In this document: positions 1 to 59,150 of the stretch, in pieces | How positions within the stretch are numbered: position 1 is the stretch's first letter | Layout of the letters: each line of letters starts with the position of its first letter | From: Nanobdellota archaeon | Lineage (GTDB): Archaea > Nanobdellota > Nanobdellia > Woesearchaeales > DATGWN01 | Assembly (NCBI GenBank): GCA_051819685.1 | Contig: JBNJGI010000003.1 | Coordinates: forward strand, 1 to 59,150 | Reading direction: 5' to 3' | DNA: 59,150 nucleotides | Made by a program: the position numbers and the translations under genes | Notes under the pieces: generated by a model | Databases searched by the model: none | What the model was told of the DNA's origin: nothing | What the model saw: only the letters and a program-made list of their open reading frames with translations

Positions 1-608
1 GTGAAATTAATATATTTTTTTGAAAGTTTTTTTAGATTTTCATTATTAAATCCATAAAAATTTATATTATTTTCTTTTGCAGCATTATAATCATTAATAG
101 AATCTCCAATTAATATTGTTTCATTTTTTTTATAATTTTTATTTATTATAATATTTTTAATTAATATATCTTTAGAGGTTGGTGAACCATTTATTGATAA
201 GAAATATTTAGATATATTTAAATTTTCACATAAATAATTCAATTCATTATGTTCAGAACCTGAAACTATATGTAAATTATATTTTTTATGATTGTTTTTA
301 ATAAAATTTATAGTTTCTTTAATTAAATATTTTTGTTTAATTAATTCTAACCTCATTATTTTAGAAAATTCATTTGCTAATTCATTAATTTTTTCTTTTG
401 TTATATCTTTTTTTAATATATTTTCATAAAAATATTTAATTTTAACAAATCTAGATAATCCTCCATTAGTTCTATGAAATTTAATTAATTTATCAATTTT
501 CTCTTTTGGATATTGCTTAAAAATTTCTTTAAAACCAATATCTCTTACATTCATAGAATCTAATATTACTCCATCAAAATCAAATAAAATATTTTTAATA
601 ATATTCAA
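1..608 (-). CDS. HAD-superfamily phosphatase; C-terminus runs off the window start
   Basis: Not in the ORF track. Probable TTG start at 606-608, 2 bp after the stop of the upstream gene. Translation LNIIKNILFDFDGVILDS... has HAD motif I (DxDG). HIVSGS (motif II) and GDSINDYNAA (motif IV) follow. Confidence 0.6.
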   Translation of the reverse strand, partial: MNIIKNILFDFDGVILDSMNVRDIGFKEIFKQYPKEKIDKLIKFHRTNGGLSRFVKIKYFYENILKKDITKEKINELANEFSKIMRLELIKQKYLIKETINFIKNNHKKYNLHIVSGSEHNELNYLCENLNISKYFLSINGSPTSKDILIKNIIINKNYKKNETILIGDSINDYNAAKENNINFYGFNNENLKKLSKKYINF

Positions 609-610
609 TT

Positions 611-2188
611 TTAAACCTCTATATTTTGATATATACTAGGAGTTACAAATTCAATGTTTAAATTTAATTTTTTTAATATTTTAGTCATTCCTAAATTCAT
701 TTTATTTATAGCTTCTTTACTTGTTACTAAATTCATATTCTTATCAAAATAATCAGTTTCAACTTGGTGATATCCATCTAATCCTGCTAAATATACTTTG
801 TTTACATTGGTTTTTTTTAATAAATTTAAAAGCATTAAACTTGAATTATCTTTAACATAATCTATATTATTTAATAAATCAATATAGTTTACTTTTAAAA
901 AATCTTTCTTTATATTTGAAGTAATTATTATTTTTTCTTTTTCTAAATTATTTTTTTCTAAAATATTTTTAAATCTTTTTTCATTGCTTACAAAAACATA
1001 ATCATAATTAAAATCTTTTGGTATAAAGTTTACACAAATTGTTTTTATATTACTTCTATTATTTATTTCTTTAATCTTTTCTTTATATTTATTTAAACTA
1101 GAACCTGGAGCAATAATCATAACTTCTTTTCCTTTAAATTTACTTTTTAATTTTTCAATTATTTCAATATCATTAATATTATGTTTTTGATATTCTAAAT
1201 ATAATTTTTCAGCATAATCTTTATTAAAATTACCTTTTTTACTTTGAGGTAATTTTTCTAAAATTGTACTAATTGATTTTACTGTTAAAGTATTTTTATC
1301 AGCTAAAAAAGTTGCATAATTAGGATGACAATTATTTGCTGCAGATAAATAATGTGGTAAAGAATATCCCCAATATTTATTAAAGTATATGTTGTTTAAA
1401 ACTTCATCAATAATTTCTAAGAGTGGATAAATTTTATATTTTGTTTTATGAAATTCATTTAAATAACCTAAAAATAATTCAGTATTTAAATTTCCTGCAC
1501 CTCTTCCCATTCCAAAAACAGATGAATCTATAACTATTGTTCTATTTGTATTAAGTTCAACTAATGCTTGTGCATTAGAATAAGATAATTGCATATTGTT
1601 GTGCGAATGATAACCTGTATTAATATTTTTATTTAAATTATTATCAATTAAATAAAACATCCTTAATAGATCTTTTTGTTTCATCATACCAAAACTATCA
1701 ACCATATAAAAAGCATAAGGTTTTATTTCATTGAATTCTTTAATTACATGTAATAATTCCATATCTGAATAATTTATTGTAACCATTATTTGAATAAAAA
1801 GCATATATCCTTTTTTTGATAATTTTCTACAATATTCAATTGCTTCATTTACATCTTTTTTATGAAATGCAACTCTAATACCATCAACAGAAGTTCCATC
1901 ATATTCTGGAATATCTTCAATATCATATGTTCCAAAATTAATCATACAAACATATTTTTTATTGTTTTTATTTTTTGGAATAAAATCTTTGAATCTATCT
2001 ATGCTATCAAAAATTGATTTATCGGATTTATATGCTTTTTTTTGATTTAAAAAACCACATTCAATTATGTCAATATCTGATTCAGTTAATTTGTTAATAA
2101 CTCTTTTAATATTGTTTTTACCAAATTCCCAATTATTAACATAACCGCCATCCCTTAAAGTACAATCCAAAACTTCAATTTTTTTCAT
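611..2188 (-). CDS. Two-domain protein: N-terminal HMGL-like (pyruvate carboxyltransferase / DRE-TIM aldolase) domain fused to a C-terminal DUF115 / MptE-like (Maf-type) domain
   Basis: The N-terminus VLDCTLRDGGY is typical of HMGL-like TIM-barrel aldolases. The C-terminal ~200 aa (IIAPGSSL...ICVNF...YLAGLDGY) fit the DUF115 pattern. 4-bp overlap with the neighbouring gene. Confidence 0.5.
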   Translation of the reverse strand: MKKIEVLDCTLRDGGYVNNWEFGKNNIKRVINKLTESDIDIIECGFLNQKKAYKSDKSIFDSIDRFKDFIPKNKNNKKYVCMINFGTYDIEDIPEYDGTSVDGIRVAFHKKDVNEAIEYCRKLSKKGYMLFIQIMVTINYSDMELLHVIKEFNEIKPYAFYMVDSFGMMKQKDLLRMFYLIDNNLNKNINTGYHSHNNMQLSYSNAQALVELNTNRTIVIDSSVFGMGRGAGNLNTELFLGYLNEFHKTKYKIYPLLEIIDEVLNNIYFNKYWGYSLPHYLSAANNCHPNYATFLADKNTLTVKSISTILEKLPQSKKGNFNKDYAEKLYLEYQKHNINDIEIIEKLKSKFKGKEVMIIAPGSSLNKYKEKIKEINNRSNIKTICVNFIPKDFNYDYVFVSNEKRFKNILEKNNLEKEKIIITSNIKKDFLKVNYIDLLNNIDYVKDNSSLMLLNLLKKTNVNKVYLAGLDGYHQVETDYFDKNMNLVTSKEAINKMNLGMTKILKKLNLNIEFVTPSIYQNIEV

Positions 2189-2949
2189 TTTAAATCTTTT
2201 TCATTTATTATTTTTTTACAAGCATCAGCAAAAATTCCTACATCAACAGAATATGCTATATATTTTACACCTGCATCTTTCCACAGTTTAAGTCCTTTTT
2301 CACAATCAACAAAAGTTCCAACTAGTTTATTAGATTTTTTACATTTATCAACTATTGTTTTCATTGCAGTAATGACTTTTTCATCAAAAATATTTCCTGG
2401 AACGCCTAATGATTGAGATAAATCATAAGGCCCGATAAAAACAACATCGATGTTTCTTAGTTGTATTATTTCATCTAAGTTAGTTAATGCTTCTTGTCCT
2501 TCTAATTGTATTATTAGTATCGTTTCATTTGATTTTTTAAAATAATCATTTTTATCCATTAGTGAATGATTTGCTGCTCTTACAAACCTGCAAACTCCTC
2601 GTTCTCCTTCAGGATAAAATTTAGACAAGTTTATTAATTTTTTAATGTCTTCTCTAGTTGAAATTTGAGGCGCTTGTATTCCTTTAGCACCTATATCTAA
2701 AGATTTGCCTATGTTTGTTTCATTTATTTCAGGTATTCTTATTATGGGGAATGTGTTTGAAATTTCTGCAGCTCTAATTAAATTTTGCATATTTTGATAA
2801 TTAGTAACTCCATGTTCTGCATCCAGTATGACAAAATCAAATCCTGCTAATCCTGCTATTTCTACAAAAGATGGATCTGAGGTTTTCATAAACATACCTA
2901 ATACGAAATCATCTTCTATTTTTTTTTTAAATTTAAAAGTATTATTCAT
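2185..2949 (-). CDS. HpcH/HpaI-family class II pyruvate aldolase
   Basis: 254 aa. DFVILDAEHG and a TIM-barrel pattern (IQLEG...VDVVFIGPYDLS) are typical of HpcH/HpaI aldolases. Confidence 0.65.
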   Translation of the reverse strand: MNNTFKFKKKIEDDFVLGMFMKTSDPSFVEIAGLAGFDFVILDAEHGVTNYQNMQNLIRAAEISNTFPIIRIPEINETNIGKSLDIGAKGIQAPQISTREDIKKLINLSKFYPEGERGVCRFVRAANHSLMDKNDYFKKSNETILIIQLEGQEALTNLDEIIQLRNIDVVFIGPYDLSQSLGVPGNIFDEKVITAMKTIVDKCKKSNKLVGTFVDCEKGLKLWKDAGVKYIAYSVDVGIFADACKKIINEKDLK

Positions 2950-3679
2950 TTAAACCATCTTTTTTTATTTTTTCAATTACTTTATCTAAATCCTTCTTTG
3001 TATCAACAGATAGGGTGTCGCAAGATAAATCAACAAAATTTATATTTTTTTTATTTTCAATAAATCTTAATAAATCAATATTTTCTATTATTTCTATAGG
3101 ACCTCGTTCTGTTTTAACATAAAAATCTAATGCTTGTTTATTAAACGCGTAAACTCCGACGTGTTTTTTATAACTGTAGTTTATACTTCCTCCTGGGTAG
3201 GGTATTGGTGCTCTAGATATATATATTCCATCTCCTTTTGAATTCATTACAACTTTTAGATTTGAGGGGTCTATTGCTTCAACAGGATCCTTTATTGTTG
3301 TTATTATGTTTGAAACAATTTGTTCATCTTTATTTGGTTTTGTTGGGATAATTTCTTTTATAGTTTCAGGCGAAATTAATGGTTCATCGCCATTGATAGA
3401 TATATAGTAATCGGCGTTTATTTTAGTTGAAACTTCCTGGATTCTGTCAGTTGGTGTTAAATGTTTATCAGAAGTCATTATCACGTTCATGTTGTATTCT
3501 TTGCAAACTTTTTCGATTCTTTCATCATCTGTTGCAACATAAATCTCATCTAATTCTTTTACTTTCTTTGCTTGATGATAAACCCACCAAATCATTGGTT
3601 TCCCACATATATCTGCTAATGGTTTTCCTTCAAATCTAGTTGATTTATATCTTGCAGGGATTACAGCGACAATTTTCAT
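2942..3679 (-). CDS. kdsB: 3-deoxy-manno-octulosonate (ulosonic acid) cytidylyltransferase, KdsB-like
   Basis: The N-terminus [28 protein letters not shown] is the classic KdsB/CMP-ulosonate synthetase signature. 245 aa. Confidence 0.8.
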   Translation of the reverse strand: MKIVAVIPARYKSTRFEGKPLADICGKPMIWWVYHQAKKVKELDEIYVATDDERIEKVCKEYNMNVIMTSDKHLTPTDRIQEVSTKINADYYISINGDEPLISPETIKEIIPTKPNKDEQIVSNIITTIKDPVEAIDPSNLKVVMNSKGDGIYISRAPIPYPGGSINYSYKKHVGVYAFNKQALDFYVKTERGPIEIIENIDLLRFIENKKNINFVDLSCDTLSVDTKKDLDKVIEKIKKDGLNE

Positions 3680-3704
3680 TTTATTTATTTAAAGTTTTTA
3701 TCTT

Positions 3705-4001
3705 TTATATGTCTTTTGATAATTTATTTAAAAAATCAATAATTATTTCTGCATTTGTTTTATTTTTTGATTTTTTATCGATTATATATTTATTAATAAA
3801 TTTATCATAAGCTTTATTATCTACTTTTAATTTAAAATTTAAATTTTTTTCAAGATTAATTAATGGTGCATTTAATTCTTTTACTTTTTTTGCTTGATTA
3901 TAAACCCACCAAATCATGGGCCTTCCACATATATCTGCCAAAGGTTTACCTGGAAATCTTGATGATTTATATCTCGCTGGAATTACTCCTATTATTTTCA
4001 T
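3705..4001 (-). pseudogene. Chimeric remnant: kdsB-like N-terminus (aa 1-44) fused to a copy of the C-terminus of the 377-aa upstream gene
   Basis: aa 1-44 are ~80% identical to the start of ORF 2942..3679. aa 45-98 parallel the last ~55 aa of ORF 3998..5131. Too short to be a cytidylyltransferase. Confidence 0.6.
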
Positions 4002-5131
4002 TTTTTATCACCTTCTAAACTTTTAAAAAACTTTAATAAAATATATCTATTAGTTTTATCTTTCATTTTTTTAAAAACAATAAATTTATTTGTGAATTTT
4101 GCATATGCTTTTTTATCTATTTTTAAATTAAAATTAGTTTTCTCATCTATATTGACTAAAGGCGCGTTAAGCATGTTAGAGAATTCTATTGTCCTTTCAG
4201 CCCAATCTCTTGCGTCTGTTTTTAACATTTCATTCGAAATTACAAAGACTAACGGTTTTTTATATAATATTGCAGTCATATTTGATGTAGTTTCATGACT
4301 TATGCAAAATTCTGAATATTTAATCAAATTAGTTGTTTTATATTTAAATATTTTTCTTTTTCCAAACTCATTTGTATAATTGGCTTTAGGATGTGCAGCG
4401 ATAACAACTTCTAAATCATATTTCTTTTCTAAATAATCAAAAAAACTTTTTAAAGCTAAATAATATTTTTTAGGTTTTACACTCTTCCCAATCTGTAAAA
4501 TATCTGATAAAAAAGGAATATTGGAATCTAAAAAAACCGCATATTTTTTTTTAACTAATTTTTTATGATTTTTTAAAGATTCTAAATAATCTAAATATTT
4601 AATATTATGTATGTGTATATATTTTTTTGCAAGACCAAAATCTAAACCAGGTTCGTTAATTTTATAATTTAAAAGTAAATTTCTTTTAAAAGTCTTATAA
4701 TACACTTGTCTCAAAGGATAAAACAAAAATAATTGAATTGCGATTTTTTTGATTAGTGAAGTTTTTTTGCTTTTTAATTTTGATTTTAATTGCATATATG
4801 TGGCAATTGTATGCTTAGAAAAATGAACTAAAATTGCCTCATACTTTTTTAATAAGTTAAAAAATTCTCTTTCTTTAATATGTGGAGAAAAAAATAGAAA
4901 AATTAATTTTTCATTTTGAGATCTCAAAAGATGAATCAAATCTTTTTTTGAATTTACATTCTTGACATTTTTTAGCTTAGTTTCATAACAAAAATAGGTA
5001 CAGTCAGGATTATATATTTTTGTCAAATCCCATAATTCTAATTTAAAATGTTCTTTTAAAAAATGAATATCCAAATCTTTTTCTTCTTTTTTAGTAAAAG
5101 GCTCGCTCATAGTTACAAAAATAAGTTTCAT
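3998..5131 (-). CDS. Hypothetical surface-carbohydrate biosynthesis protein; candidate ulosonic-acid transferase
   Basis: 377 aa with no motif I can name firmly (VIAAHPK...). The call rests on its position between a GT4 gene and the kdsB-like gene, with translational coupling. Confidence 0.3.
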
Positions 5132-6324
5132 TTTAACACCTTTTCATATTCTTTCACAATTTTTCTAGCAATTTTATCCCAATGATATTTTTTGCTATAA
5201 TTTATTATTTTCTTTTTATCCCATTTCTTATTTAAAGCTTTGTTTATTAATTCACTTAATTCTTTATAATTATTTGGATTTTTTAATAAAAAACCATAAT
5301 CATCTTTTGTAATTATACTTTCACTCCCCCCATTTACTGTTGAAACAACAGGAGTTCCACATGCTAAAGCTTCAATATTAACTACACCAAAACTTTCTGA
5401 GTAAGAAGGAAAAACAAACAAATCTGCAACATTCATCCATAAAGGTATTTCATCGTGAGGTTTTGGCCCTAAAACTTTGACATATTCTTCCAATTTCAAT
5501 TCTTTGATTTTATTAATAATTTTTTGTTTATCAGGACCATTACCTATTAAATATAAAATAAAATCTTGTCTAATTTTAACTAGTTCTTTTATTGCTTTAA
5601 TTAAGTTAATGTGATTTTTATGAGATATTTTATATCCTGCAACATTTAATAATATTTTTTTATCTGAAGGAATTTTTAATTTTTCTTTTGAAATATTATT
5701 AATTCTCTTAAATTTAGAACTATTAAAACCATTAGGTATAGTTATGGTATTTAAATTGTGTTTTTTTAAAAGTGGAACATCGATTTCATTAACTCTTATT
5801 AACAAATAATTTTCTTTCCAAGATTTTATTAATTTTGGATTATTTGACTTAAATTCTTCTAAAAACCAGTTTCTATTTTCATGTATTGTTACAATACTTT
5901 TCTTACCATAATCCTCTTTTAATTTAGCTCCAACATATCCACAAGGCCATGTGAAATGAGCATGAATTAAGTCAAAATTTAAATTGTTTTGTTCTATACA
6001 TTTTTTAGTTGCTTTGTAAGCAAAATCTCCGTTTCTTTTTCTAAAGTAATTTATAGGTAGTGTGAAAAAATTTGGATAATATACTTCTACATTATCGTAA
6101 GAATAATCCTTCAAAAGATAACTTGATTTAAATTTATTTTTAAAATAATCAATTTTAGATAAAATTTTAGGAAAATATGGTACTGCCGAAATAACTATAA
6201 TTTTATTAAAGTATTTTTTTAGTTCATCAACTTGTGATTTTACGAAAACAGAAGAGGTGATTTTTCCATCCTTTGTTGGATAACCACTACTTATAATTAA
6301 CAAATTTTTATCTTTTAAACTCAT
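5128..6324 (-). CDS. Glycosyltransferase family 4 (GT-B fold)
   Basis: The C-terminal motif PSYSESFGVVNIEALACGTPVVSTVNGGSESII is typical of GT4. Confidence 0.8.
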   Translation of the reverse strand: MSLKDKNLLIISSGYPTKDGKITSSVFVKSQVDELKKYFNKIIVISAVPYFPKILSKIDYFKNKFKSSYLLKDYSYDNVEVYYPNFFTLPINYFRKRNGDFAYKATKKCIEQNNLNFDLIHAHFTWPCGYVGAKLKEDYGKKSIVTIHENRNWFLEEFKSNNPKLIKSWKENYLLIRVNEIDVPLLKKHNLNTITIPNGFNSSKFKRINNISKEKLKIPSDKKILLNVAGYKISHKNHINLIKAIKELVKIRQDFILYLIGNGPDKQKIINKIKELKLEEYVKVLGPKPHDEIPLWMNVADLFVFPSYSESFGVVNIEALACGTPVVSTVNGGSESIITKDDYGFLLKNPNNYKELSELINKALNKKWDKKKIINYSKKYHWDKIARKIVKEYEKVLK

Positions 6325-7381
6325 TTTTTATTATCTCTATTATTTTTTTACAAGCATTTCCTTCTCCAAAAAAGCTTTTAAATTCTCCTTTGGAATTGAA
6401 AGAACTTGTTGCTTTAATAATCTTTTCTTTATTTGCTCCTACCAATATTGCTTCTTTGTTCTCCACTGCTTCAATAAATTCAATATTATCTCTAAGTACT
6501 ATACAATTTTTTTTCAAAAAGTATGATTCTCTTAATACTCCACCAGAATCTGTTAATATTTTATTTGCATTTTTTATTAGTTTTAAAGTATCTAAATAAT
6601 TAGTTGGTTCAATAAATAATATGTTTTTATTTTGATATTTGTCCCAAATATTATATTTTTTTAATCTATTTTTAGTCCTTGGATGAAGTGGAATAACAAC
6701 TAACCTATCTAATTCTAAAAAAGCATCAAAAATATTCTCCAATTTATTTTTATTATCTGTATTAACTGCTCTATGAACTGTAGCAAAATAGTAATTATTT
6801 TTCTCTATGTTCAATTTATTGAATATTGCTTCATCTCCTTTTTTTACAAAATAAATAGCTGCATCATATGTAATATCTCCTACAAAATAGACATTTTCTC
6901 TAATATTTTCTTTTTTTAATTCATCTACTGCCGTCAATGTAGGACAAAATAAATATCTTGAAACATGATCAGTACAAATTCTATTCAATTCTTCTGGCAT
7001 ACTTTTATCATGACTTCTAAAACCTGCTTCAATATGACTAACAGGAATATCTAATTTAGAACCTACTAAAGAAGCTGCTAAAGTGGAATTAGTATCTCCA
7101 TAAACAATTATCATATCTGGATTTTCTTTAATAATTAATTTTTCAAGTTCGACCATCATTTTTCCTGTTTGCTCTCCATGATTTCCACCATTTATATTTA
7201 AATTGTATTTTGGTTTGGGGATTTTAAGTTGTTTAAAGAAAATATCCGACATATTTTTGTCATAATGTTGCCCAGTATGTACTATGATTTCGTTAATATC
7301 TTTATGCTCTTCCAAATTTTTGCTAAAAATTGCTGCTTTGATAAATTGAGGTCTTGCTCCAACTATAGTCAATATTTTCAT
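6308..7381 (-). CDS. wecB: UDP-N-acetylglucosamine 2-epimerase (non-hydrolysing type)
   Basis: MKILTIVGARPQFIKAA..., HTGQHYD and DSGG motifs. 357 aa. Confidence 0.85.
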   Translation of the reverse strand: MKILTIVGARPQFIKAAIFSKNLEEHKDINEIIVHTGQHYDKNMSDIFFKQLKIPKPKYNLNINGGNHGEQTGKMMVELEKLIIKENPDMIIVYGDTNSTLAASLVGSKLDIPVSHIEAGFRSHDKSMPEELNRICTDHVSRYLFCPTLTAVDELKKENIRENVYFVGDITYDAAIYFVKKGDEAIFNKLNIEKNNYYFATVHRAVNTDNKNKLENIFDAFLELDRLVVIPLHPRTKNRLKKYNIWDKYQNKNILFIEPTNYLDTLKLIKNANKILTDSGGVLRESYFLKKNCIVLRDNIEFIEAVENKEAILVGANKEKIIKATSSFNSKGEFKSFFGEGNACKKIIEIIKNEFKR

Positions 7382-7443
7382 TTTAATATCCTAACTTTTT
7401 AATGAATATTTTAATTCTTTATTTAAATAATTTTTATTTTGTT

Positions 7444-8268
7444 TTACATAAAAACCTTAGCTTTTCCTTTTGTTCCTATAACATATCCAAACTTATTTAT
7501 TGCAAATCTTCTAAATTTTGTTTTAAAACCGTATTTTTTTAAAAATTTAGATATAACTATTTCATCTTTTTCGCCATTTATATATCCTATATCCTCTTTT
7601 TTATTTCTTATTCTACCAGCAACTACAGTTATTGACATTGATTTGTTTTTTGAAAGTAAATTTGTCATACCTTTTAGTGAGTTATATTCTGCTCCATTAA
7701 TAGTTAAATTAACATAAGAAATATTTTGTGGATTTATATTATGTTCTTTTAATATATTATCTAAATTATCTGAAATTACTTTTATTTTTTTAGTATTTTT
7801 AAAGAATTTTAAATTTTTACCCCAATTTTTAGATCCAGGTATATTTACTAATCTATTAACTTTTTTTGCATTTGTGACTTCAAAAATCATTTCTTTTTTT
7901 ACATCAAATAAAGCTTTTTTGACTATTATAAATTTTGCTTTAAAATGTTTTGAATATTTTTTTAAGATTTTTATATTATTTGGTTCTGGTTCAATCACTA
8001 TTACTGTACCTTTTTTACCTACAACTCTTGCAATATCTAATGCTTGTGAATTAAACTCATCTAAACGACAACCAGCTTGTACTGCAATATCTCCAGGTTT
8101 TAAAACTTTATATATACCTAAGGCTTTATCTAAATTTCCATAAAAATAATAATAAAATTTTTTACTTGTAAATATTTTTATAAAAATTAAAATTATTTTT
8201 TTTATTATTGGAAATAATGTTAATGTTTTTAATATAATATGTCTTATTTTATGTTTTATTTTTATCAT
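7444..8268 (-). CDS. FkbM-family methyltransferase with an N-terminal hydrophobic segment
   Basis: VIVIEPEPNN and LTINGAEYNSLKG match FkbM motifs. Confidence 0.55.
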   Translation of the reverse strand: MIKIKHKIRHIILKTLTLFPIIKKIILIFIKIFTSKKFYYYFYGNLDKALGIYKVLKPGDIAVQAGCRLDEFNSQALDIARVVGKKGTVIVIEPEPNNIKILKKYSKHFKAKFIIVKKALFDVKKEMIFEVTNAKKVNRLVNIPGSKNWGKNLKFFKNTKKIKVISDNLDNILKEHNINPQNISYVNLTINGAEYNSLKGMTNLLSKNKSMSITVVAGRIRNKKEDIGYINGEKDEIVISKFLKKYGFKTKFRRFAINKFGYVIGTKGKAKVFM

Positions 8269-8327
8269 TTTAACACCTACTTAATTTTAAATAAATTTTG
8301 TAAAAATAAATATTAATATTATTCATT

Positions 8328-9284
8328 TTAATATCCGAACTTTTTAATATAAATTTTTAATTCTTTATTTAAAAAATCTTTGTCTTTTTTATTCATTTTT
8401 TTCCATTTTCCAATGTTTCCCTTGGACAAATCAAAATTTAACATTTTATCTTCAATATTTATATCTAAAAAATCACAAACTTCATTTAATGAGGACTCTG
8501 TTTTATTTATTAGATCTTCCATTTTTAATATTTTAACATAATTTTTATTTAATTTTTTGTATTCAAAATCCCATTTTTCCATAATTGATTTATACCAAGA
8601 AACTGCCTCTTCAATACTATTTGGAGCCCATTTTTGTTTTAAAAAAGAAAAAACAACATCCCTAGGATCTCTTATCATATGAATGATTTTACTATTTGGT
8701 ATCAAAGATAAAAGTTCACTAGAATACAATATATTCCAAGTATTATCTTCAATAAATATTTTTTTATTGTTTTTTTTTAAAGTATCATTAATAATATCAT
8801 TAAAGAAAGAATTATAGTATTTTTTTAAATCTTTATTATATTCAATAAAATAAATTTCATTATTTTTTATTAATTTTTGACTTCCCGGCCAAGAACCCTT
8901 AAAGGAGAATGATTTTAAGTTATTTATTAATTTATTAACATGAAAATCATAGTTTTCAAACCATTTACTTAATTCCCATCCATAATATGGATAAGGAGTA
9001 AAACCAAATTTTTTAAAAAATAAAGAGACATAGTATTTGAAAGTATTTCTTTTTGATAAACTTTTCATAAAAGATTCAAAATTTTTAATTTTATAGTCAG
9101 TATAATAGGGAGACCAATTATTTTTTAAACCTAAATATAAATCAATAACACCTCTTGGGTCAATAGTAAATCTATGCTCAAAGGGTAAAGAAAAGGCATT
9201 TGAATGGGAAGAAAGTATTTCTTTTAAAATATTTGTTCCACAACGACCAGTTCCTCCAATAAGACATGTTTTTACTTTACCCAT
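8328..9284 (-). CDS. Sulfotransferase (PAPS-dependent family)
   Basis: The 5'-PSB-like P-loop LIGGTGRCGTNIL lies at the N-terminus. The 3'-PB-like motif is IHMIRDPRDVVFS. Confidence 0.65.
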   Translation of the reverse strand: MGKVKTCLIGGTGRCGTNILKEILSSHSNAFSLPFEHRFTIDPRGVIDLYLGLKNNWSPYYTDYKIKNFESFMKSLSKRNTFKYYVSLFFKKFGFTPYPYYGWELSKWFENYDFHVNKLINNLKSFSFKGSWPGSQKLIKNNEIYFIEYNKDLKKYYNSFFNDIINDTLKKNNKKIFIEDNTWNILYSSELLSLIPNSKIIHMIRDPRDVVFSFLKQKWAPNSIEEAVSWYKSIMEKWDFEYKKLNKNYVKILKMEDLINKTESSLNEVCDFLDINIEDKMLNFDLSKGNIGKWKKMNKKDKDFLNKELKIYIKKFGY

Positions 9285-9898
9285 CTAATTACCTCAAAAG
9301 CTTCGGCAAATTTTGAAGAGATTTGAGCACCTCTAAAAAAGCACATACCTTTTATAACATCAGGTTTTGTATAATCCCTGTTATTTTGAGTTTCATATTT
9401 TGATACAGATTTAACTTTTTTCAACACATTTTGTTCAGATAATTTTATATAATAATTTGTATTAAATGAAAAATTATTCCACATAAACTCATAACCTAAA
9501 ATGGATTTCGTTTTAAAAGCTCTTAAACCCTCTTCATATATAGTTTTATGATCTTGGTGAATATCTTTTGAAGAAGGCATAAAAATTATATCAGGATTGA
9601 TTTTTTCTTTTAGATTTATTAATTTATCAAGAATTTTTTGCCTATATTCAGGAAAATTGCGTACAGGAAAATTAAAAATAAATCTATTTTCTTCTTTAAT
9701 ACCTAAAACATTTGTTGCTTTTATACATTCTTTTTTTAAAATATCATCAGGATAACCTTCTGGTATAGACTTTTCACAAATAGAAAACGCAACATAAAAA
9801 ACTTCATTTCCTTCTTCAATATATCTAGAGATAGTTCCACCACAAGCTAACTCCCCATCATCTGTGTGAGGAGAGAGTATAAGTATTTTTTCATTCAT
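9272..9898 (-). CDS. PIG-L / LmbE-family N-acetylsugar deacetylase
   Basis: ILILSPHTDDGELACGGTI matches the (A/S)PHPDD...GGT signature. HQDH follows later. Confidence 0.75.
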   Translation of the reverse strand: MNEKILILSPHTDDGELACGGTISRYIEEGNEVFYVAFSICEKSIPEGYPDDILKKECIKATNVLGIKEENRFIFNFPVRNFPEYRQKILDKLINLKEKINPDIIFMPSSKDIHQDHKTIYEEGLRAFKTKSILGYEFMWNNFSFNTNYYIKLSEQNVLKKVKSVSKYETQNNRDYTKPDVIKGMCFFRGAQISSKFAEAFEVIRWVK

Positions 9899-11016
9899 TT
9901 TAATAAATCCTCATATAATTTGATTAATTTCTTTTCTTCATTTTCCCAATTATAATTTTTTAAAGCCTTAAATGAATTTGAAGAGTACAGATTATAGTTA
10001 TAATTGATCTTTTTAAAAGCTTTTTGAATTTCTTCAGAATTAATTTTATCTAAAGCAAATCCTAAATTATTTTCATCTATATATTTTTTCATAAAAGGAT
10101 TAAAACTAGTTCCTATTATCGGTAATTTCGCCATAGAGTATTCCATTAGCTTTGTTGATATCCCATCTCTTCTTTTAGGAGTGTTATGGAATAATACTAA
10201 TCCAACCTTTGCTTTTGAAATTTCATTTAGCACCTTTGAATATGGTAAATTTTCAATTAAATCTATATTTAACTTATTTTTTTTTATTATAGACTTTAAT
10301 TTTCTCCTTTCTTCAATTAAACCTGATAATATTAAAAGAATACTATAAGGAGTTTTTTTAGAAAGTTCTAAAATATCATAAATACCTCTTGATTTATTAG
10401 TAGTACCACAATATACAAAATCATATTTTTTGTTTTTAACTATTTTTTTTCTTATTCGAGGGAAATTAGATATACAATGAATATTTTTTTTATATCTATT
10501 AAATTTTTTTTTGTGGTGTTCTACTACTACCAGTATAGTATCGGTAAAAAAAACAAAAAATTTTTCATAAATATGTGCTACTTTAGACAAAATGAATCTT
10601 TTAAAATTACTCATATAATCTGTTTCATTAATCATTTTAATGAAGTCTTCATGCATATCATATATTACTTTTCCTCTTTTTATTAATTTTAAATAAGGAG
10701 TTAATATTAAATCCTCGAAGTCATGTATATGATATACTCTGCTTTTAACTTTTCTTAAAATTTTAAATAATTTAATAATAGAACCTAAGATTTGTTGTTG
10801 ATTACCTTTTATTCCATAAATCACATAATTTTTTCCTTTTATTATTTCTTCTTTATCATTATTTATTGCCAATATTAGAACATTTAAATTTAATTTATTA
10901 ATTAAACTCATAGTTTCTTTATGAAAAATTCTATGATCCTTTAAAGGGTGTCTGGAAGAGACCATACAAACATCATATTTTTTATTTAAAAATTCTTTTC
11001 CCTTCATTGATTTCAC
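9895..11016 (-). CDS. Glycosyltransferase (GT-B, GT4-like)
   Basis: 373 aa. The C-terminal region ...DGISTKLMEYSMAKLPIIGT resembles the GT4 E-x7-E region. Embedded in the operon. Confidence 0.6.
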   Translation of the reverse strand: MKSMKGKEFLNKKYDVCMVSSRHPLKDHRIFHKETMSLINKLNLNVLILAINNDKEEIIKGKNYVIYGIKGNQQQILGSIIKLFKILRKVKSRVYHIHDFEDLILTPYLKLIKRGKVIYDMHEDFIKMINETDYMSNFKRFILSKVAHIYEKFFVFFTDTILVVVEHHKKKFNRYKKNIHCISNFPRIRKKIVKNKKYDFVYCGTTNKSRGIYDILELSKKTPYSILLILSGLIEERRKLKSIIKKNKLNIDLIENLPYSKVLNEISKAKVGLVLFHNTPKRRDGISTKLMEYSMAKLPIIGTSFNPFMKKYIDENNLGFALDKINSEEIQKAFKKINYNYNLYSSNSFKALKNYNWENEEKKLIKLYEDLLK

Positions 11017-11981
11017 CGATAATTATTTTTATTTTTTAATATTAATTGTATCAGCATACCTAATCCAAACATGATGTAAATTTCTAGGAATACAAATATG
11101 TTTATAAAAAAAAGAGATATTTTTTTTAAGCTAAAAAAAAGTATAAGAATAAAATAAAGAGCTAAAGGAATTATCATCAACATATCTATTAGTAACAAAA
11201 GGGGTAATAAAATTACATATATTATAAATAACAAAGGAATTAAATGAATTTTTTTTTTTATTCCATGTTTTTGAATCATTTTCATTCTTGCAACCCCATA
11301 ATTATACATCTGTTTTAAAAATGACTTTGGAGATGATCTAGGATAATATGTCGACTTAATTTTTGGATCAAATAGTAATTTTTTCCCACTAGAAATTATT
11401 CTTAGATTAAATTCCCCGTCTTGACCTATTGTAAAATCAGGATTAAATTTTCCAATTTCTTTAATTATATATTTTTTATATAAACCAAATACAACTGTTT
11501 GTGTAAATTGTTTTTTGTTTGAATATCTAAATGATGAGGTACCTCCACCTGCAATAGTACTTGTTACAAAACTTACAGATTTGGTGAATTTGTTTGCATT
11601 AGTTAAATTATCATTTAACCTTCCACCGACACCAACAACATCTTCTGGTTGTTTTATCAAAGTTTCATAATTGTTTCTTAAAAAATCTTTAGGAACTTTA
11701 GAATGTGCCCCTAAAATCATAAAATAATCACCCATACTTTTTTCTAATCCTATATTTAATGCATAAGGGGTTTTTCTTTTAGGATTATCTAATAATTTTA
11801 TTTTATTATGTTTTTTCATATAATTTGAAACTATTGTTTTAGTTTTATCTTCTGAATTTCCATCAACAACAAGTATTTCAAATTCTTCTTTTATATCTTG
11901 ATTTAGTAGATTTTTTAATAACCCTTCAATAAATTTTTCTTCATTAAAAGTAGGAATTATTACACTAACTAAAGGTTTCAT
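11013..11981 (-). CDS. Glycosyltransferase family 2 with C-terminal transmembrane segments
   Basis: VSVIIPTFNEEKFI and a DGNSED (DxD-like) motif. Hydrophobic C-terminal tail. Confidence 0.8.
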   Translation of the reverse strand: MKPLVSVIIPTFNEEKFIEGLLKNLLNQDIKEEFEILVVDGNSEDKTKTIVSNYMKKHNKIKLLDNPKRKTPYALNIGLEKSMGDYFMILGAHSKVPKDFLRNNYETLIKQPEDVVGVGGRLNDNLTNANKFTKSVSFVTSTIAGGGTSSFRYSNKKQFTQTVVFGLYKKYIIKEIGKFNPDFTIGQDGEFNLRIISSGKKLLFDPKIKSTYYPRSSPKSFLKQMYNYGVARMKMIQKHGIKKKIHLIPLLFIIYVILLPLLLLIDMLMIIPLALYFILILFFSLKKISLFFINIFVFLEIYIMFGLGMLIQLILKNKNNYR

Positions 11982-13072
11982 TCAAAACCCTCCAAAACTT
12001 GTTTGTAATCTACATCTGGATAGATTGGAATGCTAAAAACTGTTCTACTTGTTTTTTCTGAAATTGGTAAATCCCCTTCTTGATATCCTAGGTATTTGAA
12101 GCATTCTTGTAAATGAAGAGGTATTGGATAATAAATCCCACAAGAAATATTTTTGTTTTTTAATTTTTGAATTATCTCGTCTCTTTCTTTTTCGTTTTTT
12201 GCTAATAGGGCATATTGATGATATATGTGTTTTATATTCTCAGTTTCAAATGGTGTTTTAAATTTATCTTTAAGTTTGTTAGTGTATTCTTTTGCTATTT
12301 TAATTCTTTTATTATTCCATTCATCAAGATACTTTAGCTTAACCCGTAACACTGCTGCTTGAATTGCATCTAATCTTGAATTAAAACCCACAAATTCATG
12401 ATGATATTTTTTCTTTGAACCATGAACTCTTGCCTTTTTTAAAAAATCAGCTAAATTATCATCATTAGTGACAACTAATCCACCATCACCCATACCTCCG
12501 AGATTTTTTGTTGGAAAAAAACTAAAGCAACCAAAATCACCAATAGTTCCAACTTTTTTTCCTTGGTATTCTGAACCTATTGCTTGACATGCATCTTCAA
12601 TAATTTTCAAATTATGTTTTTTTGCTATCTTTAAAATTGCAGTCATATCACAAGATTGACCGAAAATATGAACAGGCATTATTGCTTTTGTATTTTTAGT
12701 TATTTTTTCTTCTATTAAATCAGGATTTATATTGTATGTATCTTTATCTATATCAACAAAAACTGGTTTTGCACCTAATCTTGCAATTGAACCTGCTGTT
12801 GCAAAGAATGTAAAAGGTGTTGTTATTACTTCATCTCCTGGTTCTACTCCTGATGCCATAAGAGAGAGTAATAGAGCATCACTTCCTGAAGCACAACTTA
12901 TTGCATGTTTTACAGAAAGATACTTTGCAATCTGTTCTTCAAATTCTTTTACTTCATTTCCTAAGATAAAACTGCTTGAATCTATAACAGAATTTATATT
13001 ATTCATAATTTCTTCTTTTATTGGTGTTATTTGTTTTTTTAGATCTAAAAAAGGTACTGCCATATTCATCAC
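11978..13072 (-). CDS. DegT/DnrJ/EryC1-family PLP aminotransferase (WbpE-like, UDP-3-oxo-sugar aminotransferase)
   Basis: FILGNEVKEFE...SCASGSDALLL...TTPFTFFAT...FFPTKNLG pattern of the DegT family. Confidence 0.85.
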   Translation of the reverse strand: MMNMAVPFLDLKKQITPIKEEIMNNINSVIDSSSFILGNEVKEFEEQIAKYLSVKHAISCASGSDALLLSLMASGVEPGDEVITTPFTFFATAGSIARLGAKPVFVDIDKDTYNINPDLIEEKITKNTKAIMPVHIFGQSCDMTAILKIAKKHNLKIIEDACQAIGSEYQGKKVGTIGDFGCFSFFPTKNLGGMGDGGLVVTNDDNLADFLKKARVHGSKKKYHHEFVGFNSRLDAIQAAVLRVKLKYLDEWNNKRIKIAKEYTNKLKDKFKTPFETENIKHIYHQYALLAKNEKERDEIIQKLKNKNISCGIYYPIPLHLQECFKYLGYQEGDLPISEKTSRTVFSIPIYPDVDYKQVLEGFE

Positions 13073-13779
13073 TCTTGATTTTCTAATAATTGTTCATCAG
13101 GAACATCTTTAACTACTTTTGCAGGTATTCCCATAACTATTTTCTTTGCAGGTACATCTTTTGTTACAACAGAACCTGCTGCTACAAAACCATCTTCATT
13201 AATTGTTATTCCAGGAAGAACTACTGCTGCTACACCAATTCTTGCACCTTTTTTTGCAGTTAAACCTTTGTATTTTGAAAATCTTTCTTTTGTTCTTGCT
13301 GCAAATGAGTCATTTGAGGTTATTACACCAGGGCTTATGAAAACATCGTCTTCAATTGTTGAATAGGGAACAATTTGTACATTTGATTGAATTTTACACC
13401 TATTACCTATTGTAACTTTATTTTCTATTGTGGTATTTTTCCCAATTATGCAATTTGCCCCAATTTCTACATTTTCTCTTACTGATGCCTGATCTGCAAT
13501 CATTGTATTTTTTCCAATCTTAGATCCTGCATATAGTATAACACTAGTTCCAATTATTGAATCATTCTCAATAATACAAATTTCTTGTTTTTCATTAGAA
13601 TTAGAGGTTGTTGCAGAAATTTTTGCTTTCATTGGTTTTTTCCCAATTACTGTAAAGTCATCAATTCTAACATTGTCTTTAATAACTACATTGTCATGTA
13701 TTACTACATAATTTCCTATAGTTACATTTTGACCTATTTTTACATTTTTTCCAACAACATAGTTTTTTTCATTAATCAT
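13069..13779 (-). CDS. Left-handed beta-helix (hexapeptide) N-acetyltransferase, WbpD-like
   Basis: Repeated [LIV]-G-x4 hexapeptides occur throughout. Lies between aminotransferase and oxidoreductase genes. Confidence 0.75.
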   Translation of the reverse strand: MINEKNYVVGKNVKIGQNVTIGNYVVIHDNVVIKDNVRIDDFTVIGKKPMKAKISATTSNSNEKQEICIIENDSIIGTSVILYAGSKIGKNTMIADQASVRENVEIGANCIIGKNTTIENKVTIGNRCKIQSNVQIVPYSTIEDDVFISPGVITSNDSFAARTKERFSKYKGLTAKKGARIGVAAVVLPGITINEDGFVAAGSVVTKDVPAKKIVMGIPAKVVKDVPDEQLLENQE

Positions 13780-13790
13780 TTTTTAAAATT

Positions 13791-14753
13791 TTAAAGTAAA
13801 TTTAGTGCTTTAGGATGAACTTTATCTTTTTCTATTTCTGAAATATGTATTGTTCTTATATCATGAACAATTTTTATTGATGGAAGAGCATCACTTATTC
13901 TAAATCCTTTTCCTTCAAGCAAGGTTTTTTCATACACTTCTGTATGAAGATCAGTAAAGCCATTTGAAAACTCTAATTCTTCACCATTAATTTTTATTGA
14001 TCTAAAAGGCTTATTTTCTTCTTTATTTATTTCAGGAAGATCATTTCTGTCTAATGAAAGATACCACCTAACTTTTGCATGTTTTAGCTCTATATAACCT
14101 GACATTTTTTGTTCTTCTTTTAAGAATACTTTTTGAGATTCAACTTCTCCAAAAATCCAAGTTAACATGTCAAAGAAATGGATTCCTATATTTGTTGCAA
14201 CACCACCTGATTTTGAGATATCGCCTTTCCAAGAATGAAAATACCAATTTCCTCTCGGAGTTATATATGTAAGGTCAATATCTATTTTTTCATTATCTCC
14301 AAATTTTTCAATAGGATATTTCTCTTTTAATGATTTTATTGTTGGATGATATCTTAATTGTAAAACTGTATAAACTTTTTTTCCTGTTTCTTTTTCTAAT
14401 TCCATAATATTTTCAATGTTTCTGGGATTTAGAACAATTGGTTTTTCACAGATTACATTTGCACCAATCCTTAATCCAAATCTTATATGAGAATCATGAA
14501 GATAATTAGGTGAACATATTGAAACCCAATCAACTTTTTTAGTTTCATCTCGTTTTATTTTCTCACAATGCCTGTCAAACCTTTCAAATTCTGTGAAAAA
14601 TTTAACATCTCTTGAAAATTTATCAAGAATTCCTACAGAATCATGTATATCTAATGCTACAACTAATTCGTTATTAGTTTCCTTTATGGCTTTTAAATGC
14701 CTAGGAGCTATATAGCCGCCACAACCTATTAATGCAAATTTTTGTTTTTCCAT
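13791..14753 (-). CDS. Gfo/Idh/MocA-family oxidoreductase, WbpB-like
   Basis: N-terminal Rossmann motif FALIGCGGYIAPRHLKAI, then EKP. 320 aa. Confidence 0.75.
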   Translation of the reverse strand: MEKQKFALIGCGGYIAPRHLKAIKETNNELVVALDIHDSVGILDKFSRDVKFFTEFERFDRHCEKIKRDETKKVDWVSICSPNYLHDSHIRFGLRIGANVICEKPIVLNPRNIENIMELEKETGKKVYTVLQLRYHPTIKSLKEKYPIEKFGDNEKIDIDLTYITPRGNWYFHSWKGDISKSGGVATNIGIHFFDMLTWIFGEVESQKVFLKEEQKMSGYIELKHAKVRWYLSLDRNDLPEINKEENKPFRSIKINGEELEFSNGFTDLHTEVYEKTLLEGKGFRISDALPSIKIVHDIRTIHISEIEKDKVHPKALNLL

Positions 14754-14755
14754 TT

Positions 14756-15985
14756 TTATCTTACCCCAATGCCTCTATATACTGTTTTTTTGAATTTATT
14801 TTTATCTAAGCAGTTTCTTCCATCTACTACTAATTTAACACCTTCATATAGTTCTTCATTTAAGAATTCTTTGTGTGATGTTGCAATTATTACACAAACT
14901 GCATCTTTTAATGCTTCATCAAGTGATTTTGCAGAGGATTTATTTAATAGTAAAGGATCATATGTTACAATATCTGCTTTTTTGTTATTAAGAATTTTAA
15001 TTATTTCATAACTAGGAGACTCTCTATCATCTGCAACATTTGCTTTATAAGAAAGCCCTAAAACAACTATTTTTGTTTTGTTTATAGGATATCCTAAGTC
15101 ATTTAATTTATTTTGAACTACTTTTACTGTGTATCTAGGCATTTCAGAATTTATTTTCCTTGCCTGAATTAAGAAATTATGATCGAAACCTGCTTCTTTC
15201 CCTCTTTGTATCATGTAATAAGGATCTATAGCAATACAATGGCCACCAACCCCACAACCGGGATAATGGGGAAGAAATCCAAATGGTTTTGAAGATGCAC
15301 CTTTTATTACTTCTTTTATGTCTATTCCTATTCTATAAAAGGATTGTGCCATTTCATTTATGAAGGCTATATTTACATCTCTAAAGGTATTTTCAAGGAT
15401 TTTAGTAGCTTCAGCTGCTTTTATTTGTGAAAGACCAGTTATTTTTGCATCAATTATTGATTCATATAATTCTACTGCTTTTTTTGTTGACTCAGCGTTT
15501 ATTCCACCAACAACTCTTGGTATGTTTGATACGTTCCATTTATTATCACCAGGGTTGATTCTTTCAGGACAGTGTGCTAGTAAAAATTTTTTATTTGATT
15601 TTTTTAGAATTGGTTCAACAACATCTTCACAAACACCAGGATTTATTGTTGATTCTATTATAACTAATTGATTGTCATCTAATATTTCTTCTACTTCTTC
15701 TGTTGCATTTTTTACTAGTGTTAAGTCAGGTTCTTTATTTCCATTAACAGGAGTTGGAACACATATAATGTATGCATCAGAAGAGCAGGGCTTGGTTTTT
15801 GCAGTGATTTTTGTTTGAGTAAATAACTTGTTTAAGAATTCCTCATTTATATGAGACATTCCATTGTTAGTTTTTTCAATAATATCTTGTTTTTTATCAA
15901 CACCCGTTATTTCATGACCTTTAAATGATGCTTGCATTGCTAATGGTAATCCGACATAACCTAAACCAATAACGCATATTTTCAT
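14756..15985 (-). CDS. UDP-N-acetyl-D-glucosamine/mannosamine 6-dehydrogenase (nucleotide-sugar dehydrogenase, WbpA/WecC-like)
   Basis: MKICVIGLGYVGLPLA NAD-binding motif, GGHCI catalytic-Cys region, 409 aa. Confidence 0.85.
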   Translation of the reverse strand: MKICVIGLGYVGLPLAMQASFKGHEITGVDKKQDIIEKTNNGMSHINEEFLNKLFTQTKITAKTKPCSSDAYIICVPTPVNGNKEPDLTLVKNATEEVEEILDDNQLVIIESTINPGVCEDVVEPILKKSNKKFLLAHCPERINPGDNKWNVSNIPRVVGGINAESTKKAVELYESIIDAKITGLSQIKAAEATKILENTFRDVNIAFINEMAQSFYRIGIDIKEVIKGASSKPFGFLPHYPGCGVGGHCIAIDPYYMIQRGKEAGFDHNFLIQARKINSEMPRYTVKVVQNKLNDLGYPINKTKIVVLGLSYKANVADDRESPSYEIIKILNNKKADIVTYDPLLLNKSSAKSLDEALKDAVCVIIATSHKEFLNEELYEGVKLVVDGRNCLDKNKFKKTVYRGIGVR

Positions 15986-15986
15986 T

Positions 15987-18815
15987 TTAATTCACTGTAT
16001 CCCAATCAACCTTCCAGGTCTTTATATTTAATCCAGTAATGTCAGTCCTATCATCAAACTCATTGAAATATCTACCACCATCATCAAGATAGAACAATCT
16101 TGTGAACATGCTTTCAGCTACAACAGGAGAAGCGTACATAATATTTTTTCCTTTTATTATCACTGAAATTTGAGAATCTTCATCTTTATTTATAACCTTA
16201 TATTCAGTATTGTTGCCTTCTTTTTCAAGGTATACAATAGAATTAGGTTCAGTATTTCCTCTCTGTGTTCTTACTGTCACTTCCGGAACATTTCCTGAAT
16301 TATCGATTATGGCACCATTACCACATTCTAAAGTTTTGTTTCCTTTGCTTTTACAAGAAGTCATCGGAGTCATATATCCTGGCCATCCTGCAATCCATGA
16401 ATTTCCTTGTTCTTGATTCATATTATTAAGTTTAAGGTATAGCGGTTCTGCTTCTCTTTCATTTACATAACCTTCTTCAATAAGCTTTTCAATAGCTTTA
16501 TTTTCAGAGTTTTTATTCACGATTTCCCATATTTTCGCTTTTGTAAAATTCCATAATCCGAAATGTGCCCACACTGATGTCTTTCCGTTACAGGAATTCC
16601 CTCTTTGCATACATCCCATGTCTTCGGATGTTATTACAAAGCTTTCTGGGGCGGAACAATGTGTACTTTGAATTATATCACTCACATTATTTTTTAAAGG
16701 ATTTTCTTTTTGTAATAAGTTTTCAGCTTCTTCTTTATCCAGATTAACAAGTTTATCTACAATATTTTTTGAATAAAGAGAATCGTTCGTAAGTTCATAC
16801 ACTTGTTCATAAGCTCCATTTGAATCACAGTTAAGCATTCTTAGTATTCCTGCACTTTCTCTTAAATCATCAGATAAAAACAACTTACCAAGCCAATGTG
16901 ATTGCGGTCTGTTCTGGTGCGCTCCATCGGCAGTAGCTCCTCTGTCAGCGACTGTTATAAACTGATGACCAAAGTCCCACCAGGAACTTATGATTGCATC
17001 TTTTTCAGATTGATTTTTGATTTTAGTTAGTGCGGAATGCCAGTCATCATTCATTGAAGGTACTTCATTCAAAGCTACTTTTCTTGCTCTGTCAACAAAA
17101 ATCCCATCAAATCCTACTGAGAGCACAGGTTGTGTTCCGATTGTTATTAAAAGAAGCAAAACTATGAGAAAAATATATGTAGCTTTATAGCTTACTTTAA
17201 GATATTCTTTGCATATTTCTGATAAAAGGTTTATTCCAAGTCCGAAAAAAGCGCCGAATATTATACCTGCAGGTATTATGATCATGAACATGAATCTTAT
17301 ACCTTTTAGTGTTGCATAGCTTGTAGCTAAAATCCATACTGCTAAAAATACTGCTGTCGCAATTCCATATATGAAATGATTAAAATCTTTCTTATCTTTT
17401 TTAAGCTTGATACCATTCTTGAAGAAATCTTTAATCCTTTCGTTTGTTAAGAATTCCTTGAATATTATCATTGCCAAACCTAAAAATATGAAAAAGATGA
17501 ATATTTTTCCTGCATTCATCGAATTATTACCTATAGCTGAAATAATCTTATTTATACTTCCAGGATTAAGCTCTGCTACTGTGGTAAATACATTCGGCCA
17601 TAATTGGTTTTTTACTGCATTCTGTAAACCTGATACTGAAAGAAATGAGAACATTTTTTCAAATATCACAAAAAATCCTTTTCCGAAAATATACAAGAAA
17701 GATGAAGCGGTTATCAATAGAAGACCGAATATTGATACGGATCCTATGATTTTCTTTTTTACGATTTTGCTATTTTCTTTTAAGAATTTGTATTTTTTAG
17801 ATAGTAAAGGTTTTATTATGATTATTAACATAAAAAGTCCAAAGTATCCTAAGACAAAGTAAAGCATGTACCACCAGCCACCCCATGCAGTGCTGTAAAG
17901 AGCTATCGATAAAGCTGAAAGTAATGTGAATATCATAGATATTATAATATTCTTTTTGGTTTTTATTGAATCAAAATATTTTACAAGAAATTTCAAAGCC
18001 ATTATTGAAAAATAAGCTATTAAAAGAGGAAATAATACATTGTAGATATCTGTGTCGGAAAATCCTGCAACAGTTCTTGATATTAATGAGTTGTGGAAGA
18101 GTATGTAAGTAGATGTCATAATTCCCCCTATATTTCCTCCAAGTTCTTTTCCTATAAGGAATGCAGGTATTACTGAAAGTATTGCAAATAATACTGGTAT
18201 GTAAAAGAATACATTTAATGGAGTTAAATTATTATTGAAAAAATTAGCTATCTTATAAGCGGTCAAAGAAGATACTATGTGAAAATCATTTTTCAGATGA
18301 GTTACATCGGTTTCAGTAGGAGCAAGCATGTCATCTGTATAGGATTTTCCATCTTTATCATATTCTCCAGGCGTTCCTGTTTCAATCATGTTTTCATAGA
18401 ATCTGTAATAATAATAAGGGTCTATGGCTAGGAGATATGTCTGACCATTATCATTCTTGAATTCTTTTTTATAATTCTGAGCTAATTTATCTACTTGTTT
18501 TTCAAGCTCTCCTGAGTTTTGGTCAAAGAATTTTCCCATCTGTTCTTTTACCATCATTTCTTTGTTTTGTTTAGGCAATAAAGGATTTTCAGATTCTATT
18601 CGCGATCTTACTTGCTGTTCAAGATTTGAAGATATTGTACTTTTTGCCCATTGTTCTGTTATAGGCAGATCTGAAGGATAGCTTCTTATGTTTGTGCTTA
18701 TTATAGCTATTATTATTATCAATAACAATGGAAGTATGTAATTTGTGAAAGCTTTAGATGTGAATATATTTTTTAATACATTAATACCTTTTTTTTTGTT
18801 ATTTTTTTTACTCAT
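15987..18815 (-). CDS. aglB: Archaeal oligosaccharyltransferase AglB (STT3 family)
   Basis: 942 aa with a multi-TM N-terminal half. Has the signature WWDFGHQ (WWDYG motif) and a soluble C-terminal domain. Confidence 0.9.
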   Translation of the reverse strand: MSKKNNKKKGINVLKNIFTSKAFTNYILPLLLIIIIAIISTNIRSYPSDLPITEQWAKSTISSNLEQQVRSRIESENPLLPKQNKEMMVKEQMGKFFDQNSGELEKQVDKLAQNYKKEFKNDNGQTYLLAIDPYYYYRFYENMIETGTPGEYDKDGKSYTDDMLAPTETDVTHLKNDFHIVSSLTAYKIANFFNNNLTPLNVFFYIPVLFAILSVIPAFLIGKELGGNIGGIMTSTYILFHNSLISRTVAGFSDTDIYNVLFPLLIAYFSIMALKFLVKYFDSIKTKKNIIISMIFTLLSALSIALYSTAWGGWWYMLYFVLGYFGLFMLIIIIKPLLSKKYKFLKENSKIVKKKIIGSVSIFGLLLITASSFLYIFGKGFFVIFEKMFSFLSVSGLQNAVKNQLWPNVFTTVAELNPGSINKIISAIGNNSMNAGKIFIFFIFLGLAMIIFKEFLTNERIKDFFKNGIKLKKDKKDFNHFIYGIATAVFLAVWILATSYATLKGIRFMFMIIIPAGIIFGAFFGLGINLLSEICKEYLKVSYKATYIFLIVLLLLITIGTQPVLSVGFDGIFVDRARKVALNEVPSMNDDWHSALTKIKNQSEKDAIISSWWDFGHQFITVADRGATADGAHQNRPQSHWLGKLFLSDDLRESAGILRMLNCDSNGAYEQVYELTNDSLYSKNIVDKLVNLDKEEAENLLQKENPLKNNVSDIIQSTHCSAPESFVITSEDMGCMQRGNSCNGKTSVWAHFGLWNFTKAKIWEIVNKNSENKAIEKLIEEGYVNEREAEPLYLKLNNMNQEQGNSWIAGWPGYMTPMTSCKSKGNKTLECGNGAIIDNSGNVPEVTVRTQRGNTEPNSIVYLEKEGNNTEYKVINKDEDSQISVIIKGKNIMYASPVVAESMFTRLFYLDDGGRYFNEFDDRTDITGLNIKTWKVDWDTVN

Positions 18816-18858
18816 AACAACACCTTTCTTATTTGCTGAATTCAGGTAATTTATAAAG

Positions 18859-19773
18859 TTATTTATACATTTCCCTGCATTCTTTTATAATTTCATTTTT
18901 GTCTATTTTGTATTTTTTAAGTAATTCTTCTGGAGTGCCGGATTCTCCAAATGTGTCTTGAATTCCTATTATTTTTATAGGTATTTTTGTTTCAGATAAA
19001 AGCTCTGCTACTGCACTTCCTAATCCTCCTGCTTTTTGGTGTTCTTCAACTGTTATTATTTTTCCTGTTTTTTTTGCTGATTTTAAGATTGTTTTTTTAT
19101 CTAATGGCTTTATTGTATGGCAATTTATTATTTCAGTGGAGATTCCTTCTTTTTTTAATTCTTCAGCAGCTTTTAGGGCTTCATGTAAACAGATCCCACA
19201 TGATATTATTGTTAGATTCTTACCAGTTTTTAGTTTGTATGCTTTTCCCAATTGTATTTTACTTTTATTTGATATTATCGGAAATTTATGTCTGCTTGTT
19301 CTTATGTAAACAGGGCCTTTTTCTTTAGCTATTTGTTTTGTTAATTCTTCTGCTTCCTGAGAATCTGAAGGTACAACCACTTTTAGATTTGGTAAAACTC
19401 TTGTTATTGCTATGTCTTCAAGAGCCTGATGTGTTGCTCCATCTTTACCTACTGTCAATCCAGCATGAGATCCATGAATTTTGACATTTAAGTTTGAATA
19501 ACATATGCTTACTCTTAATTGATCCCAGTTTCTTCCAGGGGAAAATACTGCAAAAGAATTTACAAAAGGTGTTTTTCCTAATGAAGCTATTCCTGCTGCT
19601 ACACACATCATATTTTGTTCAGAGATTCCACATTGAATAAATCTTCGAGGATATTTTTCTGCAAAGTATTGGGTTCTTGTCGATGATTTAAGGTCTGCTG
19701 TTAAAGCATATATTTTATTATTTTTTCCTGCTTCTAAAAGCCCTTTTCCGTATCCATCTCTTATGCTTTCCAT
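18859..19773 (-). CDS. Transketolase, C-terminal (pyrimidine-binding) subunit
   Basis: 304 aa. ...RFIQCGISEQNMM...NLKVVVPSD... is typical of split archaeal transketolase. Confidence 0.9.
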   Translation of the reverse strand: MESIRDGYGKGLLEAGKNNKIYALTADLKSSTRTQYFAEKYPRRFIQCGISEQNMMCVAAGIASLGKTPFVNSFAVFSPGRNWDQLRVSICYSNLNVKIHGSHAGLTVGKDGATHQALEDIAITRVLPNLKVVVPSDSQEAEELTKQIAKEKGPVYIRTSRHKFPIISNKSKIQLGKAYKLKTGKNLTIISCGICLHEALKAAEELKKEGISTEIINCHTIKPLDKKTILKSAKKTGKIITVEEHQKAGGLGSAVAELLSETKIPIKIIGIQDTFGESGTPEELLKKYKIDKNEIIKECREMYK

Positions 19774-21221
19774 TTTAATTCTTGTATGGCTTTTTCAGCT
19801 TGTTCTTTGTTTGGTGCTTTTCCATGCCAATGATAATCATTTTCCATGAATGATACTCCTTTTCCTGGTATTGTGTTTGCAATTATTGCTTTTGGTTTTT
19901 TATGTTGTTTTTTTATTGTTTTTATGAATTCTTTTATGTTGTTTCCATCACATTCAGATACATCTAAGCCAAAGGATTCTAATTTGTTTTTTAAGTTATT
20001 TAATGGCATTATTTGTTTTGTGTTTCCATCTAATTGTATTTTGTTTCTGTCTATTATTATTGTTAAATTTGAAAGATTTTCTTTGTTTGCTAACATGAAT
20101 GCTTCCCAACATTGTCCTTCGTCTAGTTCACCGTCACCACAGATTGCATACACTTTGTTCGGTTTTTGTTCTCTTTTTAATACAATTGCAACTCCGACTG
20201 CCATCGATAGTCCTTCAGCTAAAGGCCCTCCTGAGTTTTCAATTCCTCGTATTATGTTATGAGGGTGTCCTTGTAACAAAGAATCTATTTTCCTTAGTTT
20301 TTGTAGTTCTTTTTTTGGAAAGTATCCTGTTTCTGCCAGTGTTGCGTATAGTATGGGACAAACGTGTCCGTTCGATAAGAATAAATAATCTCTTTCTGTC
20401 CATTTTGGGTTTTCAGGATTGTGTTTTAATATGCGAAAGTAGAGTGTTGTGAGGATGTCAGCTAATCCTAAGGGTCCTGCTGTGTGCCCACTTCCTGCTT
20501 TTTCTAGCATTTTTATAACTTCTATTCTTAATTTTCTAGATTTTTTTTCAAGTTCTTTTTCACTTAATCCTGGATTGATAGATTTTCTCATAATTTCAAG
20601 GTTTTTTACAGGATTGCTATATATGAATGAGCCTGAATTGATTGCATCGCAACCTTTTTTGGCTAGTCTTTTCGCAATTGATGGTTTGACTCCTCCATCT
20701 GCTTGTATGTGTATTCCAGAATATTGATTTTTTATGTTTTTAATTTTTTTTAGAGTATTTTCTTCAAATTCCTGTCTTTCTTTTCCAGGGTGTACTCCCA
20801 TTAGAAGAATTTCTGTTTTTTCTTGATATATTGTTTCTAATACTTTATTGCTTATTTTGGTTTCAGGGTTAAATGCTATTGTAGGTATTAATTTGTTTTG
20901 TTTTATTGTTTTTATTGCTTCTTCTAAGTTTTTTATTGTTTCGTAATGTATTATTATTTTTTTGAATCCTTTTTGTTTTAGTTTTTTTATTTCCTTTAAG
21001 GGTTCTTTTATCATTAAGTGTGCTTCGTAGTTATGATTTTTATCAAGGTGAGGTATATTTTTGACTTCGATTGATTTTTTAGAAACAAATTTTCCATCCA
21101 TTATATCAATTTGAATGTTTTTTGTGATTTTTTTGAGTATTCCTAATCTTTTTGCGAATGCTTGTGAGTCTTTTTTTATTTGATCTTGTGTTACAAAGAC
21201 TGTTGGTATTACTTTTTTCAT
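19761..21221 (-). CDS. Fusion protein: ribulose-phosphate 3-epimerase-like domain (aa ~1-215) plus transketolase N-terminal (TPP-binding) subunit
   Basis: RPE motifs: IDIMDGKFV, AHLM, AFNPET, LLMGVHPGKERQEF, IQADGGV. These are followed by GSGHTAGPLGLADIL...GDGELDEGQCWEA of the transketolase N-terminus. Confidence 0.8.
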   Translation of the reverse strand: MKKVIPTVFVTQDQIKKDSQAFAKRLGILKKITKNIQIDIMDGKFVSKKSIEVKNIPHLDKNHNYEAHLMIKEPLKEIKKLKQKGFKKIIIHYETIKNLEEAIKTIKQNKLIPTIAFNPETKISNKVLETIYQEKTEILLMGVHPGKERQEFEENTLKKIKNIKNQYSGIHIQADGGVKPSIAKRLAKKGCDAINSGSFIYSNPVKNLEIMRKSINPGLSEKELEKKSRKLRIEVIKMLEKAGSGHTAGPLGLADILTTLYFRILKHNPENPKWTERDYLFLSNGHVCPILYATLAETGYFPKKELQKLRKIDSLLQGHPHNIIRGIENSGGPLAEGLSMAVGVAIVLKREQKPNKVYAICGDGELDEGQCWEAFMLANKENLSNLTIIIDRNKIQLDGNTKQIMPLNNLKNKLESFGLDVSECDGNNIKEFIKTIKKQHKKPKAIIANTIPGKGVSFMENDYHWHGKAPNKEQAEKAIQELKWKA

Positions 21222-21292
21222 TATTTTTTATTTGTTTGTATTGTTATTTTTAAATTTATGGATGAATGATTGTTCGATATGATGGATGATTT

Positions 21293-21724
21293 TCATTTCT
21301 CCATTCCTTTTATTTGTTTGTTTCTTCTTGAGTATCTTGACTTTTTGCTGAATTTTGTGTTCATCCATGCTTCAAGAATTTGTTTTATTTTGTTTGTTTT
21401 AAGACTTCCTTTGAAGGTTATTATGTTAGCATTGTTGTGCTTTTTTGCCATTTCTGCTTCTTGTTCATTGTTTATTTTTGCAGCTCTTATTCCTTTTATT
21501 TTATTTGCTGCTATTGACATTCCTATTCCTGAAGTGCATATTAGTATTCCTTTTGAATTGGTTTTGCTTACTTGTTTTGCAATTTTTTCGGCAATTATCG
21601 GAAAGTCTGATGGTTGTTTTGTTTGTATTCCTAAGTCTTTGTATTTTAAGTGTTTTTTTTCAAGAATTTGTTTTAGTCTTTCTTTGGCGTCAAATCCCCC
21701 ATGATCAGATCCTATATATAACAT
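21293..21724 (-). CDS. rpiB: Ribose-5-phosphate isomerase B
   Basis: MLYIGSDHGGFDAKE..., ICTSGIGMSIAANK. 143 aa. Confidence 0.9.
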   Translation of the reverse strand: MLYIGSDHGGFDAKERLKQILEKKHLKYKDLGIQTKQPSDFPIIAEKIAKQVSKTNSKGILICTSGIGMSIAANKIKGIRAAKINNEQEAEMAKKHNNANIITFKGSLKTNKIKQILEAWMNTKFSKKSRYSRRNKQIKGMEK

Positions 21725-21768
21725 GATTTTTTATTTGTTTGCTTGTTTTTAAATTTATCTTAAAAAAT

Positions 21769-22006
21769 CCACATCAAAAAATGAGTGATATTGCGAACAA
21801 CTATTCAATAAACTGTTCCGGCACGCTGTCAAGGAAAACCTTTCGGCGGTTTCAACAAGTAGAAACTTTTAGTGCGGCATAGTCACTTTGTTCCTAGCCT
21901 TAAACAAGTTTAAGGAAAGTAGGAGGGTATAAAACCCCCCGAACAAGTCAGTTTGTAAAGGCAAATTATTTTGTCCGGGTGAACTTGATTGAATTTATTT
22001 GTTTTA
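21769..22006 (+). mobile_element. MITE-A copy A1: left TIR intact, interrupted by a 157-bp insertion, right half truncated
   Basis: The left end ...CCACATCAAAAAATGAGTGATATTGCGAACAA matches the A consensus. CCGGGTGAACTTGATTGAATTT resumes the consensus after the insertion. Confidence 0.7.
21822..21978. other. Unique GC-rich ~157-bp insertion inside MITE-A1; candidate structured ncRNA or nested element
   Basis: Flanked by direct TCCGG (21817-21821 / 21974-21978). Much more GC-rich than its surroundings. Contains the hairpin CCTTAAAC-AA-GTTTAAGG (21898-21915) and three AACAAGT motifs. Confidence 0.4.
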
Positions 22007-22178
22007 TTTCTTTTTCGGTTAATTCAACTATTCCAGATGAATTTTTACCTTTATAGAAAATTTGAACTGATTTTTCATTGGTTTCAGGGTTCTTTTTTAA
22101 AGAGAGTTCTTTTATTTGAGTTCCTTTTGAGTACTTTTTGTCAAATAATAGTCCTATATTCTTAAATTTAAGTTTCAT
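21966..22178 (-). CDS. Hypothetical 70-aa protein; C-terminal ~11 codons and stop lie in MITE-A1/insertion sequence
   Basis: ORF track. The last residues QINSIKFTRTK* are encoded by 21966-22001, which is repeat-derived. Confidence 0.4.
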   Translation of the reverse strand: MKLKFKNIGLLFDKKYSKGTQIKELSLKKNPETNEKSVQIFYKGKNSSGIVELTEKEIKQINSIKFTRTK

Positions 22179-22245
22179 AGAAAGTGTAATTTTTGTTAGT
22201 TTTTAAATGTTACTACTTTTTTGTAATTAACTGTTAATAATTCCA

Positions 22246-22353
22246 CTATTCTTCAGTTTCTTCCCATTCATTTAATTCTTTTCTAGATTGCTCTCCATAT
22301 TTTTTAGCATATTCTTTTAGAAGCAAGTCTTCTTTATTTTTTTTTGAAATCAT
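22246..22353 (-). CDS. Possible 35-aa small protein (MISKKNKEDLLLKEYAKKYGEQSRKELNEWEETEE)
   Basis: Below the ORF-track size cut-off. ATG lies 5 bp after the stop of the upstream membrane-protein gene, on the same strand. Confidence 0.25.
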   Translation of the reverse strand: MISKKNKEDLLLKEYAKKYGEQSRKELNEWEETEE

Positions 22354-22358
22354 AGTAA

Positions 22359-23099
22359 TTAAGCACATTCTATTGCTTTAACTCTTATTAATGATATGGA
22401 TAAAAGGAATATAAACCAATACCATATAATCTGGAATATATTGTTCGCTATAAAATTGAATAATAATAATTGGATAGCATACAGGACAGCTACAATTATG
22501 GTTATCATCAAGATGTGTTTTCCAATTTGATTTTTATTTTTCTTTATTTTATTGAAAATTTTTTCGTAGGATTTCAAAAGTTTTTTTTCATGGAATCCTG
22601 ATGCATGATACATTGTTATGAAATAAAAGAATTTTATAAATATCACACTAAGTATTATTTGATGTATGTATAAAATAAATATATTTTGAGGGAATATGCT
22701 GAAAATTAAATTGATAATTCCTGTAGTTATGAGAAGGATTATTATCAAAGGTATGTATACAAGGAATATTCCTGCCCAGATTGTTCTCTGCACTTTATCT
22801 ATTTTTTTCTGAGTTATCAGTTTATATATATATTTTCTTGAATAAACGAATATGAAGTATATCAAGACCAAAGCTATTATTGTAGCCAATATCATTTGTA
22901 TACTGCTTATAAGCATTATGTTTTCTTTCGGTAATTTGCTTGGATCCTGTAATAATTCTGCCTGGCTGAAATCTTTTATGAATTTGTATGCTTTAGTCGA
23001 TTTTATTAAAAGATTGTGAAGGTATAATATCAATGCAGATAAAGCTACTGCTATGGCATCAATACCCATCCCGATAAGAGTTTTTTTATAAGTCATCAT
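22359..23099 (-). CDS. Polytopic membrane protein, unknown function
   Basis: 246 aa with ~6 hydrophobic helices. 14-bp overlap with the upstream secreted-protein gene. Confidence 0.6.
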   Translation of the reverse strand: MMTYKKTLIGMGIDAIAVALSALILYLHNLLIKSTKAYKFIKDFSQAELLQDPSKLPKENIMLISSIQMILATIIALVLIYFIFVYSRKYIYKLITQKKIDKVQRTIWAGIFLVYIPLIIILLITTGIINLIFSIFPQNIFILYIHQIILSVIFIKFFYFITMYHASGFHEKKLLKSYEKIFNKIKKNKNQIGKHILMITIIVAVLYAIQLLLFNFIANNIFQIIWYWFIFLLSISLIRVKAIECA

Positions 23100-25104
23100 T
23101 CAACTGTACTGAATTTCCTTGTTGTTGTTGTTCCTGATTTTCTTCCAGAGTATTTTCTGAAACTTTGAAAGGTGTAGGAGATTGTTCTTCGTTGACAATT
23201 ATATTACATACTTCATCAGTTTCGAGTCCTTTCGGTGATCCCTGAAATCTTATACATACTTTGTCATATTTTTCTTTGCTGTAGAAAGTTATCATGTTTC
23301 TTTTGGAATATGTTTCAGTTTCTCCTCCTGCTACTTTTCTTGTGCCTGACCATATAGGTTTGTTCTGGGATCCTAATACATATACATTGTATTTCCATTC
23401 TGGCAAGGGTTCTTCATCCGCATAAGGGTTAGTTATGGAATAGGTTAGTTTGTAAAGGAATTTTGTTTTCTTTTCTCCTGTTGTTTCGTTTATGACTTCT
23501 GTCTGATGTGATATTTTTCCTTGTATTGTAGCTCCTATTGATTCTGTTCCTGAAGGGAGTGTCACGAATGCTACTGATCCTCCTTGTGCTAGTGGTGTTT
23601 CCTGTACTGAATCGCACATTGCTGATTCTATAACTTTTCCAAGATAAAGGCCTTCCATTTGTTTCTGGTATTCTCTTTTTTTTTCTGCTAGTTCTTCTTC
23701 TCCTATGAATAATGCGGATGCGCCTTCATATTCTGAAAATGTGTTCATTATATTTAATGTATAATCAAGTCCAATTGATAATCCCCCCCCAAAAAGATCT
23801 TCTCCTCCTATGTTATATTTATTTCTTCTTGCTGTTTTATAATCTTCTTGCGCTTCTTTTATCGCTTTCTTTTTTGCAGCTTTAAGATTTTCTATTTGAT
23901 CTTCATTTAAATTAGAAGCTTTTTCTTTTAATTTTCCAGCATTGGAATTTTTCTCAAGGTTTTTTATTTTATCTTCATCCTTAACCTTTTTGAAATCACG
24001 ACTTATTACTTCATCTCCTTCTTTCTCTTCATGCAGTTTGTAATAACCATCTTCCGTAGCGTGATAAATATCAGAACCATGTTCAAAAGTGTAACCAAAT
24101 TTATTTGAACCACCAAAGCCCCCAAGCCCATCCACAAAAACTATGTCTATAGTATCTTCATTATCGATTTTGGATAATTCATCAAAATCAAAGTTATTAG
24201 AATAGAAATTTTCATCAATATGAGTTATTCCATTTTCATCAGTGTGAATAGCATATTTATTATCACCATCAGTAATAATCCTTGCTTCACGACCTTGTTG
24301 ATCAAAAATTTTTGTAGAAGTTTCATCCTTATTTTTATGAACTACTTTTGAATAATCATCTTCACGAATTATTTCAGTAGTTGAACCATCTACATTCGTA
24401 ATAGTCCACTCTTCATTACCATCATCTTCACCAGAATTTTGTTCAATCTGAATTCCATGTATTGATTCGGCTGAAATCTGAAAATCCCTAGCATCATCAT
24501 TACCATTTTCTTTAATCTGAATATTTCCTCCACCCATTATGGGAGCCCCCGTTTCTTCAGCCAAATTTTGTAATTCATAATAACTTTTCGCTTCATCTTT
24601 CAAGCTACCCATTTCATTTTCTGTAAATCCTGATAAGTAATCATCCTCGCCTTCAGCAAATTCCATTGAATAAGTTTCATAATTACCATCATTATTTTCC
24701 CTTATATTAACTTCACCATCATCAGTTATTTCTGTGAATTCTCCTGTTTTAGTATTTTTTTCTAATAAGGTTTTATCTGATATAGTTTTTCTTATAATTT
24801 TTTCTCCACTAACAGTTAAGTAAGTTCCATCACCTAAATTCAAATCTCCTCCCATACTCATTTCAAATTTATTATCTAGATCTCCAGAAAATTGCATTTC
24901 TCCTATTTCAGTATTTTGAATCTTCTCAGCTAATTGTGTCCCCGAGATATCAAATTGCTTAACACTTTCCCCACCATCATCACTATCTAAATCAACTGTT
25001 GTTATTACTCCTTCATCACTTATCATTTTCTCAACATCACTACCATTAACTCCACCACAAACTAAAACTGTAATAAAAACAAATATAAACCACTTAAACT
25101 GCAT
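23086..25104 (-). CDS. Large secreted acidic protein, unknown function
   Basis: Start preferred at ATG 25104 (MQFKWFIFVFITVLVCGG signal-like segment), preceded by GGAGGT at 25112-25117. D/E/G/N-rich N-terminal half, K/E-rich middle, Cys-containing beta-rich C-terminal part. Confidence 0.65.
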   Translation of the reverse strand: MQFKWFIFVFITVLVCGGVNGSDVEKMISDEGVITTVDLDSDDGGESVKQFDISGTQLAEKIQNTEIGEMQFSGDLDNKFEMSMGGDLNLGDGTYLTVSGEKIIRKTISDKTLLEKNTKTGEFTEITDDGEVNIRENNDGNYETYSMEFAEGEDDYLSGFTENEMGSLKDEAKSYYELQNLAEETGAPIMGGGNIQIKENGNDDARDFQISAESIHGIQIEQNSGEDDGNEEWTITNVDGSTTEIIREDDYSKVVHKNKDETSTKIFDQQGREARIITDGDNKYAIHTDENGITHIDENFYSNNFDFDELSKIDNEDTIDIVFVDGLGGFGGSNKFGYTFEHGSDIYHATEDGYYKLHEEKEGDEVISRDFKKVKDEDKIKNLEKNSNAGKLKEKASNLNEDQIENLKAAKKKAIKEAQEDYKTARRNKYNIGGEDLFGGGLSIGLDYTLNIMNTFSEYEGASALFIGEEELAEKKREYQKQMEGLYLGKVIESAMCDSVQETPLAQGGSVAFVTLPSGTESIGATIQGKISHQTEVINETTGEKKTKFLYKLTYSITNPYADEEPLPEWKYNVYVLGSQNKPIWSGTRKVAGGETETYSKRNMITFYSKEKYDKVCIRFQGSPKGLETDEVCNIIVNEEQSPTPFKVSENTLEENQEQQQQGNSVQLNDDL

Positions 25105-25170
25105 CCTTATAACCTCCAACTAACAAAATCATTATGAACATACTTATTTCAAATGTTATTAAATTGCTTC

Positions 25171-25431
25171 TCATTCGTAAACTCTACCTCTGTGTGTTTT
25201 ATATCCACTACTTGATATATGTAATCTGGAACGAGGGCTAAATTCTAACTTCTCACAGTACCCTACCTTACTGGAAAGGAAGAATAAAAATATGAAAAGA
25301 AGAATGAATGTAATCAATGTGTGGGTTTTAATGGAGTTTCTTTTCAAGGTCTCACCTTTTGTAATGGTTGATATTAAATCTATCTTCTTATTTTTAAATG
25401 TTTGGATTGAATATTCAAAAATATTATTCAC
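25171..25431 (-). CDS. Doubtful 86-aa ORF with one hydrophobic segment
   Basis: ORF track only. Its 3' third lies in an atypically GC-rich patch with a non-typical amino-acid composition. Confidence 0.25.
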   Translation of the reverse strand: MNNIFEYSIQTFKNKKIDLISTITKGETLKRNSIKTHTLITFILLFIFLFFLSSKVGYCEKLEFSPRSRLHISSSGYKTHRGRVYE

Positions 25432-25519
25432 TTACCACTACATAACTCACTTTAATAAGATTATAATAACTTACCAAAAACAAAACAATTTAAATACTTT
25501 TTATTTAAGAAATTACTTT

Positions 25520-26149
25520 ATGAATAAAGAAAGTTTTGGAAAAGAATACTTTTTAAAAAGAGCGAAAAAAGGATACAATCACCTTATAGAATATGTTCCT
25601 TCAGTTATTTTACCTAGAACAAATGCGATAATAAATGAACTTAATTTACCAAAAAAATCAAAGGTTCTTGACTTTGGGTGTGCAAAAGGTTTTTACATTA
25701 AAGGATTTATTGAAGAAGGAATGTATGCATTCGGTTATGATATATCTCCAGAAGTAATTAAAGAAGCAAATGATTTTCTTCAAAAAAAAATTACTTTTAG
25801 CGATTTCAGTGAAATCAAAAAATTGTCAAATAAATCAAAATTTGATCTTGTAATGACAAAAGATACTCTTGAACACATCAAAGAAGAGAAACAAGAAAAT
25901 ATTCTTAAGAAGTTGAAAGACATAAGTTATAAAGTATTGATAATATTACCTGTTTCTGAGAAACAAGGAATTATGTGCGAAGACATATATAAAGATCCAA
26001 GTCACATAAACATGCATTCTGACAAATATTGGATTAAATTTTTAGAGAGATTTGGAACAGTAAAAGAACTTCATAATTTAAATAAAAAAATTAAAAAAGA
26101 ATATTCAACTATTTGTTGCACTTTTCTTGTAGAATTTAAAAATAGTTAA
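25520..26149 (+). CDS. Class I SAM-dependent methyltransferase
   Basis: Motif I is VLDFGCAKGFY. Start moved to the in-frame ATG 25520 (MNKESFGKEYF) because the upstream extension of the track ORF is hydrophobic junk. Confidence 0.65.
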   Translation: MNKESFGKEYFLKRAKKGYNHLIEYVPSVILPRTNAIINELNLPKKSKVLDFGCAKGFYIKGFIEEGMYAFGYDISPEVIKEANDFLQKKITFSDFSEIKKLSNKSKFDLVMTKDTLEHIKEEKQENILKKLKDISYKVLIILPVSEKQGIMCEDIYKDPSHINMHSDKYWIKFLERFGTVKELHNLNKKIKKEYSTICCTFLVEFKNS

Positions 26150-26187
26150 TAAATATACTAATTGTTTTATAACTTAAAATTTATTTT

Positions 26188-26215
26188 AAGCAATATCATA
26201 ATCATTTCATGTGCC
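26188..26215 (+). mobile_element. MITE-A relic A10 (degenerate solo right TIR)
   Basis: AAGCAATATCATAATCATTTCATGTGCC resembles the right TIR AAGGCAATATTATCACTCATTTTGTTGCATGTGCC. It ends 45 bp before ATG 26261. Confidence 0.4.
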
Positions 26216-26260
26216 AAAAAAAGTTAATATTTATAAATATCCTAATATAAAGAAATATTA

Positions 26261-26935
26261 ATGGATCCAATTGCAATCACTACAATTACAGAAATGATAA
26301 ATTATGTTCTTGAAATTACTGGTATTATAAAAAAATTAAGAGATAAATTATCTTCGAATGTCAGCCAATTAAGAAAAGAAATTAAGAATTGTGAAGATAA
26401 AGATGAAAAAAAATTACTTGAAAAGAAATTAAGAATCGAAAAATTACAAAGAGATATCATGAATAATGCTAAATCTGTATTAAAAAATCTTGAGAATTCT
26501 TTAAACAAAAATAAAAATATCCCGCAAAGAGGAAAACAAATATTAGAACTATTAAAAGAATTAAGAGATTGCATTTCAGACCTAAGAAAAATAATTTTTC
26601 AAAATATAGAACAAGAAAAATTAATAGGAGAATTAGAAGGAAAGGAAAGACGGGCAAAAAAAGCTAAACAACCAGAAAAAGCAAAAAAAATCAGACAAAA
26701 AATATATGAATTGGAAAATGCAGAAGTATCGGAAGATGATGAAGAAATAAGCGATGCAGAAACTGCAACTATAATATTAACAAAAATTATTGAAGGTTTA
26801 AATAATATTCCGGGAAAAAAACCTAAAAAATTAACAAATTTATTAATTGATTTCAAAGAAATTGCTAACTCCTCCGGAAGATTAAAAGTTATAGATAAAA
26901 AAAGAAGCATTGAAGAAATAAAAAAAGCAGCGTGA
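26261..26935 (+). CDS. K/E-rich coiled-coil protein, unknown function
   Basis: 224 aa with heptad-like K/E/L-rich sequence. No recognisable catalytic motif. Confidence 0.55.
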   Translation: MDPIAITTITEMINYVLEITGIIKKLRDKLSSNVSQLRKEIKNCEDKDEKKLLEKKLRIEKLQRDIMNNAKSVLKNLENSLNKNKNIPQRGKQILELLKELRDCISDLRKIIFQNIEQEKLIGELEGKERRAKKAKQPEKAKKIRQKIYELENAEVSEDDEEISDAETATIILTKIIEGLNNIPGKKPKKLTNLLIDFKEIANSSGRLKVIDKKRSIEEIKKAA

Positions 26936-26936
26936 T

Positions 26937-27749
26937 TTATTCTATTGAAAATTCTTTTAACACATCCTCTTCCATGAAATGTAGTTTTGAAGGTATAATT
27001 AAAGAATGTAGAGGGCCTCCAAATTTATGTTTCATTACTTTTTTTAAAGTTCCGTAAGCAATTTCCTGCTCATTTGTTCCAAGTCTTGCAGTTCCTATCA
27101 CTTTTGTGTTCTTATCAATTACTTTTTCTTTGTATTTATCTTCAAGATCAAGAAGTTGTTTTAATGCTTTATTTACATCCATAAAACGAGGTTTTAACTT
27201 CTTTTCTATTCCTTTAAGCATATTTTCCCGAGCTGTTTCAGCTATTTTTATATCAAGAAGAATAAGTGTGTGTGCACCTATGCTTTGATTTTCTTTTATA
27301 CAATCATAAACATTTCGGGGCATCCAGTTTTCTTCAAAAAATACCATCGATGTTGTTTTTCCAAACTTATACACTTCAAACCCTATGTTTCCCACAGCGT
27401 TCATTATAGAAGCATTATTTATTATATTTGTCTTAACACCTGACTGCTTAGCCCTTAATAAAAAATCAGAGTGTGTGGTTGCACAAAATACATCTCCTGC
27501 TACTAAAAAAGCCACTTCAAAATCTTTAGCTTTCGATATTATGTCATCAGACCTTTGTTCAACCATTTCTCTTGATGCCAATATGATATTTTTACCATAT
27601 AATTCTTCCATCTTTTCGATTGATGAGAAAGGCATTATTGAAGTATAATGCTCAAGATAAATATAATCGCATTTCTTTATTGTTTCCAATCCTTTAATAG
27701 AAATATCTTTCTCGTCACTTAATCCCAAACCTATCATGTGTAATGTCAT
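26937..27749 (-). CDS. dphB: Diphthine synthase
   Basis: MTLHMIGLGLSDEKDISIKGLETIKKCDYIYLEHYTS is a tetrapyrrole-methylase-fold Dph5 signature. 270 aa. Confidence 0.9.
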   Translation of the reverse strand: MTLHMIGLGLSDEKDISIKGLETIKKCDYIYLEHYTSIMPFSSIEKMEELYGKNIILASREMVEQRSDDIISKAKDFEVAFLVAGDVFCATTHSDFLLRAKQSGVKTNIINNASIMNAVGNIGFEVYKFGKTTSMVFFEENWMPRNVYDCIKENQSIGAHTLILLDIKIAETARENMLKGIEKKLKPRFMDVNKALKQLLDLEDKYKEKVIDKNTKVIGTARLGTNEQEIAYGTLKKVMKHKFGGPLHSLIIPSKLHFMEEDVLKEFSIE

Positions 27750-27792
27750 AATTTTTTATAAATCGTTTTCCTTTATATTTTTAACTAAGAAA

Positions 27793-27947
27793 TAGTAGAC
27801 GACATAAGATTGTTATATTTTTATATTGCCTTGCAGAAAACCCAGAAATTTGGCTAGACTAATTCTGTCAAATTTCGTAATAGTTAAACCATTAGTGTTT
27901 AATTATCCTGCGCCATATAAAATATACTTTATTTATGTCATCTACTA
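27793..27947 (-). mobile_element. MITE-B copy B1 (full length, 155 bp)
   Basis: Ends TAGTAGACGACATAAG ... TTTATGTCATCTACTA form 15-16-bp TIRs. The interior is near-identical (reverse complement) to 43988-44141 and 45300-45454. Confidence 0.8.
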
Positions 27948-27956
27948 AAATTCACC

Positions 27957-28110
27957 AGCATTTTCATAAAAATGAGTGATATTGCGAATAATTGTTAAGT
28001 CCTTTATAAGAAATTGATTAAATTTGCGCTTCTTTAACTTGTTTGATTTCTTACAGCAAACCCAAATATTACTTCAATGTAATACCATCACTTATTTTGT
28101 TTTATGTGTA
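27957..28110 (+). mobile_element. MITE-A copy A2 (154 bp) with a perfect 8-bp TSD
   Basis: Flanked by AATTCACC at 27949-27956 and 28111-28118. TIRs are degenerate at the extreme tips. Confidence 0.8.
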
Positions 28111-28155
28111 AATTCACCAAAAAATACATAAAGGGATTATTTTCTTTTTATTTAC

Positions 28156-28229
28156 GGGCCTGTAGTATAGTCTGGACAGTACAACCGGCTTCGGACCGGT
28201 AAACCGGGGTTCAAATCCTCGCAGGCTCA
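28156..28229 (+). tRNA. tRNA-Arg (anticodon UCG)
   Basis: Manual cloverleaf. Acceptor stem GGGCCTG/CAGGCTC, D stem GTAT/GTAC, anticodon stem ACCGG/CCGGT. Anticodon loop is CTTCGGA and the T arm is CGGGG-TTCAAAT-CCTCG. Discriminator A; no encoded CCA. Confidence 0.85.
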
Positions 28230-28310
28230 TTTGTTTTTCTTATTTAGAGGATTTGAACGAAGTTGTTCAAACTGGTTTGAACTCGAAGAATCTAAAGATT
28301 CTGAAGAAAT

Positions 28311-28865
28311 TCAAGGATATATAACTACATTTTTTTTGCTATAAGTATTTGGAGAAGAAGTTGTTACAATAGTTTCTTGTCCATTTTTCGGAATCAACTT
28401 AAAAAGAAGCTTTTTACCTTCAATAATATTCTGGGTATTAAAACAAATTTGAGCGACATCACCAGGATTTATATAACCAGAAGTATAACTTGAAGAAGAG
28501 TTAAGCAAATAAGCAATATTAAATTTTCCGGAAGGAACAGAAGAAGCATCACATTCAGAAACCTCTTCGTTATATGAATAAGAATCCGAAGAATTTGTTG
28601 TCTCGAATTGTAACATTAAATTTGATAATTTAATACCATTACTCCCAGGAGTGATTTGCAGATCTATATAAAATTTATCTAATGAATCAGTAGTTCCATC
28701 ATTACCATAAATCTCTCTCACAACAAGACTAGTAGAAACTCTTTTCTTTGCTTCACCACCTGTAGCTAAAGCCTTAGATGTTAAAGAAGATGAAGTCTGT
28801 ATTAAAACTCCTGCTGCTATTGCAGCAACAAATATTGCAGCTATAAAAATAATTATAGCACCCAT
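28311..28865 (-). CDS. Archaellin/type IV pilin-like protein (archaeal flagellin N-terminal domain)
   Basis: IIFIAAIFVAAIAAGVLIQTSSSLTSKALATGGEAKKRVSTSLVV matches the conserved hydrophobic N-terminus of archaellins/pilins. With the annotated ATG there is no charged leader. Confidence 0.7.
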   Translation of the reverse strand: MGAIIIFIAAIFVAAIAAGVLIQTSSSLTSKALATGGEAKKRVSTSLVVREIYGNDGTTDSLDKFYIDLQITPGSNGIKLSNLMLQFETTNSSDSYSYNEEVSECDASSVPSGKFNIAYLLNSSSSYTSGYINPGDVAQICFNTQNIIEGKKLLFKLIPKNGQETIVTTSSPNTYSKKNVVIYP

Positions 28866-28952
28866 ACTTGACTGACTTCTTCTACATAAAACTATACTCT
28901 CACCCCTAATCTACACAATTGTACAATTTGATTTATAAATTTATTGATTTAG

Positions 28953-28980
28953 AAAAAACGTGACGATAAAAATCGTCACG
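28953..28980 (-). terminator. Hairpin plus T-run terminator-like element downstream of ORF 29084..29461
   Basis: Perfect 8-bp stem CGTGACGA/TCGTCACG (28959-28980) with a 6-nt loop. On the minus strand it is followed by TTTTTT (28953-28958). Confidence 0.5.
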
Positions 28981-29083
28981 AGAGGTGTTTGTTTTTAATT
29001 GAGAGGTTTAAAAACTATCACTTAGGAGTAAGAACTAGTTTAAATATTTTATGGTTTTGTTACAACTAAAAAGTAAATAAAAA

Positions 29084-29461
29084 TTAAGATTGACAAGTTT
29101 TGCAGGGCTTATAACCTTTTGTTAAAGCATCATTTCTTGACTTAAAAACCACTTGAGAATCTTTTTTTATGTTCTGTGCTAAAGCACAGGAAGTTTTATG
29201 GAATTTAGTTCCATTTTTAGAAGAAACAAAATAATCTTTTTTTGAAGGAGCTTTTTTAGAAGCTGTTTTTTTAGCTGTTGTCTTTTTACCACTTAAAGAT
29301 TTTTTTAATTCTTCATGTTCTTTTTTGATATTATTAAGTTCATCTCTCACACTCTCTAATTCTTTTTTGACTTTGATAAAAGCCTTTCTTATTTTCATTT
29401 CAGATAACATTGTGACTACCCCAAAATAGTGTGATGTAAACATCTTTTTAAATGTTTCCAT
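29084..29461 (-). CDS. Coiled-coil / Lys-rich linker / Ada-type zinc-binding-domain protein (putative DNA-binding)
   Basis: The C-terminus FHKTSCALAQNIKKDSQVVFKSRNDALTKGYKPCKTCQS fits the Ada-like metal-binding motif (FH..C.....F.s..eA...Gy.PCk.C). It is preceded by KKTTAKKTASKKAPSKK. Confidence 0.6.
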   Translation of the reverse strand: METFKKMFTSHYFGVVTMLSEMKIRKAFIKVKKELESVRDELNNIKKEHEELKKSLSGKKTTAKKTASKKAPSKKDYFVSSKNGTKFHKTSCALAQNIKKDSQVVFKSRNDALTKGYKPCKTCQS

Positions 29462-29519
29462 CCAAAAAGAACAAATTTTTAAATAATAAAGATATTAAAA
29501 AATACAGAGGTTATATAAA

Positions 29520-29690
29520 ATGTCTGAAAATATAGTAGTTAAAGCAAAAATAAAAAACATAACAGGTGATGTAAGCGTAAGCAGCGATTTTGCTGATAAG
29601 CTTAATGAGAAAGTTATTGCAACAATAAAAGAAGCAGTTGCAAGAGCGGAAGCTAACGGAAGAAAAACCGTTATGGCTAAGGATTTATAA
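29520..29690 (+). CDS. Histone-fold DUF1931-family small protein (56 aa)
   Basis: Below the ORF-track cut-off. MSENIVVKAKIKNITGDVSVSSDFADKLNEKVIATIKEAVARAEANGRKTVMAKDL. The ...A.ANGRKTV...DL ending matches the histone-fold/DUF1931 signature. GAGGT lies 8 nt upstream of the ATG. Confidence 0.65.
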   Translation: MSENIVVKAKIKNITGDVSVSSDFADKLNEKVIATIKEAVARAEANGRKTVMAKDL

Positions 29691-29918
29691 TTTATTTTTT
29701 ATATTATTTATTTTATTCCTTATTTTGTTTACGTCTTCATTATTTAATTTCCCTGAAGATTTTATGGCTTTAAATATAGCTTCAATTTTTTTTATATCTT
29801 TATAATAAGGGTGTGCAGGATTGATATCTTTGTTTCCTTTATAAGAATTATATTTATTTCCGGTAAAAAAGTACGCAATTTTTCTTGTACTGGCATTTTC
29901 AAAAAAATAAGAGCTCAT
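29685..29918 (-). CDS. Hypothetical 77-aa protein
   Basis: ORF track. ATGA overlap with the upstream ORF suggests translational coupling. Confidence 0.45.
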   Translation of the reverse strand: MSSYFFENASTRKIAYFFTGNKYNSYKGNKDINPAHPYYKDIKKIEAIFKAIKSSGKLNNEDVNKIRNKINNIKNKL

Positions 29919-30628
29919 TTTTTCATTCCACCAGGAGACATGTGAGGGATTGCATTTCCTTTAAGATGTTTTCCGAATAATTTTTTGTGATCTTTATTAT
30001 TAGATTCAGAATTAACATTTGCATTATTAGAACCTAAACTTTTATCTTCAAAAGGAGGAGGTGTTGGTTTATTAGGTTGTGTTGCTATATTGTTATTCTG
30101 CTGAAGATTAGCATTATTATTTGAATTATTAGCAGGCATACTTTGTGCTTGAGAATTATTCATATCAGGGTTTTCTCGAGGTTTATCACTTATAGGAGAT
30201 TTCGTCCCACCACTTAAAGGAGGAAGACTCGGATTTATTTCATCAGAAGGTATTGGAAATGAATTTTTTTTTAGTTCATCTATCTGTGACTGCATATCAT
30301 TAAGTCTATCTATTATGTTTACCATTCCATTAGCAATAGTATCATTTTGTTTGTGTATGTTTTTAACAGATTTCACTAAAGGTTTTATTTGATCGGAGAT
30401 TATGTTTTCCTCTTTCTCTTCAAATGAAGTCTTATTAGATATTTCTTTCATGACTTCAAGTAGTTTTTCAAGAGAACCGTTTACTGTCTCTAAGTTTATT
30501 GCAATCTTTTTTGCGTTTGAAGAGTCTATTAAAGGATTTGAAAGTATATCATCTACTTTCTTCACAAGCTTTTCGAATCTTGATTCAGGAACTAGCTCGT
30601 ATCCATCACCCCTTATTTTTTCACTCAT
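29915..30628 (-). CDS. Hypothetical protein: N-terminal coiled coil, Asn/Pro/Ser-rich disordered C-terminus
   Basis: The track ORF extends to ATG 30652, only 21 bp from MITE-A3. ATG 30628 (MSEKIRGDGYEL...) leaves 45 bp with TTTATAAA at 30653-30660 as a TATA candidate, so it is preferred. Confidence 0.5.
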   Translation of the reverse strand: MSEKIRGDGYELVPESRFEKLVKKVDDILSNPLIDSSNAKKIAINLETVNGSLEKLLEVMKEISNKTSFEEKEENIISDQIKPLVKSVKNIHKQNDTIANGMVNIIDRLNDMQSQIDELKKNSFPIPSDEINPSLPPLSGGTKSPISDKPRENPDMNNSQAQSMPANNSNNNANLQQNNNIATQPNKPTPPPFEDKSLGSNNANVNSESNNKDHKKLFGKHLKGNAIPHMSPGGMKK

Positions 30629-30673
30629 ATAAATAATATTGTTAATCCTCATTTATAAATTTATTCAAAATCT

Positions 30674-30827
30674 GGCACAATCAAAAAAGTGAGTGATATT
30701 GCGAACAAATGTTCGTTCCTCCGGGCGAACTTGATTGAATTTACGCTCCTGTAAGTCGTTTTACTCCTTACCGCAAATTCAAAAACTACTTCAAGGCAAT
30801 ATTATCACTCATTTTGTTGCATGTGCC
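30674..30827 (+). mobile_element. MITE-A copy A3 (154 bp, best-preserved reference copy)
   Basis: Perfect 8-bp TSD CAAAATCT (30666-30673 / 30828-30835). The TIRs are GGCACAATCAAAAAAGTGAGTGATATTGCGAA and AAGGCAATATTATCACTCATTTTGTTGCATGTGCC. Confidence 0.85.
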
Positions 30828-30914
30828 CAAAATCTATAATTTTTTGGAAATATATAACACTATAAAAAATATTTTAATAAGATTTAAAAACATGAATCCT
30901 ATCTTTTCTTTATC

Positions 30915-31601
30915 ATGATTAAAAAAGTCACTGAAAAAAACTATCTGAAAAATATAGCTATAAAACTTATTGGAATAAATGTGTTAATTTTTTTCCTACA
31001 GATTTTTATAGATGGATTGACTGAAAATTTCCTTCTTGTTTCACAAGATGTGTTTACAAGACCTTGGATTCTAATTACTTCAATGTTTCTTCATGCTGAT
31101 CCTGCTCATCTACTTTTCAATATGTATGCTTTATTGCTTTTTGGCCCTTTAATCGAACAGAAAGTAGGTTCAAAAAGATTTTTGACTGTTTTTTTAATAT
31201 CCGGAATTATGGCAGCTTTGATATCCTTGCCTTTTTATGATAGAGCTTTAGGTGCGAGTGGGGCGATAATGGGGATTATAGGTCTTACTATTATGCTTAT
31301 GCCTGATCTTCAAGTATTGCTTTTTTTTGCCATACCTATGAGTTTAAGAACTGCAGGGATTATTTTTGCTTTTATTGATATTTTTGGAATTTTTGTACCT
31401 TCAGGCGTAGCTAATATAGCCCATTTAGCAGGTCTTGGTACAGGATTGTTAGCAGGATGGTATTTTAAGAAAAAAAGAAAGAATTTCTATAATCGTTTTT
31501 CAACAAATAAAAAGAAAAATAAGAAAAGTAATCCTTCAGATGTTGTGATAGAACTTTCAGACGATGATGTTAATGATTATTTGAAAAATGGAAGATTTTA
31601 A
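30915..31601 (+). CDS. Rhomboid-family intramembrane serine protease
   Basis: Multi-TM protein with GASGAIMG (GxSG catalytic Ser) and a downstream AHLAGL catalytic-His helix. Confidence 0.85.
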   Translation: MIKKVTEKNYLKNIAIKLIGINVLIFFLQIFIDGLTENFLLVSQDVFTRPWILITSMFLHADPAHLLFNMYALLLFGPLIEQKVGSKRFLTVFLISGIMAALISLPFYDRALGASGAIMGIIGLTIMLMPDLQVLLFFAIPMSLRTAGIIFAFIDIFGIFVPSGVANIAHLAGLGTGLLAGWYFKKKRKNFYNRFSTNKKKNKKSNPSDVVIELSDDDVNDYLKNGRF

Positions 31602-32080
31602 TCTATTTTTATTCTCCTGTTTTTCGGTGTAAAATTCATGAGAATACCATCTTTAACCTTTCCACAACCTATAAAATTCCTTTTTTCATTTTCCAGATAA
31701 TAGATTATGTGATAATGATTGTTTAGTTCATTTTCAGTGATTTCTTTTATTTCTATATCTTCACCTTGTAAATATTTTGATGCTTTTTCTTTATTTAATT
31801 CCAATAATCGTTTTCTTGCATAAGGTCCAAAATACTGAGATCCCTCAATACTTAATCTCACTTCTCCAAATTTATTAATTTCAACAAGATAAGTACCTAG
31901 TATTCTGAAGTTAAGGTTAAGATCAGCTATTTCGTTAATTTTCTTATTCACGAAATAATATCGGTTCTTTTCAGTCTTGAATATTATATCTTCCGGTTTG
32001 TATTCAATGCCATAATATTCTTTTAGCATTCCAAGAAAGTTTTTTCTTAATTTGGAATTTAAAGGTATAAATTTCGCCAT
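31598..32080 (-). CDS. Hypothetical RNA-binding-like protein (pre-PUA/PUA-like, resembles accessory domains of NOL1/NOP2/Sun-type methyltransferases)
   Basis: 160 aa. The C-terminal GCGKVKDGILMNFTPKNRR resembles the G.GK...g.lkN.lPK..R ending of such domains. Weak recognition only. Confidence 0.3.
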   Translation of the reverse strand: MAKFIPLNSKLRKNFLGMLKEYYGIEYKPEDIIFKTEKNRYYFVNKKINEIADLNLNFRILGTYLVEINKFGEVRLSIEGSQYFGPYARKRLLELNKEKASKYLQGEDIEIKEITENELNNHYHIIYYLENEKRNFIGCGKVKDGILMNFTPKNRRIKID

Positions 32081-32149
32081 ATTTATTATGAAAATTAAAT
32101 GTTTTTTAATATTTCCCTTTATTGTTGCTTTTTTATAAGAATTTTAAAA

Positions 32150-32830
32150 TCAATCTATATTTGTTAATATATAAGTCTCGGGTGATTTGTCAGCTATTTT
32201 ACAAGGGCATTGCTCTATATTATAATTTTTATCCATGTATTTATGAAAGGCTTCTCTCTTATTTTCTCCTAAAAATAATAGAATAGAAACTTCAGATTTC
32301 AATAATAGCTTTCTTGTAGAAGACATTCTTTTAGGAGGATCTTTAGGGCTATCTTCCATTTCAATGAAATAATCTGAATTATCCCGGATTGAATGATGTT
32401 CAGGGTATAATGAAGCGATATGACAATCTTCTCCAGAACTTAGAAGTATTATGTCGAATTTACCTCCGACTTTTTCAAGTTCTTCCTGATAATTTTTAAT
32501 TCCTTTTTCAGGCGTGTAAGGGTGTACATTACTTTCAGGTATCTTTTTTTTATCCAACAATATTTGTAGAAAAGATTCTTTGGCTTGTCTAAAATTGCTT
32601 TTTTCATGATTTATAGGTACAATTCTTTCATCAATCATGAATATATGAACATTTTTCCATTCTATATCTTCTTTCAATAATTGCTTAAAAATGCCGTATA
32701 CACTACTTCCACCCGGTATAGCTAATACTAAACTATTTTTTGATTTTCGGGTTATTATTGATGCTGCTTTTTTTTCAAGTTCTTCTTTTTTATCTTTTAT
32801 CATCATTTTTAATAACTGAATGTCCTCCAA
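32150..32830 (-). CDS. pgl: 6-phosphogluconolactonase (glucosamine-6-P isomerase/6PGL family)
   Basis: LAIPGGSSV and MIDERIVPINHEKSNF motifs. 41-bp overlap with gnd, so the true start may be an internal Met. Confidence 0.75.
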   Translation of the reverse strand: MEDIQLLKMMIKDKKEELEKKAASIITRKSKNSLVLAIPGGSSVYGIFKQLLKEDIEWKNVHIFMIDERIVPINHEKSNFRQAKESFLQILLDKKKIPESNVHPYTPEKGIKNYQEELEKVGGKFDIILLSSGEDCHIASLYPEHHSIRDNSDYFIEMEDSPKDPPKRMSSTRKLLLKSEVSILLFLGENKREAFHKYMDKNYNIEQCPCKIADKSPETYILTNID

Positions 32831-33692
32831 ATTGATTCCTGATAGCTGATAAAAGTTTTCCTTTGAAATCAGGGTTTTTGCGCGTATTTACTCTCATTTC
32901 TCTGCTTTTTTGCAATACCTTCATTTCTGATATTTTTTCGAGAGCCTCCATTTCATCTTCAGTAGCACCTTTAGGGACTTCCCCAGATATTTTATTAAAT
33001 TCTTCTGATTGAAGGCTTTCTTTTAGCCAACCAACTAATCTGCTTTGAATTATACTACCATTAGAATATACTTTTGCAACTTCATTCAAGTCTGTATCAA
33101 AGTTCCCTTTCTGCTCTTTTATTGCATTCATTCCTTCTACTATAGCTCCCATCATACCATATTCAATTCCATTGTGAACCATTTTTACGAAATGACCTGA
33201 ACCTGTTTTTCCCATATATCCATAACCATTATTGACAGTCATATCTTTGAAGAGTTTTTCTAATGAATTAAAAACATCTTTATTGCCTCCTATCATCATA
33301 CAAGCACCATGTCTTGCTCCTGAAATTCCCCCTGAGGTACCTACATCAAGAAAATTTATCCCTTTTTTTTTCAGATATTCATATCTTTTAATAGAATCTT
33401 TATACCAAGAATTACCTCCATCTATGACCGTATCCCCTTTTTTAAGATAAGGAAGTATTTTTTCTATTATATCTCCCACGACAGAAGCAGGCACCATAAC
33501 CCATATTACTTTTTTACTAGGTAATTCCTGTATCATTTCAGATATTGTATATGCTGGAATGGCTCCTTTTCCAGAAACTTCGTCTATCGGCTTGTTTGAT
33601 CTATTGTTAGCTACCACTTCATGACCATTATCAAGAAGATTATAAACCATGTTTTTTCCCATCTTCCCAAGACCTATAAATCCTATTTTCAT
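32790..33692 (-). CDS. gnd: 6-phosphogluconate dehydrogenase (decarboxylating), short ~300-aa form
   Basis: MKIGFIGLGKMGKNMVYNLL NAD(P) motif, HNGIEYGMM, C-terminal NQFGGH. Confidence 0.85.
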   Translation of the reverse strand: MKIGFIGLGKMGKNMVYNLLDNGHEVVANNRSNKPIDEVSGKGAIPAYTISEMIQELPSKKVIWVMVPASVVGDIIEKILPYLKKGDTVIDGGNSWYKDSIKRYEYLKKKGINFLDVGTSGGISGARHGACMMIGGNKDVFNSLEKLFKDMTVNNGYGYMGKTGSGHFVKMVHNGIEYGMMGAIVEGMNAIKEQKGNFDTDLNEVAKVYSNGSIIQSRLVGWLKESLQSEEFNKISGEVPKGATEDEMEALEKISEMKVLQKSREMRVNTRKNPDFKGKLLSAIRNQFGGHSVIKNDDKR

Positions 33693-33746
33693 TTTTATTC
33701 ACATAATTAACTAATTTATGGATGCTTAAAAGATTTGTGAAATATC

Positions 33747-33894
33747 GGTATATTCATAAAAATGAGTGATATTGCGAATTAATATTTAATACGGGTGAAC
33801 TTGATTTAATTTGCACTCCTGTAAGTCGTTCCATTTCTTACCGCAAATTCAACTACTTCAAGACAATATAATCACTGATTTTATTTTATGTGCC
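33747..33894 (+). mobile_element. MITE-A copy A4 (148 bp)
   Basis: Flanked by GAAATATC (33739-33746) and GAAATATT (33895-33902), a 7/8 match. The interior is collinear with A3. Confidence 0.8.
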
Positions 33895-33949
33895 GAAATA
33901 TTTTCTTAAGTATAATCATATTTATAAGATAGTTCTATATATATGGTTT

Positions 33950-35239
33950 ATGATAAAAATTAATGAATTAAATTTATTGAAGGATTCTGATCCTGATGTT
34001 TATAATCTCATTTTGAAAGAAGTAGATAGGTTAAATAATACTATCGAACTGATAGCTTCTGAAAATGTTGTAAGTTCTGCAGTTCTTGAATCAGCAGGAA
34101 GTGTTTTGACTAATAAATATGCTGAAGGTTATCCTAAAAAGAGATATTATGGAGGATGTATAAATGTTGATGGCGTTGAAGAATTAGCGATAGAAAGATT
34201 GAAAAAACTTTTCAAGCTTGATGATAGTTATGATGTTAATGTACAACCACATTCGGGAAGCCAAGCTAATATGGCAGTTTTTATGTCTGTTCTTAAACCA
34301 GGTGATAGAATTCTTGGAATGGATCTTTCTTCAGGAGGGCATCTTACTCACGGAAGTAAAGTTAATTTTAGCGGAAAGATTTATGATTCTTTCAGTTATG
34401 GAGTGAATAAAAAAGGTATGATTGACTATGATGATCTTTTATATAGAGTTAAAATAATTAAGCCAAAAATTGTTGTTGCAGGAGCTTCTGCTTATCCAAG
34501 AATTATTAATTTTGCCAAGCTCAAAAAAATATGTGATGAAGTGGGTGCTTATCTTATGGTCGATATAGCTCATATTGCAGGTCTTGTCGCAGCCGGATTA
34601 CATCCTAGCCCTATTCCTTATGCTGATTTTGTGACTTCTACCACTCATAAGACTTTAAGAGGACCTAGAGGAGGTATTATTATTAGTAAAAAGGAATTTG
34701 TGAAAAAGATAAATTCAGCTATTTTTCCTGGAATTCAAGGAGGTCCTTTGATGCATATTATAGCTTCAAAAGCTGTTGCTTTCAAAGAGGCTTTACAGCC
34801 TGAATTTTCAGAATACCAAAAAAATATTATTAATAATGCGAAAGCAATGGCAGATGTTTTTATTGAAGAAAATGTTGATCTTGTTTCAGGAGGCACTGAT
34901 AACCATCTTATGCTTTTAGATTTAAGATCAAAAAAATTAACTGGTAAAAAAGTTGAGAAAGCTCTTGAAGAAGCAGGCATTACTACAAATAAAAATGGTG
35001 TTCCGGATGATCCACAACCTCCAAAAATCACAAGCGGGATTAGAATAGGTACACCAGCTATAACTACAAGAGGTTTTGATGTTATTACATCAAAAAAAAT
35101 AGCAAAGATTATTTCTGATATTATCAACAGCCTTTCCACTGATGAAGATATTAGTGATGAGGAGAAGGTTTTTCTTGAAAATAAAAAAGAAGAAATTTCT
35201 GATATATGTAAGGAATATCCTCTTATTAAATTTAATTAA
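33950..35239 (+). CDS. glyA: Serine hydroxymethyltransferase
   Basis: [19 protein letters not shown] and [14 protein letters not shown] (PLP-Lys) motifs. The track start GTG 33890 lies inside the MITE TIR, so ATG 33950 is preferred. Confidence 0.9.
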
Positions 35240-35380
35240 ATTATCAAAATTAGTTAGCTAAGAAAACATTTAATCTATTCTAATTTTGAGTTTACTACAA
35301 AGCAATGTAAAAATAAAAAAATCCTTATCACTAACTAGATTATCCAAAAATATATAAATGCCTTACACAAGTATTATTTT

Positions 35381-36082
35381 ATGGGAGATGGTCCATTATT
35401 ATTTGATCTGGAAAGGGACGAGTTAGGGAATAATTTAGGAAAAATTATCCCTAGAGGTTCTTTAGTTCTTGTAGAAGGAGCTCCAGGAAGCGGAAAGAGT
35501 ATTATAGCACAAAGATTTCTTTATGGTTTCCTTGAAAACGGCCATACAGGAACGTATATTAGTACTGAACTTGATCTTATTGGTTTTATAAGACAAATGA
35601 ATTCTTTATCTTATGATGTTTCTCAACATATTATGGAAGAAAATATGTCTTTCATTTCTCTTCTACCACAAGTAGGAAAGCCAAAAATCAAAAAAAATCT
35701 TATCAATGATCTTTTTGAGTCTAAAAAAATGTTTGAGAATGATTGTCTTTTTGTAGACATGGTTACTAATTTCATGGTCGATGATAATATTACACAGGAA
35801 GAATGTTTTAAGATTATAAAAACAATAAAAAGCATAAATAGTACTAATAAGACTATTTTTTTTAATGTGGATCCTGACCAGATAAGCAAGACTTTTCTTA
35901 ATATCTTAAGGAATACTTCCGATATTTATTTTTTCACTGAAGTTAAGATGGTTCTTGGTAATCTTCTGAGGATAATGAATGTTAAGCGATTTAAGATGCC
36001 TGGAGGAGAAGTAAAAAATGCTGTACCCTATAAAGTAATCCCTAAAACAGGATTTTCAGTGGAGATTGCAAGTCTTAGTTAG
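35381..36082 (+). CDS. KaiC/RecA-superfamily ATPase, ArlH (FlaH)-like
   Basis: 233 aa. Walker A LVEGAPGSGKSIIAQRF, then YISTELDLIGFIRQMNSLSYDV, resembles the ArlH/KaiC-like family. Confidence 0.55.
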   Translation: MGDGPLLFDLERDELGNNLGKIIPRGSLVLVEGAPGSGKSIIAQRFLYGFLENGHTGTYISTELDLIGFIRQMNSLSYDVSQHIMEENMSFISLLPQVGKPKIKKNLINDLFESKKMFENDCLFVDMVTNFMVDDNITQEECFKIIKTIKSINSTNKTIFFNVDPDQISKTFLNILRNTSDIYFFTEVKMVLGNLLRIMNVKRFKMPGGEVKNAVPYKVIPKTGFSVEIASLS

Positions 36083-37274
36083 AATTTATTTTTTGAAGAT
36101 ACTTTTTTTCTTCTTCATCAAGACCTATCCATTCTGAGCTTGATAATATAGCATTTTTAATATAGCTGAAATCCTTAGTTACTTGTTTTATAGAACTATG
36201 TTGCTTTTCCGCAAGCTTCTCACATATACTTTTCCTTTTAGAATATTTCATGTTTGCCTGCCATATCTTAAGGATCCTATTACCTTCTTTATAATGAATA
36301 TCTATAGGATTTATTTTGTCTTTCGATAATCCTACTCCGGCAGTTAATAAAGCGTTTATATAGACAAGAAATCTCCAATGTTGTTTTCTTCTTATTCTGG
36401 ACATAAATACATCAGCTTTTGTAAGGCAACCGTATGCTTTAGCTCTTTCAATTTTACCTTGGTACTCTTTAGGCATATTATAATCAAGCCATATCATAAG
36501 CTTGTTATGATCCTCACCCACATCATCAAAAGATCTTAACATGTTCTTTGGATTATCTCCTTTAAAGATATTTTTTAATGTGTATTTCATTTCTTTATCT
36601 TGCATTCTTTCATCAAGATTATCGATTAAAGTTTTATCTACTTTACCGTTTTTCACAACCATTTGCAAATCATTGATTGCCGCTCTCATATCACCCTGCG
36701 CAGATTCTGCAATCATGGATTTGTGTTCTTCCTCCATTTCAAAATTTTCTTTTTTCGATATGGAACCTAATAATTCTTCTATATTTTTTTTATCGACATG
36801 AACAAATTCAACTAATGAGCTTATTTTTCTCACAGGAGATAATTTTTTTTCATAAGGATTAGTGCAAGTTATTATTATAGGGAATGTTGATTTTTTGATT
36901 ATCTTAGCGATTGTTGAAGCCGCACCTCTATCTTTTTGACCGGATATTCCATCAAGATTATCTATCAATATTATTTTTTTGTTTCCGAATAAACTTCCCT
37001 GATTCACCATATTTTTAAGCTTGTCTTCTATCAAATTTTTATTCATACCCTGAGAGTTGTTTATTTCAACTATATCATAATTGTATTCATGAGCGAAAGC
37101 ATAGGCAAATGATGTCTTCCCTGTTCCGCTAGGTCCATATAGCATTAAAGCTTTCTTTTTCTGATTATCATATTTCAGCAGAAATTTTAAGGAATTCTTT
37201 AAAGGTTCTTCATTGCCTTTTATATCAGAAATTCTCTGTGGTGTGTATTTAGTAGTCCATAGTTCTGATGCCAT
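36075..37274 (-). CDS. rfcL: Replication factor C large subunit
   Basis: WTTKYTPQRISDIKGNEE..., LMLYGPSGTGKTS Walker A, IILIDNLDG Walker B. 399 aa. Confidence 0.85.
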   Translation of the reverse strand: MASELWTTKYTPQRISDIKGNEEPLKNSLKFLLKYDNQKKKALMLYGPSGTGKTSFAYAFAHEYNYDIVEINNSQGMNKNLIEDKLKNMVNQGSLFGNKKIILIDNLDGISGQKDRGAASTIAKIIKKSTFPIIITCTNPYEKKLSPVRKISSLVEFVHVDKKNIEELLGSISKKENFEMEEEHKSMIAESAQGDMRAAINDLQMVVKNGKVDKTLIDNLDERMQDKEMKYTLKNIFKGDNPKNMLRSFDDVGEDHNKLMIWLDYNMPKEYQGKIERAKAYGCLTKADVFMSRIRRKQHWRFLVYINALLTAGVGLSKDKINPIDIHYKEGNRILKIWQANMKYSKRKSICEKLAEKQHSSIKQVTKDFSYIKNAILSSSEWIGLDEEEKKYLQKINSN

Positions 37275-37316
37275 AAATTAATAAAATTGAATGTATATAA
37301 AACATTTTTGGTTTAT

Positions 37317-37381
37317 TGGCACAATCACAAAATTCAAGCTTTACTTTAAGGCTATATTATCACTATTTTTATTTTATGTGC
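37317..37381 (+). mobile_element. MITE-A copy A5 (65-bp internally deleted derivative retaining both ends)
   Basis: GGCACAATCACAAAA...AAGGCTATATTATCACTATTTTTATTTTATGTGCC. Its interior matches the A6 subtype. Confidence 0.7.
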
Positions 37382-37428
37382 CAGATAATAAAAAAACATT
37401 TAAAACTTAATTAAATTATATTTTAGTA

Positions 37429-37890
37429 ATGATAGAATATTTTTCAGAACCGAGGTTTTTGATTATATTAATTATGGCTGTATTATTATTCATTACTGTT
37501 CTTCTACCTGATAAATATGATTTTTTTCTTAGCAGTCTTATTATGTTTTCTATAGGAGGGATACAATTATGTGATGCTTTCGATATTTTTTCTATTAAGA
37601 ATGCACAATCGCCTGTTTTTGATTTCGCTGCTATTTTTATCCTTACTTATGCTGCAAGGGATCTTGTATACGAAGGCATTAATGGGAATAAAGGATTACT
37701 TAAAATTTTTCTTTTTATTTCGGGAATTTTGTTGCTTTTATTGACTTCTTTACCTATTCTTTACGATGTCAATTTGATTTCTTTCGATCCTGATTTGAAT
37801 ATTTTCGGGAATAATATAAAAAGTTCTTTTTATCTTTTGAGCGGATTTATAATGATTATCGGTTCTTTTCTGATACTAGATGAATATTAA
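37429..37890 (+). CDS. Small integral membrane protein, unknown function
   Basis: 153 aa, 4-5 hydrophobic helices. Confidence 0.55.
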   Translation: MIEYFSEPRFLIILIMAVLLFITVLLPDKYDFFLSSLIMFSIGGIQLCDAFDIFSIKNAQSPVFDFAAIFILTYAARDLVYEGINGNKGLLKIFLFISGILLLLLTSLPILYDVNLISFDPDLNIFGNNIKSSFYLLSGFIMIIGSFLILDEY

Positions 37891-37892
37891 AA

Positions 37893-38906
37893 ATGTTATA
37901 TGAAAAAAAAGACAAAGTTTTTATGGTAGTGAAAAAGATTATCAATAATGTCATGCTAAAGGAAAATGATTTATTTACATTGGTGTATGACGACTCTACT
38001 GAAGATTTTGCAAAAAATGTTATAGAAATATTAGATACTGGAAAGATTTGTTTTTATCATTATAATCTGGATAAATTTGGAGAAAGACCTTTAAAAGATA
38101 TTCCAAAAATAGTTTTTGATTCTGCTAAAAAATCTGATGTTACTTTTATCGCATTGAAGAAAGAAATGAATGATAGTATAGAACATAAGAATGTAAGAGT
38201 TCCTCTTATCGGAGCAGGTAAGATTGGTAAAGGAAGAGTGGGAGCTATATATAATGTTCCTTCTGTCCTTTTTCCTGAAATTTTTAATTATAATTTTGAA
38301 AATATAAAAGATTTTAATTTAAAGTTGTATAATATGCTTATAGGTAAGCACAAAGTTCATATTAAAACTGATGCAGGTACGGATATAGAGATGAAAATAG
38401 ATTCTGATAAGTATAATCTGATTAATCAGGACGGTGATTTAAGTAAACCAAGCGACCAGCATAGTCTTCTTGCAGGGGAAGTTTATAGTGTTCCTTTGAA
38501 AACGGAAGGGAGGATAGTAGTTGATGGTTCTATGGGAGGAGAGTTTTCAAGATTCGATTTTGAGGATCAACCGCTTATTATTGATATCGAAGATTCTGTT
38601 GTAAAGAATCATTTTTCTGAAAATAAAAATCTTGAAAACTTATTTTCTAAGTATCTTGAAATTTATAGGAATTTTGATTGTGTTGGTGAACTGGGTTTCG
38701 GAACTAATTTTTCTTTAAAGAAATGTTATAACATTTTAGGTATTGATGAGAAATTTCCTGGCAATCATATCGCTTTCGGAAATCCTTATCCGAAAAAAAC
38801 AGGTGCAGACTGGGTATGTGATATACATGTTGATTGTGTAATGAAATTTTGCAATACTTGGATTGATGGAGAAAAAATATTAGAAAAAGGAAGATATTTG
38901 ATATGA
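37893..38906 (+). CDS. Aminopeptidase, M29 (AmpS/PepS thermophilic metalloprotease) family-like
   Basis: 337 aa. LLAGEVYSVP and VGELGFGTN resemble conserved M29 motifs. Confidence 0.5.
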   Translation: MLYEKKDKVFMVVKKIINNVMLKENDLFTLVYDDSTEDFAKNVIEILDTGKICFYHYNLDKFGERPLKDIPKIVFDSAKKSDVTFIALKKEMNDSIEHKNVRVPLIGAGKIGKGRVGAIYNVPSVLFPEIFNYNFENIKDFNLKLYNMLIGKHKVHIKTDAGTDIEMKIDSDKYNLINQDGDLSKPSDQHSLLAGEVYSVPLKTEGRIVVDGSMGGEFSRFDFEDQPLIIDIEDSVVKNHFSENKNLENLFSKYLEIYRNFDCVGELGFGTNFSLKKCYNILGIDEKFPGNHIAFGNPYPKKTGADWVCDIHVDCVMKFCNTWIDGEKILEKGRYLI

Positions 38907-38955
38907 ATTTTTAATGTTAAATTGTATATTTTTTCTAGGTTTACTTTTTGAAATT

Positions 38956-40866
<1,911 letters not shown>

Positions 40867-40952
40867 CTATATATCAAAATATAAAGGATTTATAAATGTA
40901 ATGTTTGAATTTAATTAAATTTAAAAATAATAGTAATTACACAGTAGTTAAA

Positions 40953-41423
40953 ATGGTTCAAGAAATAATAATACCTGAAAACAAAGAAGGAATAAAAAGG
41001 ATACATCAATTAAAAACAAAGCCTAATGATTTTAATCTAAATAGGGATGATTTTCCTGAAATGCCAGGATTGAATCTTGATAATATAATAATCCAAGTTT
41101 CTGATAATATTAATGAGGATGAGAGAAAACTTATATCAACAGAAGCGACTAAAGACATACATGCTGCTCTGGCTAATGTTTCTTCTGTTGAACCTAGTTA
41201 TTTGTTTAAGAAAGGTGTTTTTATTGGTGTTAAGTATGATAAAGATAATCCTGTTTTATTAACAACTAATATGGATTTATTTGATGGTGGAGTCGGAACA
41301 GGTTTAAATGCTCTTTATGGTACAGATATTATTTTGTTAGATAAAGATAAAGATTATTGGAATAATATAGTAGATCTTAGTTATAGAGCTTGTAAAAAAA
41401 ACTATCAGGATATAAAGGATTAA
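40953..41423 (+). CDS. Hypothetical protein
   Basis: The track ORF starts at TTG 40905. The in-frame ATG 40953 (MVQEIIIPENK) is preferred. No recognisable motif. Confidence 0.45.
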   Translation: MVQEIIIPENKEGIKRIHQLKTKPNDFNLNRDDFPEMPGLNLDNIIIQVSDNINEDERKLISTEATKDIHAALANVSSVEPSYLFKKGVFIGVKYDKDNPVLLTTNMDLFDGGVGTGLNALYGTDIILLDKDKDYWNNIVDLSYRACKKNYQDIKD

Positions 41424-42304
41424 TTTTTTGTATATATTATCTTATTTTCTTTAACTATTATAGAATGTTCAGCCTGTGCAACAGGTCTTTCTGAAACTTC
41501 TACCAACGGAGGATAACCTTTTATTATATTATTCTTTACAAGGTCTTTCAACCCTACTTTAGCATATGCTTTTCCGAATTTATTTTCTATATCTTTTCTG
41601 TCAAAAGGTAATCCTTTCCTTGATTTTATGTAAGGGATAATTTTTCTTGCAAAAGCGTTCCTTGTGGGTTTATCCTGGATATACATAAATACATTGTTCT
41701 CTCCTTTTTCCTTTATGTAACCTTCACCGTCTGTAATGAAAGGTTCTATTGCAATTACATCATTTTCTTTTAAAATTCTTTCATCCCCATTATTGAAAGA
41801 GGGTATTGATATTCCTCCATGAACCTTGTATTCATCAAGATTATGTCCAGATAAGTTTTTTATAGTAGTAAACCCATATTTTTTTGCTATTTCTTCTTGT
41901 GCTGCACCTATCTCTCCAAGTTTTACACCAGGTTTGATAATTTTTAAGGCATTCTCTAGAGCTTCTTCGGCAACTTTAATCAATTTTTCCTTGTCTTTAT
42001 CTTTGCCTATTAGTTTAGTTTTTGATGTGTCTGCTATATTTCCATCTATATGAACACCGATATCAAGTTTTAATAAATCTCCTTCTTCACACACAGGATC
42101 TTCTTCAAAAGAAGGAGAAAAATGCGCCGCAGTTGTTGTTGGAGAGGGTTGTACCCAAGCTATTTGTCCTCCTTCTTTGAGTATAAGTTTTTCAACAAAT
42201 TCGACTATTTCTGAATATTTAATTCCTTGTTTTATGTATTTTATACCTTCTTCTCTTGCTTTTACTGCTATTTTTCCAGCTTCAATTAGTTTTTTTTCAT
42301 CCAT
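41420..42304 (-). CDS. map: Methionine aminopeptidase, type 2 (archaeal)
   Basis: 294 aa. Pita-bread motifs DLLKLDIGVHIDGNIAD, GHNL and AIEPF, plus the AEHS ending. Confidence 0.85.
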   Translation of the reverse strand: MDEKKLIEAGKIAVKAREEGIKYIKQGIKYSEIVEFVEKLILKEGGQIAWVQPSPTTTAAHFSPSFEEDPVCEEGDLLKLDIGVHIDGNIADTSKTKLIGKDKDKEKLIKVAEEALENALKIIKPGVKLGEIGAAQEEIAKKYGFTTIKNLSGHNLDEYKVHGGISIPSFNNGDERILKENDVIAIEPFITDGEGYIKEKGENNVFMYIQDKPTRNAFARKIIPYIKSRKGLPFDRKDIENKFGKAYAKVGLKDLVKNNIIKGYPPLVEVSERPVAQAEHSIIVKENKIIYTKN

Positions 42305-43538
42305 TTTTTATTATTTTGAATATTTTATCGTTTTTTCTTAATTTTTTATTTGTAATAAATGTTATTATGTCGCCTTTTTCTGCTTTTTCTATAGATTGTC
42401 CGTCTTTTCTCATTTCTTTAACTTCAGCCCTATAAACTCCTGTAGTAGGGCCTGTGATCATCACTTGATCGCCTTTTTTTAAATCATTAGTATATATTCT
42501 GAATTCTCCCACTGATTTTTCTTTAAAATAGTTTTTTACCACTCCTAAACTTATTTTTTTCTCTTTTGCTTTAGAGCCATATATTCCCGACCATTCACCT
42601 GTACTGCTTCCTAAATAATACCCTCCATTCCAGAATCCCCTGTTGAATACTTTTTTCAATTCCTCTTCATATTTTTCTTTTTTATTTTTAGTGTATGTTT
42701 TTTTATTTATATCTTTCAAGGCATCATGGTACACTTTTACTACTTTATCTACATATTCTGCATTTCTTCCCCTACCTTCTATTTTTAAGACTTTTACACC
42801 AGCTTCTATTATTTTATCAAGTATTTTTATTGTACAAAGATCTTTAGGAGACATTATGTATTTGTTTTCTATTTTAAGTTCATCTCCTGTTTCTTCATCT
42901 TTAACTATATAAGATCTCCTGCATGCTTGTAAACAAGCACCTCTGTTTGCAGATTTGTTGTATTGTGCGAGACTCATATAACATTTTCCTGATATAGCCA
43001 CACATAAAGCCCCATGAATAAATAGTTCTATTCTTAATCTTTTCCCAGAAGGTCCTTTGATATCATTTTCTTGTATTTTATCGCATATTTCTTTTATCTG
43101 ATTGAGATTGAGTTCTCTTGCTAACACTATAACATCAGCATATTGTGAATAGAATTTTACTGCTTCGAAATTGGAAATGTTGCATTGAGTTGATAGATGG
43201 ACTTCAAGACCTATTTTCTTTGCATAAGTTATTATTGAGATATCGCTCGCAATTATAGCATTTATTTTATTTTTTTTAGCTTCATCGCATAACTTCTTAG
43301 CATTTTCTATATCTTCGTCATATAGTATTGTATTTAGTGTAAGATAGGAAATAATTTTGTTTTTTCTGCATATTTCAGATATTTTCGGTAGATCTTCTTC
43401 TTTGAAATTAGCTGATCTTGATCTCATATTAAGATTACCGAGACCAAAATATACACTTTTCGCCCCCGAATTAATCGCTGCTCTTAAAGATTCAAAAGAT
43501 CCTGCCGGAGCCATTATCTCTATCTCTTCATTCATCAT
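42297..43538 (-). CDS. Peptidase U32-family protein
   Basis: EIMAPAGSFESLRAAINSGAKSVYFG... and the Cys-rich E..HGALC...G.C..S region are typical of U32. Confidence 0.8.
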   Translation of the reverse strand: MMNEEIEIMAPAGSFESLRAAINSGAKSVYFGLGNLNMRSRSANFKEEDLPKISEICRKNKIISYLTLNTILYDEDIENAKKLCDEAKKNKINAIIASDISIITYAKKIGLEVHLSTQCNISNFEAVKFYSQYADVIVLARELNLNQIKEICDKIQENDIKGPSGKRLRIELFIHGALCVAISGKCYMSLAQYNKSANRGACLQACRRSYIVKDEETGDELKIENKYIMSPKDLCTIKILDKIIEAGVKVLKIEGRGRNAEYVDKVVKVYHDALKDINKKTYTKNKKEKYEEELKKVFNRGFWNGGYYLGSSTGEWSGIYGSKAKEKKISLGVVKNYFKEKSVGEFRIYTNDLKKGDQVMITGPTTGVYRAEVKEMRKDGQSIEKAEKGDIITFITNKKLRKNDKIFKIIKNG

Positions 43539-43788
43539 TTTTGTCTATTATTTCCATACCTTCCAGAAATTTTAGGCCTGCATCAGTTATTTTGATATAT
43601 AGGTAAGGTTCTTCTTCGTGTTTTTCTATAAGTTTCTTATCTATCAATTCATCAAGATAACCTACCATCTGTTTGTAAGAAAGATTTGCTTTATACATTA
43701 GTTTAGTTTGTTTAATCTTACCTTTTGATTTTCTTATTTCAAATAATATTTTGTAGAAAATCCTGAATTTACTCCTTTTTTTGCTCAT
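43528..43788 (-). CDS. Small winged-helix DNA-binding protein
   Basis: 86 aa with an archaeal wHTH pattern (...KQTKLMYKANLSYKQMVGYLDELIDKKLIEK...ITDAGLKFLE). 11-bp overlap with the U32 gene. Confidence 0.6.
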   Translation of the reverse strand: MSKKRSKFRIFYKILFEIRKSKGKIKQTKLMYKANLSYKQMVGYLDELIDKKLIEKHEEEPYLYIKITDAGLKFLEGMEIIDKNDE

Positions 43789-43831
43789 ACCATTAGTTAT
43801 TGATTTTTATTAATAAATGTTTTTGAAAATT

Positions 43832-43983
43832 ACCATATAAAATAAAATGAATGATGATATTGCCTTAAAGTAAAGCTTGAATTTAAAGTTATTAGTTAAA
43901 GACTTACAGGAGCGCAATTTCAATCAATTTTGCCCGGAGGTCGAATATTTGTTCGCAATATAACTCACTTTTGTGATTGTGCC
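43832..43983 (-). mobile_element. MITE-A copy A6 (152 bp, inverted orientation)
   Basis: Its reverse complement is collinear with A3 (GGCACAATCACAAAAGTGAGTTATATTGCGAACAAATATTCGACCTCCGGGC...). Abuts MITE-B2. Confidence 0.8.
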
Positions 43984-43987
43984 AAAA

Positions 43988-44141
43988 TAGTAGACGACAT
44001 AAATAAAGTATATTTTATATGGCGCAGGATAATTAAACACTAATGGTTTAACTATTACGAAATTTGACAGAATTAGTCTAGCCAAATTTCTGGGTTTCTG
44101 CAAGGCAATATAAAAATATAACAATCTTATGTCGTTAACTA
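43988..44141 (+). mobile_element. MITE-B copy B2 (154 bp)
   Basis: TAGTAGACGACATAAATAAAG...CTTATGTCGTTAACTA. Near-identical to 45300-45454. The track ORF 43924..44124 lies inside it and is spurious. Confidence 0.8.
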
Positions 44142-44187
44142 AAAGAGAAGAACTTTTTTAAAAGGTAAAAAAATATCCGCTGGTTTT

Positions 44188-45135
44188 ATGATTAATTTAC
44201 ATATAGAGCCTAGAAAAGTTTACAGCTGGGATGAATTTGTAAGGGATAAAGGTGAATATTCGATATCTCTTGATGGTTTCGTTAATTCTAAGACTATAAG
44301 GGATTCTAAAGGCCCTTGCGCTAATTATAATCATCATGAAGATGTTGATCGACTTTCTACAAGATCAACTTCAGAACAGGTTTATATGGATATTAATACT
44401 GGCTTATTTAAAATTTTCAGGAAAGGAGAAGAACCTTTTGCGAATATTTTCATTAATGACCCTGATGAAGATACATGTCTTTCTTGGTGGCTTTTGAAAA
44501 ATTACAGAAAAGTTAGTAATTATTCTGGTAATAGGATTGAAAAACTTGTAGATTTTGAGGATAAAATGGATTGTACAGGTGGAGCTTTCCCTTTTATGGA
44601 TAAAGAGATGAAAATGGAAGCTGCATGGATTTTTGAACCGTATAATAAAGCGAAATTAAAAGGAAAAATTGCTGATATGGGAGTTGAAGATATGAAAAAT
44701 ATCGTTTCTGATGTAGAAAAAAGAATTGATGCTTATATTGTTGATAAATCTGAAAAAATCAAGCTTAAAGGGCATTATAAGGTTTTGAAAGAAGGTAATG
44801 GTTGGACGATGGTTAAAGAGACTGGTCCTGAATCAAGATTAGCAATGTATGATGATGGAATTAATGCTTTTATATCTATCATAGCGGAAAGATTGGATGG
44901 AAGCAGGGTTGTTACTTTAGGTAGAAAATCAGAATGGATACCTTTCTATATAGAAGAAGCTTATAAAAGATTGAATGAAGCAGAAAAAGAAATTATATCA
45001 AATGATAACTGCTGGTCTGGAAGCAATCTTTATGGAGGATCTCCAAGGAAAACAGGTACTAAATTATCATTGGAAAAAATATGTGAAATTATAAATTCTG
45101 CAAGTAAAGCAGTATCTCCGATTAATGATTATTAG
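44188..45135 (+). CDS. Uncharacterised 315-aa protein with His/Asp-rich motifs (possible metal-dependent hydrolase); flanked by direct MITE-B copies
   Basis: Motifs NHHEDVD (aa 48-54) and NDPDEDT (aa 90-96). I cannot assign a family by eye. Confidence 0.6.
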   Translation: MINLHIEPRKVYSWDEFVRDKGEYSISLDGFVNSKTIRDSKGPCANYNHHEDVDRLSTRSTSEQVYMDINTGLFKIFRKGEEPFANIFINDPDEDTCLSWWLLKNYRKVSNYSGNRIEKLVDFEDKMDCTGGAFPFMDKEMKMEAAWIFEPYNKAKLKGKIADMGVEDMKNIVSDVEKRIDAYIVDKSEKIKLKGHYKVLKEGNGWTMVKETGPESRLAMYDDGINAFISIIAERLDGSRVVTLGRKSEWIPFYIEEAYKRLNEAEKEIISNDNCWSGSNLYGGSPRKTGTKLSLEKICEIINSASKAVSPINDY

Positions 45136-45256
45136 TTGTTAAAAATTATTAATAAAGGGATGTAATTCATTTTCAGGAGGAATAATATTATTGAAAGAAT
45201 TACTAACTTTTACGAAAATTAGCTGATTAGTCATTCTAATTTTCTGCTTTTACTCA

Positions 45257-45296
45257 AAGGCAATATAAAAATATAACAATCTTATGTTGTTGATTA
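45257..45296 (+). mobile_element. Partial MITE-B right end, tandem duplicate of the right end of B3
   Basis: 45257-45299 is identical by eye to 45415-45457 (43 bp). The match includes the copy-specific mutations and the 3 bp TTC beyond the element. Confidence 0.75.
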
Positions 45297-45299
45297 TTC

Positions 45300-45454
45300 T
45301 AGTAGACGACATAAATAAAGTATATTTTATATGGCGCAGGATAATTAAACACTAATGGTTTAACTATTACGAAATTTGACAGAATTAGTCTAGCCAAATT
45401 TCTGGGTTTTCTGCAAGGCAATATAAAAATATAACAATCTTATGTTGTTGATTA
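45300..45454 (+). mobile_element. MITE-B copy B3 (155 bp)
   Basis: Full-length copy in the same orientation as B2. It ends 43 bp upstream of ATG 45498. Confidence 0.8.
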
Positions 45455-45497
45455 TTCTTAAAGAAAATTTATAAAATATAAGTTCAATTAATTTTTT

Positions 45498-46391
45498 ATG
45501 GAGAAAAATAATTTAAAAGTAATATTCCATAGAAGGGCTGAATGGCTAAGAAATTATTCTGATGAGATTTATGATAAAATTATTACTTGTCTTCCTCCTA
45601 ATATACATTCTGTCAAATATAGGATAAAAGAATTTGATTCTTTTTTTAATAAGACTTTGAGGAAAGGGTATAAGAATCCTTTAAAACAATGTACTGATAT
45701 TCTTGGTTTCAGAATTATCTGTCTTTTCCATAATCAGGTGGAAAGCGTAAGAAATTCTTTGGATAAGCAATTCAATATTATTGAAGATTTTGAGAGAAAA
45801 AAAAGCTGTGATCAGTTTTCATATCAATCAAGACATATAGTTTGTGAAATGAAAGGGCTAAGGTTCGAAATACAGATAAGAACTATCCTTCAGGAAGCCT
45901 GGGCTGAGATAGAGCATTATTTTAATTATAAGCAGATTGGTATAGATGAAAAGAATCTCAGGAAAATTAATGCTCTTGCTGCACTTTTTGAGATTGCAGA
46001 TAGCCAGTTCGAAAATATTTATAATAATTATAACGATATTAAGAATAAGCCTTTAGATTCTGGAGATATGACTCCCGAAGCGCTTTATTATTATTGTAAA
46101 GATAAATTTCCTTGGGCTTGGAAAATGCCTGAGCAATTCAATGTAGAAAATATTGAGGAGTATAATAAAATTGTTAATTTTGCAGCTAAAAAAGGTATTA
46201 GTACTATTAAGCAGATTGATGAAGCTTATAAACGTAATAAAGATGAGATTGATAAATATGATAAGTATCATGTGAATGAGATTCTTGATAATCCTGTACA
46301 ATGGCCAAAAATTTATGAGAAAGTAAAAAAGACTAATCATTTTTTTAGTCCTATTATGATACTTTCAATAATTTTGAAAGAAATGATATAA
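45498..46391 (+). CDS. RelA/SpoT-domain protein: stand-alone (p)ppGpp-synthetase-fold enzyme (small alarmone synthetase / toxSAS-like) with an uncharacterised C-terminal extension
   Basis: Ordered synthetase motifs YRIKEFDSFFNK, DILGFRII, YQSRH and EIQIRTILQEAWAEIEH. No HD hydrolase, TGS or ACT regions. Confidence 0.75.
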   Translation: MEKNNLKVIFHRRAEWLRNYSDEIYDKIITCLPPNIHSVKYRIKEFDSFFNKTLRKGYKNPLKQCTDILGFRIICLFHNQVESVRNSLDKQFNIIEDFERKKSCDQFSYQSRHIVCEMKGLRFEIQIRTILQEAWAEIEHYFNYKQIGIDEKNLRKINALAALFEIADSQFENIYNNYNDIKNKPLDSGDMTPEALYYYCKDKFPWAWKMPEQFNVENIEEYNKIVNFAAKKGISTIKQIDEAYKRNKDEIDKYDKYHVNEILDNPVQWPKIYEKVKKTNHFFSPIMILSIILKEMI

Positions 46392-46395
46392 TTAT

Positions 46396-49134
46396 TCATC
46401 TGATTTTGAATAGTCCGTGATTCCTTTCCATATATTTTCTTAATTCTTCACTAGCAAGCAGGAATGCCCCTGCAAGAAACATCCAAGGTAAATATTCCAA
46501 AGGGAATGTATTGGTACTGAATATTTTGGATAAAGGATGGAAAAATATAAGCAATAGTAATAGTATTGTTTCTGATGCAATTCCAAGGAGAACTATCTTG
46601 TTTTTTAGTATGCCGGCTTTGAAAACTGACATTTTAGAAGTTCTGCATGCAAATACATTGAACATCTGAGTTATTATTATTGTTGCAAAAAAACCAGTTA
46701 CAGCGCTTTGGTAAAGAGGATTGGAGGCGGAAGGCACTCCTTGAGAAAATTCCCAGCCTCCCTGAAATAATATGGAAAAAAATACTAAAAATGAAAATAA
46801 AGCTTGTAAAGGCCCAAAATATCCATATGATCTTAATATCATTCTGTTATTGCATAGCTTAGAGTTTGGGTCTCTCGGTTTACGTTCCATTATGTCTGAA
46901 GAAGGAGGTTCTACTCCTAAGCCTATAGCGGGAAGCATATCTGTACCAAGATCAATCGCAAGTATGAGTAATACTGTCAGAGCCAACGGCCAGTTGAAAG
47001 GAGCTAATAGTACAAATAATAAGTAAGGTATTATTTCAGGGCCGTTACTTGTAAGTATATACATAATAAAACTTTGTATATTATCATAAACTGTCCTTCC
47101 ATATTCGATTGCTTTAGAGATTGTTGCAAAATTATCATCAAGAAGAACTATGTCTGAAGAATCTTTAGCTACATCTGTTCCGGTTATTCCCATTGATACT
47201 CCTACATCAGCTTTTTTCAGTGCAGGTGAATCATTGACTCCATCACCAGTAACTGCAACTATCTCATCTTTTTCCTGTAATGCTTTTACTATCCTAAGCT
47301 TATCTTCAGGTAATGATCTTGCAAAAATTAGTTCTTCGTAATCAAGGTTTTGTTTTAATTCATTATCATCCATTTTAGATAATTCTTCGCTTGTGATTAT
47401 TTTTGCGTTATTTTCAGATACTATTCCTACTTGATTAGCAATACTTTTTACTGTATTCCCCTGATCGCCTGAGATAACTATTATTTTTATTCCTGCTTTT
47501 TTGCATTTTTCAACTGCTTTTTTAACTTCAGGTCTTGGAGGATCCTGCATCATTATAAGACCATAAAAGATATAATTTTCCTTTTCAAGATTTTTCTCAT
47601 TGTTTTTTGTTAATTTCTTTGAGGCGAAGCCTAATACACGATATCCTTGTGATGAGTATTTATAGTTTTCATCAAGTATTTTCTTTTTTTCTTTTTTAGT
47701 GAGTTTTTTGAATTTGCCGTTTGAAAAGATATATGTGCATTTATTTATGAGTACTTCAGGAGCACCTTTTATGTATGCTTTTTTTGTCTTTCCTATTGAA
47801 TTTGCCGTTATCATATATTTTTTGCTTGACTCGAAAGGTATTTCGAATATCCTTTTCATTTTTTTTATGAAATATTCTATATTCGTGAAGTTTGATATGA
47901 ATTTTTTCAGACAGATTTCAGTAGGATCTCCGGAACTTTTTTCTGTACTGACATCGTAAGTGCTGTTGTTGCAATTGATTAATGTGTCTTTCATTTCATT
48001 GGATCCTGGTATTTCATGTATGTTCACTTCTTTACCTTTTAGTTTTATTGATTTGTTTTCTTCATTGAAATTGTATATATTTCCGTTCATATAGAAGCTA
48101 TTGACCGATAATATGTTTTTGGTAAGGGTTCCTGTCTTGTCTGAACATATCGTTGTAAGGCTTCCTAAAGTTTCAATTGAATCTATGTTCTTGACCAGAG
48201 CATTTTTCTTTGCCATTTTTTGAGCAGCAATTGAAAGAGTTAACGTAACAGTTGGAAGGAGTCCTTCCGGAACATTAGCTACTATTATACCGATAGCAAA
48301 AACCATGTTCACCCAGAAAGTATTACCTTGAAGAAATCCTAAGAGAAAGAATATGAATCCTAATGTTATCGCTATAGAAGATATTATTTTTATGAATTTG
48401 GCTAACTGTAATTGCATGTGTGTCTGTTTTTTTTCTACTGATCTTGTCATGGTAGCAATCTGACCTATTTTTGTGTCATCACCTGTATTCAAAACTACTG
48501 CTTTCCCGGATCCGTTTTGTACAAGAGTGCCACTGAAAATCATATTTCTGCTTAATATAGGATCATCATTAGTCCATTTTAATGATCTTAACTGAGGTTC
48601 GCTTTCACCTGTCAATGTTGAGTGGTCAACTTTAAGATTGAAACATTCTATGATTCTCGCGTCTGCAGGTATTTTATCTCCTTCCCTTAATAAGAATATA
48701 TCACCTGGAACAAGATTTTCTGAATCTATTTCTTTTTCTTTGCCATCTCTTATTACAGTGACTTTAGTAGTCATGAGATTCTTGAAAGATTTCATAGCCT
48801 GTTCAGCCTTAAATTCTTGTAGATAGGTGAATAAAGCATTGAGTACTGTTACTCCTAATAGCGCCCACCCTATATAATCAGATCCTTGTCCTGGAGAAAT
48901 ATAATCACTTATAAAAGAAAGTCCTGCCCCTATAAGTAAGAGTATGGAAAAAAAATTTTTGAACTGTAAAAGGAACTTGATAATTTGAGGAGTATCTTTT
49001 TTTTCAGTAAGCTTATTCTTGCCTTTTTCTTTTATTCTTTTGGAAGCTTCTTCCTGCGACAATCCTTTTTCCGAAGTTCTTATTTCAGAGAATAATTTTT
49101 TCAGAGGTATTTTATGCTTTTTTTGCTGTGACAT
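46396..49134 (-). CDS. P-type cation-transporting ATPase (P2-type, Ca2+ or Na+/K+-like)
   Basis: TGES, PEGL, CSDKTGTLT and TGDGVNDSPALKKADVG motifs. 912 aa with ~10 TM segments. Confidence 0.9.
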   Translation of the reverse strand: MSQQKKHKIPLKKLFSEIRTSEKGLSQEEASKRIKEKGKNKLTEKKDTPQIIKFLLQFKNFFSILLLIGAGLSFISDYISPGQGSDYIGWALLGVTVLNALFTYLQEFKAEQAMKSFKNLMTTKVTVIRDGKEKEIDSENLVPGDIFLLREGDKIPADARIIECFNLKVDHSTLTGESEPQLRSLKWTNDDPILSRNMIFSGTLVQNGSGKAVVLNTGDDTKIGQIATMTRSVEKKQTHMQLQLAKFIKIISSIAITLGFIFFLLGFLQGNTFWVNMVFAIGIIVANVPEGLLPTVTLTLSIAAQKMAKKNALVKNIDSIETLGSLTTICSDKTGTLTKNILSVNSFYMNGNIYNFNEENKSIKLKGKEVNIHEIPGSNEMKDTLINCNNSTYDVSTEKSSGDPTEICLKKFISNFTNIEYFIKKMKRIFEIPFESSKKYMITANSIGKTKKAYIKGAPEVLINKCTYIFSNGKFKKLTKKEKKKILDENYKYSSQGYRVLGFASKKLTKNNEKNLEKENYIFYGLIMMQDPPRPEVKKAVEKCKKAGIKIIVISGDQGNTVKSIANQVGIVSENNAKIITSEELSKMDDNELKQNLDYEELIFARSLPEDKLRIVKALQEKDEIVAVTGDGVNDSPALKKADVGVSMGITGTDVAKDSSDIVLLDDNFATISKAIEYGRTVYDNIQSFIMYILTSNGPEIIPYLLFVLLAPFNWPLALTVLLILAIDLGTDMLPAIGLGVEPPSSDIMERKPRDPNSKLCNNRMILRSYGYFGPLQALFSFLVFFSILFQGGWEFSQGVPSASNPLYQSAVTGFFATIIITQMFNVFACRTSKMSVFKAGILKNKIVLLGIASETILLLLLIFFHPLSKIFSTNTFPLEYLPWMFLAGAFLLASEELRKYMERNHGLFKIR

Positions 49135-50224
49135 TTTTATTTAGTTTCTTTTTTGTATGTTTTTTATGAATTTTGTATGTTGATACTATCAGGAGACTTT
49201 CAGCCCAGCCAAGAGGTGAATTCTCATTGTAATGATCAGTATTTGAGAAATATAATTCAGGTTCTTCTCCTTTTTCGTTAATTGTTTCAAGAGCTGCTTT
49301 TTCATAGGCTTTAGCTTTTTCTTTATCTCCTATTTTCTGGTATATTATAGAAAGCCAACTGAGACCGAAGGTCCATTCTGCTTCTTCTGAATAACCATCA
49401 GGGTTCCTGTTGTAATAGTAGTCATTCTTGTATCTTATGACTCCTTTTTTTCTCAAAAGGTGGTATTCGATATTTGTCAGTATATCTTCCCTTTGTTTTT
49501 TGTTGACTATATTGTAAGGATATATGAGCGATAATAATGCAAGATCTACAAATTTCTTGTCGGATTCTCTTGGAAGTAATTTACTTAAAGTTTTTTTTCC
49601 ATGTTCTATTAATGTAGGGAGTACATTTATTCCTTCTATGCCTGATATCTTTTGTAGCCCCGCAACACAAGCTCCTACTGATGATGCATGTATTTCTTCA
49701 TCTTCTTCCCACATCCCACTGTCATAATCGTGCCAGTATTGTATTGATTGGAGGTAATCCACCAGAAGCTGTACTATTTGATAGTCTTCTTTAGTTTCAA
49801 GTATAGTGAAACTTTTACCATGTTCTTTATGAGTAGCTAATTCTCCTATTTTATATAATATAGCACCTATTGAATCGTTTTGTTTATTTCCCCATTCTTC
49901 CCAGAATTCATTGAATGTTTCAGGATGAAATCTTGCATGGATGTATTGCCATCTTTCTTTCGGTCTTTCTCTTATGGCGTGTTCTATTTTTTCTTTATGT
50001 TTCTTGAAAATAGCTAATAATGCTTTGTATGTTTTCTGGACTGTCTTCCAATCACCCATAACTTCAAATGCTAAACATTCATAGAAGTTGTCTCTTAACC
50101 AACTTTTGTCATATCCTGTGTCTACTTTCTTGTTTGAAGCTGCAAAAAGTCCTGAATCATATTGAAGATCCCTGAGTATATTTATATGATGTTTTATAAG
50201 AGCATTATAGCTTAACATTTTCAC
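49112..50224 (-). CDS. Glycoside hydrolase family 15-like (glucoamylase-type (alpha/alpha)6 barrel, catalytic domain only)
   Basis: SWLRDNFY (W-x-RD) and DSGMWEEDEEIHASSVG (WEE general-acid region) motifs. 370 aa. Confidence 0.6.
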   Translation of the reverse strand: MKMLSYNALIKHHINILRDLQYDSGLFAASNKKVDTGYDKSWLRDNFYECLAFEVMGDWKTVQKTYKALLAIFKKHKEKIEHAIRERPKERWQYIHARFHPETFNEFWEEWGNKQNDSIGAILYKIGELATHKEHGKSFTILETKEDYQIVQLLVDYLQSIQYWHDYDSGMWEEDEEIHASSVGACVAGLQKISGIEGINVLPTLIEHGKKTLSKLLPRESDKKFVDLALLSLIYPYNIVNKKQREDILTNIEYHLLRKKGVIRYKNDYYYNRNPDGYSEEAEWTFGLSWLSIIYQKIGDKEKAKAYEKAALETINEKGEEPELYFSNTDHYNENSPLGWAESLLIVSTYKIHKKHTKKKLNKNVTAKKA

Positions 50225-50270
50225 CTCTTATGTTGTTATTTAGATTTGTTTTTATAAATATTTTGTTGTT

Positions 50271-50305
50271 GTAGTAGACGACATAAATAAAAGGTATTTT
50301 ATATT
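50271..50305 (+). mobile_element. MITE-B relic B4 (left end only)
   Basis: TAGTAGACGACATAAATAAAAGGTATTTTATATTG. It starts 46 bp upstream of the GH15 ATG (50224). Confidence 0.6.
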
Positions 50306-50317
50306 GATTTCAAGAAA

Positions 50318-50716
50318 TTATATTTCCCTTCTTAAAAAATGACCTATATCATAAAGATTGTGATAACTTGATCCTTTTTTTTCAGCTATCCCTAAAATTT
50401 CATTATAGCCATTTATAACTATATGTTTTTTTGAAGGAACAATACCTTTACTGCTTTTTTTTACCTCATTTTCTTTAAGATCCCGTCCAAGAGTGAAGAA
50501 CCAACTACTTTTCTTATTCAGTGTTATAGAAGGCAGTTTTGAAGATAACATTTCCAGTAGTAAAGGACTTGGATAAAAATCTTTGTCTTTTAATTCTCCA
50601 AGATAATAAGGATTGAATAGTTCACCTTTTTCGTTTTTAATGAAATATTTTCTATCCACCAGGTTTTGTTTGATGTTAAGTATTCTGAATATTTCCTGTA
50701 TATGACTCTTCATCAT
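50318..50716 (-). CDS. Nip7-like PUA-domain protein (putative ribosome-biogenesis/RNA-binding)
   Basis: FYPSPLLLEML..., FTLGRDL..., HIVINGYNEILGIAEK... and the C-terminal YDIGHFLRRE match the Nip7/PUA pattern (D.G.YLR.E). Confidence 0.45.
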   Translation of the reverse strand: MMKSHIQEIFRILNIKQNLVDRKYFIKNEKGELFNPYYLGELKDKDFYPSPLLLEMLSSKLPSITLNKKSSWFFTLGRDLKENEVKKSSKGIVPSKKHIVINGYNEILGIAEKKGSSYHNLYDIGHFLRREI

Positions 50717-51968
50717 CGTAAATTACATTCAATTCATATCCTGTGAGCATAAGGATTTCTTTGACCATTTTCTTTTTTTTGTTTTCTATGTTTAATGATT
50801 CGATATCTTTTTTCTTTTCATCTTTCATAGATTCTAGTTCTTTTATTTTGTCCTTGTAATAATTGATCCTACTTTCTAAATCATTTATTTCATTGAATAT
50901 TGCATGTTTTCCGAGTTTTTTCTTGATCTTATTTTCTTGTCGTTTTTGAGAATCATATTCCTCTATTAATTTTTCAATCTTATCTTTAAAATCCTTCAGG
51001 GTTCCTTCTTTTGCTTTCTTTAATATTTCTTTAAGTTTTTTTCCTTCATCCTGGTTTAATGTATTTTCAAAGTCTTTAGATAATTCCTTTGCATAATTAG
51101 ATTCTCCTTCATTTTCAGCCAATTTGTAAAATTCAATTTCATTTTCTTTGATTTCGGCCATCATTTTATCCATTATTTGAGATTTTTTTTCTTGTACTGA
51201 TGAAAGTCCTGAATCTTCTTTTAAAACTTGTTTGTATCTTGTAGATTTTTTAAGGTCATTCATTTTAAATGAAAGTTTCTTGTAATGGTTTTTTACATCT
51301 TCGAGTTTTTTTTGTATAGAATTAATTTCAGATTCAATTTTAGTTTTCTTTAAAATAGATGTTTTTATGTCATCTATCATAGATATAATTGATTTAAGTT
51401 TAAAATCTTGTTTTCCGAATATCATATTTTCGGATTTGTATGATTCATCCTTTATATTCTCAAGGGATTTTGAAAATTTATTGATTTCTTCCGGAAAATA
51501 ATCCTCAACCTTTTTTATTGATGTTTCTATGTTATCTGAAAGGTTTTCTGCTTTTTTCCTAATTTTCCTTATATCTTCTCTTATATCATTTAAGGATACA
51601 GATTTATCGAGTTCACCGTTTTTATAATATTTTTTTATGAAATATTTAGAATCGTTTTTCAGGAATTTATCAGTTTCTTCTACAATATAATTGATTCTTC
51701 TATTTACGCTTTCTTTCAGATATCTTGATATATCGAGTCGTTCTAATTCAAGATTTTTAATTTTATCATAGTTTTGAGAGAGCCCATCAATACTTTGAGA
51801 TAAAGAATCAAGGATGTTCTCAGAACTTGAAAGCACACTATCTGAGTTTTCAGAAGTTATCTTATATAACCAATCAATTATAGATGAGAACCTTATATCT
51901 ACTTTTTCTGTATTCTTTTTTTTCTGATTTTTCCTGAATAAATCCAGTATTTTACCTATTTTAAGCAT
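50676..51968 (-). CDS. Long coiled-coil protein, unknown function
   Basis: 430 aa, K/E/I/N-rich with heptad character. 41-bp overlap with the downstream PUA gene. Confidence 0.55.
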   Translation of the reverse strand: MLKIGKILDLFRKNQKKKNTEKVDIRFSSIIDWLYKITSENSDSVLSSSENILDSLSQSIDGLSQNYDKIKNLELERLDISRYLKESVNRRINYIVEETDKFLKNDSKYFIKKYYKNGELDKSVSLNDIREDIRKIRKKAENLSDNIETSIKKVEDYFPEEINKFSKSLENIKDESYKSENMIFGKQDFKLKSIISMIDDIKTSILKKTKIESEINSIQKKLEDVKNHYKKLSFKMNDLKKSTRYKQVLKEDSGLSSVQEKKSQIMDKMMAEIKENEIEFYKLAENEGESNYAKELSKDFENTLNQDEGKKLKEILKKAKEGTLKDFKDKIEKLIEEYDSQKRQENKIKKKLGKHAIFNEINDLESRINYYKDKIKELESMKDEKKKDIESLNIENKKKKMVKEILMLTGYELNVIYDDEESYTGNIQNT

Positions 51969-52027
51969 TTTAATTAATGTTATGAAGAAGCAGTATTTAT
52001 AAATTTAAGTTTTTAATGGCACAATCA

Positions 52028-52132
52028 CAAAAATAAGTGATATTGCGAGCCATGTTTCACTTCTTACCGCAAATTCAAAACTACTTCAAGGCAATATTAT
52101 CACTTATTTTGTTGCATGTGCCTTTTTAAGGG
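52028..52132 (+). mobile_element. MITE-A copy A7 (105-bp internally deleted derivative)
   Basis: Both TIRs are intact. Flanked by TTTTTAAT (52020-52027) and TTTTTAAG (52133-52140). Confidence 0.8.
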
Positions 52133-52296
52133 CTCATTCACTGTTAATAAATTTAAATGTAAAGCTAATTCAAGATTATATGATGAGAAAATTACTCGAT
52201 TTTATAATAATATGTGAATTTTAAACAAAATTTACCGTAAACTTTTTAAGAATAAAAATGTACTTTAATCTAAAACATTATAAGGTGTAAAAAAAT

Positions 52297-52620
52297 ATGT
52301 CAGAAGAACAGGAAAAACCAGTCTCAATTGGAGATGTAATAGATGTAAAAATCGAAGCCGTAGGAAAGAAAGGTGATGGAATTGCTAAAATAAATAATTT
52401 TGTTATTTTTGTTCCGGAAGCTAAAGAAGGCGAAGAAATTAAAGTTAAGGTCAACAAGGTCCTAAATAAAGTAGCTTTTGCTAACAAAGTAGAAGGATCA
52501 GCTAAGAAACAGGAAACCGAAGTTGAAGAAGAATCTAATAATAAGGATAACGAAGAAGAAGAGGATGAATCTGATTCAGGTAAAGAAGAAGAAAGTCCTA
52601 AAGATAGCGAGGATTTTTAG
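52297..52620 (+). CDS. TRAM-domain protein with an acidic C-terminal tail
   Basis: IGDVIDVKIEAVGKKGDGIAKINNFVIFVPEAKEGEEIKVKVNKV is the TRAM fold pattern. E/D/S-rich tail. Confidence 0.75.
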   Translation: MSEEQEKPVSIGDVIDVKIEAVGKKGDGIAKINNFVIFVPEAKEGEEIKVKVNKVLNKVAFANKVEGSAKKQETEVEEESNNKDNEEEEDESDSGKEEESPKDSEDF

Positions 52621-52675
52621 TTGAAAAAATTTATAAATCAACTATGACAGCACAATCAAACAGGAGGTTAATAAG

Positions 52676-52945
52676 ATGTTAAGGATGAAAAAAATTACCG
52701 AGACTTATGATATGAAAGTCTTTACTGACCAAGGTGATTACTTTGGTGATATTGAAGAATGTATTATTTCTGAAAATAAGGTTTTCGGATGGAGAGTTAA
52801 AAGTACAAAGAATTCCTACCTGGATAAAGTGCTGGGTTCTGCAAAAGGAGTCATTGTTCCACATCAGCTTGTTAAAGCAGCTGGGGATATTATGATTATA
52901 AATAAGACAGCAGTACCTAACTATAATCCTGAAGAAGAGGAATGA
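52676..52945 (+). CDS. PRC-barrel domain protein
   Basis: 89 aa. ...MKVFTDQGDYFGDIEECIISENKVFGWRV... AGGAGGT lies at 52662-52668 as a Shine-Dalgarno site. Confidence 0.65.
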   Translation: MLRMKKITETYDMKVFTDQGDYFGDIEECIISENKVFGWRVKSTKNSYLDKVLGSAKGVIVPHQLVKAAGDIMIINKTAVPNYNPEEEE

Positions 52946-53565
52946 AAGCTATAATTTTTGACATGGACGGGGTCATAGCGAATAGTATGCCCCTTCATGA
53001 ATCTATTTATTCTGAATTATTAAAACCTTATGGAATTTCTATAAATTCAAAAGATTTTAGAGATAATTATGCAGGAAAACCTATAAAAGATATTTTTTAT
53101 GAATTAATTAAAGATAAAAAGAAAGCTGAAGAGTTTGCAAATATAAAGTCTAAAAAGGTTATTGAAAGGATTGATGAAGTTATTCCTGTAAAAGGTGTTG
53201 TATCTTTAATTAAAAAGTACTCAGATTATCCTTTAGCTGTTGCTTCAGGTTCTGAAAAAATGATTGTAGATGAAATACTTAAACATTTAGGGGTTTACAA
53301 TAATTTTGATGCTATTGTTTCTAGTAGCGATGTTAAAAAAGGAAAGCCTGACCCTGAGATTTATTTGAAAGCTGCAGACATTTTGAACATCAATCCAAAA
53401 GATTGCATTGTTATTGAAGATGCATATAATGGAGTGTTAGCAGCTAAAAGAGCAGGTATGAAATGTGTCGGACTTGTAGAGGATGATGTTCCTGAAAATC
53501 ATGAAAATTTCCCAGCTGATATTATTGTTAAAAGTTTGAAAGAGCTTAATTTATCTTCTTTTTAA
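52942..53565 (+). CDS. HAD-family hydrolase (beta-phosphoglucomutase/phosphatase subfamily IA)
   Basis: IIFDMDGVIANS (motif I), VASGS (motif II), K...GKPDPEIY, IEDAYNGVLAAKRAGM (motif IV). Confidence 0.8.
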   Translation: MKAIIFDMDGVIANSMPLHESIYSELLKPYGISINSKDFRDNYAGKPIKDIFYELIKDKKKAEEFANIKSKKVIERIDEVIPVKGVVSLIKKYSDYPLAVASGSEKMIVDEILKHLGVYNNFDAIVSSSDVKKGKPDPEIYLKAADILNINPKDCIVIEDAYNGVLAAKRAGMKCVGLVEDDVPENHENFPADIIVKSLKELNLSSF

Positions 53566-53582
53566 TATATATAGTTTAAAAT

Positions 53583-54326
53583 TTAGTTTGCTAATTCTTT
53601 TTGAAGAAGTTCATCTATTCTTTGCATGATATTTATCACTTTTTTATTGAAGTCTTGTTCCATCTTTAATTTACTAATTTGTGTATAGTATCCCCCTGCT
53701 GATGCAACTTGACCTGCTGATAAGTTTTCATTATTTTTCAACCTTTTTTCCACCATTTTTTCGAAATCATTAAGAGTTTTTTCATTCAATTTTTCTAGTT
53801 TATTTATTTGTTTAGTTTTTTGATTATTAGCTTTCATGTATGTCTTTATAGATTTCGCATTAACTTTTCTACATTCTATAATCAGTTTATTTTTTGATTC
53901 TTTATTTTCCCAGTTTGTATCAAGTAGCTTAGAAAGAAGGTAATATAAGCTTCCTTTATCTTTTGAGCCAATCAGAAAACATCCTTCGATTACTAACCTA
54001 CATTCACTAAGACTCATTTCATCAGGATTATATTTTTTGTAATTCTGATAACTTAATTGAGAATAGCCATAATTATCATTGTTTCCGATTATTTTTTCTG
54101 ATAAGTTTTCATAATGTTTAAGTTCTTCAGGTATTTGAGTTTTATTTCCATTCTCGACTTGAATAATCTCTTCTTTAACTTTTTGTTCTACTTGATTATT
54201 CTTATTTTTGTCCTGAATTCCACAACCTGTTAAAAAAACAGAAATTGCAGCAATTTGCAATAATCTTTTTAGTTTTCTTTTTTTATCATTCATGAAAACA
54301 TTTTTTATCTGATTTTTTAATCTCAT
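53583..54326 (-). CDS. Putative lipoprotein, unknown function
   Basis: Signal-like N-terminus with the lipobox-like FLTGC. 247 aa. Confidence 0.5.
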   Translation of the reverse strand: MRLKNQIKNVFMNDKKRKLKRLLQIAAISVFLTGCGIQDKNKNNQVEQKVKEEIIQVENGNKTQIPEELKHYENLSEKIIGNNDNYGYSQLSYQNYKKYNPDEMSLSECRLVIEGCFLIGSKDKGSLYYLLSKLLDTNWENKESKNKLIIECRKVNAKSIKTYMKANNQKTKQINKLEKLNEKTLNDFEKMVEKRLKNNENLSAGQVASAGGYYTQISKLKMEQDFNKKVINIMQRIDELLQKELAN

Positions 54327-54396
54327 GCTATTTCTAATTTTAGGATTAATTAATAAATTTTTTTAAAATATAATCAGCTATATATGATTTTTCTAT

Positions 54397-54455
54397 TTTT
54401 TTATTGTCTTGCAGAAAAACCAGAAATTTTGGCTAGACTAATTCTGTCAAATATT
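54397..54455 (-). mobile_element. MITE-B relic B5 (internal fragment)
   Basis: TTGTCTTGCAGAAAAACCAGAAATTTTGGCTAGACTAATTCTGTCAAAT matches the B1 interior. Confidence 0.6.
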
Positions 54456-54462
54456 GACAATT

Positions 54463-54500
54463 ATAATAAATTGAGTGATATTGTGAAAAATGTTTGTTAA
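54463..54500 (+). mobile_element. MITE-A relic A8 (left-TIR fragment)
   Basis: AAATTGAGTGATATTGTGAAAAATGTTTG compared with AAAATGAGTGATATTGCGAACAAATGTTCG. Confidence 0.55.
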
Positions 54501-54538
54501 ATTGTTCCATTAGGCTGCTAAATAATAAATAAAATTAT

Positions 54539-55687
54539 TCAACCTTTCCAGTTTATTAAAGGTTTAAGATGTTTGATTATCTTTACACTTTCTTTTTGAA
54601 GATCCATAACATCAGTTATTTTTTTGTATGCTTCGGGAGCTTCATCAAGAGTACTTTGCTTTACTGTTCCTAATATTCCTTCCATGCTTTTTGTGAAATC
54701 TTTCATAGAAATACTCTCTTTCGCCTTTTTTCTGCTCATTTTTCTTCCTGCACCATGAGAAGAACTTTCTAAAAATTCTTTGTTTCCTAAACCCTCGACA
54801 AGGTATGTTCCATCACGCATATTTCCTGGAATAACTCCTTTCTCTCCTTTAGTAGCAGGTGTAGCTCCTTTTCGATGTATATATACATTTTCACCTTCAA
54901 ATTCACTTTTTATAGCATGATTGTGATTTTTGTTGGCCCATATTTCATAATTTATAGATTTTTTAAGAATTGTTTCTATACATTCTACTACATTTTTTGC
55001 TATTTCAATCCTATTCAAAAGAGCGAATTCAAGTCCGAAATCAAGCACTGCCAGATATTCTTTTCCTAAATCTGAATCATCTTGCAAGGGATATGTATCT
55101 TCAAAGTTTTTTTCCTTATGAGCGAATTTTTTCATGTATTTTTGGGCAACTTTATGCCCTATATTTCTGGATCCTGAATGTATTATTATCCATGCTTCTT
55201 CTTCATTCTGAGATATTTCAATAAAATGGTTGCCATGACCTAATGTTCCCAGATTTGAAGGTGATTTTCTTTTAAGGAAATCCAGAATGGATTCGTCATG
55301 AGGACTTTTTTTAAATTTATCAAGTAATTCTCTGAATTTAAGGATAGTCTCTTTACTTACTTCGGATTCTGAATGCTTTTTCCCTAATCCCATAGGTATT
55401 GTTTTTAATACTTCTTCATATATCTCATTTTTGTTTTTCGTAATATTTTCCAATATTTTATTTCCTTCTAACCTTACTGCAGTTACACCACAACCGATAT
55501 CATATCCTACCCATGCCGGAACTATCATTTTTTTTGTAGCTATAACAGATCCTATAGGTGCTACATAACCTGAATGTGCATCAGGCATAAGAGCAGCAGC
55601 TACTACAAAATCATTTTTCGTGCAGTTTTCGAATTGCTCTAATGTATTAGCATCACAATTTTCAGCAAATATGTTTATTTGTTTCAT
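54539..55687 (-). CDS. rtcB: RtcB-family RNA 3'-phosphate ligase (short form)
   Basis: MPDAHSGYVAPIGSV, DIGCG, HSGSRNIGH, HNHA, HRKGAT and SSSHGAGR motifs. 382 aa. Confidence 0.8.
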   Translation of the reverse strand: MKQINIFAENCDANTLEQFENCTKNDFVVAAALMPDAHSGYVAPIGSVIATKKMIVPAWVGYDIGCGVTAVRLEGNKILENITKNKNEIYEEVLKTIPMGLGKKHSESEVSKETILKFRELLDKFKKSPHDESILDFLKRKSPSNLGTLGHGNHFIEISQNEEEAWIIIHSGSRNIGHKVAQKYMKKFAHKEKNFEDTYPLQDDSDLGKEYLAVLDFGLEFALLNRIEIAKNVVECIETILKKSINYEIWANKNHNHAIKSEFEGENVYIHRKGATPATKGEKGVIPGNMRDGTYLVEGLGNKEFLESSSHGAGRKMSRKKAKESISMKDFTKSMEGILGTVKQSTLDEAPEAYKKITDVMDLQKESVKIIKHLKPLINWKG

Positions 55688-55741
55688 TCTAAAAGAGTAA
55701 ATAGAGTTAATTTTTTAAATTGTTTGATTTTTCATCTAAAC

Positions 55742-56224
55742 ATGGAAAATTCAAAAAACCAAATAATGGTTGTGGAAGATAAGGAGTACATTAGAAATTT
55801 CTTAGAAGTTGCTCTAAAAACAGAAGGTTATGAGATTGTTTCTTTCACTAATTGTGATACTGCTAAAAATTATATAAATGATATTAGTAATGAAGATATG
55901 CCTGATGTCGTACTTACAGATATAAATACTCCATATGGGAATGGAATTGAATTGGGGAAATATCTTTCTGATGTGCATTCACACAGGAATATCATTTTTA
56001 TGACAGGTGATAGTGAAGATTATGTAAAAAATAATTTCCCTAATCATCCTGTTCTTTCAAAACCTATACCTATACAAAGATTATATGATACTATTGATGA
56101 GCTCCTTAAAGAAGATGTTGAAGAGGACGATTATGTTGAAATAAGAGAGGATGGTAGCTCAGTTCATGTTAATCCTGAATATGCAAAAGATGATTTTTTT
56201 ATAAGAGAAGAAACTAATTACTGA
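55742..56224 (+). CDS. Stand-alone response-regulator receiver (CheY-like) protein with an acidic tail
   Basis: IMVVEDKEYIR..., DVVLTDINTPYGNG (phospho-acceptor Asp) and LSKP motifs. ATG 55742 is preferred over the track start. Confidence 0.7.
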   Translation: MENSKNQIMVVEDKEYIRNFLEVALKTEGYEIVSFTNCDTAKNYINDISNEDMPDVVLTDINTPYGNGIELGKYLSDVHSHRNIIFMTGDSEDYVKNNFPNHPVLSKPIPIQRLYDTIDELLKEDVEEDDYVEIREDGSSVHVNPEYAKDDFFIREETNY

Positions 56225-58683
56225 ACTATTTTGCTTTCTCCGTTTATTTTTTCTATGTTTATGACATTATCCACTATACTATCCATTTTTTGTTCATGAG
56301 ATACTAGTACCAACTGAGGTATATCTAAATTGTAAAGAACTTCCCTAACCTTATCAAGCTGTTCTGATGAAAAACCTTCAGTCGGTTCATCAAGTATAAG
56401 TATATCTCCTGTTCTTACACCTATCATTTCATTTATTATCCTGTTTAGAGCTATCCTGTAAGCGAATGCAAGACTTGTTCTTTCCCCTCCACTTAATGAT
56501 TCTACATCGATATCAATTCCATTTTGTTGTATTTTTGGAGTAAATGTATCGTCTATTGATACAAAATAACTTTCATCTTCTATTAAAGTTGAGAACCAAT
56601 GACGGAACTTGTGGTTAAATTCAAGATATATCTGTCTTAATACATTAGCTTCTATATTTTTTACAAGGGGCTGTATAAAATCTTCAATCCAGCTTTTCAA
56701 TGAGAGATGCCAATCATGTTTTTTTTTATTTTCTTCTTTTTTATTTATCTCCTGTTCAAGATCTTTTATTTGTTTGTCAACATTGTTAAAATCAGATATT
56801 AAAGCTGTATGTTTACCATGGAATTTATTATAATCTTCTCTTATACTTTTTAATTCTTGAGATTTTTTAAGGATTTCTTGTTTTTTTTTATCTATACCTT
56901 TTGTTTTCTGTTTTAGATCTTCAGCTTGTTTTTCGAGTTCTGAATATTTTTCTTCAAGGGATTTTATTTTTTTTATGTTTTTTTCAATGTTGTTGTTTTT
57001 TTCTTTCTCTATTTCTACCAGATGTGATTTTTTCTGCTTAGCAATATCGTTTTTTCTTATCTCCTCTTCTTTTTTCAACAATTTTTCGATTTCATTTTTC
57101 TTTTTATCGAAATCATATTCTTGGATTTTTTTCAGATTGCTTCTTTCAGTAGCTAATTTCTTTGATATTTCTCCATAACGTGATTCCATTTGTTCCAATT
57201 CTGTTATTTTCTCTTTTGTTGTGCTTAATTTAACTTTTATTTTATTGATTTCTTCTTGTGATTTTTTAAGAGAATCTTCAAGATCTTCTGTCTGATTCAG
57301 GTTATCTTTTTTTTCTTTCATTTCAGTTTTAAGAGATTTTATTTTTTCAGATATTTTTTCCTGTTCTTCAAAAGACTTTTTTCTTATCTTGTCTTTATGA
57401 TCTTTATCCACATCCTGATAACATGTAGGACAAGTATTAATATTTTCAATTTTAGATATCTTGTTTTTTTCTTCATCAAGATTTTTTTCTTCTGATTTTA
57501 TTTCAAGTTTAAGTTTTTCTATTGATGATCTCAATTCTTGTCTTTTGTCAAACTTTTCTTGTAATAATTTATTTTCATCCTGCTTTTTGCTTAGATTTTG
57601 CTCCAATTCTTTGATCTGTTTTTGAAGAGATTTTTTTTGATTTATTTTTTCTTTAATTTCTTTTATTTTTTCAGAAAAATCATCGATTTTATTCTTAGAT
57701 GATTGTAATTGTTCTTTTTTAGATGATATTTCATCATTGATTTGGTTTATTCTGGATTTTATCTGCTCATAAGTATAATCAAATGATTTTATTTCTATAT
57801 TACTTATAGTTTGCTTTATATTTTCAATTTCCTGAGATAATTTTTCATTATCTTCCTGCAAGTTTTTCTTTTCTTTTTTATTTGATTGGATTAGTTCAAG
57901 GGTATTTTCATATCTTGATTTCAATTGAAGTGTTTTTGTATATTCTTTATTCAGTTCATCATATTCTGATTCTTTTTCCTGTAAATTTTTATTTTTTTGT
58001 TTATCGATTTCCTTCATCTCTTTAAGGTTTTCATTAATCTGATCTTTTTTTATCTTTTGTTCTGCCATCACTGATTTTTTTTCAGTCAGGTCATGATATG
58101 TACCTTTAAGATATTCGTTTTTTTTCTTCAGGTCTTTGACAACTATTGTAGAGTTTTCTATTATTGTTTTGTATCTATCTATTCCGAATACTATTCTCAA
58201 GATATTCATCCTTTCTTCTGGTTTGTCAGTTATTATTTTTTTCATCTGTTCTTGTGTAGCATAAACACTATACCTATAGATTAACGAGTTAGTTCTTTGA
58301 TTGTTTGCATAATAACCTAGTATATTCAAGACTTTATGATTTATTTCACTGGGCATAAATTCTTCATTCTTTCCGTTTACACCGAAGTAACCTGGTCCTT
58401 GCGATATGCTGTTTTTATTTTTCTTTAATGTTCTTTTTACATAGTACGTATTTTTATTGTCTTTTAATTCTAATATTACATAAGCTTCATCTTCATCTAT
58501 CCTTAAAAGACTAGAAGAGTTATTTATACCTCTTTGAATACCGAAAAGAGCAAATTCTATAGACTGAAGTATTGAACTTTTCCCTGAGCCTATATCTCCC
58601 ATTAGTAATATATTGTCAGAAAAATAAATCTTCTGAAATTTATAGCTTCTTATGTTTTTTAGTTCTATACTTTTAAGTTTCAT
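56218..58683 (-). CDS. rad50: Rad50/SbcC-type SMC-like ATPase with a zinc hook
   Basis: Walker A LLMGDIGSGKSS, long coiled coils, a central CPTC hook (NINTCPTCYQDV), signature LSGGERT and Walker B ILILDEP. 821 aa. Confidence 0.85.
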   Translation of the reverse strand: MKLKSIELKNIRSYKFQKIYFSDNILLMGDIGSGKSSILQSIEFALFGIQRGINNSSSLLRIDEDEAYVILELKDNKNTYYVKRTLKKNKNSISQGPGYFGVNGKNEEFMPSEINHKVLNILGYYANNQRTNSLIYRYSVYATQEQMKKIITDKPEERMNILRIVFGIDRYKTIIENSTIVVKDLKKKNEYLKGTYHDLTEKKSVMAEQKIKKDQINENLKEMKEIDKQKNKNLQEKESEYDELNKEYTKTLQLKSRYENTLELIQSNKKEKKNLQEDNEKLSQEIENIKQTISNIEIKSFDYTYEQIKSRINQINDEISSKKEQLQSSKNKIDDFSEKIKEIKEKINQKKSLQKQIKELEQNLSKKQDENKLLQEKFDKRQELRSSIEKLKLEIKSEEKNLDEEKNKISKIENINTCPTCYQDVDKDHKDKIRKKSFEEQEKISEKIKSLKTEMKEKKDNLNQTEDLEDSLKKSQEEINKIKVKLSTTKEKITELEQMESRYGEISKKLATERSNLKKIQEYDFDKKKNEIEKLLKKEEEIRKNDIAKQKKSHLVEIEKEKNNNIEKNIKKIKSLEEKYSELEKQAEDLKQKTKGIDKKKQEILKKSQELKSIREDYNKFHGKHTALISDFNNVDKQIKDLEQEINKKEENKKKHDWHLSLKSWIEDFIQPLVKNIEANVLRQIYLEFNHKFRHWFSTLIEDESYFVSIDDTFTPKIQQNGIDIDVESLSGGERTSLAFAYRIALNRIINEMIGVRTGDILILDEPTEGFSSEQLDKVREVLYNLDIPQLVLVSHEQKMDSIVDNVINIEKINGESKIVQ

Positions 58684-58845
58684 TATAAAAAGGATTTGAA
58701 CAACCTTTTAATATTTTTCTTAATTTAGTCAAAGACAGAATATTCGTTATATTTTTATTTATGTGGGCGACTAATATAAATTTTGATAATTTTTAGTATA
58801 ACGAAAGAAATTCAATAAGAAATACTATTATTTTCGTAAATTTAT

Positions 58846-58903
58846 AAACTACTTCAAGGCAATATAATCACTTAGTTATTTCATTCTATTTATTTTATGT
58901 GTC
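58846..58903 (+). mobile_element. MITE-A relic A9 (right end)
   Basis: AAACTACTTCAAGGCAATATAATCACTTAG...TATTTTATGTGTC. A second TIR-like fragment, ATTTTTATTTATGTGGGC, lies at 58751-58768. Confidence 0.6.
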
Positions 58904-58973
58904 TTATTTTCGCTAAATTTAAATACTAGGATTGCAAAGAAAGTCAATTCAATATGAGGTTGATTTTATAAAA

Positions 58974-59150
58974 ATGGTAAAAAGTAGAACCGTAAAGAAA
59001 GTAAGTCCTAAAAAAGGATTAAAGAAATCTGCTGCAAAAAATACTGCAGCGAAGAAACCTGTGGCTAAGAAATCTAATGCGAAGAAAAGTACTGCAAAGA
59101 AACCTGTGGCTAAGAAATCCACTGCGAAGAAAAGTACTGCAAAGAAACCT
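58974..59150 (+). CDS. Lys/Ala-rich repeat protein (histone H1-like / nucleoid-associated candidate); C-terminus runs off the window end
   Basis: MVKSRTVKKVSPKKGLKKSAAKNTAAKKPVAKKSNAKKSTAKKPVAKKSTAKKSTAKKP..., in frame to the last base of the window. Confidence 0.6.
   Translation, partial: MVKSRTVKKVSPKKGLKKSAAKNTAAKKPVAKKSNAKKSTAKKPVAKKSTAKKSTAKKP
59052..59150 (+). repeat. 45-bp tandem repeat (2.2 units) encoding KKPVAKKS(N/T)AKKSTA
   Basis: Units are 59052-59096, 59097-59141 and a partial 59142-59150. They differ at 2 positions. Confidence 0.8.

Follow-up and report, generated by a model that had tools for sequence, protein, structure and literature searches.

The window, by which we mean the whole stretch of 59,150 nucleotides that was analysed, begins at the first position of its contig (JBNJGI010000003.1, Nanobdellota archaeon), and a cassette of four genes on the minus strand abuts this contig end. 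In 5' to 3' order they encode a KdsB/KpsU-family cytidylyltransferase (CTP_transf_3, 245 aa; 2942..3679), a HpcH/HpaI-family class II (metal-dependent) pyruvate aldolase (HpcH, 254 aa; 2185..2949), a 525-aa fusion of a DRE-TIM aldolase domain to a domain of the MptE/Maf/sialyltransferase fold (FUS; 611..2188) and a HAD-IA hydrolase of the beta-phosphoglucomutase type (3..608). The genes are translationally coupled, as those for the cytidylyltransferase and HpcH overlap by 8 nt and those for HpcH and FUS by 4 nt, with a gap of 2 nt between FUS and the HAD gene. An earlier sequence-only reading had described four consecutive coupled genes with HAD, HMGL-like fusion, HpcH/HpaI and KdsB-like domains, and this is borne out by the open reading frames, their overlaps and Pfam and NCBIfam searches. 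In sequence comparisons the catalytic residues of both aldolases, the hydrolase and the cytidylyltransferase were intact. The cassette occupies the end of a low-GC island (18-27%) which also harbors AglB, WbpA/B/D/E-like genes, glycosyltransferases and WecB, and it is by this position in the AglB island only that it is linked to the N-glycan. The archaeal genome is 87% complete.

The HAD reading frame (608 to 3) runs off the contig start and lacks its 3' end, with 202 aa present as compared to 205-217 aa in homologues. It matched HAD_2 (PF13419, E 1.5e-16) and the HAD-IA family TIGR01549 (37 bits, cut-off 23.3), contains the motif I DFDGV and is 53-64% identical to the HAD protein encoded downstream of an aldolase-KdsB fusion in Campylobacterota. 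It is a candidate sugar-acid phosphate phosphatase.

The aldolase domain of FUS and a helical linker comprise residues 1 to ~331 (window 1196-2188). Residues 4-244 matched the HMGL-like family (PF00682, E 1.8e-17), NF006049 was matched with 92 bits, and structures were hit with E 1.8e-33 (PDB 3dxi, over residues 4-313) and 1e-12 (DmpG, 1nvm). The predicted structure of FUS (AF2, pLDDT 92.6) has a DRE-TIM fold with an Arg-Asp and His-x-His metal site of the DmpG/BphI type. Across 40 homologues D8, R12, D13, Y16, E43, H194, H196, G362, R405, T423, N425, A468, G469, D471 and G472 were invariant. Enzymes of the DmpG and HpcH types make or cleave 4-hydroxy-2-oxo acids. FUS itself was rejected as a DmpG/BphI-type 4-hydroxy-2-oxovalerate aldolase (TIGR03217, 81 bits against a cut-off of 286), and the position of the catalytic His21 of DmpG is occupied by the invariant Tyr16, therefore the two may differ in their chemistry.

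The C-terminal domain of FUS (residues ~332-525, window 614-1195, ~190 aa) had been called DUF115/MptE-like and taken as a possible dedicated transferase. As a Pfam assignment the call did not hold, because PF01973 scored 21 bits against a threshold of 34.6 and covered the N-terminal motif only (residues 336-381). It did find support in weak family matches in seven of 40 FUS-family members, in an hhalign comparison with neighbouring MptE-like proteins (probability 74%, E 2.8e-5) that aligned both signature motifs, and in the fold: the AF2 model of the domain (pLDDT 89) matched Maf (5mu5, Z 11.4), MptE/HPPK (8sd5, Z 11.3) and CstI (2p56, Z 9.3). On the basis of this model, the domain is a short, divergent member of the Maf/sialyltransferase/pyrophosphokinase fold. 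It resembles pyrophosphokinases, thiamin pyrophosphokinases included, as closely as transferases, and since the fold is common to all of these, a dedicated transferase is just one option for its role.

At the positions where YfaU and GarL have their conserved EH, R, E and D, HpcH (PF03328, E 1.5e-31) retains the aligned residues. It scored 150 bits on the model for HpaI (cut-off 369), 144 on that for GarL (407) and 121 on that for RhmA (441), and was rejected as an orthologue of each. Thus neither aldolase is orthologous to enzymes of leucine or aromatic catabolism, an assignment that would have spoken against the earlier reading, and all equivalog scores were far below their cut-offs.

Enzymes of the CTP_transf_3 family activate free 2-keto-3-deoxy sugar acids. 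The cassette cytidylyltransferase matched this family with E 4.8e-50 (PF02348), is the sole complete gene of its kind found in a search of the archaeal genome, has KpsU as its best PDB match (1gq9, E 2e-49) and passes the kdsB equivalog TIGR00466 marginally (159.9 bits, cut-off 155.2), which makes it a candidate CMP-(2-keto-3-deoxy acid) synthetase. The CTP/Mg residues R10, R15, K19, D100 and D235 are kept in the archaeal protein and in 29-30 aligned FUS-linked proteins. For further residues, five CMP-Kdo-type enzymes served as reference (E. coli KdsB, KpsU and three housekeeping KdsBs), in all of which N96, Q98, R164, H181, Y185, E210 and Q211 are identical. The archaeal enzyme retains H181 and Y185 and carries the changes N96S, Q98N, R164G, E210D and Q211L; among FUS-linked cytidylyltransferases R164 is replaced by K (G in the archaeon), H181 in most by Q (H in the archaeon) and Q211 by I or L. 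Q98 and Y185 bind the C5 hydroxyl of Kdo (PMC12199768). In the phylogenetic tree the FUS-linked clade, the archaeal enzyme included, was split from the KdsB/housekeeping side (support 97/95), and the same split was obtained after KpsU was added (FastTree, without printed support values). This placement contradicts a grouping of the archaeal enzyme with proven CMP-Kdo synthetases. Since the enzyme falls outside their clade and is altered at several residues, including the Kdo-contacting Q98, the sugar made is, judged from these comparisons, probably not Kdo itself. Of the Kdo/Kdn-like product proposed earlier, Kdo is therefore unlikely, although the narrowly passed kdsB cut-off and the retained H181 and Y185 leave it a small probability. 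In addition, bacteria with a FUS-KdsB fusion keep a separate housekeeping KdsB (TIGR00466, 243-265 bits, compared to 130-147 bits for the fused copy), which shows that the cassette enzyme is not a KdsB replacement.

Upstream of the cassette lie two further minus-strand reading frames, which overlap each other by 4 nt. The one nearer to the cytidylyltransferase gene (98 aa; 3705..4001) is chimeric: its CTP_transf_3 match in Pfam is limited to positions 1-40, DNA at 3869-4004 is 84% identical to that at 3547-3682, i.e. the 5' end of the kdsB-like gene is duplicated, and its C-terminal ~50 residues parallel the end of the adjacent protein when the translations are compared by eye. It is probably a rearrangement scar and not functional. 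The adjacent gene, orf377 (3998..5131), encodes a conserved protein without a recognised family. It has 36 homologues, all unnamed, with invariant D202, H247-P248 and R259; no Pfam or PDB match was obtained, and hhalign gave no match to NeuS, NeuE, KpsS or KpsC. In one bacterial locus (L093) a homologue of 27% identity is encoded 0.6 kb from FUS and KdsB. From its position, orf377 is a candidate transferase.

As the window begins at the contig start, the reported absence of a KdsA/NeuB-type synthase was checked genome-wide. Neither KdsA nor KdsD nor NeuB was found in the 87%-complete genome, and a SIS-domain isomerase above cut-off was likewise missing from it. The lone DAHP_synth_1 match, at the edge of another contig, was rejected as KdsA: it is a DAHP synthase fragment (PRK08673) with an extra N-terminal extension of ~95 aa. 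The absence thus stands for the assembled part of the genome.

Outside the archaeon, FUS homologues are abundant, with more than 7000 matches of 50-62% identity in which both domains are conserved, among them Bacillus, Clostridia, Yersinia and Campylobacterota. Neighbourhoods of 144 FUS loci were surveyed, 80 of which had at least 3 kb on both flanks. Within these 80, a CTP_transf_3 gene was located within 5 kb of FUS in 57 loci, a HAD gene was present in 36, and in 14 a KDG-kinase-like gene took the place of the HAD gene. A single 768-aa protein combines FUS with the KdsB-like enzyme in Arcobacteraceae and Sulfurimonas, where it is followed by the HAD protein. The FUS loci have a biosynthetic make-up and contain nucleotide-sugar genes, glycosyltransferases and Wzx flippases. 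About a quarter of the FUS loci (Lachnospiraceae) have no CMP-type transferase and instead contain CDP-3,6-dideoxyhexose genes (RfbF/G/H), a YerE-like thiamine enzyme and a HAD-IIA protein; CMP activation is hence not universal in the family, although every FUS context contains some cytidine-nucleotide sugar pathway. Usually adjoined by a CMP-type cytidylyltransferase and often with a HAD phosphatase close by, the fusion aldolase is thus linked by context to such enzymes in glycan loci, but HpcH accompanies FUS in only seven of the 144 loci. The earlier description of a module built around two aldolases therefore does not hold in general, and HpcH is a rare accessory second aldolase of the cassette.

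While the cassette is common in bacteria, in a sample of 400 genomes of the same phylum only three harbor a FUS relative, at 29-32% identity. This near-absence in its own phylum points to acquisition from bacteria, which is the most likely origin of the archaeal copy. No published description of the cassette was found in a literature search; what is new with the archaeal copy is the archaeal host, the position in an AglB glycan island and the two-aldolase form.

Taken together, we lean, with modest confidence, towards the four genes being an archaeal copy of this widespread bacterial cassette that would use pyruvate to build a 2-keto-3-deoxy sugar acid related to Kdo, Kdn or KDG and would CMP-activate it for the neighbouring AglB-linked glycan genes. 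In such a pathway the DRE-TIM domain of FUS would add the enolate of pyruvate to an aldose or its phosphate, yielding a 4-hydroxy-2-oxo acid with or without phosphate. The HAD-IA enzyme would then remove the phosphate and pull the reversible aldol step forward, and the KdsB-family enzyme would use CTP to couple the anomeric hydroxyl of the ring form to CMP. A transferase would finally add the sugar to the glycan, for which the C-terminal domain of FUS, orf377 and a GT4 gene are candidates. HpcH may be an optional extra that makes or re-shapes the aldehyde partner, or a second synthase with different stereochemistry. A simple phosphatase-pull scheme leaves the 14 loci with a KDG-kinase-like gene unexplained. 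A bolder version, which we regard as possible though rather doubtful, is that FUS and its partners constitute a third, PEP-independent route to CMP-keto-deoxy sugar acids by a metal-dependent pyruvate aldolase, with a product distinct from Kdo and from the known nonulosonic acids and a Maf-fold domain that itself transfers the sugar. If true, this route would be used by thousands of bacteria and, via gene transfer, for the AglB-dependent glycan of a small-genome archaeon.

An unlikely alternative to a sugar-acid synthase is that FUS provides a 4-hydroxy-2-oxo acid in free form or modifies a cytidine-nucleotide sugar, for instance as acyl-anion donor for a branched-sugar thiamine enzyme, with the C-terminal domain as a cytidine-nucleotide-binding or kinase module. 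Such a role would suit the Lachnospiraceae loci, the constant presence of cytidine-nucleotide sugar pathways and a C-terminal fold to which MptE and thiamin pyrophosphokinases are as good a match as Maf and CstII. However, FUS has a CTP_transf_3 enzyme as its immediate partner, both in the window and in the majority of loci, and such enzymes are known to act on free 2-keto-3-deoxy acids. The window's first 21 kb contain no CDP-hexose or thiamine-enzyme genes.

If instead the cassette belonged to an ordinary CMP-Kdo supply, the cytidylyltransferase would be a true KpsU-type CMP-Kdo synthetase, Kdo would come from the host or from KdsA and KdsD encoded in the 13% of the genome that is missing from the assembly, and the aldolases would serve another purpose. 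We consider this very unlikely: the narrowly passed kdsB cut-off, KpsU as best solved relative, the retained H181 and Y185, and the incomplete genome with the cassette at a contig end speak for it, whereas the separate FUS-linked clade with its altered residues, the housekeeping KdsB kept by cassette-bearing bacteria and the missing KdsA and SIS isomerase in the 87%-complete genome speak against it, and the tight coupling of this clade to the aldolase, up to fusion in bacteria, argues for one shared pathway. Salvage or catabolism, in which the aldolases would cleave scavenged keto-deoxy sugar acids, as NanA does with sialic acid, and the cytidylyltransferase would activate the same sugar, might fit an archaeon that has a small genome and depends on a host. 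In its favour, class II pyruvate aldolases work in both directions, HpcH has close relatives that in some Clostridia (L195-L197) adjoin genes for transporters and aldehyde:ferredoxin oxidoreductase, and some FUS loci contain KDG-kinase-like genes. Yet the biosynthetic character of the FUS loci, the lack of a transporter adjoining the cassette in the window and the fusion of aldolase to activating enzyme, which makes little sense for breakdown, render salvage highly improbable.

Among known systems, FUS resembles DmpG, BphI and HsaF (PDB 1nvm, 4jn6, 4lrs) in having a DRE-TIM barrel, a 'TLRDG' motif with its Arg-Asp and a His-x-His metal site, but no DmpF dehydrogenase partner adjoins it, an additional MptE-fold domain follows the communication domain, and its context is biosynthetic. 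A true member of the FUS family is the N-terminal domain from a putative Bacteroides vulgatus aldolase, BVU_2661 (PDB 3dxi), a structural-genomics entry that comprises the aldolase half alone; both proteins carry the motif DCTLRDGGY, and a literature search returned neither a function nor a publication for 3dxi. With Maf flagellin glycosyltransferases, the GT42 enzymes CstI/CstII and archaeal MptE (HPPK), the C-terminal domain has in common the fold (Z 9-11) and two hallmark motifs, G-x-D-G and, close to the first strand, GxxS. In contrast to Maf it has no flanking domains, and its fold fits sugar transfer, nucleotide binding or kinase activity alike.

In its proposed final steps the cassette resembles the Kdo pathway of Gram-negative bacteria (KdsD, KdsA, KdsC, KdsB/KpsU): a keto-deoxy sugar acid would be dephosphorylated by a HAD enzyme and then CMP-activated by a CTP_transf_3 enzyme that has the same CTP/Mg residues and KpsU as best solved relative. 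It differs in that neither a PEP-dependent KdsA nor an arabinose-5-phosphate isomerase was detected in the 87%-complete genome, the phosphatase is of the HAD-IA and not the KdsC-type HAD-IIIA class, and the cytidylyltransferase forms part of a separate clade with altered reference-conserved positions, Q98 among them. Modules for nonulosonic acids (NeuB/PseI/LegI and NeuA/PseF/LegF with a sialyltransferase or Maf) likewise combine a synthase, a CMP-synthetase and a Maf/sialyltransferase-fold protein in surface-glycan loci, and many bacterial FUS loci also contain PseB/PseC-like genes and standalone MptE-like proteins. The candidate condensing enzyme of the cassette, however, is a metal-dependent pyruvate aldolase and not the PEP-dependent NeuB. 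Some FUS loci, e.g. L046, hold NeuB and NeuA alongside the cassette, which indicates that the cassette makes something else and is not redundant.

On balance we favour, with moderate confidence, reading the genes at the start of the window as a putative cassette that relies on pyruvate aldolase chemistry to provide a CMP-activated 2-keto-3-deoxy sugar acid, which would feed the AglB glycosylation island. The block of four coupled minus-strand genes was confirmed, and the domain calls made by eye were borne out by Pfam and NCBIfam. It comprises a KdsB-like gene (3679 to 2942, -; CTP_transf_3), an HpcH/HpaI aldolase gene (2949 to 2185, -; HpcH_HpaI), a gene for a 525-aa fusion protein designated FUS (2188 to 611, -; HMGL-like at residues 4-244) and a HAD hydrolase gene that runs off the contig (608 to 3, -; HAD_2/HAD-IA). 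Start and stop codons overlap by 8 nt and then 4 nt, followed by a 2-nt gap. The KdsB-like protein narrowly passed the kdsB equivalog model (159.9 vs 155.2 bits).

Upstream of the cassette and on the same strand lies an archaeal-type glycosylation island. It contains an unknown 377-aa gene (orf377; 3998-5131, -), a 98-aa chimeric ORF (3705-4001, -) located between orf377 and kdsB, GT4, WecB, an FkbM methyltransferase, a sulfotransferase, a PIG-L deacetylase, two further glycosyltransferases, WbpE/D/B/A-like genes and an STT3/AglB of 942 aa. The first ~45 residues of the chimeric ORF are a duplicate of the kdsB start (DNA of 3869-4004 and 3547-3682 is 84% identical) and its last ~50 residues resemble the end of orf377 in a comparison by eye, so that it looks like a duplication-deletion scar. 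GC content in the first 12 kb of the window (1-12000, the outer glycan island) is 18-27% and in most of the remainder 29-33%, as would fit an island that is foreign or evolves fast. Elsewhere in the window, a 486-aa ORF (19761-21221, -) combines Ribul_P_3_epim (E 2e-31) with Transketolase_N (E 1.2e-48), and the gene for the transketolase C-terminal subunit comes after it.

A role of orf377 as a known CMP-sugar transferase was unsupported by Pfam, a PDB profile search and hhalign. Neither orf377 nor 29 aligned homologues matched Pfam, its profile gave no PDB match below E 0.1, and hhalign against NeuS, NeuE/DUF6716, KpsS, KpsC and a polysialyltransferase-like neighbour of HpcH returned probabilities of at most 3%. 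The sole transferase hint was one Atlas neighbour cluster, in which PF07388 occurred in one third of the members.

Since the window begins at a contig end, KdsA and NeuB were searched for in the whole genome (0.93 Mb, 44 contigs) and not by adjacency. The sequence-only reading that the cassette operates without either synthase agrees with this search, in the sense that at 87% completeness they are not found rather than absent. At this completeness, neither NeuB, nor a SIS-domain sugar-phosphate isomerase over cut-off, nor a standalone MptE-like gene was detected in the genome, and the only complete CTP_transf_3 gene was that of the cassette. The single DAHP_synth_1 match lies at the edge of contig C20 (C20:3-443, -, L008). 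It was rejected as KdsA, as its 147 readable residues fit models of 3-deoxy-7-phosphoheptulonate synthase, with an extra N-terminal extension of ~95 aa. One would not expect a DAHP synthase, an enzyme at the entry to aromatic amino-acid synthesis, in an archaeal genome of ~1 Mb; the gene runs off the contig end.

FUS belongs to a large family, with more than 7000 matches in a search of 5.8 billion proteins; the best 120 of these were 48-81% identical across their full length. Named homologues came from Bacillus, Yersinia enterocolitica, Clostridium, Desulfosporosinus and Riflebacteria, and are labelled in databases only as 'aldolase catalytic domain-containing protein' or '4-hydroxy 2-oxovalerate aldolase'. 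The sole solved member is the N-terminal half of Bacteroides vulgatus BVU_2661 (PDB 3dxi), and the literature searched yielded no paper on the fusion family or on this structure. Among 40 aligned members, D8, R12, D13, Y16, E43, H194 and H196 were invariant in the aldolase half, and G362, R405, T423, N425, A468, G469, D471 and G472 in the C-terminal half. FUS shares with DmpG the His-x-His metal site and, in the 'TLRDG' motif, the Arg-Asp pair, whereas the catalytic His21 of DmpG corresponds to an invariant Tyr.

The C-terminal half had been proposed to be a DUF115 (Maf-like) domain and possibly a dedicated transferase. In Pfam, residues 336-381 matched MptE-like with 21 bits, which is sub-threshold, and weak matches were found in 7 of 40 homologues. 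Built from 21 homologues, a profile for the last ~190 residues aligned with that of standalone MptE-like proteins (255-305 aa) from the same bacterial FUS loci with 74% probability (E 2.8e-5); the motifs GK..IAPGxS and LAGLDG of FUS aligned with G.RCFIIGTGPSL and LLGxDC, respectively. As Foldseek with the full-length model matched TIM barrels only, the C-terminal domain was modelled on its own (pLDDT 89). The AlphaFold model matched the Maf glycosyltransferase 5mu5 (Z 11.4), M. jannaschii MptE/HPPK 8sd5 (Z 11.3), CstI (Z 9.3) and mammalian sialyltransferases (Z ~9), followed by thiamin pyrophosphokinases (Z ~7). Together, the profile alignment, the weak matches of homologues and the model support a distant relationship to MptE-like proteins. 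Thus the fold class had been named correctly, albeit with a sub-threshold Pfam match, and since this class spans both CMP-sugar transferases and pyrophosphokinases it is compatible with either activity of the domain.

To place the cassette in context, neighbours within 5 kb of FUS were scored in 144 loci (64 genome, 80 metagenome), 80 of which were well flanked, with at least 3 kb on each side; the nearest relatives of the window were not among the loci returned by the metagenome scan. Candidate culturable carriers among the loci are Sporolactobacillus spathodeae DSM 100968, Malaciobacter canalis and Jutongia huaianensis. A KdsB-like or PseF-like cytidylyltransferase of the CTP_transf_3 family was present in 97 of the 144 loci and in 57 of the 80. 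Within the well-flanked loci, 19 combined such an enzyme with HAD-IA (with or without NeuB), another 19 combined a cytidylyltransferase with a standalone MptE-like protein, some with a KDG-kinase-like gene as well, and 17 carried HAD-IIA and a YerE-like thiamine enzyme beside CDP-glucose 4,6-dehydratase and RfbH, without a CMP transferase. HAD and the KDG-kinase-like gene never co-occurred in these 80 loci. In L009, L015, L019, L041, L047 and L058 (e.g. L019:11579-12604) a PfkB kinase directly follows FUS and, with 516 bits on NF041633, is very similar to KDG/KDGal kinases. A single protein of ~768 aa unites the aldolase, the MptE-fold domain and the KdsB-like enzyme in Arcobacteraceae, Sulfurimonas and relatives (L035, L036, L042-L045, L048-L050, L053 and L054; e.g. 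L048:9995-12301), followed by a HAD-IA 53-64% identical to that of the window. The HAD of L048 has an additional domain of ~250 aa without a Pfam match. One locus, L046, contains the cassette together with NeuB and a second cytidylyltransferase, so that in that genome the cassette is no stand-in for a sialic-acid module. Lachnospiraceae loci (L028, L030, L031, L033, L061, L065, L070 and L071; e.g. L028:3957-11590) show the order RfbF-like, CDP-glucose 4,6-dehydratase, RfbH, a 614-aa acetolactate-synthase/YerE-like enzyme, HAD-IIA and FUS, and lack a CMP-type transferase. They may encode a route to a branched 3,6-dideoxy sugar in which the aldolase product is the 2-oxo-acid donor.

The cassette had been described as built around two aldolases. 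HpcH was found beside FUS in only 7 of the 144 loci (5 of the 80 well-flanked), which makes the two-aldolase form a minority variant, though a recurring one, and not the cassette core. Six of these loci are marine or hydrothermal and read FUS-HpcH-FeS protein-HAD-KdsB; the remaining one is from Lachnospiraceae. Co-location is also hinted at by the FUS/HpcH pairs P0015/P0159 and P0032/P0277, each on equal-sized contigs (4590 and 6806). In an alignment with YfaU and GarL, HpcH keeps the residues at their conserved EH, R, E and D positions, and it scores well under the HpaI, GarL and RhmA cut-offs. Its subfamily is large and bacterial (55-69% identity; P0158-P0160, among the closest homologues, are 64-67% identical), and close copies (48-55%) occurred in 6 of 300 sampled Clostridia genomes.

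Two settings of these relatives bear on its function. In a clostridial glycan locus (L193:8191-12208), a polysialyltransferase-like gene (PF07388, E 2.6e-7), Wzx, a PseF-like cytidylyltransferase and HpcH follow one another, with neither FUS nor NeuB in the stretch read. HpcH is thus able to pair with a CMP-transferase alone, and there may itself be the sugar-acid synthase. Three clostridial copies instead adjoin aldehyde:ferredoxin oxidoreductase and transporter genes: in L195:8304-15182 the neighbours are aldehyde:ferredoxin oxidoreductase, ferredoxin, a pyridine-nucleotide oxidoreductase, an FMN reductase and an ABC permease, and L196 and L197, compared as unannotated ORFs, are alike in ORF size and order. 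This setting looks like catabolic use of a close homologue. In the window, HpcH could act as a second synthase, supply the aldehyde partner or epimerise the product by retro-aldol cleavage.

The product had been suggested to be a Kdo/Kdn-like acid. Genomes with the FUS-KdsB fusion also possess a housekeeping KdsB, scoring 243-265 bits on TIGR00466 where the fused copy scores 130-147. A maximum-likelihood tree placed the archaeal protein with the FUS-linked enzymes, apart from E. coli KdsB and housekeeping KdsBs (support 97/95); when KpsU of E. coli UTI89 was added, it fell on the KdsB side (FastTree, without printed support values). CTP/Mg residues are conserved throughout the FUS-linked enzymes and the archaeal protein. 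Several positions that are identical in all five references (KdsB and KpsU, which are 47% identical, and three housekeeping enzymes) differ in the FUS-linked clade: R164 is K, or G in the archaeon, H181 is Q in 23 of 29 FUS-linked enzymes and H in the archaeon, and Q211 is I or L. Within this clade the archaeal protein alone has the further changes Q98N, N96S and E210D at such positions. In the E. coli enzyme the Kdo C5 hydroxyl is held by Q98 and Y185 (PMC12199768). Judged by sequence, the activating enzyme is of the KdsB family but probably not a Kdo enzyme, and from conservation we infer a related but different keto-deoxy acid as substrate.

Among 400 sampled genomes of the phylum (0.6-1.9 Mb), the four members of the window's family all lacked FUS, and relatives were present in three genomes only (29-32% identical, ~590 aa). 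Outside the genome, the nearest full-length relative was a metagenome protein (P0002, 81% identical), then proteins of 55-62%; the nearest relatives bearing organism names were bacterial. The closest versions of KdsB (up to 58%) and HpcH (up to 52%) were from Clostridia, those of HAD from Campylobacterota (64%). Scarcity in the phylum, bacterial nearest relatives and low GC point to a bacterial source of the cassette, which may have been an unsampled donor with all four genes.

What is new is the archaeal host with its AglB setting, the two-aldolase variant with its frequency, the clade and residues that speak against Kdo, and the partner sets that exclude one another (HAD, KDG-kinase-like or thiamine enzyme). 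The archaeal copy suggests that modules of this kind pass between domains and can be built into an AglB glycosylation island. If the reading as a route to a new acidic surface sugar is true, it would add one more building block to the known glycan sugars, explain many proteins of capsule and O-antigen loci that are annotated as 'aldolase catalytic domain-containing protein', and offer a new target and a marker for surface-glycan typing. To our knowledge, the textbook routes to CMP-sugar acids (Kdo, sialic, legionaminic, pseudaminic and Kdn) all proceed via a PEP-dependent KdsA- or NeuB-type synthase; the present cassette is without one, yet is often found among bacteria, gut Clostridia and Campylobacterota included.

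Follow-up and report, generated by a model that had tools for sequence, protein, structure and literature searches.

Two MITE families lie at a near-constant distance from promoter TATA motifs in a compact archaeal genome

The window, a 59,150-nt stretch of DNA from a Nanobdellota archaeon (GCA_051819685.1 JBNJGI010000003.1:1-59150), is part of a compact and AT-rich genome of DPANN (Woesearchaeota-like) type and contains two repeat families, A (~153 bp) and B (~155 bp). Neighboring genes confirmed with Pfam encode RpiB, DphB (TP_methylase), 6PGD, SHMT, an RFC-like AAA protein, a wHTH protein, RelA_SpoT, GH15, TRAM, and rhomboid domains, and a tRNA-Arg was confirmed with ARAGORN and Rfam. Genome and metagenome scans for A and B returned only two additional contigs, L001 and L005, which derive from this organism or a very near relative and carry both families, giving a sample of 68 kb from one organism (the window plus these contigs) in which nhmmer identified at least 17 copies. 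Copies in the window were as follows.

21768..21807, + strand: A1, 5' terminal part (model ~1-42, nhmmer); 43 nt to rpiB ATG 21724
21973..22027, + strand: A1, internal stretch of A origin; a unique 165-nt insert lies between it and the 5' part
26184..26215, + strand: A10, probable A 3'-end remnant (GCAATATCATAATCATTTCATGTGCC), a weak call under the nhmmer threshold; 45 nt to ATG 26261
27793..27947, + strand: B1, full-length; AAA/AAA flanks; 43 nt to dphB ATG 27749
27957..28110, + strand: A2, full-length, diverged; perfect 8-bp duplication AATTCACC at 27949-27956 and 28111-28118; 45 nt to the tRNA-Arg 5' end
30674..30827, + strand: A3, full-length; perfect 8-bp duplication CAAAATCT; 45 nt to ATG 30628, 21 to ATG 30652, 87 nt to rhomboid ATG 30915
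33747..33894, + strand: A4, full-length; duplication GAAATATC/GAAATATT (7/8); 54 nt to gnd, 55 nt to glyA
35269..35337, - strand: partial B (model ~1-70), overlooked previously; terminus 43 nt from the KaiC-like ATG 35381
37318..37382, + strand: A5, internal deletion, both termini kept; 43 nt to rfcL, 46 nt to ORF37429
43834..43983, - strand: A6, full-length, 3' end degenerate (possible start 43832); 43-45 nt to wHTH ATG 43788
43988..44141, - strand: B2, full-length; AAA/AAA flanks; 46 nt to ATG 44188
45204..45296, - strand: B', truncated older copy of B (model 2-93); TTC separates it from B3
45300..45454, - strand: B3, full-length; TTC/TTC flanks; 43 nt to RSH ATG 45498
50272..50306, - strand: B4, terminal 35 nt of B with exact TIR TAGTAGACGACATAA; 47 nt to GH15 GTG 50224
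52018..52122, + strand: A7, internally deleted A; duplication TTTTTAAT/TTTTTAAG (7/8); 49 nt to ATG 51968 (ORF51968), 174 nt to TRAM ATG 52297
54371..54538, + strand: B5, old B; degenerate terminus 44 nt from ATG 54326 (ORF54326); A8, an A fragment, nested at ~54448-54496 (B position ~78)
58726..58773, strand unassigned: tentative mini-B, two B-like termini only, weak (under the nhmmer threshold, 3 mismatches in one terminus) and missed previously; 42 nt to the SMC-like ATG 58683
58815..58903, + strand: A9, 3' part of A; 70 nt to the HC2-like ATG 58974

As proposed in the preliminary description, A and B are true MITEs, i.e., non-autonomous DNA transposons, bounded by terminal inverted repeats (TIRs), flanked by target site duplications (TSDs) of 8 bp (A) or 3 bp (B), and devoid of coding capacity, with no real ORFs found in either family. 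The TSD of A was perfect in A2, A3, and L005a and matched at 7/8 positions in three further copies, where the chance of a match of at least 7/8 is 0.0017 per copy, while identical 3-bp flanks were found at B1, B2, and B3. Young B copies share 97-100% identity; A copies are 70-80% identical and carry internal deletions, with older A copies beside young B at ~72%. A 70-aa ORF (21966-22178, minus strand) runs at its 3' end into the internal part of A1. A and B termini are unlike in sequence and no upstream motif is common to both. The two families have a subterminal CAAGGCAATAT motif in common. Read outward, each element end passes through a T4-T6 run.

Distances were measured by script as the number of bases between element end and start codon (for the tRNA, the mature 5' end). 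Across the window, L001, and L005, 20 of 26 start-facing ends were located at 42-49 nt (one at 42, seven at 43, two at 44, six at 45, two at 46, and one each at 47 and 49), the rest being at 54, 55, 56, 70, 87, and 174 nt. The ends on L001 and L005 (43, 45, 43, 44, 45, and 56 nt) represent an independent replication. Under uniform placement inside each spacer, an end at 42-47 nt was expected in 1.4 of 17 spacers on average, compared with 14 observed, and none of 20,000 simulations reached that value. The near-constant distance to the start codon noted previously is hence confirmed, and the regularity is stronger than first reported. Most of the earlier manual counts were reproduced, with the exception of A7 to ORF51968 (49 rather than 59), A7 to TRAM (174 rather than 164), and B5 (44 rather than 70), the last changing because its degenerate terminal 26 nt were recognized (nhmmer model position 2 at 54373).

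Flanks facing genes contained a 12-nt TATA motif, AAATTTATAAAT, at the following positions.

21745..21756, - strand: rpiB, +12 from A1
26227..26238, + strand: ORF26261, +12 from A10
27771..27782, - strand: dphB, +11 from B1
28122..28133, + strand: tRNA-Arg, +12 from A2; ends 22 nt ahead of the mature 5' end
30651..30662, - strand: ORF30628, +12 from A3; 3' edge makes spurious ATG 30652
35348..35359, + strand: KaiC-like gene, +11 from partial B
37396..37407, + strand: ORF37429, +14 from A5
43809..43820, - strand: wHTH gene, +12 to +14 from A6
44152..44163, + strand: ORF44188, +11 from B2
45465..45476, + strand: RSH gene, +11 from B3
50250..50261, - strand: GH15, +11 from B4
51995..52006, - strand: ORF51968, +12 from A7
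54349..54360, - strand: ORF54326, +11 from B5
58705..58716, - strand: SMC-like gene, +10 from tentative mini-B

Every one of the eight clear B ends had the 12-mer starting at +11 (the tentative mini-B at +10), and 8 of 15 A ends had it at +12, among them A7 (49 nt to the start) and L005 g2601 (56 nt; an AGGGG Shine-Dalgarno is present), leaving gaps of 10 nt (B) and 11 nt (A). Exceptions were a solo B terminus on L005 at ~+20 and L001a at +7; at A9, a TATA-like AAATTTAAATAC lies at +12, with an independent position weight matrix (PWM) favoring a different site. From the end of the 12-mer to the start codon was 20-26 nt, a leaderless geometry also found at element-free promoters and in relatives. 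At B ends the offset to the TATA motif is fixed and the TATA-to-start distance is 21 to 25, therefore the variation within 42-47 nt falls entirely on the start-codon side. In agreement, TATA-column information was 6.8 bits when anchored on the element end vs. 5.4 when anchored on the start codon. The invariant is the distance to the promoter motif; that to the start codon is secondary, its near-constancy following from the leaderless geometry of most genes here. The earlier idea that the elements trace a promoter footprint was right and can be sharpened, in that the constant is end-to-TATA and not end-to-start. The 12-mer is probably the active TATA box, and the transcripts are probably leaderless.

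The preliminary description also used the regularity as a start-codon predictor, favoring ATG 30628 at A3, and the TATA position supports this choice: ATG 30652 is the ATG within TTTATAAATG, at the 3' edge of the TATA box, whereas ATG 30628 has a canonical TATA at -34..-23. The same double-ATG arrangement occurs at an unrelated L001 gene (ATG 1149 vs. 1125).

Alternatively, the neighboring genes could be driven by an outward promoter within the element, as in Correia elements, or by a 43-nt flank that is itself element DNA. B does carry an outward TATA-like CAATATAAAAAT ending 24 nt before its position-1 terminus (PWM score 6.6), but such a score is expected by chance ~1-2 times per element (5.6 hits/1000 positions at ≥5), no equivalent site occurs in A3, A6, or A2, and the PWM scan found no convincing element-borne promoter in A or B. 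Furthermore, TSDs directly abut the TIR termini, hence the flank is host DNA, and the TATA motif is the only feature that flanks have in common. The 10 nt between end and motif differ among copies and are therefore no part of the element. Given the identical TATA geometry of promoters that lack an element, here and in relatives, we consider an element-derived promoter highly improbable.

Before insertion, divergent spacers were reconstructed at 81-101 nt and tandem ones at 48-57 nt, the corresponding values in MITE-free Woesearchaeota-like relatives being 95-150 and 49-68 nt, in support of the ~90-100 bp previously proposed for ancestral divergent spacers. The reconstructed spacers barely exceed the promoters they hold, and a 42-nt exclusion zone leaves half of them with ≤7 free positions. 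No gene is interrupted by an element; at L005 2381-2404 one copy replaces no more than a gene's final codons. From 21.7 to 59 kb, 13 of 20 promoter-bearing spacers are occupied and seven promoters are element-free. Because the reconstructed spacers match those of MITE-free relatives and the genome is compact, selection accounts for much of the pattern. Random insertion in which only copies just outside the BRE/TATA footprint persist, tracing the minimal promoter, would also predict that A and B, with unlike TSD lengths, keep nearly equal stretches (11 and 10 nt) upstream of a functional boundary. Survival of this kind, the first alternative of the preliminary description, clearly contributes, but as the whole explanation it is a possibility we rate as less likely, leaving unexplained both the single-base register and the placement at sites that had spare DNA to offer. 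With a hard 42-nt exclusion zone at every start codon, 8.9 of 17 spacers were expected to have an end at 42-47 nt vs. 14 observed (P = 0.002).

All clear B ends and eight A ends share their family's offset despite free alternative positions at A3 (~35), A7 (~86), and B3 (~70). Young B copies used a slot of ≤8 nt beside the TATA motif three times, avoiding the adjacent ~150-nt older element. B1 and B2 lie in such slots with an older A copy on one side and the TATA box on the other; B1 is 1 nt outside the intact TSD of A2, B2 is 4 nt away from A6, and the 150-nt A was not entered in either case. The B'-TTC-B3-TTC array is the pattern expected of two hits on one 3-nt target. In a combined test, whose slack rests on assumed dispensable DNA that terminators or other sites could shrink, 12 of 14 events fell at the canonical offset ±1, compared with 7.6 expected when older MITE DNA was excluded (P = 0.001) and 6.1 when it was counted (P = 5e-6). 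Survival alone retains P ~0.001-0.002 even under the conservative null, and the convergent spacers (~150 nt in total), which contain no element, also count against it.

Elements might instead be kept near promoters for use, e.g., as insulation, a read-through stop, or binding sites for a regulator or chromatin protein. Occupancy is very high, the promoter-proximal terminus is kept in every one-sided truncation (A1, A9, A10, B4, partial B, B5, L001 B, and L005 B), and B insertions avoid A interiors; the outward T4-T6 runs could stop read-through, and a hairpin plus T6 occupies the equivalent position of an element-free promoter (28953-28980). However, retention of the proximal end is expected from geometry, distal deletions having more room than the 10-nt slot, and promoters see no common upstream motif since A and B ends differ. 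A copies are diverged and internally deleted, RNA covariation beyond TIR pairing was absent from the A alignment (covariation term +1.05), and all promoters of relatives, as well as seven in this region, manage without an element. The earlier suggestion that the elements contribute regulatory sequence found no positive support, the end-adjacent 10 nt being unconserved and A lacking an outward promoter, and we consider it unlikely.

The single-base register suggests site choice at insertion rather than mere survival, and the reading we favor, with roughly even confidence, is insertion positioned relative to TATA/BRE and then filtered by selection. The 42-47 nt would be the sum of two constants, end-to-TATA (10 nt in B, 11 nt in A) and TATA-to-start (20-26 nt), with the target duplication and BRE position filling the end-to-TATA gap. 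This first constant would be set when the element integrates, with staggered cuts made by the transposase or a partner at a defined distance from TATA/BRE. Selection would then remove insertions that break genes or promoters, and spacers that are little more than promoters would leave elements in about two thirds of those bearing a promoter. Targeted integration, which the preliminary description raised as directed at initiation complexes, is now the better-supported reading; the cue may be bound TBP/TFB, the TATA/BRE sequence, or its bent shape. Against targeting, most pre-insertion spacers are near-minimal and selection alone predicts much of the clustering (8.9/17), older MITEs might be disfavored as targets for other reasons, e.g., target immunity (A and B have the subterminal CAAGGCAATAT motif in common), and the near-equal upstream DNA retained by A and B despite unlike TSDs would fit a sharp selective boundary. 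Further counter-cases are the L005 solo B and L001a ends and a single site mid-B, lacking a good TATA box alongside, where A inserted three times.

In a survey of cMITEs, one of the archaeal genomes densest in MITEs is Woesearchaeal, at 105 per Mb (PMC11602168). Like other prokaryotic MITEs (e.g., in Sulfolobus and haloarchaea), A and B are short, non-coding, TIR-bounded, TSD-flanked, multicopy, and intergenic; unlike them, they reach ~270-400 per Mb and lie a constant 10-11 nt away from TATA boxes. Fixed positioning of MITEs relative to start codons or promoters was not reported in the literature searched, and the survey contains neither 'start codon' nor 'upstream of' (PMC11602168). Neisserial Correia elements, which PMC11602168 cites, are likewise abundant, MITE-like, and gene-adjacent, and can affect transcription. 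They bring promoters and IHF sites, whereas the promoter lies outside the element and TSD in A and B.

Among insertion sequences, IS30-type elements target hot spots or inverted repeats and IS1397 and ISKpn1 target REP sequences; A and B resemble them in repeated insertion at the same nucleotide relative to a recurrent motif, including tandem element-TSD-element arrays, yet are non-autonomous, and their motif is the basal promoter itself. Rice mPing, the P element, and Schizosaccharomyces pombe Tf1 favor DNA immediately upstream of genes and stay out of coding sequence, a regional preference over tens to hundreds of bp, in contrast to the ±1 nt register of A and B to the TATA box. Yeast Ty3 integrates at Pol III start sites via TFIIIB, Dictyostelium TRE5-A sits ~48 bp upstream of tRNA genes, and archaea have homologues of TBP and Brf1/TFIIB in their own TBP and TFB. 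Ty3 and TRE5-A are retrotransposons of compact eukaryotic genomes, whereas A and B are DNA transposons (TIR plus TSD) of an archaeon with a single RNA polymerase, are found upstream of protein-coding genes plus one tRNA gene, and have a targeting deduced from sequence, with TBP/TFB contact putative. The likeness to Ty3 and TRE5-A lies in the short fixed distance to a TBP-containing complex, in A2 sitting 45 nt upstream of a tRNA gene, and in a 'safe haven' strategy within a gene-dense genome.

Repeat searches and profile searches defined two MITE families, A and B, in the 59,150-nt window (~29% G+C), where at least 10 A and at least 8 B copies or remnants were found. Terminal inverted repeats (TIRs) were formed in A by GGCACAATCA..AATGAGTGATATTGCG pairing with ..GCAATATCATCACTCATTTTGTTTTATGTGCC, and in B by TAGTAGACGACATAA on either end.

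MITE families A and B
Family A: ~153 bp; termini GGCACAATCA...AATGAGTGATATTGCG and ...GCAATATCATCACTCATTTTGTTTTATGTGCC; copies 70-92% identical; TSD 8 bp
Family B: ~155 bp; termini TAGTAGACGACATAA at both ends; copies 92-100% identical; TSD 3 bp

The TSDs of A lay directly outside the termini and matched at 8/8 positions in A2 (AATTCACC), A3 (CAAAATCT), and L005a (AAAAATCC; an A copy on contig L005, described below) and at 7/8 in A4, A7, and L005b, a second A copy on that contig, the chance of at least 7/8 in such DNA being 0.0017 per copy. For B, the same 3-mer was present on both sides of 3/3 full copies (AAA, AAA, and TTC). ORFs crossing the 153 to 155 bp elements were short and differed between copies, no conserved ORF was found in A or B, and a peptide profile built from A-copy ORFs to harvest further copies gave 0 matches in 5.8 billion proteins. 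All testable hallmarks of MITEs were thus found in both families, namely TIRs, TSDs, small size and noncoding sequence, and dispersed copies of graded divergence. A subterminal motif, CAAGGCAATAT, was common to A and B, ~36 to 41 nt from one end, with 9 matches in the window vs. 1.8 expected, all within A 3' ends or B ends. Given this motif, A and B may have been moved by related transposases.

Matches to CAAGGCAATAT in the window
27823, 30792, 33859, 43857, 44101, 45256, 45414, 52087, 58855

Other identities were rejected. A structured-RNA role for A was discarded, as the fold of an eight-copy alignment comprised TIR pairing only and covariation was absent; a search of Rfam returned tRNA as the only match. 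Adjacent B-A pairs are not copies of one composite unit, with B1 and B2 97-99% identical and A2 and A6 only ~72%. REP/BIME-type intergenic palindromes lack TSDs and are found chiefly 3' of genes or in convergent spacers. Here TSDs were present, all copies were upstream of start codons, and 0 copies were found in convergent spacers.

Some copies were associated with additional features. A1 carries a unique 165-nt insert (21808-21972; 41% G+C vs. 29% background) with several hairpins (z = -2.9, + strand). This insert matches nothing in Rfam, is single-copy across the window and contigs L001 and L005, and may represent a small RNA gene or what is left of another element. A 70-aa lysine-rich ORF (21966-22178, - strand), with its own TATA box at -32 and its last codons in A1-derived sequence, is probably a real small gene missed by the 80-aa ORF list. 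On L005, the last codons and stop codon of an MBF1-like gene (1967-2404) come from an A copy that extends over the gene's 3' end (2381-2404).

Genes surrounding the elements matched the names given in the preliminary description and included rpiB, a TP_methylase (dphB-type), 6-phosphogluconate dehydrogenase, SHMT, an RFC-like AAA protein, a winged-helix protein, a RelA/SpoT-domain protein, GH15, TRAM, rhomboid, RtcB, and gyrB, with tRNA-Arg (28156-28229) the sole tRNA gene. The best nonself matches of SHMT (glyA) were 61-69% identical, the named archaeal ones being Woesearchaeota and Nanoarchaeia MAGs, and the window is therefore ascribed to a DPANN-type archaeon for which the collections offer no close relative. 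When the rpiB and glyA proteins were looked up by exact sequence, no record was found elsewhere, and no public sequencing runs turned up for the window or L005. The first part of the window (1-21221) comprises ~20 same-strand genes that overlap or lie very close together, with G+C locally down to 16-24% and no A or B copies; it also contains two alike upstream regions (7377-7446 and 8322-8391) and a 136-nt direct repeat (3547-3682 and 3869-4004). The last gene (58974-59150), which continues past the window end, encodes a lysine/alanine-rich HC2 (histone H1-like) protein with 15-nt tandem repeats.

We also scanned a genome collection once with the A-terminus pattern. Among the eight loci obtained, real elements were found only on two short contigs, L001 (JBNJGP010000157.1, 4.1 kb) and L005 (JBNJGP010000132.1, 5.0 kb), where 5 A and 2 B copies occupy different loci from those in the window; the L001 B segment was 100% identical to B2 and B3 across 78 nt. 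The MAG to which both contigs are assigned is a bacterial one, 'Candidatus Muiribacteriota', yet their proteins are of archaeal type (RPA-like with DUF2240, NFACT, and MBF1-like HTH), and they appear to be archaeal contigs that were mis-binned. Beyond L001 and L005, no real A or B copies emerged from the scans: metagenomes gave none for B and 28 chance matches for A, viral scans none for B and four chance matches for A, and a BLAST search of a B+A unit against plasmids and phages no match. No transposase was encoded in the window, L001, or L005.

Element ends were previously described as lying ~42-59 bp from start codons. We measured by script all 26 element ends with a start codon or the tRNA 5' end as the next feature, taking longest-ORF starts apart from three flagged exceptions (ATG 30628 and L001 ATG 1125, both second ATGs, and glyA, whose longest-ORF GTG falls inside A4). 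Distances were 42 (one end), 43 (seven), 44 (two), 45 (six), 46 (two), 47 (one), and 49 nt (one), followed by 54, 55, 56, 70, 87, and 174 nt. The earlier values agreed to within 2 nt for all but three ends: A7 to ORF51968 (49 nt, not 59), A7 to TRAM (174, not 164), and B5 to ORF54326 (44, not 70), where the degenerate B5 terminus aligns, with nhmmer model position 2 at 54373. Newly recognized were the ends of a partial B (43 nt from a KaiC-like gene) and of a tentative mini-B (42 nt from an SMC-like gene). Independent replication came from L001 and L005, whose six ends gave 43, 45, 43, 44, 45, and 56 nt. The regularity held against randomized placement: ends at 42 to 47 nt occurred in 14/17 spacers, compared with 1.4 expected under uniform placement within each spacer, a count reached in 0/20,000 simulations. 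Imposing a 42-nt exclusion zone around start codons raised the expectation to 8.9/17 (P = 0.002).

What the upstream regions have in common is a 12-nt motif, AAATTTATAAAT, at ~-34 to -23 from the start codon. It occupies the same position in element-free promoters (gyrB, ORF32080, ORF21221, and one L005 gene) and in two MITE-free, AT-rich relatives (L037 and L038). In leaderless archaeal promoters the TATA box is centered ~26 to 28 nt upstream of the transcription start, which is also the start codon. The position of AAATTTATAAAT would fit that of a usual archaeal TATA box if transcription starts at or beside the start codon, producing leaderless mRNAs. Such transcripts form the majority in several archaea (PMC4983044, which also gives the definition).

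To avoid circularity, a TATA position weight matrix (PWM) was built only from element-free promoters and the relatives. Counted from the element end, the first base of the motif was at +11 in 8/8 clear B ends, and at +10 at the tentative mini-B, while the distance from motif to start codon at these B ends ranged from 21 to 25. Among 15 A ends, the motif started at +12 in eight, +14 in two, and +7 in one, with four unclear; a de novo Gibbs run was noisy, yet concordant at most sites. Two ends at greater distances from the start codon, A7 (49 nt) and L005 g2601 (56 nt, with an AGGGG Shine-Dalgarno), nevertheless retain +12, these promoters simply having a longer 5' region. TATA-like sites at +12 for A9 (70 nt) and +11 for A4-gnd (54 nt) are tentative, the independent matrix favoring other sites. 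Information in the TATA columns was 6.8 bits when anchored on the element end vs. 5.4 bits when anchored on the start codon. The true invariant is the offset between element and TATA motif.

The promoter itself is host DNA, because the 10 nt separating element end from motif show no conservation from copy to copy and the TSDs directly adjoin the termini. The idea that the 43-nt flank belongs to the element was rejected, since TSDs abut the TIRs and the flanks have the TATA motif alone in common. An outward promoter borne by the element and driving the neighboring gene, as in Correia-like elements, is likewise unlikely: a TATA match is absent in A3, A6, and A2, the single match in B (score 6.6) is at the chance rate, and the host TATA box sits beyond the TSD.

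The geometry of other local promoters was also recorded. In the tRNA-Arg region (28122-28229, TATA motif included), the motif stops 22 nt short of the mature 5' end, as in leaderless protein genes, and the transcript may therefore have little or no 5' leader; Nanoarchaeum tRNAs have been described with little or no 5' leader. The flagellin-like gene, whose promoter is without a MITE, has a leader, because its TATA box is ~66 to 77 nt from the start codon. Located 9 nt upstream of that TATA box is a perfect hairpin, CGTGACGAT-TTTT-ATCGTCACG, followed by T6 (28953-28980, - strand).

The register also bears on start-codon choice, and the earlier preference for ATG 30628 was supported. ATG 30652 is the ATG within TTTATAAATG at the TATA-box edge, and an unrelated gene on L001 has a matching arrangement, with a spurious in-frame upstream ATG made by the TATA box TTTATAAATG (1147-1160). 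In both cases (window 30650-30662; L001 1147-1160) the likely true start lies 24 nt downstream. For GH15 (50218-50224), the sequence fits either GTG 50224, which is 25 nt past the TATA motif in leaderless geometry, or ATG 50218, preceded by AAGAGGTG.

How much of the register could arise by survival was assessed by reconstructing ancestral spacers, removing the elements and one TSD copy. The reconstructed spacers were 48 to 57 nt in tandem and 81 to 101 nt for most divergent pairs, and the relatives, in which neither A nor B was present, have tandem spacers of 49 to 68 nt and divergent spacers of 95 to 150 nt, in keeping with the ~90-100 bp earlier proposed for ancestral divergent spacers. Because these spacers are so short, they barely exceed the promoters, and many insertions had practically no positional choice. 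To that extent the near-minimal spacers favor the survival-only alternative of the preliminary description, whereby insertion was random and survivors lay outside the promoter footprint. However, the canonical offset was kept where room existed, with ~35 spare positions unused for A3 and ~86 for A7. The intact TSD of A2 shows that this element originally lay +12 from the TATA box of the tRNA gene and +17 from that of dphB, and the young B1 went into that 6-nt slot at exactly +11, not into the 154-nt A2; similarly, B2 lies 4 nt from A6 and +11 from the ORF44188 TATA box. The arrangement B'-TTC-B3-TTC (45204-45457; B' truncated) is the footprint expected of two B insertions at one 3-nt target. 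The last 44 nt of B' and B3 are identical, with an unusual terminus, GTTGTTGATTA, and outside that stretch B3 matches B2 at 100% identity across 110 nt, which suggests a second hit on one target plus gene conversion, the latter complicating the case. The lack of copies in convergent spacers is weak evidence, since those spacers sum to just ~150 nt. Overall, the canonical offset ±1 was found in 12/14 events, compared with 7.6 expected when older MITE DNA was excluded (P = 0.001) and 6.1 when it was counted as available (P = 5e-6), both tests depending on the estimated amount of dispensable DNA (assumed slack). Selection as the only cause is possible, but we judge it less than probable.

The third alternative, a regulatory or insulating role for the elements, would agree with their high occupancy (13/20 promoter-bearing spacers between 21.7 and 59 kb) and with the retention of the promoter-proximal end in every truncated copy. 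Yet A and B show the promoter different sequences, copies are free to decay, and seven local promoters, together with all those of the relatives, have no element, which makes such a role very improbable. The best-supported explanation, to which we give about an even chance, is insertion positioned relative to TATA/BRE, plus selection. A more specific version, in which the transposases of A and B would be tethered to promoter-bound TBP/TFB, or would read the DNA shape it makes, and cut at a fixed point 10 to 11 nt upstream of the TATA box, is for now an unlikely proposal.

Several observations fell outside the pattern. The L005 solo B terminus is at ~+20, L001a (an A copy on L001) at +7, and A4 at +24 on its glyA side. 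A3 and A7 are anchored at one side only, as expected if a single promoter sets position. In three B copies, in both orientations, A was found at one site in the center of B, TCAAATTTCG (B position ~78). As a good TATA box is absent beside this site, A has some sequence preference too; the recurrent insertions suggest either that this sequence is a hot spot for A or that a B::A composite subfamily exists.

A copies within B at TCAAATTTCG
Window: 54448
L001: 3957-3958
L005: ~53

Under selection alone, the elements would mark, base by base, the upstream DNA required by an archaeal promoter, a requirement of ~10 nt upstream of the TATA box, or to ~-45 from the start codon. Whether selection or site choice lies behind the register, they offer a practical rule for uncultured DPANN archaea, for locating promoters, recognizing leaderless genes, and correcting start codons (30628 for 30652), and document MITE saturation of a small genome, with ~2/3 of promoter-bearing spacers in the region occupied. 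A Woesearchaeal genome is among the MITE-richest in archaea, at 105 per Mb (PMC11602168). The terms 'start codon' and 'upstream of' are both absent from the text of that survey, and TATA-anchored archaeal transposons did not turn up in our searches of the literature. Site choice, if that is what the register reflects, would make this the first case known to us of a prokaryotic transposon positioned by the basal archaeal promoter, paralleling eukaryotic retroelements that use TBP-containing factors to avoid genes in dense genomes. Were TBP/TFB tethering, or the reading of TBP/TFB-made DNA shape, to hold, A and B would be an archaeal DNA-transposon counterpart of TFIIIB-directed Ty3/TRE5-A targeting, and initiation-complex-directed 'safe haven' integration would have arisen also in a compact-genome prokaryote. 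Ty3 and Dictyostelium TRE5-A use TBP-containing factors to land beside genes in dense genomes, TRE5-A integrating ~48 bp upstream of tRNA genes. Like them, A and B keep a fixed spacing from a basal promoter element, here +11 (8/8 B) and +12 (8/15 A), and Ty3 and TRE5-A would be their closest functional analogues, in likeness of behavior rather than membership.

Follow-up and report, generated by a model that had tools for sequence, protein, structure and literature searches.

A second MITE family in a Nanobdellota archaeon, with copies docked and stacked at a fixed distance upstream of TATA-like boxes

Copies of two families of short inverted-repeat elements, MITE-A and MITE-B, lie side by side at two places in a 59,150-nt stretch of DNA from a Nanobdellota (DPANN) archaeon (contig JBNJGI010000003.1, here C3; hereafter the window), and the question is what brings them together. 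The original prediction described MITE-B from the sequence letters, remarked on the two juxtapositions, and proposed that the two families may be mobilised by related machinery or may prefer each other's flanks as targets. Both juxtapositions are as it described, with gaps of 9 nt between B1 and A2 and of 4 nt between A6 and B2 (Table 1). We addressed the question in the assembly to which the window belongs (930 kb in 44 contigs, 29.6% GC, 87% complete), taking the copy census from nhmmer searches with profiles built on full copies, and the gene map, which is 87% coding, from our own ORF-based calls.

We find that MITE-B is a second, genuine MITE family. The nhmmer searches returned 93 matches to B and 160 to A in this 0.93-Mb genome, and the two families occupy 2.9% of the genome and ~22% of its non-coding DNA. 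The B matches comprise 21-28 near full-length copies, ~22 left halves (positions 1-85) and ~31 right halves (61/73-155); they are dispersed over at least 30 contigs, and ~26 units have both ends. Among the A matches, 71 of the 160 are near full length. MITE-B is 155 bp long, and its 15-bp TIRs, TAGTAGACGACATAA and its complement, are those originally given, are conserved over the B copies and lie within a ~45-bp imperfect terminal palindrome. No ORF of 80 or more amino acids overlaps the B copies. Alignment bears out the description of B1, B2 and B3 as full, near-identical copies, with interiors that are 98-100% identical and with 97-98% identity of each copy to the family consensus. Identity to the consensus is 94-98% in eleven B copies, a sign that the family has been active recently. 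Both relics noted in the window are real, although the one near 54.4 kb extends further than had been claimed and continues into a piece of A. We also observed 43-46-bp mini-B derivatives, scarcely more than two inverted ends, some of them with matching 3-bp flanks. At the far end of the window, positions 59022-59141 hold an AAGAAA-rich tandem repeat of 15-nt period and lysine/alanine type, apparently within a coding region that extends past the window.

The triplets AAA, AAA and TTC that flank the three full copies had been judged unconvincing in AT-rich DNA. The triplets are there, and the judgement does not survive the genome-wide count: an exact 3-bp duplication flanks 19 of 26 intact B units, including four of the seven composites described below, while mismatched flank pairs, used as the control, give an expectation of 8.6%. 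Duplications of 4-6 bp yield at most one match per length, and only 3 bp works. The duplicated triplets are TAT, TTT, AAA, TTC, TAA, ATA, ATT, TTA, ATC and AAT. Elements of the IS5 family and PIF-Harbinger-like elements duplicate the triplet TNA or TWA; only a minority of the B triplets fit TNA, and PF01609 and PF13359 have no match in the assembly, so that we rejected this assignment. Judged by these footprints, MITE-B is probably a non-autonomous DNA transposon without coding capacity that makes a 3-bp target duplication.

In these respects it resembles other prokaryotic MITEs, such as the Correia elements of Neisseria and SM1-SM4 of Sulfolobus (PMC10969869, PMC11602168), with which it shares a length of ~150 bp, TIRs, a fixed-length duplication and the lack of an ORF, and likewise intergenic copies numbering in the tens, derivatives that are nested or truncated, and a restriction to one genus or species. 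It differs from them in that its sequence is new and that no parent insertion sequence was seen. It also differs in its very high density: A and B together give 253 matches in 0.93 Mb, against an archaeal maximum of 146 per Mb (PMC11602168), with counting methods that differ between the two figures.

A transposase gene enclosed by B ends was looked for and is absent from the assembly. More broadly, the profiles DDE_Tnp_1 (PF01609), rve (PF00665), DDE_Tnp_4 (PF13359), DDE_3, Transposase_mut, TnpB-type, IS1595 and ISL3 gave zero matches in this 87% complete assembly. Pairs of B ends lying 0.4-5 kb apart, considered as the borders of an autonomous parent, enclose housekeeping genes or composites and no transposase gene; orphan B ends, considered as traces of such a parent, turned out to be truncated or mini-B copies. 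Self-BLAST found no dispersed repeat longer than ~500 bp besides the composites. Beyond this genome, B was found in none of 40 relatives, and rve genes, present in 37 of 151 genomes of the same order, never have B-like ends. A search with the B end pattern returned one chance bacterial match and one contig identical to C18 from the GTDB representative genomes, and five matches from JGI metagenomes, none of them homologous to B or A. The contig, JBNJGP010000157.1 (4.1 kb), is filed under a 'Candidatus Muiribacteriota' MAG, is 100% identical to C18 15391-19494 and contains copies of both families. Either misbinning or a contig common to several bins of one sample is the probable explanation.

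Table 1. Positions of MITE-A and MITE-B features in the window (contig C3) and of related loci on other contigs
Feature	Contig	Position	Strand	Remarks
B1, full MITE-B	C3	27793-27947	-	3-bp duplication AAA (plus strand); right end toward promoter of minus-strand gene 26937-27749, 43 nt to start codon
TATA-like box of gene 26937-27749	C3	27772-27779	-	13 nt past B1 right end; flank tttcttagttaaa + AATATAAA
A2, MITE-A copy	C3	27957-28110	+	perfect 8-bp duplication AATTCACC; tRNA-Arg(TCG) 28156-28229 lies 45 nt downstream of right end
A6, older MITE-A copy	C3	43834-43983	-	83% to reference copy; right end 45 nt to start of minus-strand gene 43528-43788; left end faces B2
B2, full MITE-B	C3	43988-44141	+	3-bp duplication AAA; right end 46 nt to start codon of gene 44188-45135
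TATA-like box after B2	C3	~44155-44162		TTTTTAAA; starts 13 nt after B2 end
Old diverged MITE-B right part (model positions 62-153)	C3	45204-45296	+	abuts B3
B3, full MITE-B	C3	45300-45454	+	3-bp duplication TTC; right end 43 nt to start of gene 45498-46391
TTTATAAA after B3	C3	45468-45475		begins 13 nt beyond B3 end
B relic, left end (first 33 nt of element)	C3	50272-50304	+	left end 47 nt to start of minus-strand gene 49112-50224
B[A]B composite relic	C3	54371-54498	-	B right half (model 71-153) 54371-54456 and A arm 54465-54498; B right end 44 nt to start of minus-strand gene 53583-54326
Mini-B	C7	28256-28301
Mini-B	C25	9870-9912
Mini-B	C1	27239-27284
Mini-B	C14	~4950-4993
165-nt insert in MITE-A (this and the next four among others)	C3	21773-21997
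165-nt insert	C1	26939-27105
165-nt insert	C27	5197-5363
165-nt insert	C9	11062-11218
165-nt insert	C14	10918-11082
A::B chimera	C2	65238-65394
A::B chimera	C20	7727-7860
A::B chimera	C6	33814-33911
Stacks, B after A	C2; C3; C1; C19	25922; 43984/43988; 44115; 9241		predicted gap 4 nt; 4 loci
Stacks, B after B	C3; C22; C6 (twice); C39	45296/45300 (C3)		predicted gap 3 nt; 5 loci
Stacks, A after A				predicted gap 8 nt; 4 loci
Stacks, A after B				predicted gap 7 nt; 2 loci

The proposal that related machinery moves both families can be tested on the elements themselves, and it is not supported. MITE-A makes 8-bp duplications, for example CAAAATCT, ATAGAATA and AATACCAG, and its tips read GGCACA..., whereas the B termini read TAGTAG... 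and are unrelated to them. Overall homology between the two consensus sequences was also rejected, as 50 of 500 shuffles attain the score of their global alignment. Duplications that differ in length and tips that are unrelated point to a different transposition chemistry, and thus to different transposases for A and B. What the two families have in common is a length of 154 vs 155 bp, a long terminal hairpin, an 11-mer at a matching position and a habitat at the edge of promoters.

The last of these likenesses is defined by a narrow register. Taking as a box any match to TTTATAAA at 7 or more of its 8 positions, so that TATA boxes here are simple word matches rather than mapped starts, we found that a box starts at offset 13 in 35 of 92 B termini, with other offsets represented at most 4 times each. 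For A, the box starts at offset 14 in 30 of 175 termini, again with at most 4 at each other offset; the two registers differ by one nucleotide. A separate tabulation of the offsets yielded identical modes. Measured to the start codon, with gene starts taken from our own ORF calls, the distances of the A and B termini peak at 40-46 nt, and at 41-46 nt for both families when every terminus is counted. The right end points toward a gene start in 25 of 26 intact B units and lies 40-46 nt from the start codon in 13, left ends lie at that distance only twice, and the right end is thus promoter-facing in 13 of 15 docked intact units. We considered and rejected the possibility that the element carries the promoter with it: the 13 nt that separate end from box differ among copies, and the duplicated triplet directly adjoins the element. 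Because this flank varies between copies, except for an A-rich BRE-like stretch, the promoter must lie outside the element. Within positions 28111-28229, a TATA-like word also occurs between the right end of A2 and tRNA-Arg(TCG), which is the sole Rfam match in the window, and promoter docking may perhaps include tRNA promoters too.

Such a register could in principle be left behind by selection. Insertion would then be random, elements landing less than ~13 nt from a TATA box would destroy the promoter and be lost, and the scarcity of neutral DNA would cause the survivors to crowd against promoter edges and one another. It is true that the genome is 87% coding, that intergenic regions tolerating one element often hold another, and that some divergent spacers, such as 43789-44187, measure only ~95-100 nt without both elements and offer few free nucleotides. 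A wall of this kind, however, predicts a one-sided tail rather than 35 of 92 B termini and 30 of 175 A termini at exact offsets. Nor does the free space in other spacers behave as expected. In spacers between tandem genes, distances on the promoter side cluster tightly, with 25 of 60 at 42-47 nt, those on the stop side spread from -35 to 493 nt, and placement departs from uniformity (KS test, p = 0.002); elements remain at the promoter edge even where up to hundreds of nucleotides are free on the stop side. Convergent spacers of similar residual length are the least occupied: of the spacers that retain 60 nt or more of residual DNA, elements are found in 17% of convergent, 32% of tandem and 47% of divergent ones, and the number of matches per kb of residual spacer is 0.97, 2.47 and 3.78, respectively, rising with the number of promoters. 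We therefore regard selection acting by itself as an unlikely source of the register. Target choice, probably of a bent or protein-bound BRE/TATA region, appears to have produced it, with the reservation that only fixed insertions are visible and that target choice and selection elsewhere are not fully separable.

The two registers would also account for the juxtapositions. Adjacency of A and B does exceed chance genome-wide: a free A and a near-full B share an intergenic region with an odds ratio of 5.1 (p = 1e-4), and co-occupancy persists within divergent spacers (odds ratio 5.8, p = 0.004). If each newcomer docks at its own offset from the same TATA box, then the gap it leaves would equal its own duplication length, plus or minus the one-nucleotide difference between the registers. 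The 13- and 14-nt offsets and the two duplication lengths predict gaps of 4, 3, 8 and 7 nt for the four possible orders of arrival, and each class is populated (Table 1), while 0.02-0.09 loci per gap class are expected; for the 4-nt class, 4 loci were observed against ~0.09 expected. Two loci make up the 7-nt class, one of which, C10 15005, contains a local duplication of unexplained origin. There, at C10 14980-15210, an A copy has a ~25-nt segment resembling the B right end on both sides (TGTAAGATGATTAT.TCGCTGA.TA), an arrangement that simple insertion does not explain.

By the logic of target duplication, the order of arrival is visible at single loci. At C2 25922, removing B together with one copy of its triplet restores a perfect 8-bp duplication of A, GTTTATAT, and B came after A. 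At C17 6229, the perfect duplication of A, ATTTACGG, starts with the terminal base of B, a TATA-like box follows 14 nt after A, and A came after B. In nearly every stack, B is closer to the promoter than A, with C14 11195 as one exception. No B copy is found inside any A copy, although an A body offers 154 bp and the gap only a few nucleotides; that newcomers settle in the 1-4 nt beside a resident A and never in its body is a further point against selection alone. The pairs that raised the question are a special case. B1/A2, and probably B2/A6, lie between divergent promoters, in the arrangement gene, 43-45 nt, element, gap, element, 45-46 nt, gene or tRNA. In these pairs, each element may be docked to a promoter of its own, and the pairs provide no test of stacking.

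Since the gaps follow from registers and duplication lengths, recognition between A and B is not needed, and independent fixed registers upstream of TATA boxes are a simpler cause than the proposed preference of each family for the other's flanks. A more specific form of that preference would have the B transposase recognise resident termini, those of B as well as of A, and insert beside them in the manner of IS30 and IS911. IS911 makes a 3-bp target duplication, and members of IS3 have TG...CA tips. The IS30 duplication is 2 bp (PMC9333248), and both IS30 and IS911 insert beside resident ends to create end-spacer-end junctions, with a spacer of the duplication length and with sequence conversion (PMC9333248, PMC3299598). 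MITE-B is similar in its 3-bp duplication, within the 2-4 bp used as a criterion for this comparison, and in five junctions in which 3 nt separate two B ends. Two of these, window 45296/45300 and C22 9959 (9805-9990), show a young B abutting the right end of an old B and sharing its private right-end variants and 3 bp, which resembles the conversion described for IS30 and IS911 (PMC9333248). In the window, exactly TTC separates the old right end from the left end of B3, and the final 42 nt of the old copy equal the B3 right end, private variants included; positions 45282-45299 and 45440-45457 share both these variants and the flanking 3 bp.

The exact 4-nt gap to A ends at four loci would likewise fit insertion beside a resident end. 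The A and B termini, however, have no sequence in common, and B is nearly always on the promoter side of A. No neighbouring element intervenes between the promoter and most docked B ends (35 have a box at offset 13), so that recognition of ends fails to explain the register. The 4- and 7-nt gaps follow from the offsets of 13 and 14, and repeated docking at one promoter predicts the 3-nt junctions equally well. There are also differences from the model systems: the B tips are TA...TA rather than TG...CA, one B junction joins left end to left end, a type that IS30 does not make, and the cognate transposase of IS3 and IS30 would have an rve (DDE) fold, for which PF00665 has no match in the assembly. 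End-targeting as the cause of the stacks is in our estimation quite improbable. B may nevertheless target its own ends in addition to docking at promoters, and the two loci with shared variants hint that it may use a copy-out-paste-in enzyme of the IS3/IS30 kind.

Elements also meet by insertion of one into another, as is known for pneumococcal repeats, where MITEs insert into one another (PMC10969869). Most B halves are broken at one place. We found seven intact composites of the form B(1-85)-A-B(78-155), ~316 bp long and with identical junctions. On the left, ...ACGAAATTT(G/A) is followed by AGCACATC; on the right, ...AAGTTTC is followed by AATATTTGACAG. Together, these junctions form an 8-bp duplication of B GAAATTTG (positions 78-85), with the same two changes in all copies. 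The A parts have decayed tips and form a single clade, and the composites carry 3-bp duplications of their own. Consequently, the composites have a single origin: one A inserted into a B, and the product was then amplified through the B ends. Two of the seven are longer (~470 bp), with a third insert of 165 nt within the A part; these triple-nested B[A[insert]]B composites are 88-93% alike. The ~165-nt insert itself, GC-richer and non-coding, occurs at a fixed site in MITE-A (~model position 43-57) at 12 or more loci. Partial forms, B-left with A or A with B-right, are frequent and probably arise from recombination among the many A copies.

There remains the 11-mer CAAGGCAATAT, which was correctly reported as common to the two families. 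It lies in the right arm of both, in the same orientation, at position 119 of the A consensus and 115 of the B consensus, and is their longest common word. Of its occurrences, 43 are in A copies, 36 are in B copies and one lies elsewhere. In first-order Markov simulations, 11 or more shared bases arise in 1.9% of cases (p ~0.02), and a local 17-nt block around the word gives p ~0.016. The sharing is therefore marginally beyond chance, and chance, convergence and old exchange are all possible. At least three A::B chimeras, with an A left part and a B right end, are joined exactly at CAAGGCAATAT, which indicates that the word has acted as a recombination junction. The B-type ends of the chimeras also lie 13 nt from a TATA-like box.

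A conserved word within a structured repeat invites a functional reading, in which A and B are regulatory or structured-RNA cassettes that the host retains as upstream promoter elements or insulators, with CAAGGCAATAT as the binding site of a factor and with position and orientation kept by selection. Long branched hairpins form in the folds of both families (B, z = -3.2; A, z = -5.9), and in them the 11-mer, well conserved at the same right-arm place, sits at the inner end of the terminal hairpin, and the promoter faces the right end of intact B units 13 times and the left end twice. Hairpins, however, follow automatically from inverted ends, B has no Rfam match, and we rejected it as a structured RNA. 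The motif departs from randomness only marginally, the searches of other genomes did not find B, and target duplications, truncated relics, nested copies and the 43-46-bp derivatives are what selfish transposition and decay produce. We judge retention for a host function to be very improbable.

We thus return to mobile elements that dock at promoters. According to this account, B would be moved in trans by a transposase missing from the assembly, and this enzyme would be distinct from the mover of MITE-A, which makes 8-bp duplications. Insertions of both families would fall in a register one nucleotide wide on the upstream border of archaeal core promoters. Counted from the first base of the TATA box, the B terminus would lie 13 nt and the A terminus 14 nt upstream, which would place them ~43-45 nt ahead of the start codons of leaderless genes. 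Elements reaching the same promoter one after another would stack end to end, with the newest element beside the promoter, and a single A that inserted into the centre of a B would have given rise to the 316-bp composite, amplified via the B ends. We assign a probability of about 0.7 to this account as a whole.

Precedents for promoter-guided insertion come from bacteria. TnGBS and the ISLre2 and ISKra4 elements, which have prokaryotic Mutator-like DDE transposases, insert 15-17 bases upstream of sigma-A promoters with the right inverted repeat on the promoter side (PMC3942029). MITE-B behaves alike, at 13 nt upstream of a TATA-like box and with its right end on the promoter side in most docked units. 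The bacterial elements act on sigma-70-type promoters and have their own transposase, whereas B is a non-autonomous archaeal element with a 3-bp duplication and is accompanied by no Transposase_mut gene in the assembly; the likeness suggested here is one of behaviour, and we do not claim membership. In the literature that we searched, a single-base register to the TATA box is not described as a property of MITEs, and we found no published description of promoter-guided integration of archaeal elements, so that the present case is possibly a first for archaea. What is new here is that a 3-bp-duplicating and an 8-bp-duplicating family have nearly the same register in one genome, and that the arithmetic of stacking explains the A/B juxtaposition.

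That two unrelated elements in one genome have nearly the same register argues that the promoter complex or the shape of its DNA, rather than a particular transposase, directs integration. With a slight lean in its favour, we propose that the archaeal core promoter presents at its upstream edge a landing beacon, probably the BRE/TATA region bent by TBP/TFB, which at least two mechanistically unrelated transposases read at single-base precision. If so, then the outer cut would fall 13 nt from the TATA box for a 3-bp cutter and 14 nt from it for an 8-bp cutter, promoters would be stacking sites, and the order of elements would record their order of arrival. The beacon would be an archaeal counterpart of the targeting seen with TnGBS in bacteria and with Ty3 in yeast, and it would belong to the target instead of to one transposase lineage. 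For annotation, the A/B juxtapositions in the window would be read as ordinary stacking and not as a composite functional unit. In genomes that lack transcriptome data, docked MITE ends would locate promoters to the base, and stack order would provide relative insertion ages. Finally, landing at such a beacon would explain how DPANN genomes that are ~87% coding hold hundreds of MITEs without gene loss.

Follow-up and report, generated by a model that had tools for sequence, protein, structure and literature searches.

Among the small alarmone synthetases (SASs), that is, RSH proteins with a SYNTH domain but without HD, TGS, or ACT domains, the closest described relatives of the gene analyzed here are RelP (SAS2, YwaC) and RelQ (SAS1, YjbM) of Firmicutes, which are nontoxic (p)ppGpp synthetases (PDB 6ewz, 6fgj, 6fgk, 5dec, 5ded, and 5f2v). 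In RelSeq and RelP, two arginines sandwich the adenine of ATP, lysines lie on the phosphates, an aspartate and a glutamate hold Mg2+, and a tyrosine stacks on the acceptor base (PMC7983052). Other members of the class are toxins. The toxSAS toxin-antitoxin modules FaRel, FaRel2, PhRel, PhRel2, and bicistronic CapRel are organized as a conserved, often overlapping operon with the cognate antitoxin gene (PMC7229694), and fused CapRel (CapRelSJ46, PDB 7ztb) combines an N-terminal SYNTH domain and a C-terminal extension in one ORF, without a separate antitoxin gene. The CapRel antitoxin domain is a pseudo-ZFD, built from a three-stranded antiparallel β-sheet plus a helix; a YXXY motif is conserved in it, although no other part of the protein is less conserved overall (PMC9712102).

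Earlier surveys found only sporadic archaeal SASs, namely, "divRel" cases such as Methanosarcina (PMC3153485). The preliminary description of the locus studied here took RSH genes to be rare in Archaea, which does not apply to this lineage: the share of genomes with a gene annotated as RelA/SpoT is 41.7% in Woesearchaeota, 21.3% in Pacearchaeota, and 19% in Nanoarchaeota, and a bacterial origin has been predicted for these genes (PMC8407392). Like the gene described below, the archaeal divRel SASs (e.g., of Methanosarcina acetivorans) and the DPANN RelA/SpoT genes are synthetase-only RSHs in an archaeon; they have been attributed to transfer from Bacteria and have no obvious cognate hydrolase (PMC3153485; PMC8407392). 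These reports differ from the present case in that they are at the level of annotation and do not describe the two-domain architecture found here. No archaeon has yet been found to contain (p)ppGpp, the species tested being ones that lack RSH genes (PMC8646023), and we found no biochemically characterized archaeal RSH enzyme in the searchable literature.

Here, we analyze a SAS gene within a 59,150-nucleotide stretch of archaeal DNA (the window). We regard it, with reservations, as probably a resident chromosomal gene of a Pace-/Woesearchaeota-type DPANN archaeon, predicted to encode a catalytically competent RelP/RelQ-like SAS with a lineage-specific regulatory domain. The union of a SAS with a helical bundle at its C terminus adds a new architecture to a known enzyme class, and its main value lies in offering a tractable entry to the question of alarmone use in archaea.

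Domain architecture of the synthetase gene

The SAS gene (45498..46391, forward strand, as are all features given below with that notation) is complete, starts with ATG, and encodes a two-domain protein of 297 aa. Pfam RelA_SpoT (PF04607) matches aa 42 to 146 with an E value of 2.4e-20 and 73.3 bits (cutoff 27), covering positions 2 to 110 of the 113 in the model. It is the sole Pfam domain, with no HD, TGS, or ACT domain in the 297 aa, which places the protein in the SAS class. Four segments can be told apart in the full-length AF2 model (mean pLDDT, 90.3; pTM, 0.72) and in the family alignment: (i) an N-terminal helix, aa 1 to 35 (45498..45602; AF2 helix 3 to 31), which is the least conserved segment, with a mean pairwise identity of 0.21 in the close group; (ii) the SYNTH catalytic core, aa 36 to 150 (45603..45947), recognized by the invariant residues of a 35-sequence alignment and by Foldseek matches to RelP/RelQ; (iii) a long helix, aa 151 to 185 (45948..46052; AF2 helix 151 to 183, profile match to RelP/RelQ as far as profile position ~197), which is the counterpart of the C-terminal helix of RelP/RelQ; and (iv) a C-terminal helical-bundle domain, aa 186 to 297 (46053..46388), as modeled with AF2 on the isolated domain. 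Read by eye, the N terminus has neither a signal peptide nor a transmembrane segment.

The preliminary description, made from the DNA letters and translations, had read the gene as an RSH synthetase that stands alone and is extended at the C terminus, and it had located four RSH motifs at Y41 to K52, D67 to I74, Y109 to H113, and E124 to H140. Both points hold. It had also left about 150 C-terminal residues without a recognizable fold; this remains true of aa 186 to 297 (112 residues), whereas aa ~147 to 185 turned out to be the long helix of RelP/RelQ.

The gene is monocistronic, as the 362-bp upstream spacer contains only ORFs of ≤40 aa, all within repeats or copies of a MITE-like element (see below), and a P-type ATPase gene converges on it from 4 bp past the stop codon. 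A TATA-like AT-rich box, TTTATAAAATAT (45467..45479, forward strand; read from the sequence), lies ~25 bp 5' of the ATG. We consider it the putative promoter of the gene itself, since its position fits that of an archaeal promoter serving a leaderless or short-leader mRNA.

Catalytic residues and relation to described synthetases

Residues R42, K44, K52, D67, G70, R72, Y109, H113, E124, Q126, R128, and T129 are invariant in the alignment of 35 relatives, and so is the EAWAEIEH block. The invariant residues match, with the same spacing, R241, D264, R269, Y308, and E323 of RelSeq and K80, K88, D107, and E174 of RelP (PMC7983052), so that the roles outlined above fall to R42 and R72 (adenine), K44 and K52 (phosphates), D67 and E124 (Mg2+), and the G-loop tyrosine Y109 (acceptor base). 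Because of this mapping, the enzyme looks catalytically competent. Its core would take the β,γ-pyrophosphate from ATP and place it on the 3'-OH of a second nucleotide, for which GDP, GTP, or GMP is the most likely candidate, to yield (p)ppGpp or pGpp. Acceptor specificity is not readable from the sequence, a point that we count against the favored reading of the enzyme as a RelP/RelQ-like synthetase.

Compared with the described synthetases, the protein is nearest to RelP and RelQ in both sequence and structure. The family profile matches RelP/RelQ chains in the PDB at E values of 2.5e-25 to 3.5e-20 (2.5e-25 to 1e-22 for the best sequence matches), CapRel (7ztb) at 5.8e-6, long RSH chains at 0.004 to 0.1, and FaRel2 at ~0.05. 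A Foldseek search with the model likewise returns RelP/RelQ first, at an E value of ~5e-10 over ~196 columns that include the long helix (aa 151 to 183), with CapRel at 4e-5. The likeness to RelP/RelQ thus extends from the catalytic residues and their spacing to the long helix after the core; the differences are an identity of only ~22 to 27%, the presence of the SAS in an archaeon, and the 112-aa helical domain, which RelP and RelQ lack. We also considered the protein as an orthologue of RelQ itself and ruled this out: it scores 46.4 bits against the NCBIfam RelQ equivalog GTPPhKinYjbM, whose cutoff is 320, and it carries the extra 112-aa domain, whereas RelQ and RelP are ~210 to 230 aa long.

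One alternative is that of a pyrophosphokinase that uses a nonguanine acceptor, such as a (pp)pApp synthetase, or that acts beyond its own cell, its product being directed at the host to which this archaeon is presumably attached as an ectosymbiont. DPANN archaea depend on hosts, and bacteria have exported alarmone synthetases as well as (pp)pApp-making SASs (PMC12691689; PMC7229694). Yet (pp)pApp synthetases have conserved motifs of their own (Kurata et al.), and the PDB chains that the family profile matches at an E value of ≤1 include RelP/RelQ, with strong matches, but no (pp)pApp synthetase of the kind of Tas1. Export, for its part, is at odds with the N terminus described above and with the lack of adjacent secretion genes. 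We consider this alternative very unlikely.

A second alternative is a fused, CapRel-like single-protein toxin-antitoxin system or antiviral sensor, in which the C-terminal domain would inhibit the enzyme until a viral protein binds; the released activity, be it pyrophosphorylation of the tRNA 3'-CCA or depletion of ATP as (pp)pApp, would then abort the infection. In its favor, fused CapRel has the same overall layout, with a single ORF encoding a SYNTH domain and, behind it, some 110 to 150 further residues (PMC9712102). R42/R72 and Y109 are the role counterparts of the adenine-sandwich arginines and the G-loop tyrosine of CapRel. The core itself is only weakly similar to that of CapRel, however: by the E values of the profile against PDB chains (~1e-25 for RelP/RelQ and 5.8e-6 for 7ztb), the protein does not group with the fused CapRel toxSYNTH, its core being ~20 orders of magnitude nearer to RelP/RelQ.

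The sole PADLOC match of the protein, which also speaks for a fused toxin, is to PDC-S33, a candidate single-gene defense protein represented by a 349-aa model and thus of a length class near that of the SAS; no paper mentioning the name was found in the literature searched. The match (42.7 bits, aa 38 to 172) lies on the catalytic core. Among the relatives of the SAS, three archaeal members align up to model position ~300 of 349, but the scores are low (36 to 71 bits) and mostly limited to the catalytic domain.

The C-terminal helical domain

Modeled alone with 22 homologous segments, aa 186 to 297 form seven helices and no strands (AF2; pLDDT, 93.4; pTM, 0.84). The most conserved elements are F204 and an [FY]F-x-P motif around P285. 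No Pfam family matches the domain, scans of the 22 C-terminal segments giving only scattered chance matches, and Foldseek returned no significant fold match in the PDB (best E value, 4; TM, 0.26) or in BFVD (best E value, 1.1). When 1.84 billion representative proteins were searched exhaustively with a profile, the domain turned up in only 22 clusters at an E value of ≤1e-3, nearly all of them composed of proteins of 285 to 366 aa with the domain at the C terminus; no broader family sharing it was seen in that search. The domain is thus a very rare module without a recognizable fold, and it is the new part of our finding.

Could the domain also exist on its own? Most of the short matches are gene fragments that start inside the preceding helix, and a few proteins of 89 to 145 aa (P0255, P0257, P0258, and P0259) carry only the last helices of the domain. 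As for the relatives obtained from GTDB genomes, members of the archaeal clade and of an Acidobacteriota-type group (L016, P0036, and P0037) are the only ones with a detectable copy; the domain is absent from Massilia, Methanothrix (L059), and the other bacterial relatives.

A comparison with the pseudo-ZFD of CapRel, toward which the preliminary description had pointed, gave no match: the SAS domain is an all-α bundle where CapRel has its three-stranded β-sheet, and 7ztb was not among the Foldseek matches. The YXXY motif occurs in 12 of the 35 family members, mostly in the middle of a long helix, and is not conserved. Within subgroups, the identity of the C-terminal domain is ~47%, compared to 56 to 74% for the core, 0.58 to 0.72 for the long helix, and 21 to 48% for the N-terminal helix. 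On these alignments, the domain is not hypervariable, which again sets it apart from the antitoxin domain of CapRel. Between subgroups, by contrast, its identity falls to 19%, so that it diverges faster than the core, a feature that does favor a fused toxin.

For a RelP/RelQ-like SAS, the C-terminal helical domain would probably regulate the enzyme by autoinhibition, oligomerization, or partner binding, and the role of the protein would be one in signaling rather than toxicity. A more speculative reading, which we consider distinctly unlikely, sees in the bundle a sensor of a previously unseen fold that would switch on the SAS-type pyrophosphokinase upon a cue from an archaeal virus or from the host. 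If true, this would give Archaea their first immunity of the toxSAS type, with a protein that does the work of CapRel by means of an unrelated sensor. It is the function of this domain, as regulator, oligomerizer, or sensor, that decides between a role in signaling and one in immunity. If the protein simply makes (p)ppGpp, what is known already would be extended to Archaea in a modest way. An intact, conserved RelP/RelQ-like synthetase in DPANN provides a direct handle on whether any archaea make alarmones and, as a second question, on what the targets of such alarmones would be in cells whose translation and transcription machineries resemble those of eukaryotes.

Genomic context and the search for a partner gene

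The DPANN-like setting that had been proposed for the locus is well founded. The window has a GC content of 28.4% and encodes STT3/AglB, RFC, and an archaeal flagellin (together with a Rad50-like ATPase, GyrB, and SHMT), and the named homologues of both the SAS gene and its upstream neighbor come from Pacearchaeota, Woesearchaeota, and Nanoarchaeota. The GC content of the SAS gene (28.5%) is that of the window, and we accordingly discarded a recent horizontal transfer, for which there is no signal in base composition. A motif scan found nothing convincing as a SpoT/Mesh1-type HD hydrolase within the 59-kb window; the lack of such an enzyme there is another point that we count against the favored reading.

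To look for a partner gene, we took every ORF up to 4 kb away from the SAS gene at 15 archaeal loci and sorted these ORFs into clusters. There is no conserved partner: no neighbor is common to more than 4 of the 15 loci, and no antitoxin-sized ORF flanks the SAS gene of the window. A small ORF (87 or 69 aa) precedes the SAS gene in two Woesearchaeota loci only (L003 and L011) and is not general. [quoted passage not shown] Where annotated, the archaeal contexts differ from each other and all consist of housekeeping genes, RNA polymerase subunits and ribosomal proteins among them (SecY and AspRS; L21e and Rpb4; TGT, Vut_1, and ribosomal proteins S9/L13; CSD and PNP; Orc1 and PolD). Beside the archaeal copies inspected, we found no defense or mobile genes. 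Three loci from Woesearchaeota/Nanoarchaeota (L003, L007, and L011) share the gene order IleRS-TGT-Vut_1-SAS, which indicates vertical inheritance in that subclade. This stable synteny, like the lack of any archaeal locus in a defense or mobile context, argues against the fused toxin.

The gene upstream of the SAS gene (44188..45135, forward strand) encodes a conserved hypothetical protein of 315 aa, which the preliminary description had put forward as a possible immunity or sensor component. It belongs to a large independent family, with 129 matches at an E value of ≤1e-3; the 120 listed, at 37 to 56% identity, are hypothetical proteins of Pace-/Woesearchaeota. This family is far larger and better conserved than that of the SAS, and searches of Pfam, PADLOC, and the PDB with the 315-aa protein gave no match. 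A classical two-gene toxSAS module with this gene as the antitoxin might be suspected, given that it directly precedes the SAS gene on one strand and that the same MITE-like element stands in front of both. There is no RelA_SpoT gene in the five distinct neighborhoods of 315-aa homologues, though, and no such homologue lies near the SAS gene at any of the other 14 archaeal loci. Moreover, the 362-bp spacer between the two genes holds 1.5 copies of the element, and the same element also precedes an unrelated TP_methylase gene. We therefore rejected the 315-aa gene as an antitoxin or sensor partner; the missing co-occurrence effectively refutes the two-gene module and leaves it scarcely credible.

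The MITE-like element is a repeat of ~155 bp (MITE-B type) that ends, in the copy at 27793-27947, in perfect terminal inverted repeats of 15 bp; the window holds four occurrences of the 33-nt core of the element, with zero expected, and no Rfam family matches it. Directly upstream of the SAS gene lies a full copy (45301..45458, forward strand), which shares 92% identity with an inverted copy (27772-27951) and, over 110 nt, 100% identity with 43988-44097; it is preceded by a partial copy corresponding to the 3' half (45226..45300, forward strand). Each of the three full copies ends, in the same orientation, 40 to 44 bp 5' of a start codon, namely, that of a gene of the TP_methylase family (26937..27749), of the 315-aa gene, or of the SAS gene. 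The earlier view that the locus is bracketed by such elements is right in that the element is real and ends ~40 bp before the ATG, but "bracketed" is loose: copies lie upstream, at 43834-44145 and 45226-45458, whereas the next one downstream (51993-52122) is ~5.6 kb away. We discarded the copies as a marker of a mobile or defense island, because the element precedes unrelated housekeeping genes such as the TP_methylase gene and because such repeats fill many intergenic spacers between 27 and 59 kb of the window. The copy at the SAS gene is thus a neighbor and not a functional part of it.

Distribution and evolution of the family

A database search found 12 full-length relatives of the SAS at 43 to 54% identity, from metagenome contigs. 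Next come proteins of 306 to 347 aa at 36 to 38% identity, several of them from Woesearchaeota/Nanoarchaeota MAGs, and more distant still are many bacterial proteins of ~320 to 370 aa that match the N-terminal half only. In a pattern-limited scan of GTDB, about 12 archaeal species genomes carry the family, and its distribution is patchy.

In a rough neighbor-joining tree, whose support values are themselves rough since the bootstraps were computed by a fast distance method on saturated distances, the subgroup of the window is supported at 99% and a Woesearchaeota-type subgroup at 100%, and the two, all from DPANN, join at 61%. The sister of this DPANN clade, with 52% support, is the Acidobacteriota-type group, in which the C-terminal domain also occurs, and the Methanothrix relative falls apart from the clade, among bacterial sequences. 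This grouping of the archaeal subgroups with an Acidobacteriota-type sister, in agreement with the bacterial origin proposed before (PMC8407392), fits an old transfer from Bacteria into the DPANN lineage. On this scenario, the family would have entered the lineage long ago and then would have been inherited mostly vertically, with losses.

Further points count against the favored reading of a resident RelP/RelQ-like SAS: the failure to detect (p)ppGpp in the archaea tested so far, which have no RSH genes; the patchy distribution; the fact that the protein is not RelQ itself; and a copy in a mobile island, namely, that of the distant bacterial relative from Massilia (L017), whose flanking genes encode a phage-type integrase, a DUF6161 protein, and a resolvase. 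The patchy distribution and the Massilia copy also speak for the fused toxin. The same holds, on both counts, for the lack of a clear sequence signature of tRNA-targeting toxSASs (Kurata et al.), as no such signature excludes a tRNA substrate. The fused toxin thus retains some probability, but taken with the distance of the core from CapRel, the different fold of the C-terminal domain, and the housekeeping neighborhoods, we judge it unlikely. The preference of the preliminary description for a toxSAS-like toxin or defense effector over a housekeeping enzyme is for the most part not supported by these analyses: no partner gene is conserved across the 15 archaeal loci, the core is RelP/RelQ-like, and the gene shows no mobile, defense, viral, or compositional association. 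As to viruses, the archaeal family is absent from 2.9 million viral contigs; six of these contigs carry any relative at all, each of them distant, with identities of 30 to 35%, which is the range of the bacterial relatives.

Intergenic repeats in the window

Three genes in the window, namely a TP_methylase-family gene, the gene for the 315-aa protein and the gene for the small alarmone synthetase (SAS), each lie behind a full copy of a ~155-bp MITE-like element whose terminal inverted repeats measure 15 bp (TAGTAGACGACATAA...TTATGTCGTCTACTA). The full copies are found at 27793-27947 (-), ~43990-44145 (+) and ~45301-45458 (+), with a partial copy at 45226-45300 (+), and each full copy stops 40 to 44 bp ahead of the start codon in a constant relative orientation. 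This arrangement suggests either that the element inserts preferentially near promoters or that it constitutes a regulatory sequence common to the three genes. A second family of dispersed, intergenic repeats (up to ~175 bp; 60 to 98% identity between copies) occupies 27936-28110, 30653-30827, 33726-33894, 37293-37382, 43834-43984 (inverted), 51993-52122, 54435-54495 and 58845-58890; one copy adjoins tRNA-Arg (28156-28229), and the family matched no Rfam family.

The 315-aa protein and SAS relatives in other genomes

Pacearchaeota and Woesearchaeota share a large, well-conserved family that includes the 315-aa protein (44188-45135, +). The search with this protein gave 129 matches (37 to 56% identity among the 120 listed), and comparison with Pfam, PADLOC and PDB sequences gave no match. 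One homologue (P0123, locus L091; 55% identical) is encoded on a contig that carries bacterial-type genes, that is, a GlyS beta subunit, a PF00814 TsaD-family gene and a PAS-HisKA-response-regulator gene.

A small conserved open reading frame (ORF) without a Pfam match precedes the SAS gene by ~25 bp in two genomes of Woesearchaeota (87 aa at 5712-5975 of locus L003; 69 aa at 4725-4934 of L011). It is missing at the syntenic locus L007 and throughout the subgroup of the window's SAS, and could be a subclade-specific partner. Two MAGs whose GTDB records are titled "uncultured Methanosarcinales archaeon" (L009 and L015) hold Woesearchaeota-type SAS genes that include the C-terminal domain, and some of the neighboring genes in L009 also occur at Woesearchaeota/Nanoarchaeota loci; either these taxonomic labels are questionable or the SAS family reaches outside DPANN.

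Four short metagenomic proteins (P0255, P0257, P0258 and P0259; 89 to 145 aa) resemble only the last helices of the SAS C-terminal domain, in a stretch that includes the [FY]F-x-P...R motif, and the N terminus of P0258 is unrelated. They may be stand-alone relatives of this subdomain or fragments. A distant 343-aa bacterial relative from Massilia sp. SR12 (L017) lacks the archaeal C-terminal domain and, unlike the archaeal genes, sits in a mobile-island setting (2506-8248), between genes for a phage-type integrase, a DUF6161 protein and a resolvase.

Other features of the window

Two pentose-phosphate enzymes appear to be fused in a single 486-aa ORF (19761-21221, -), in which a ribulose-phosphate 3-epimerase domain (aa 33-201) is followed by a transketolase N-terminal domain (aa 230-485). 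At the window edge, which cuts the element short, 59022-59141 shows a 15-nt tandem periodicity (AAGAAAnnTGnnGCn) that, if read on the + strand in the AAG-AAA frame, would encode a lysine/alanine-rich repeat.
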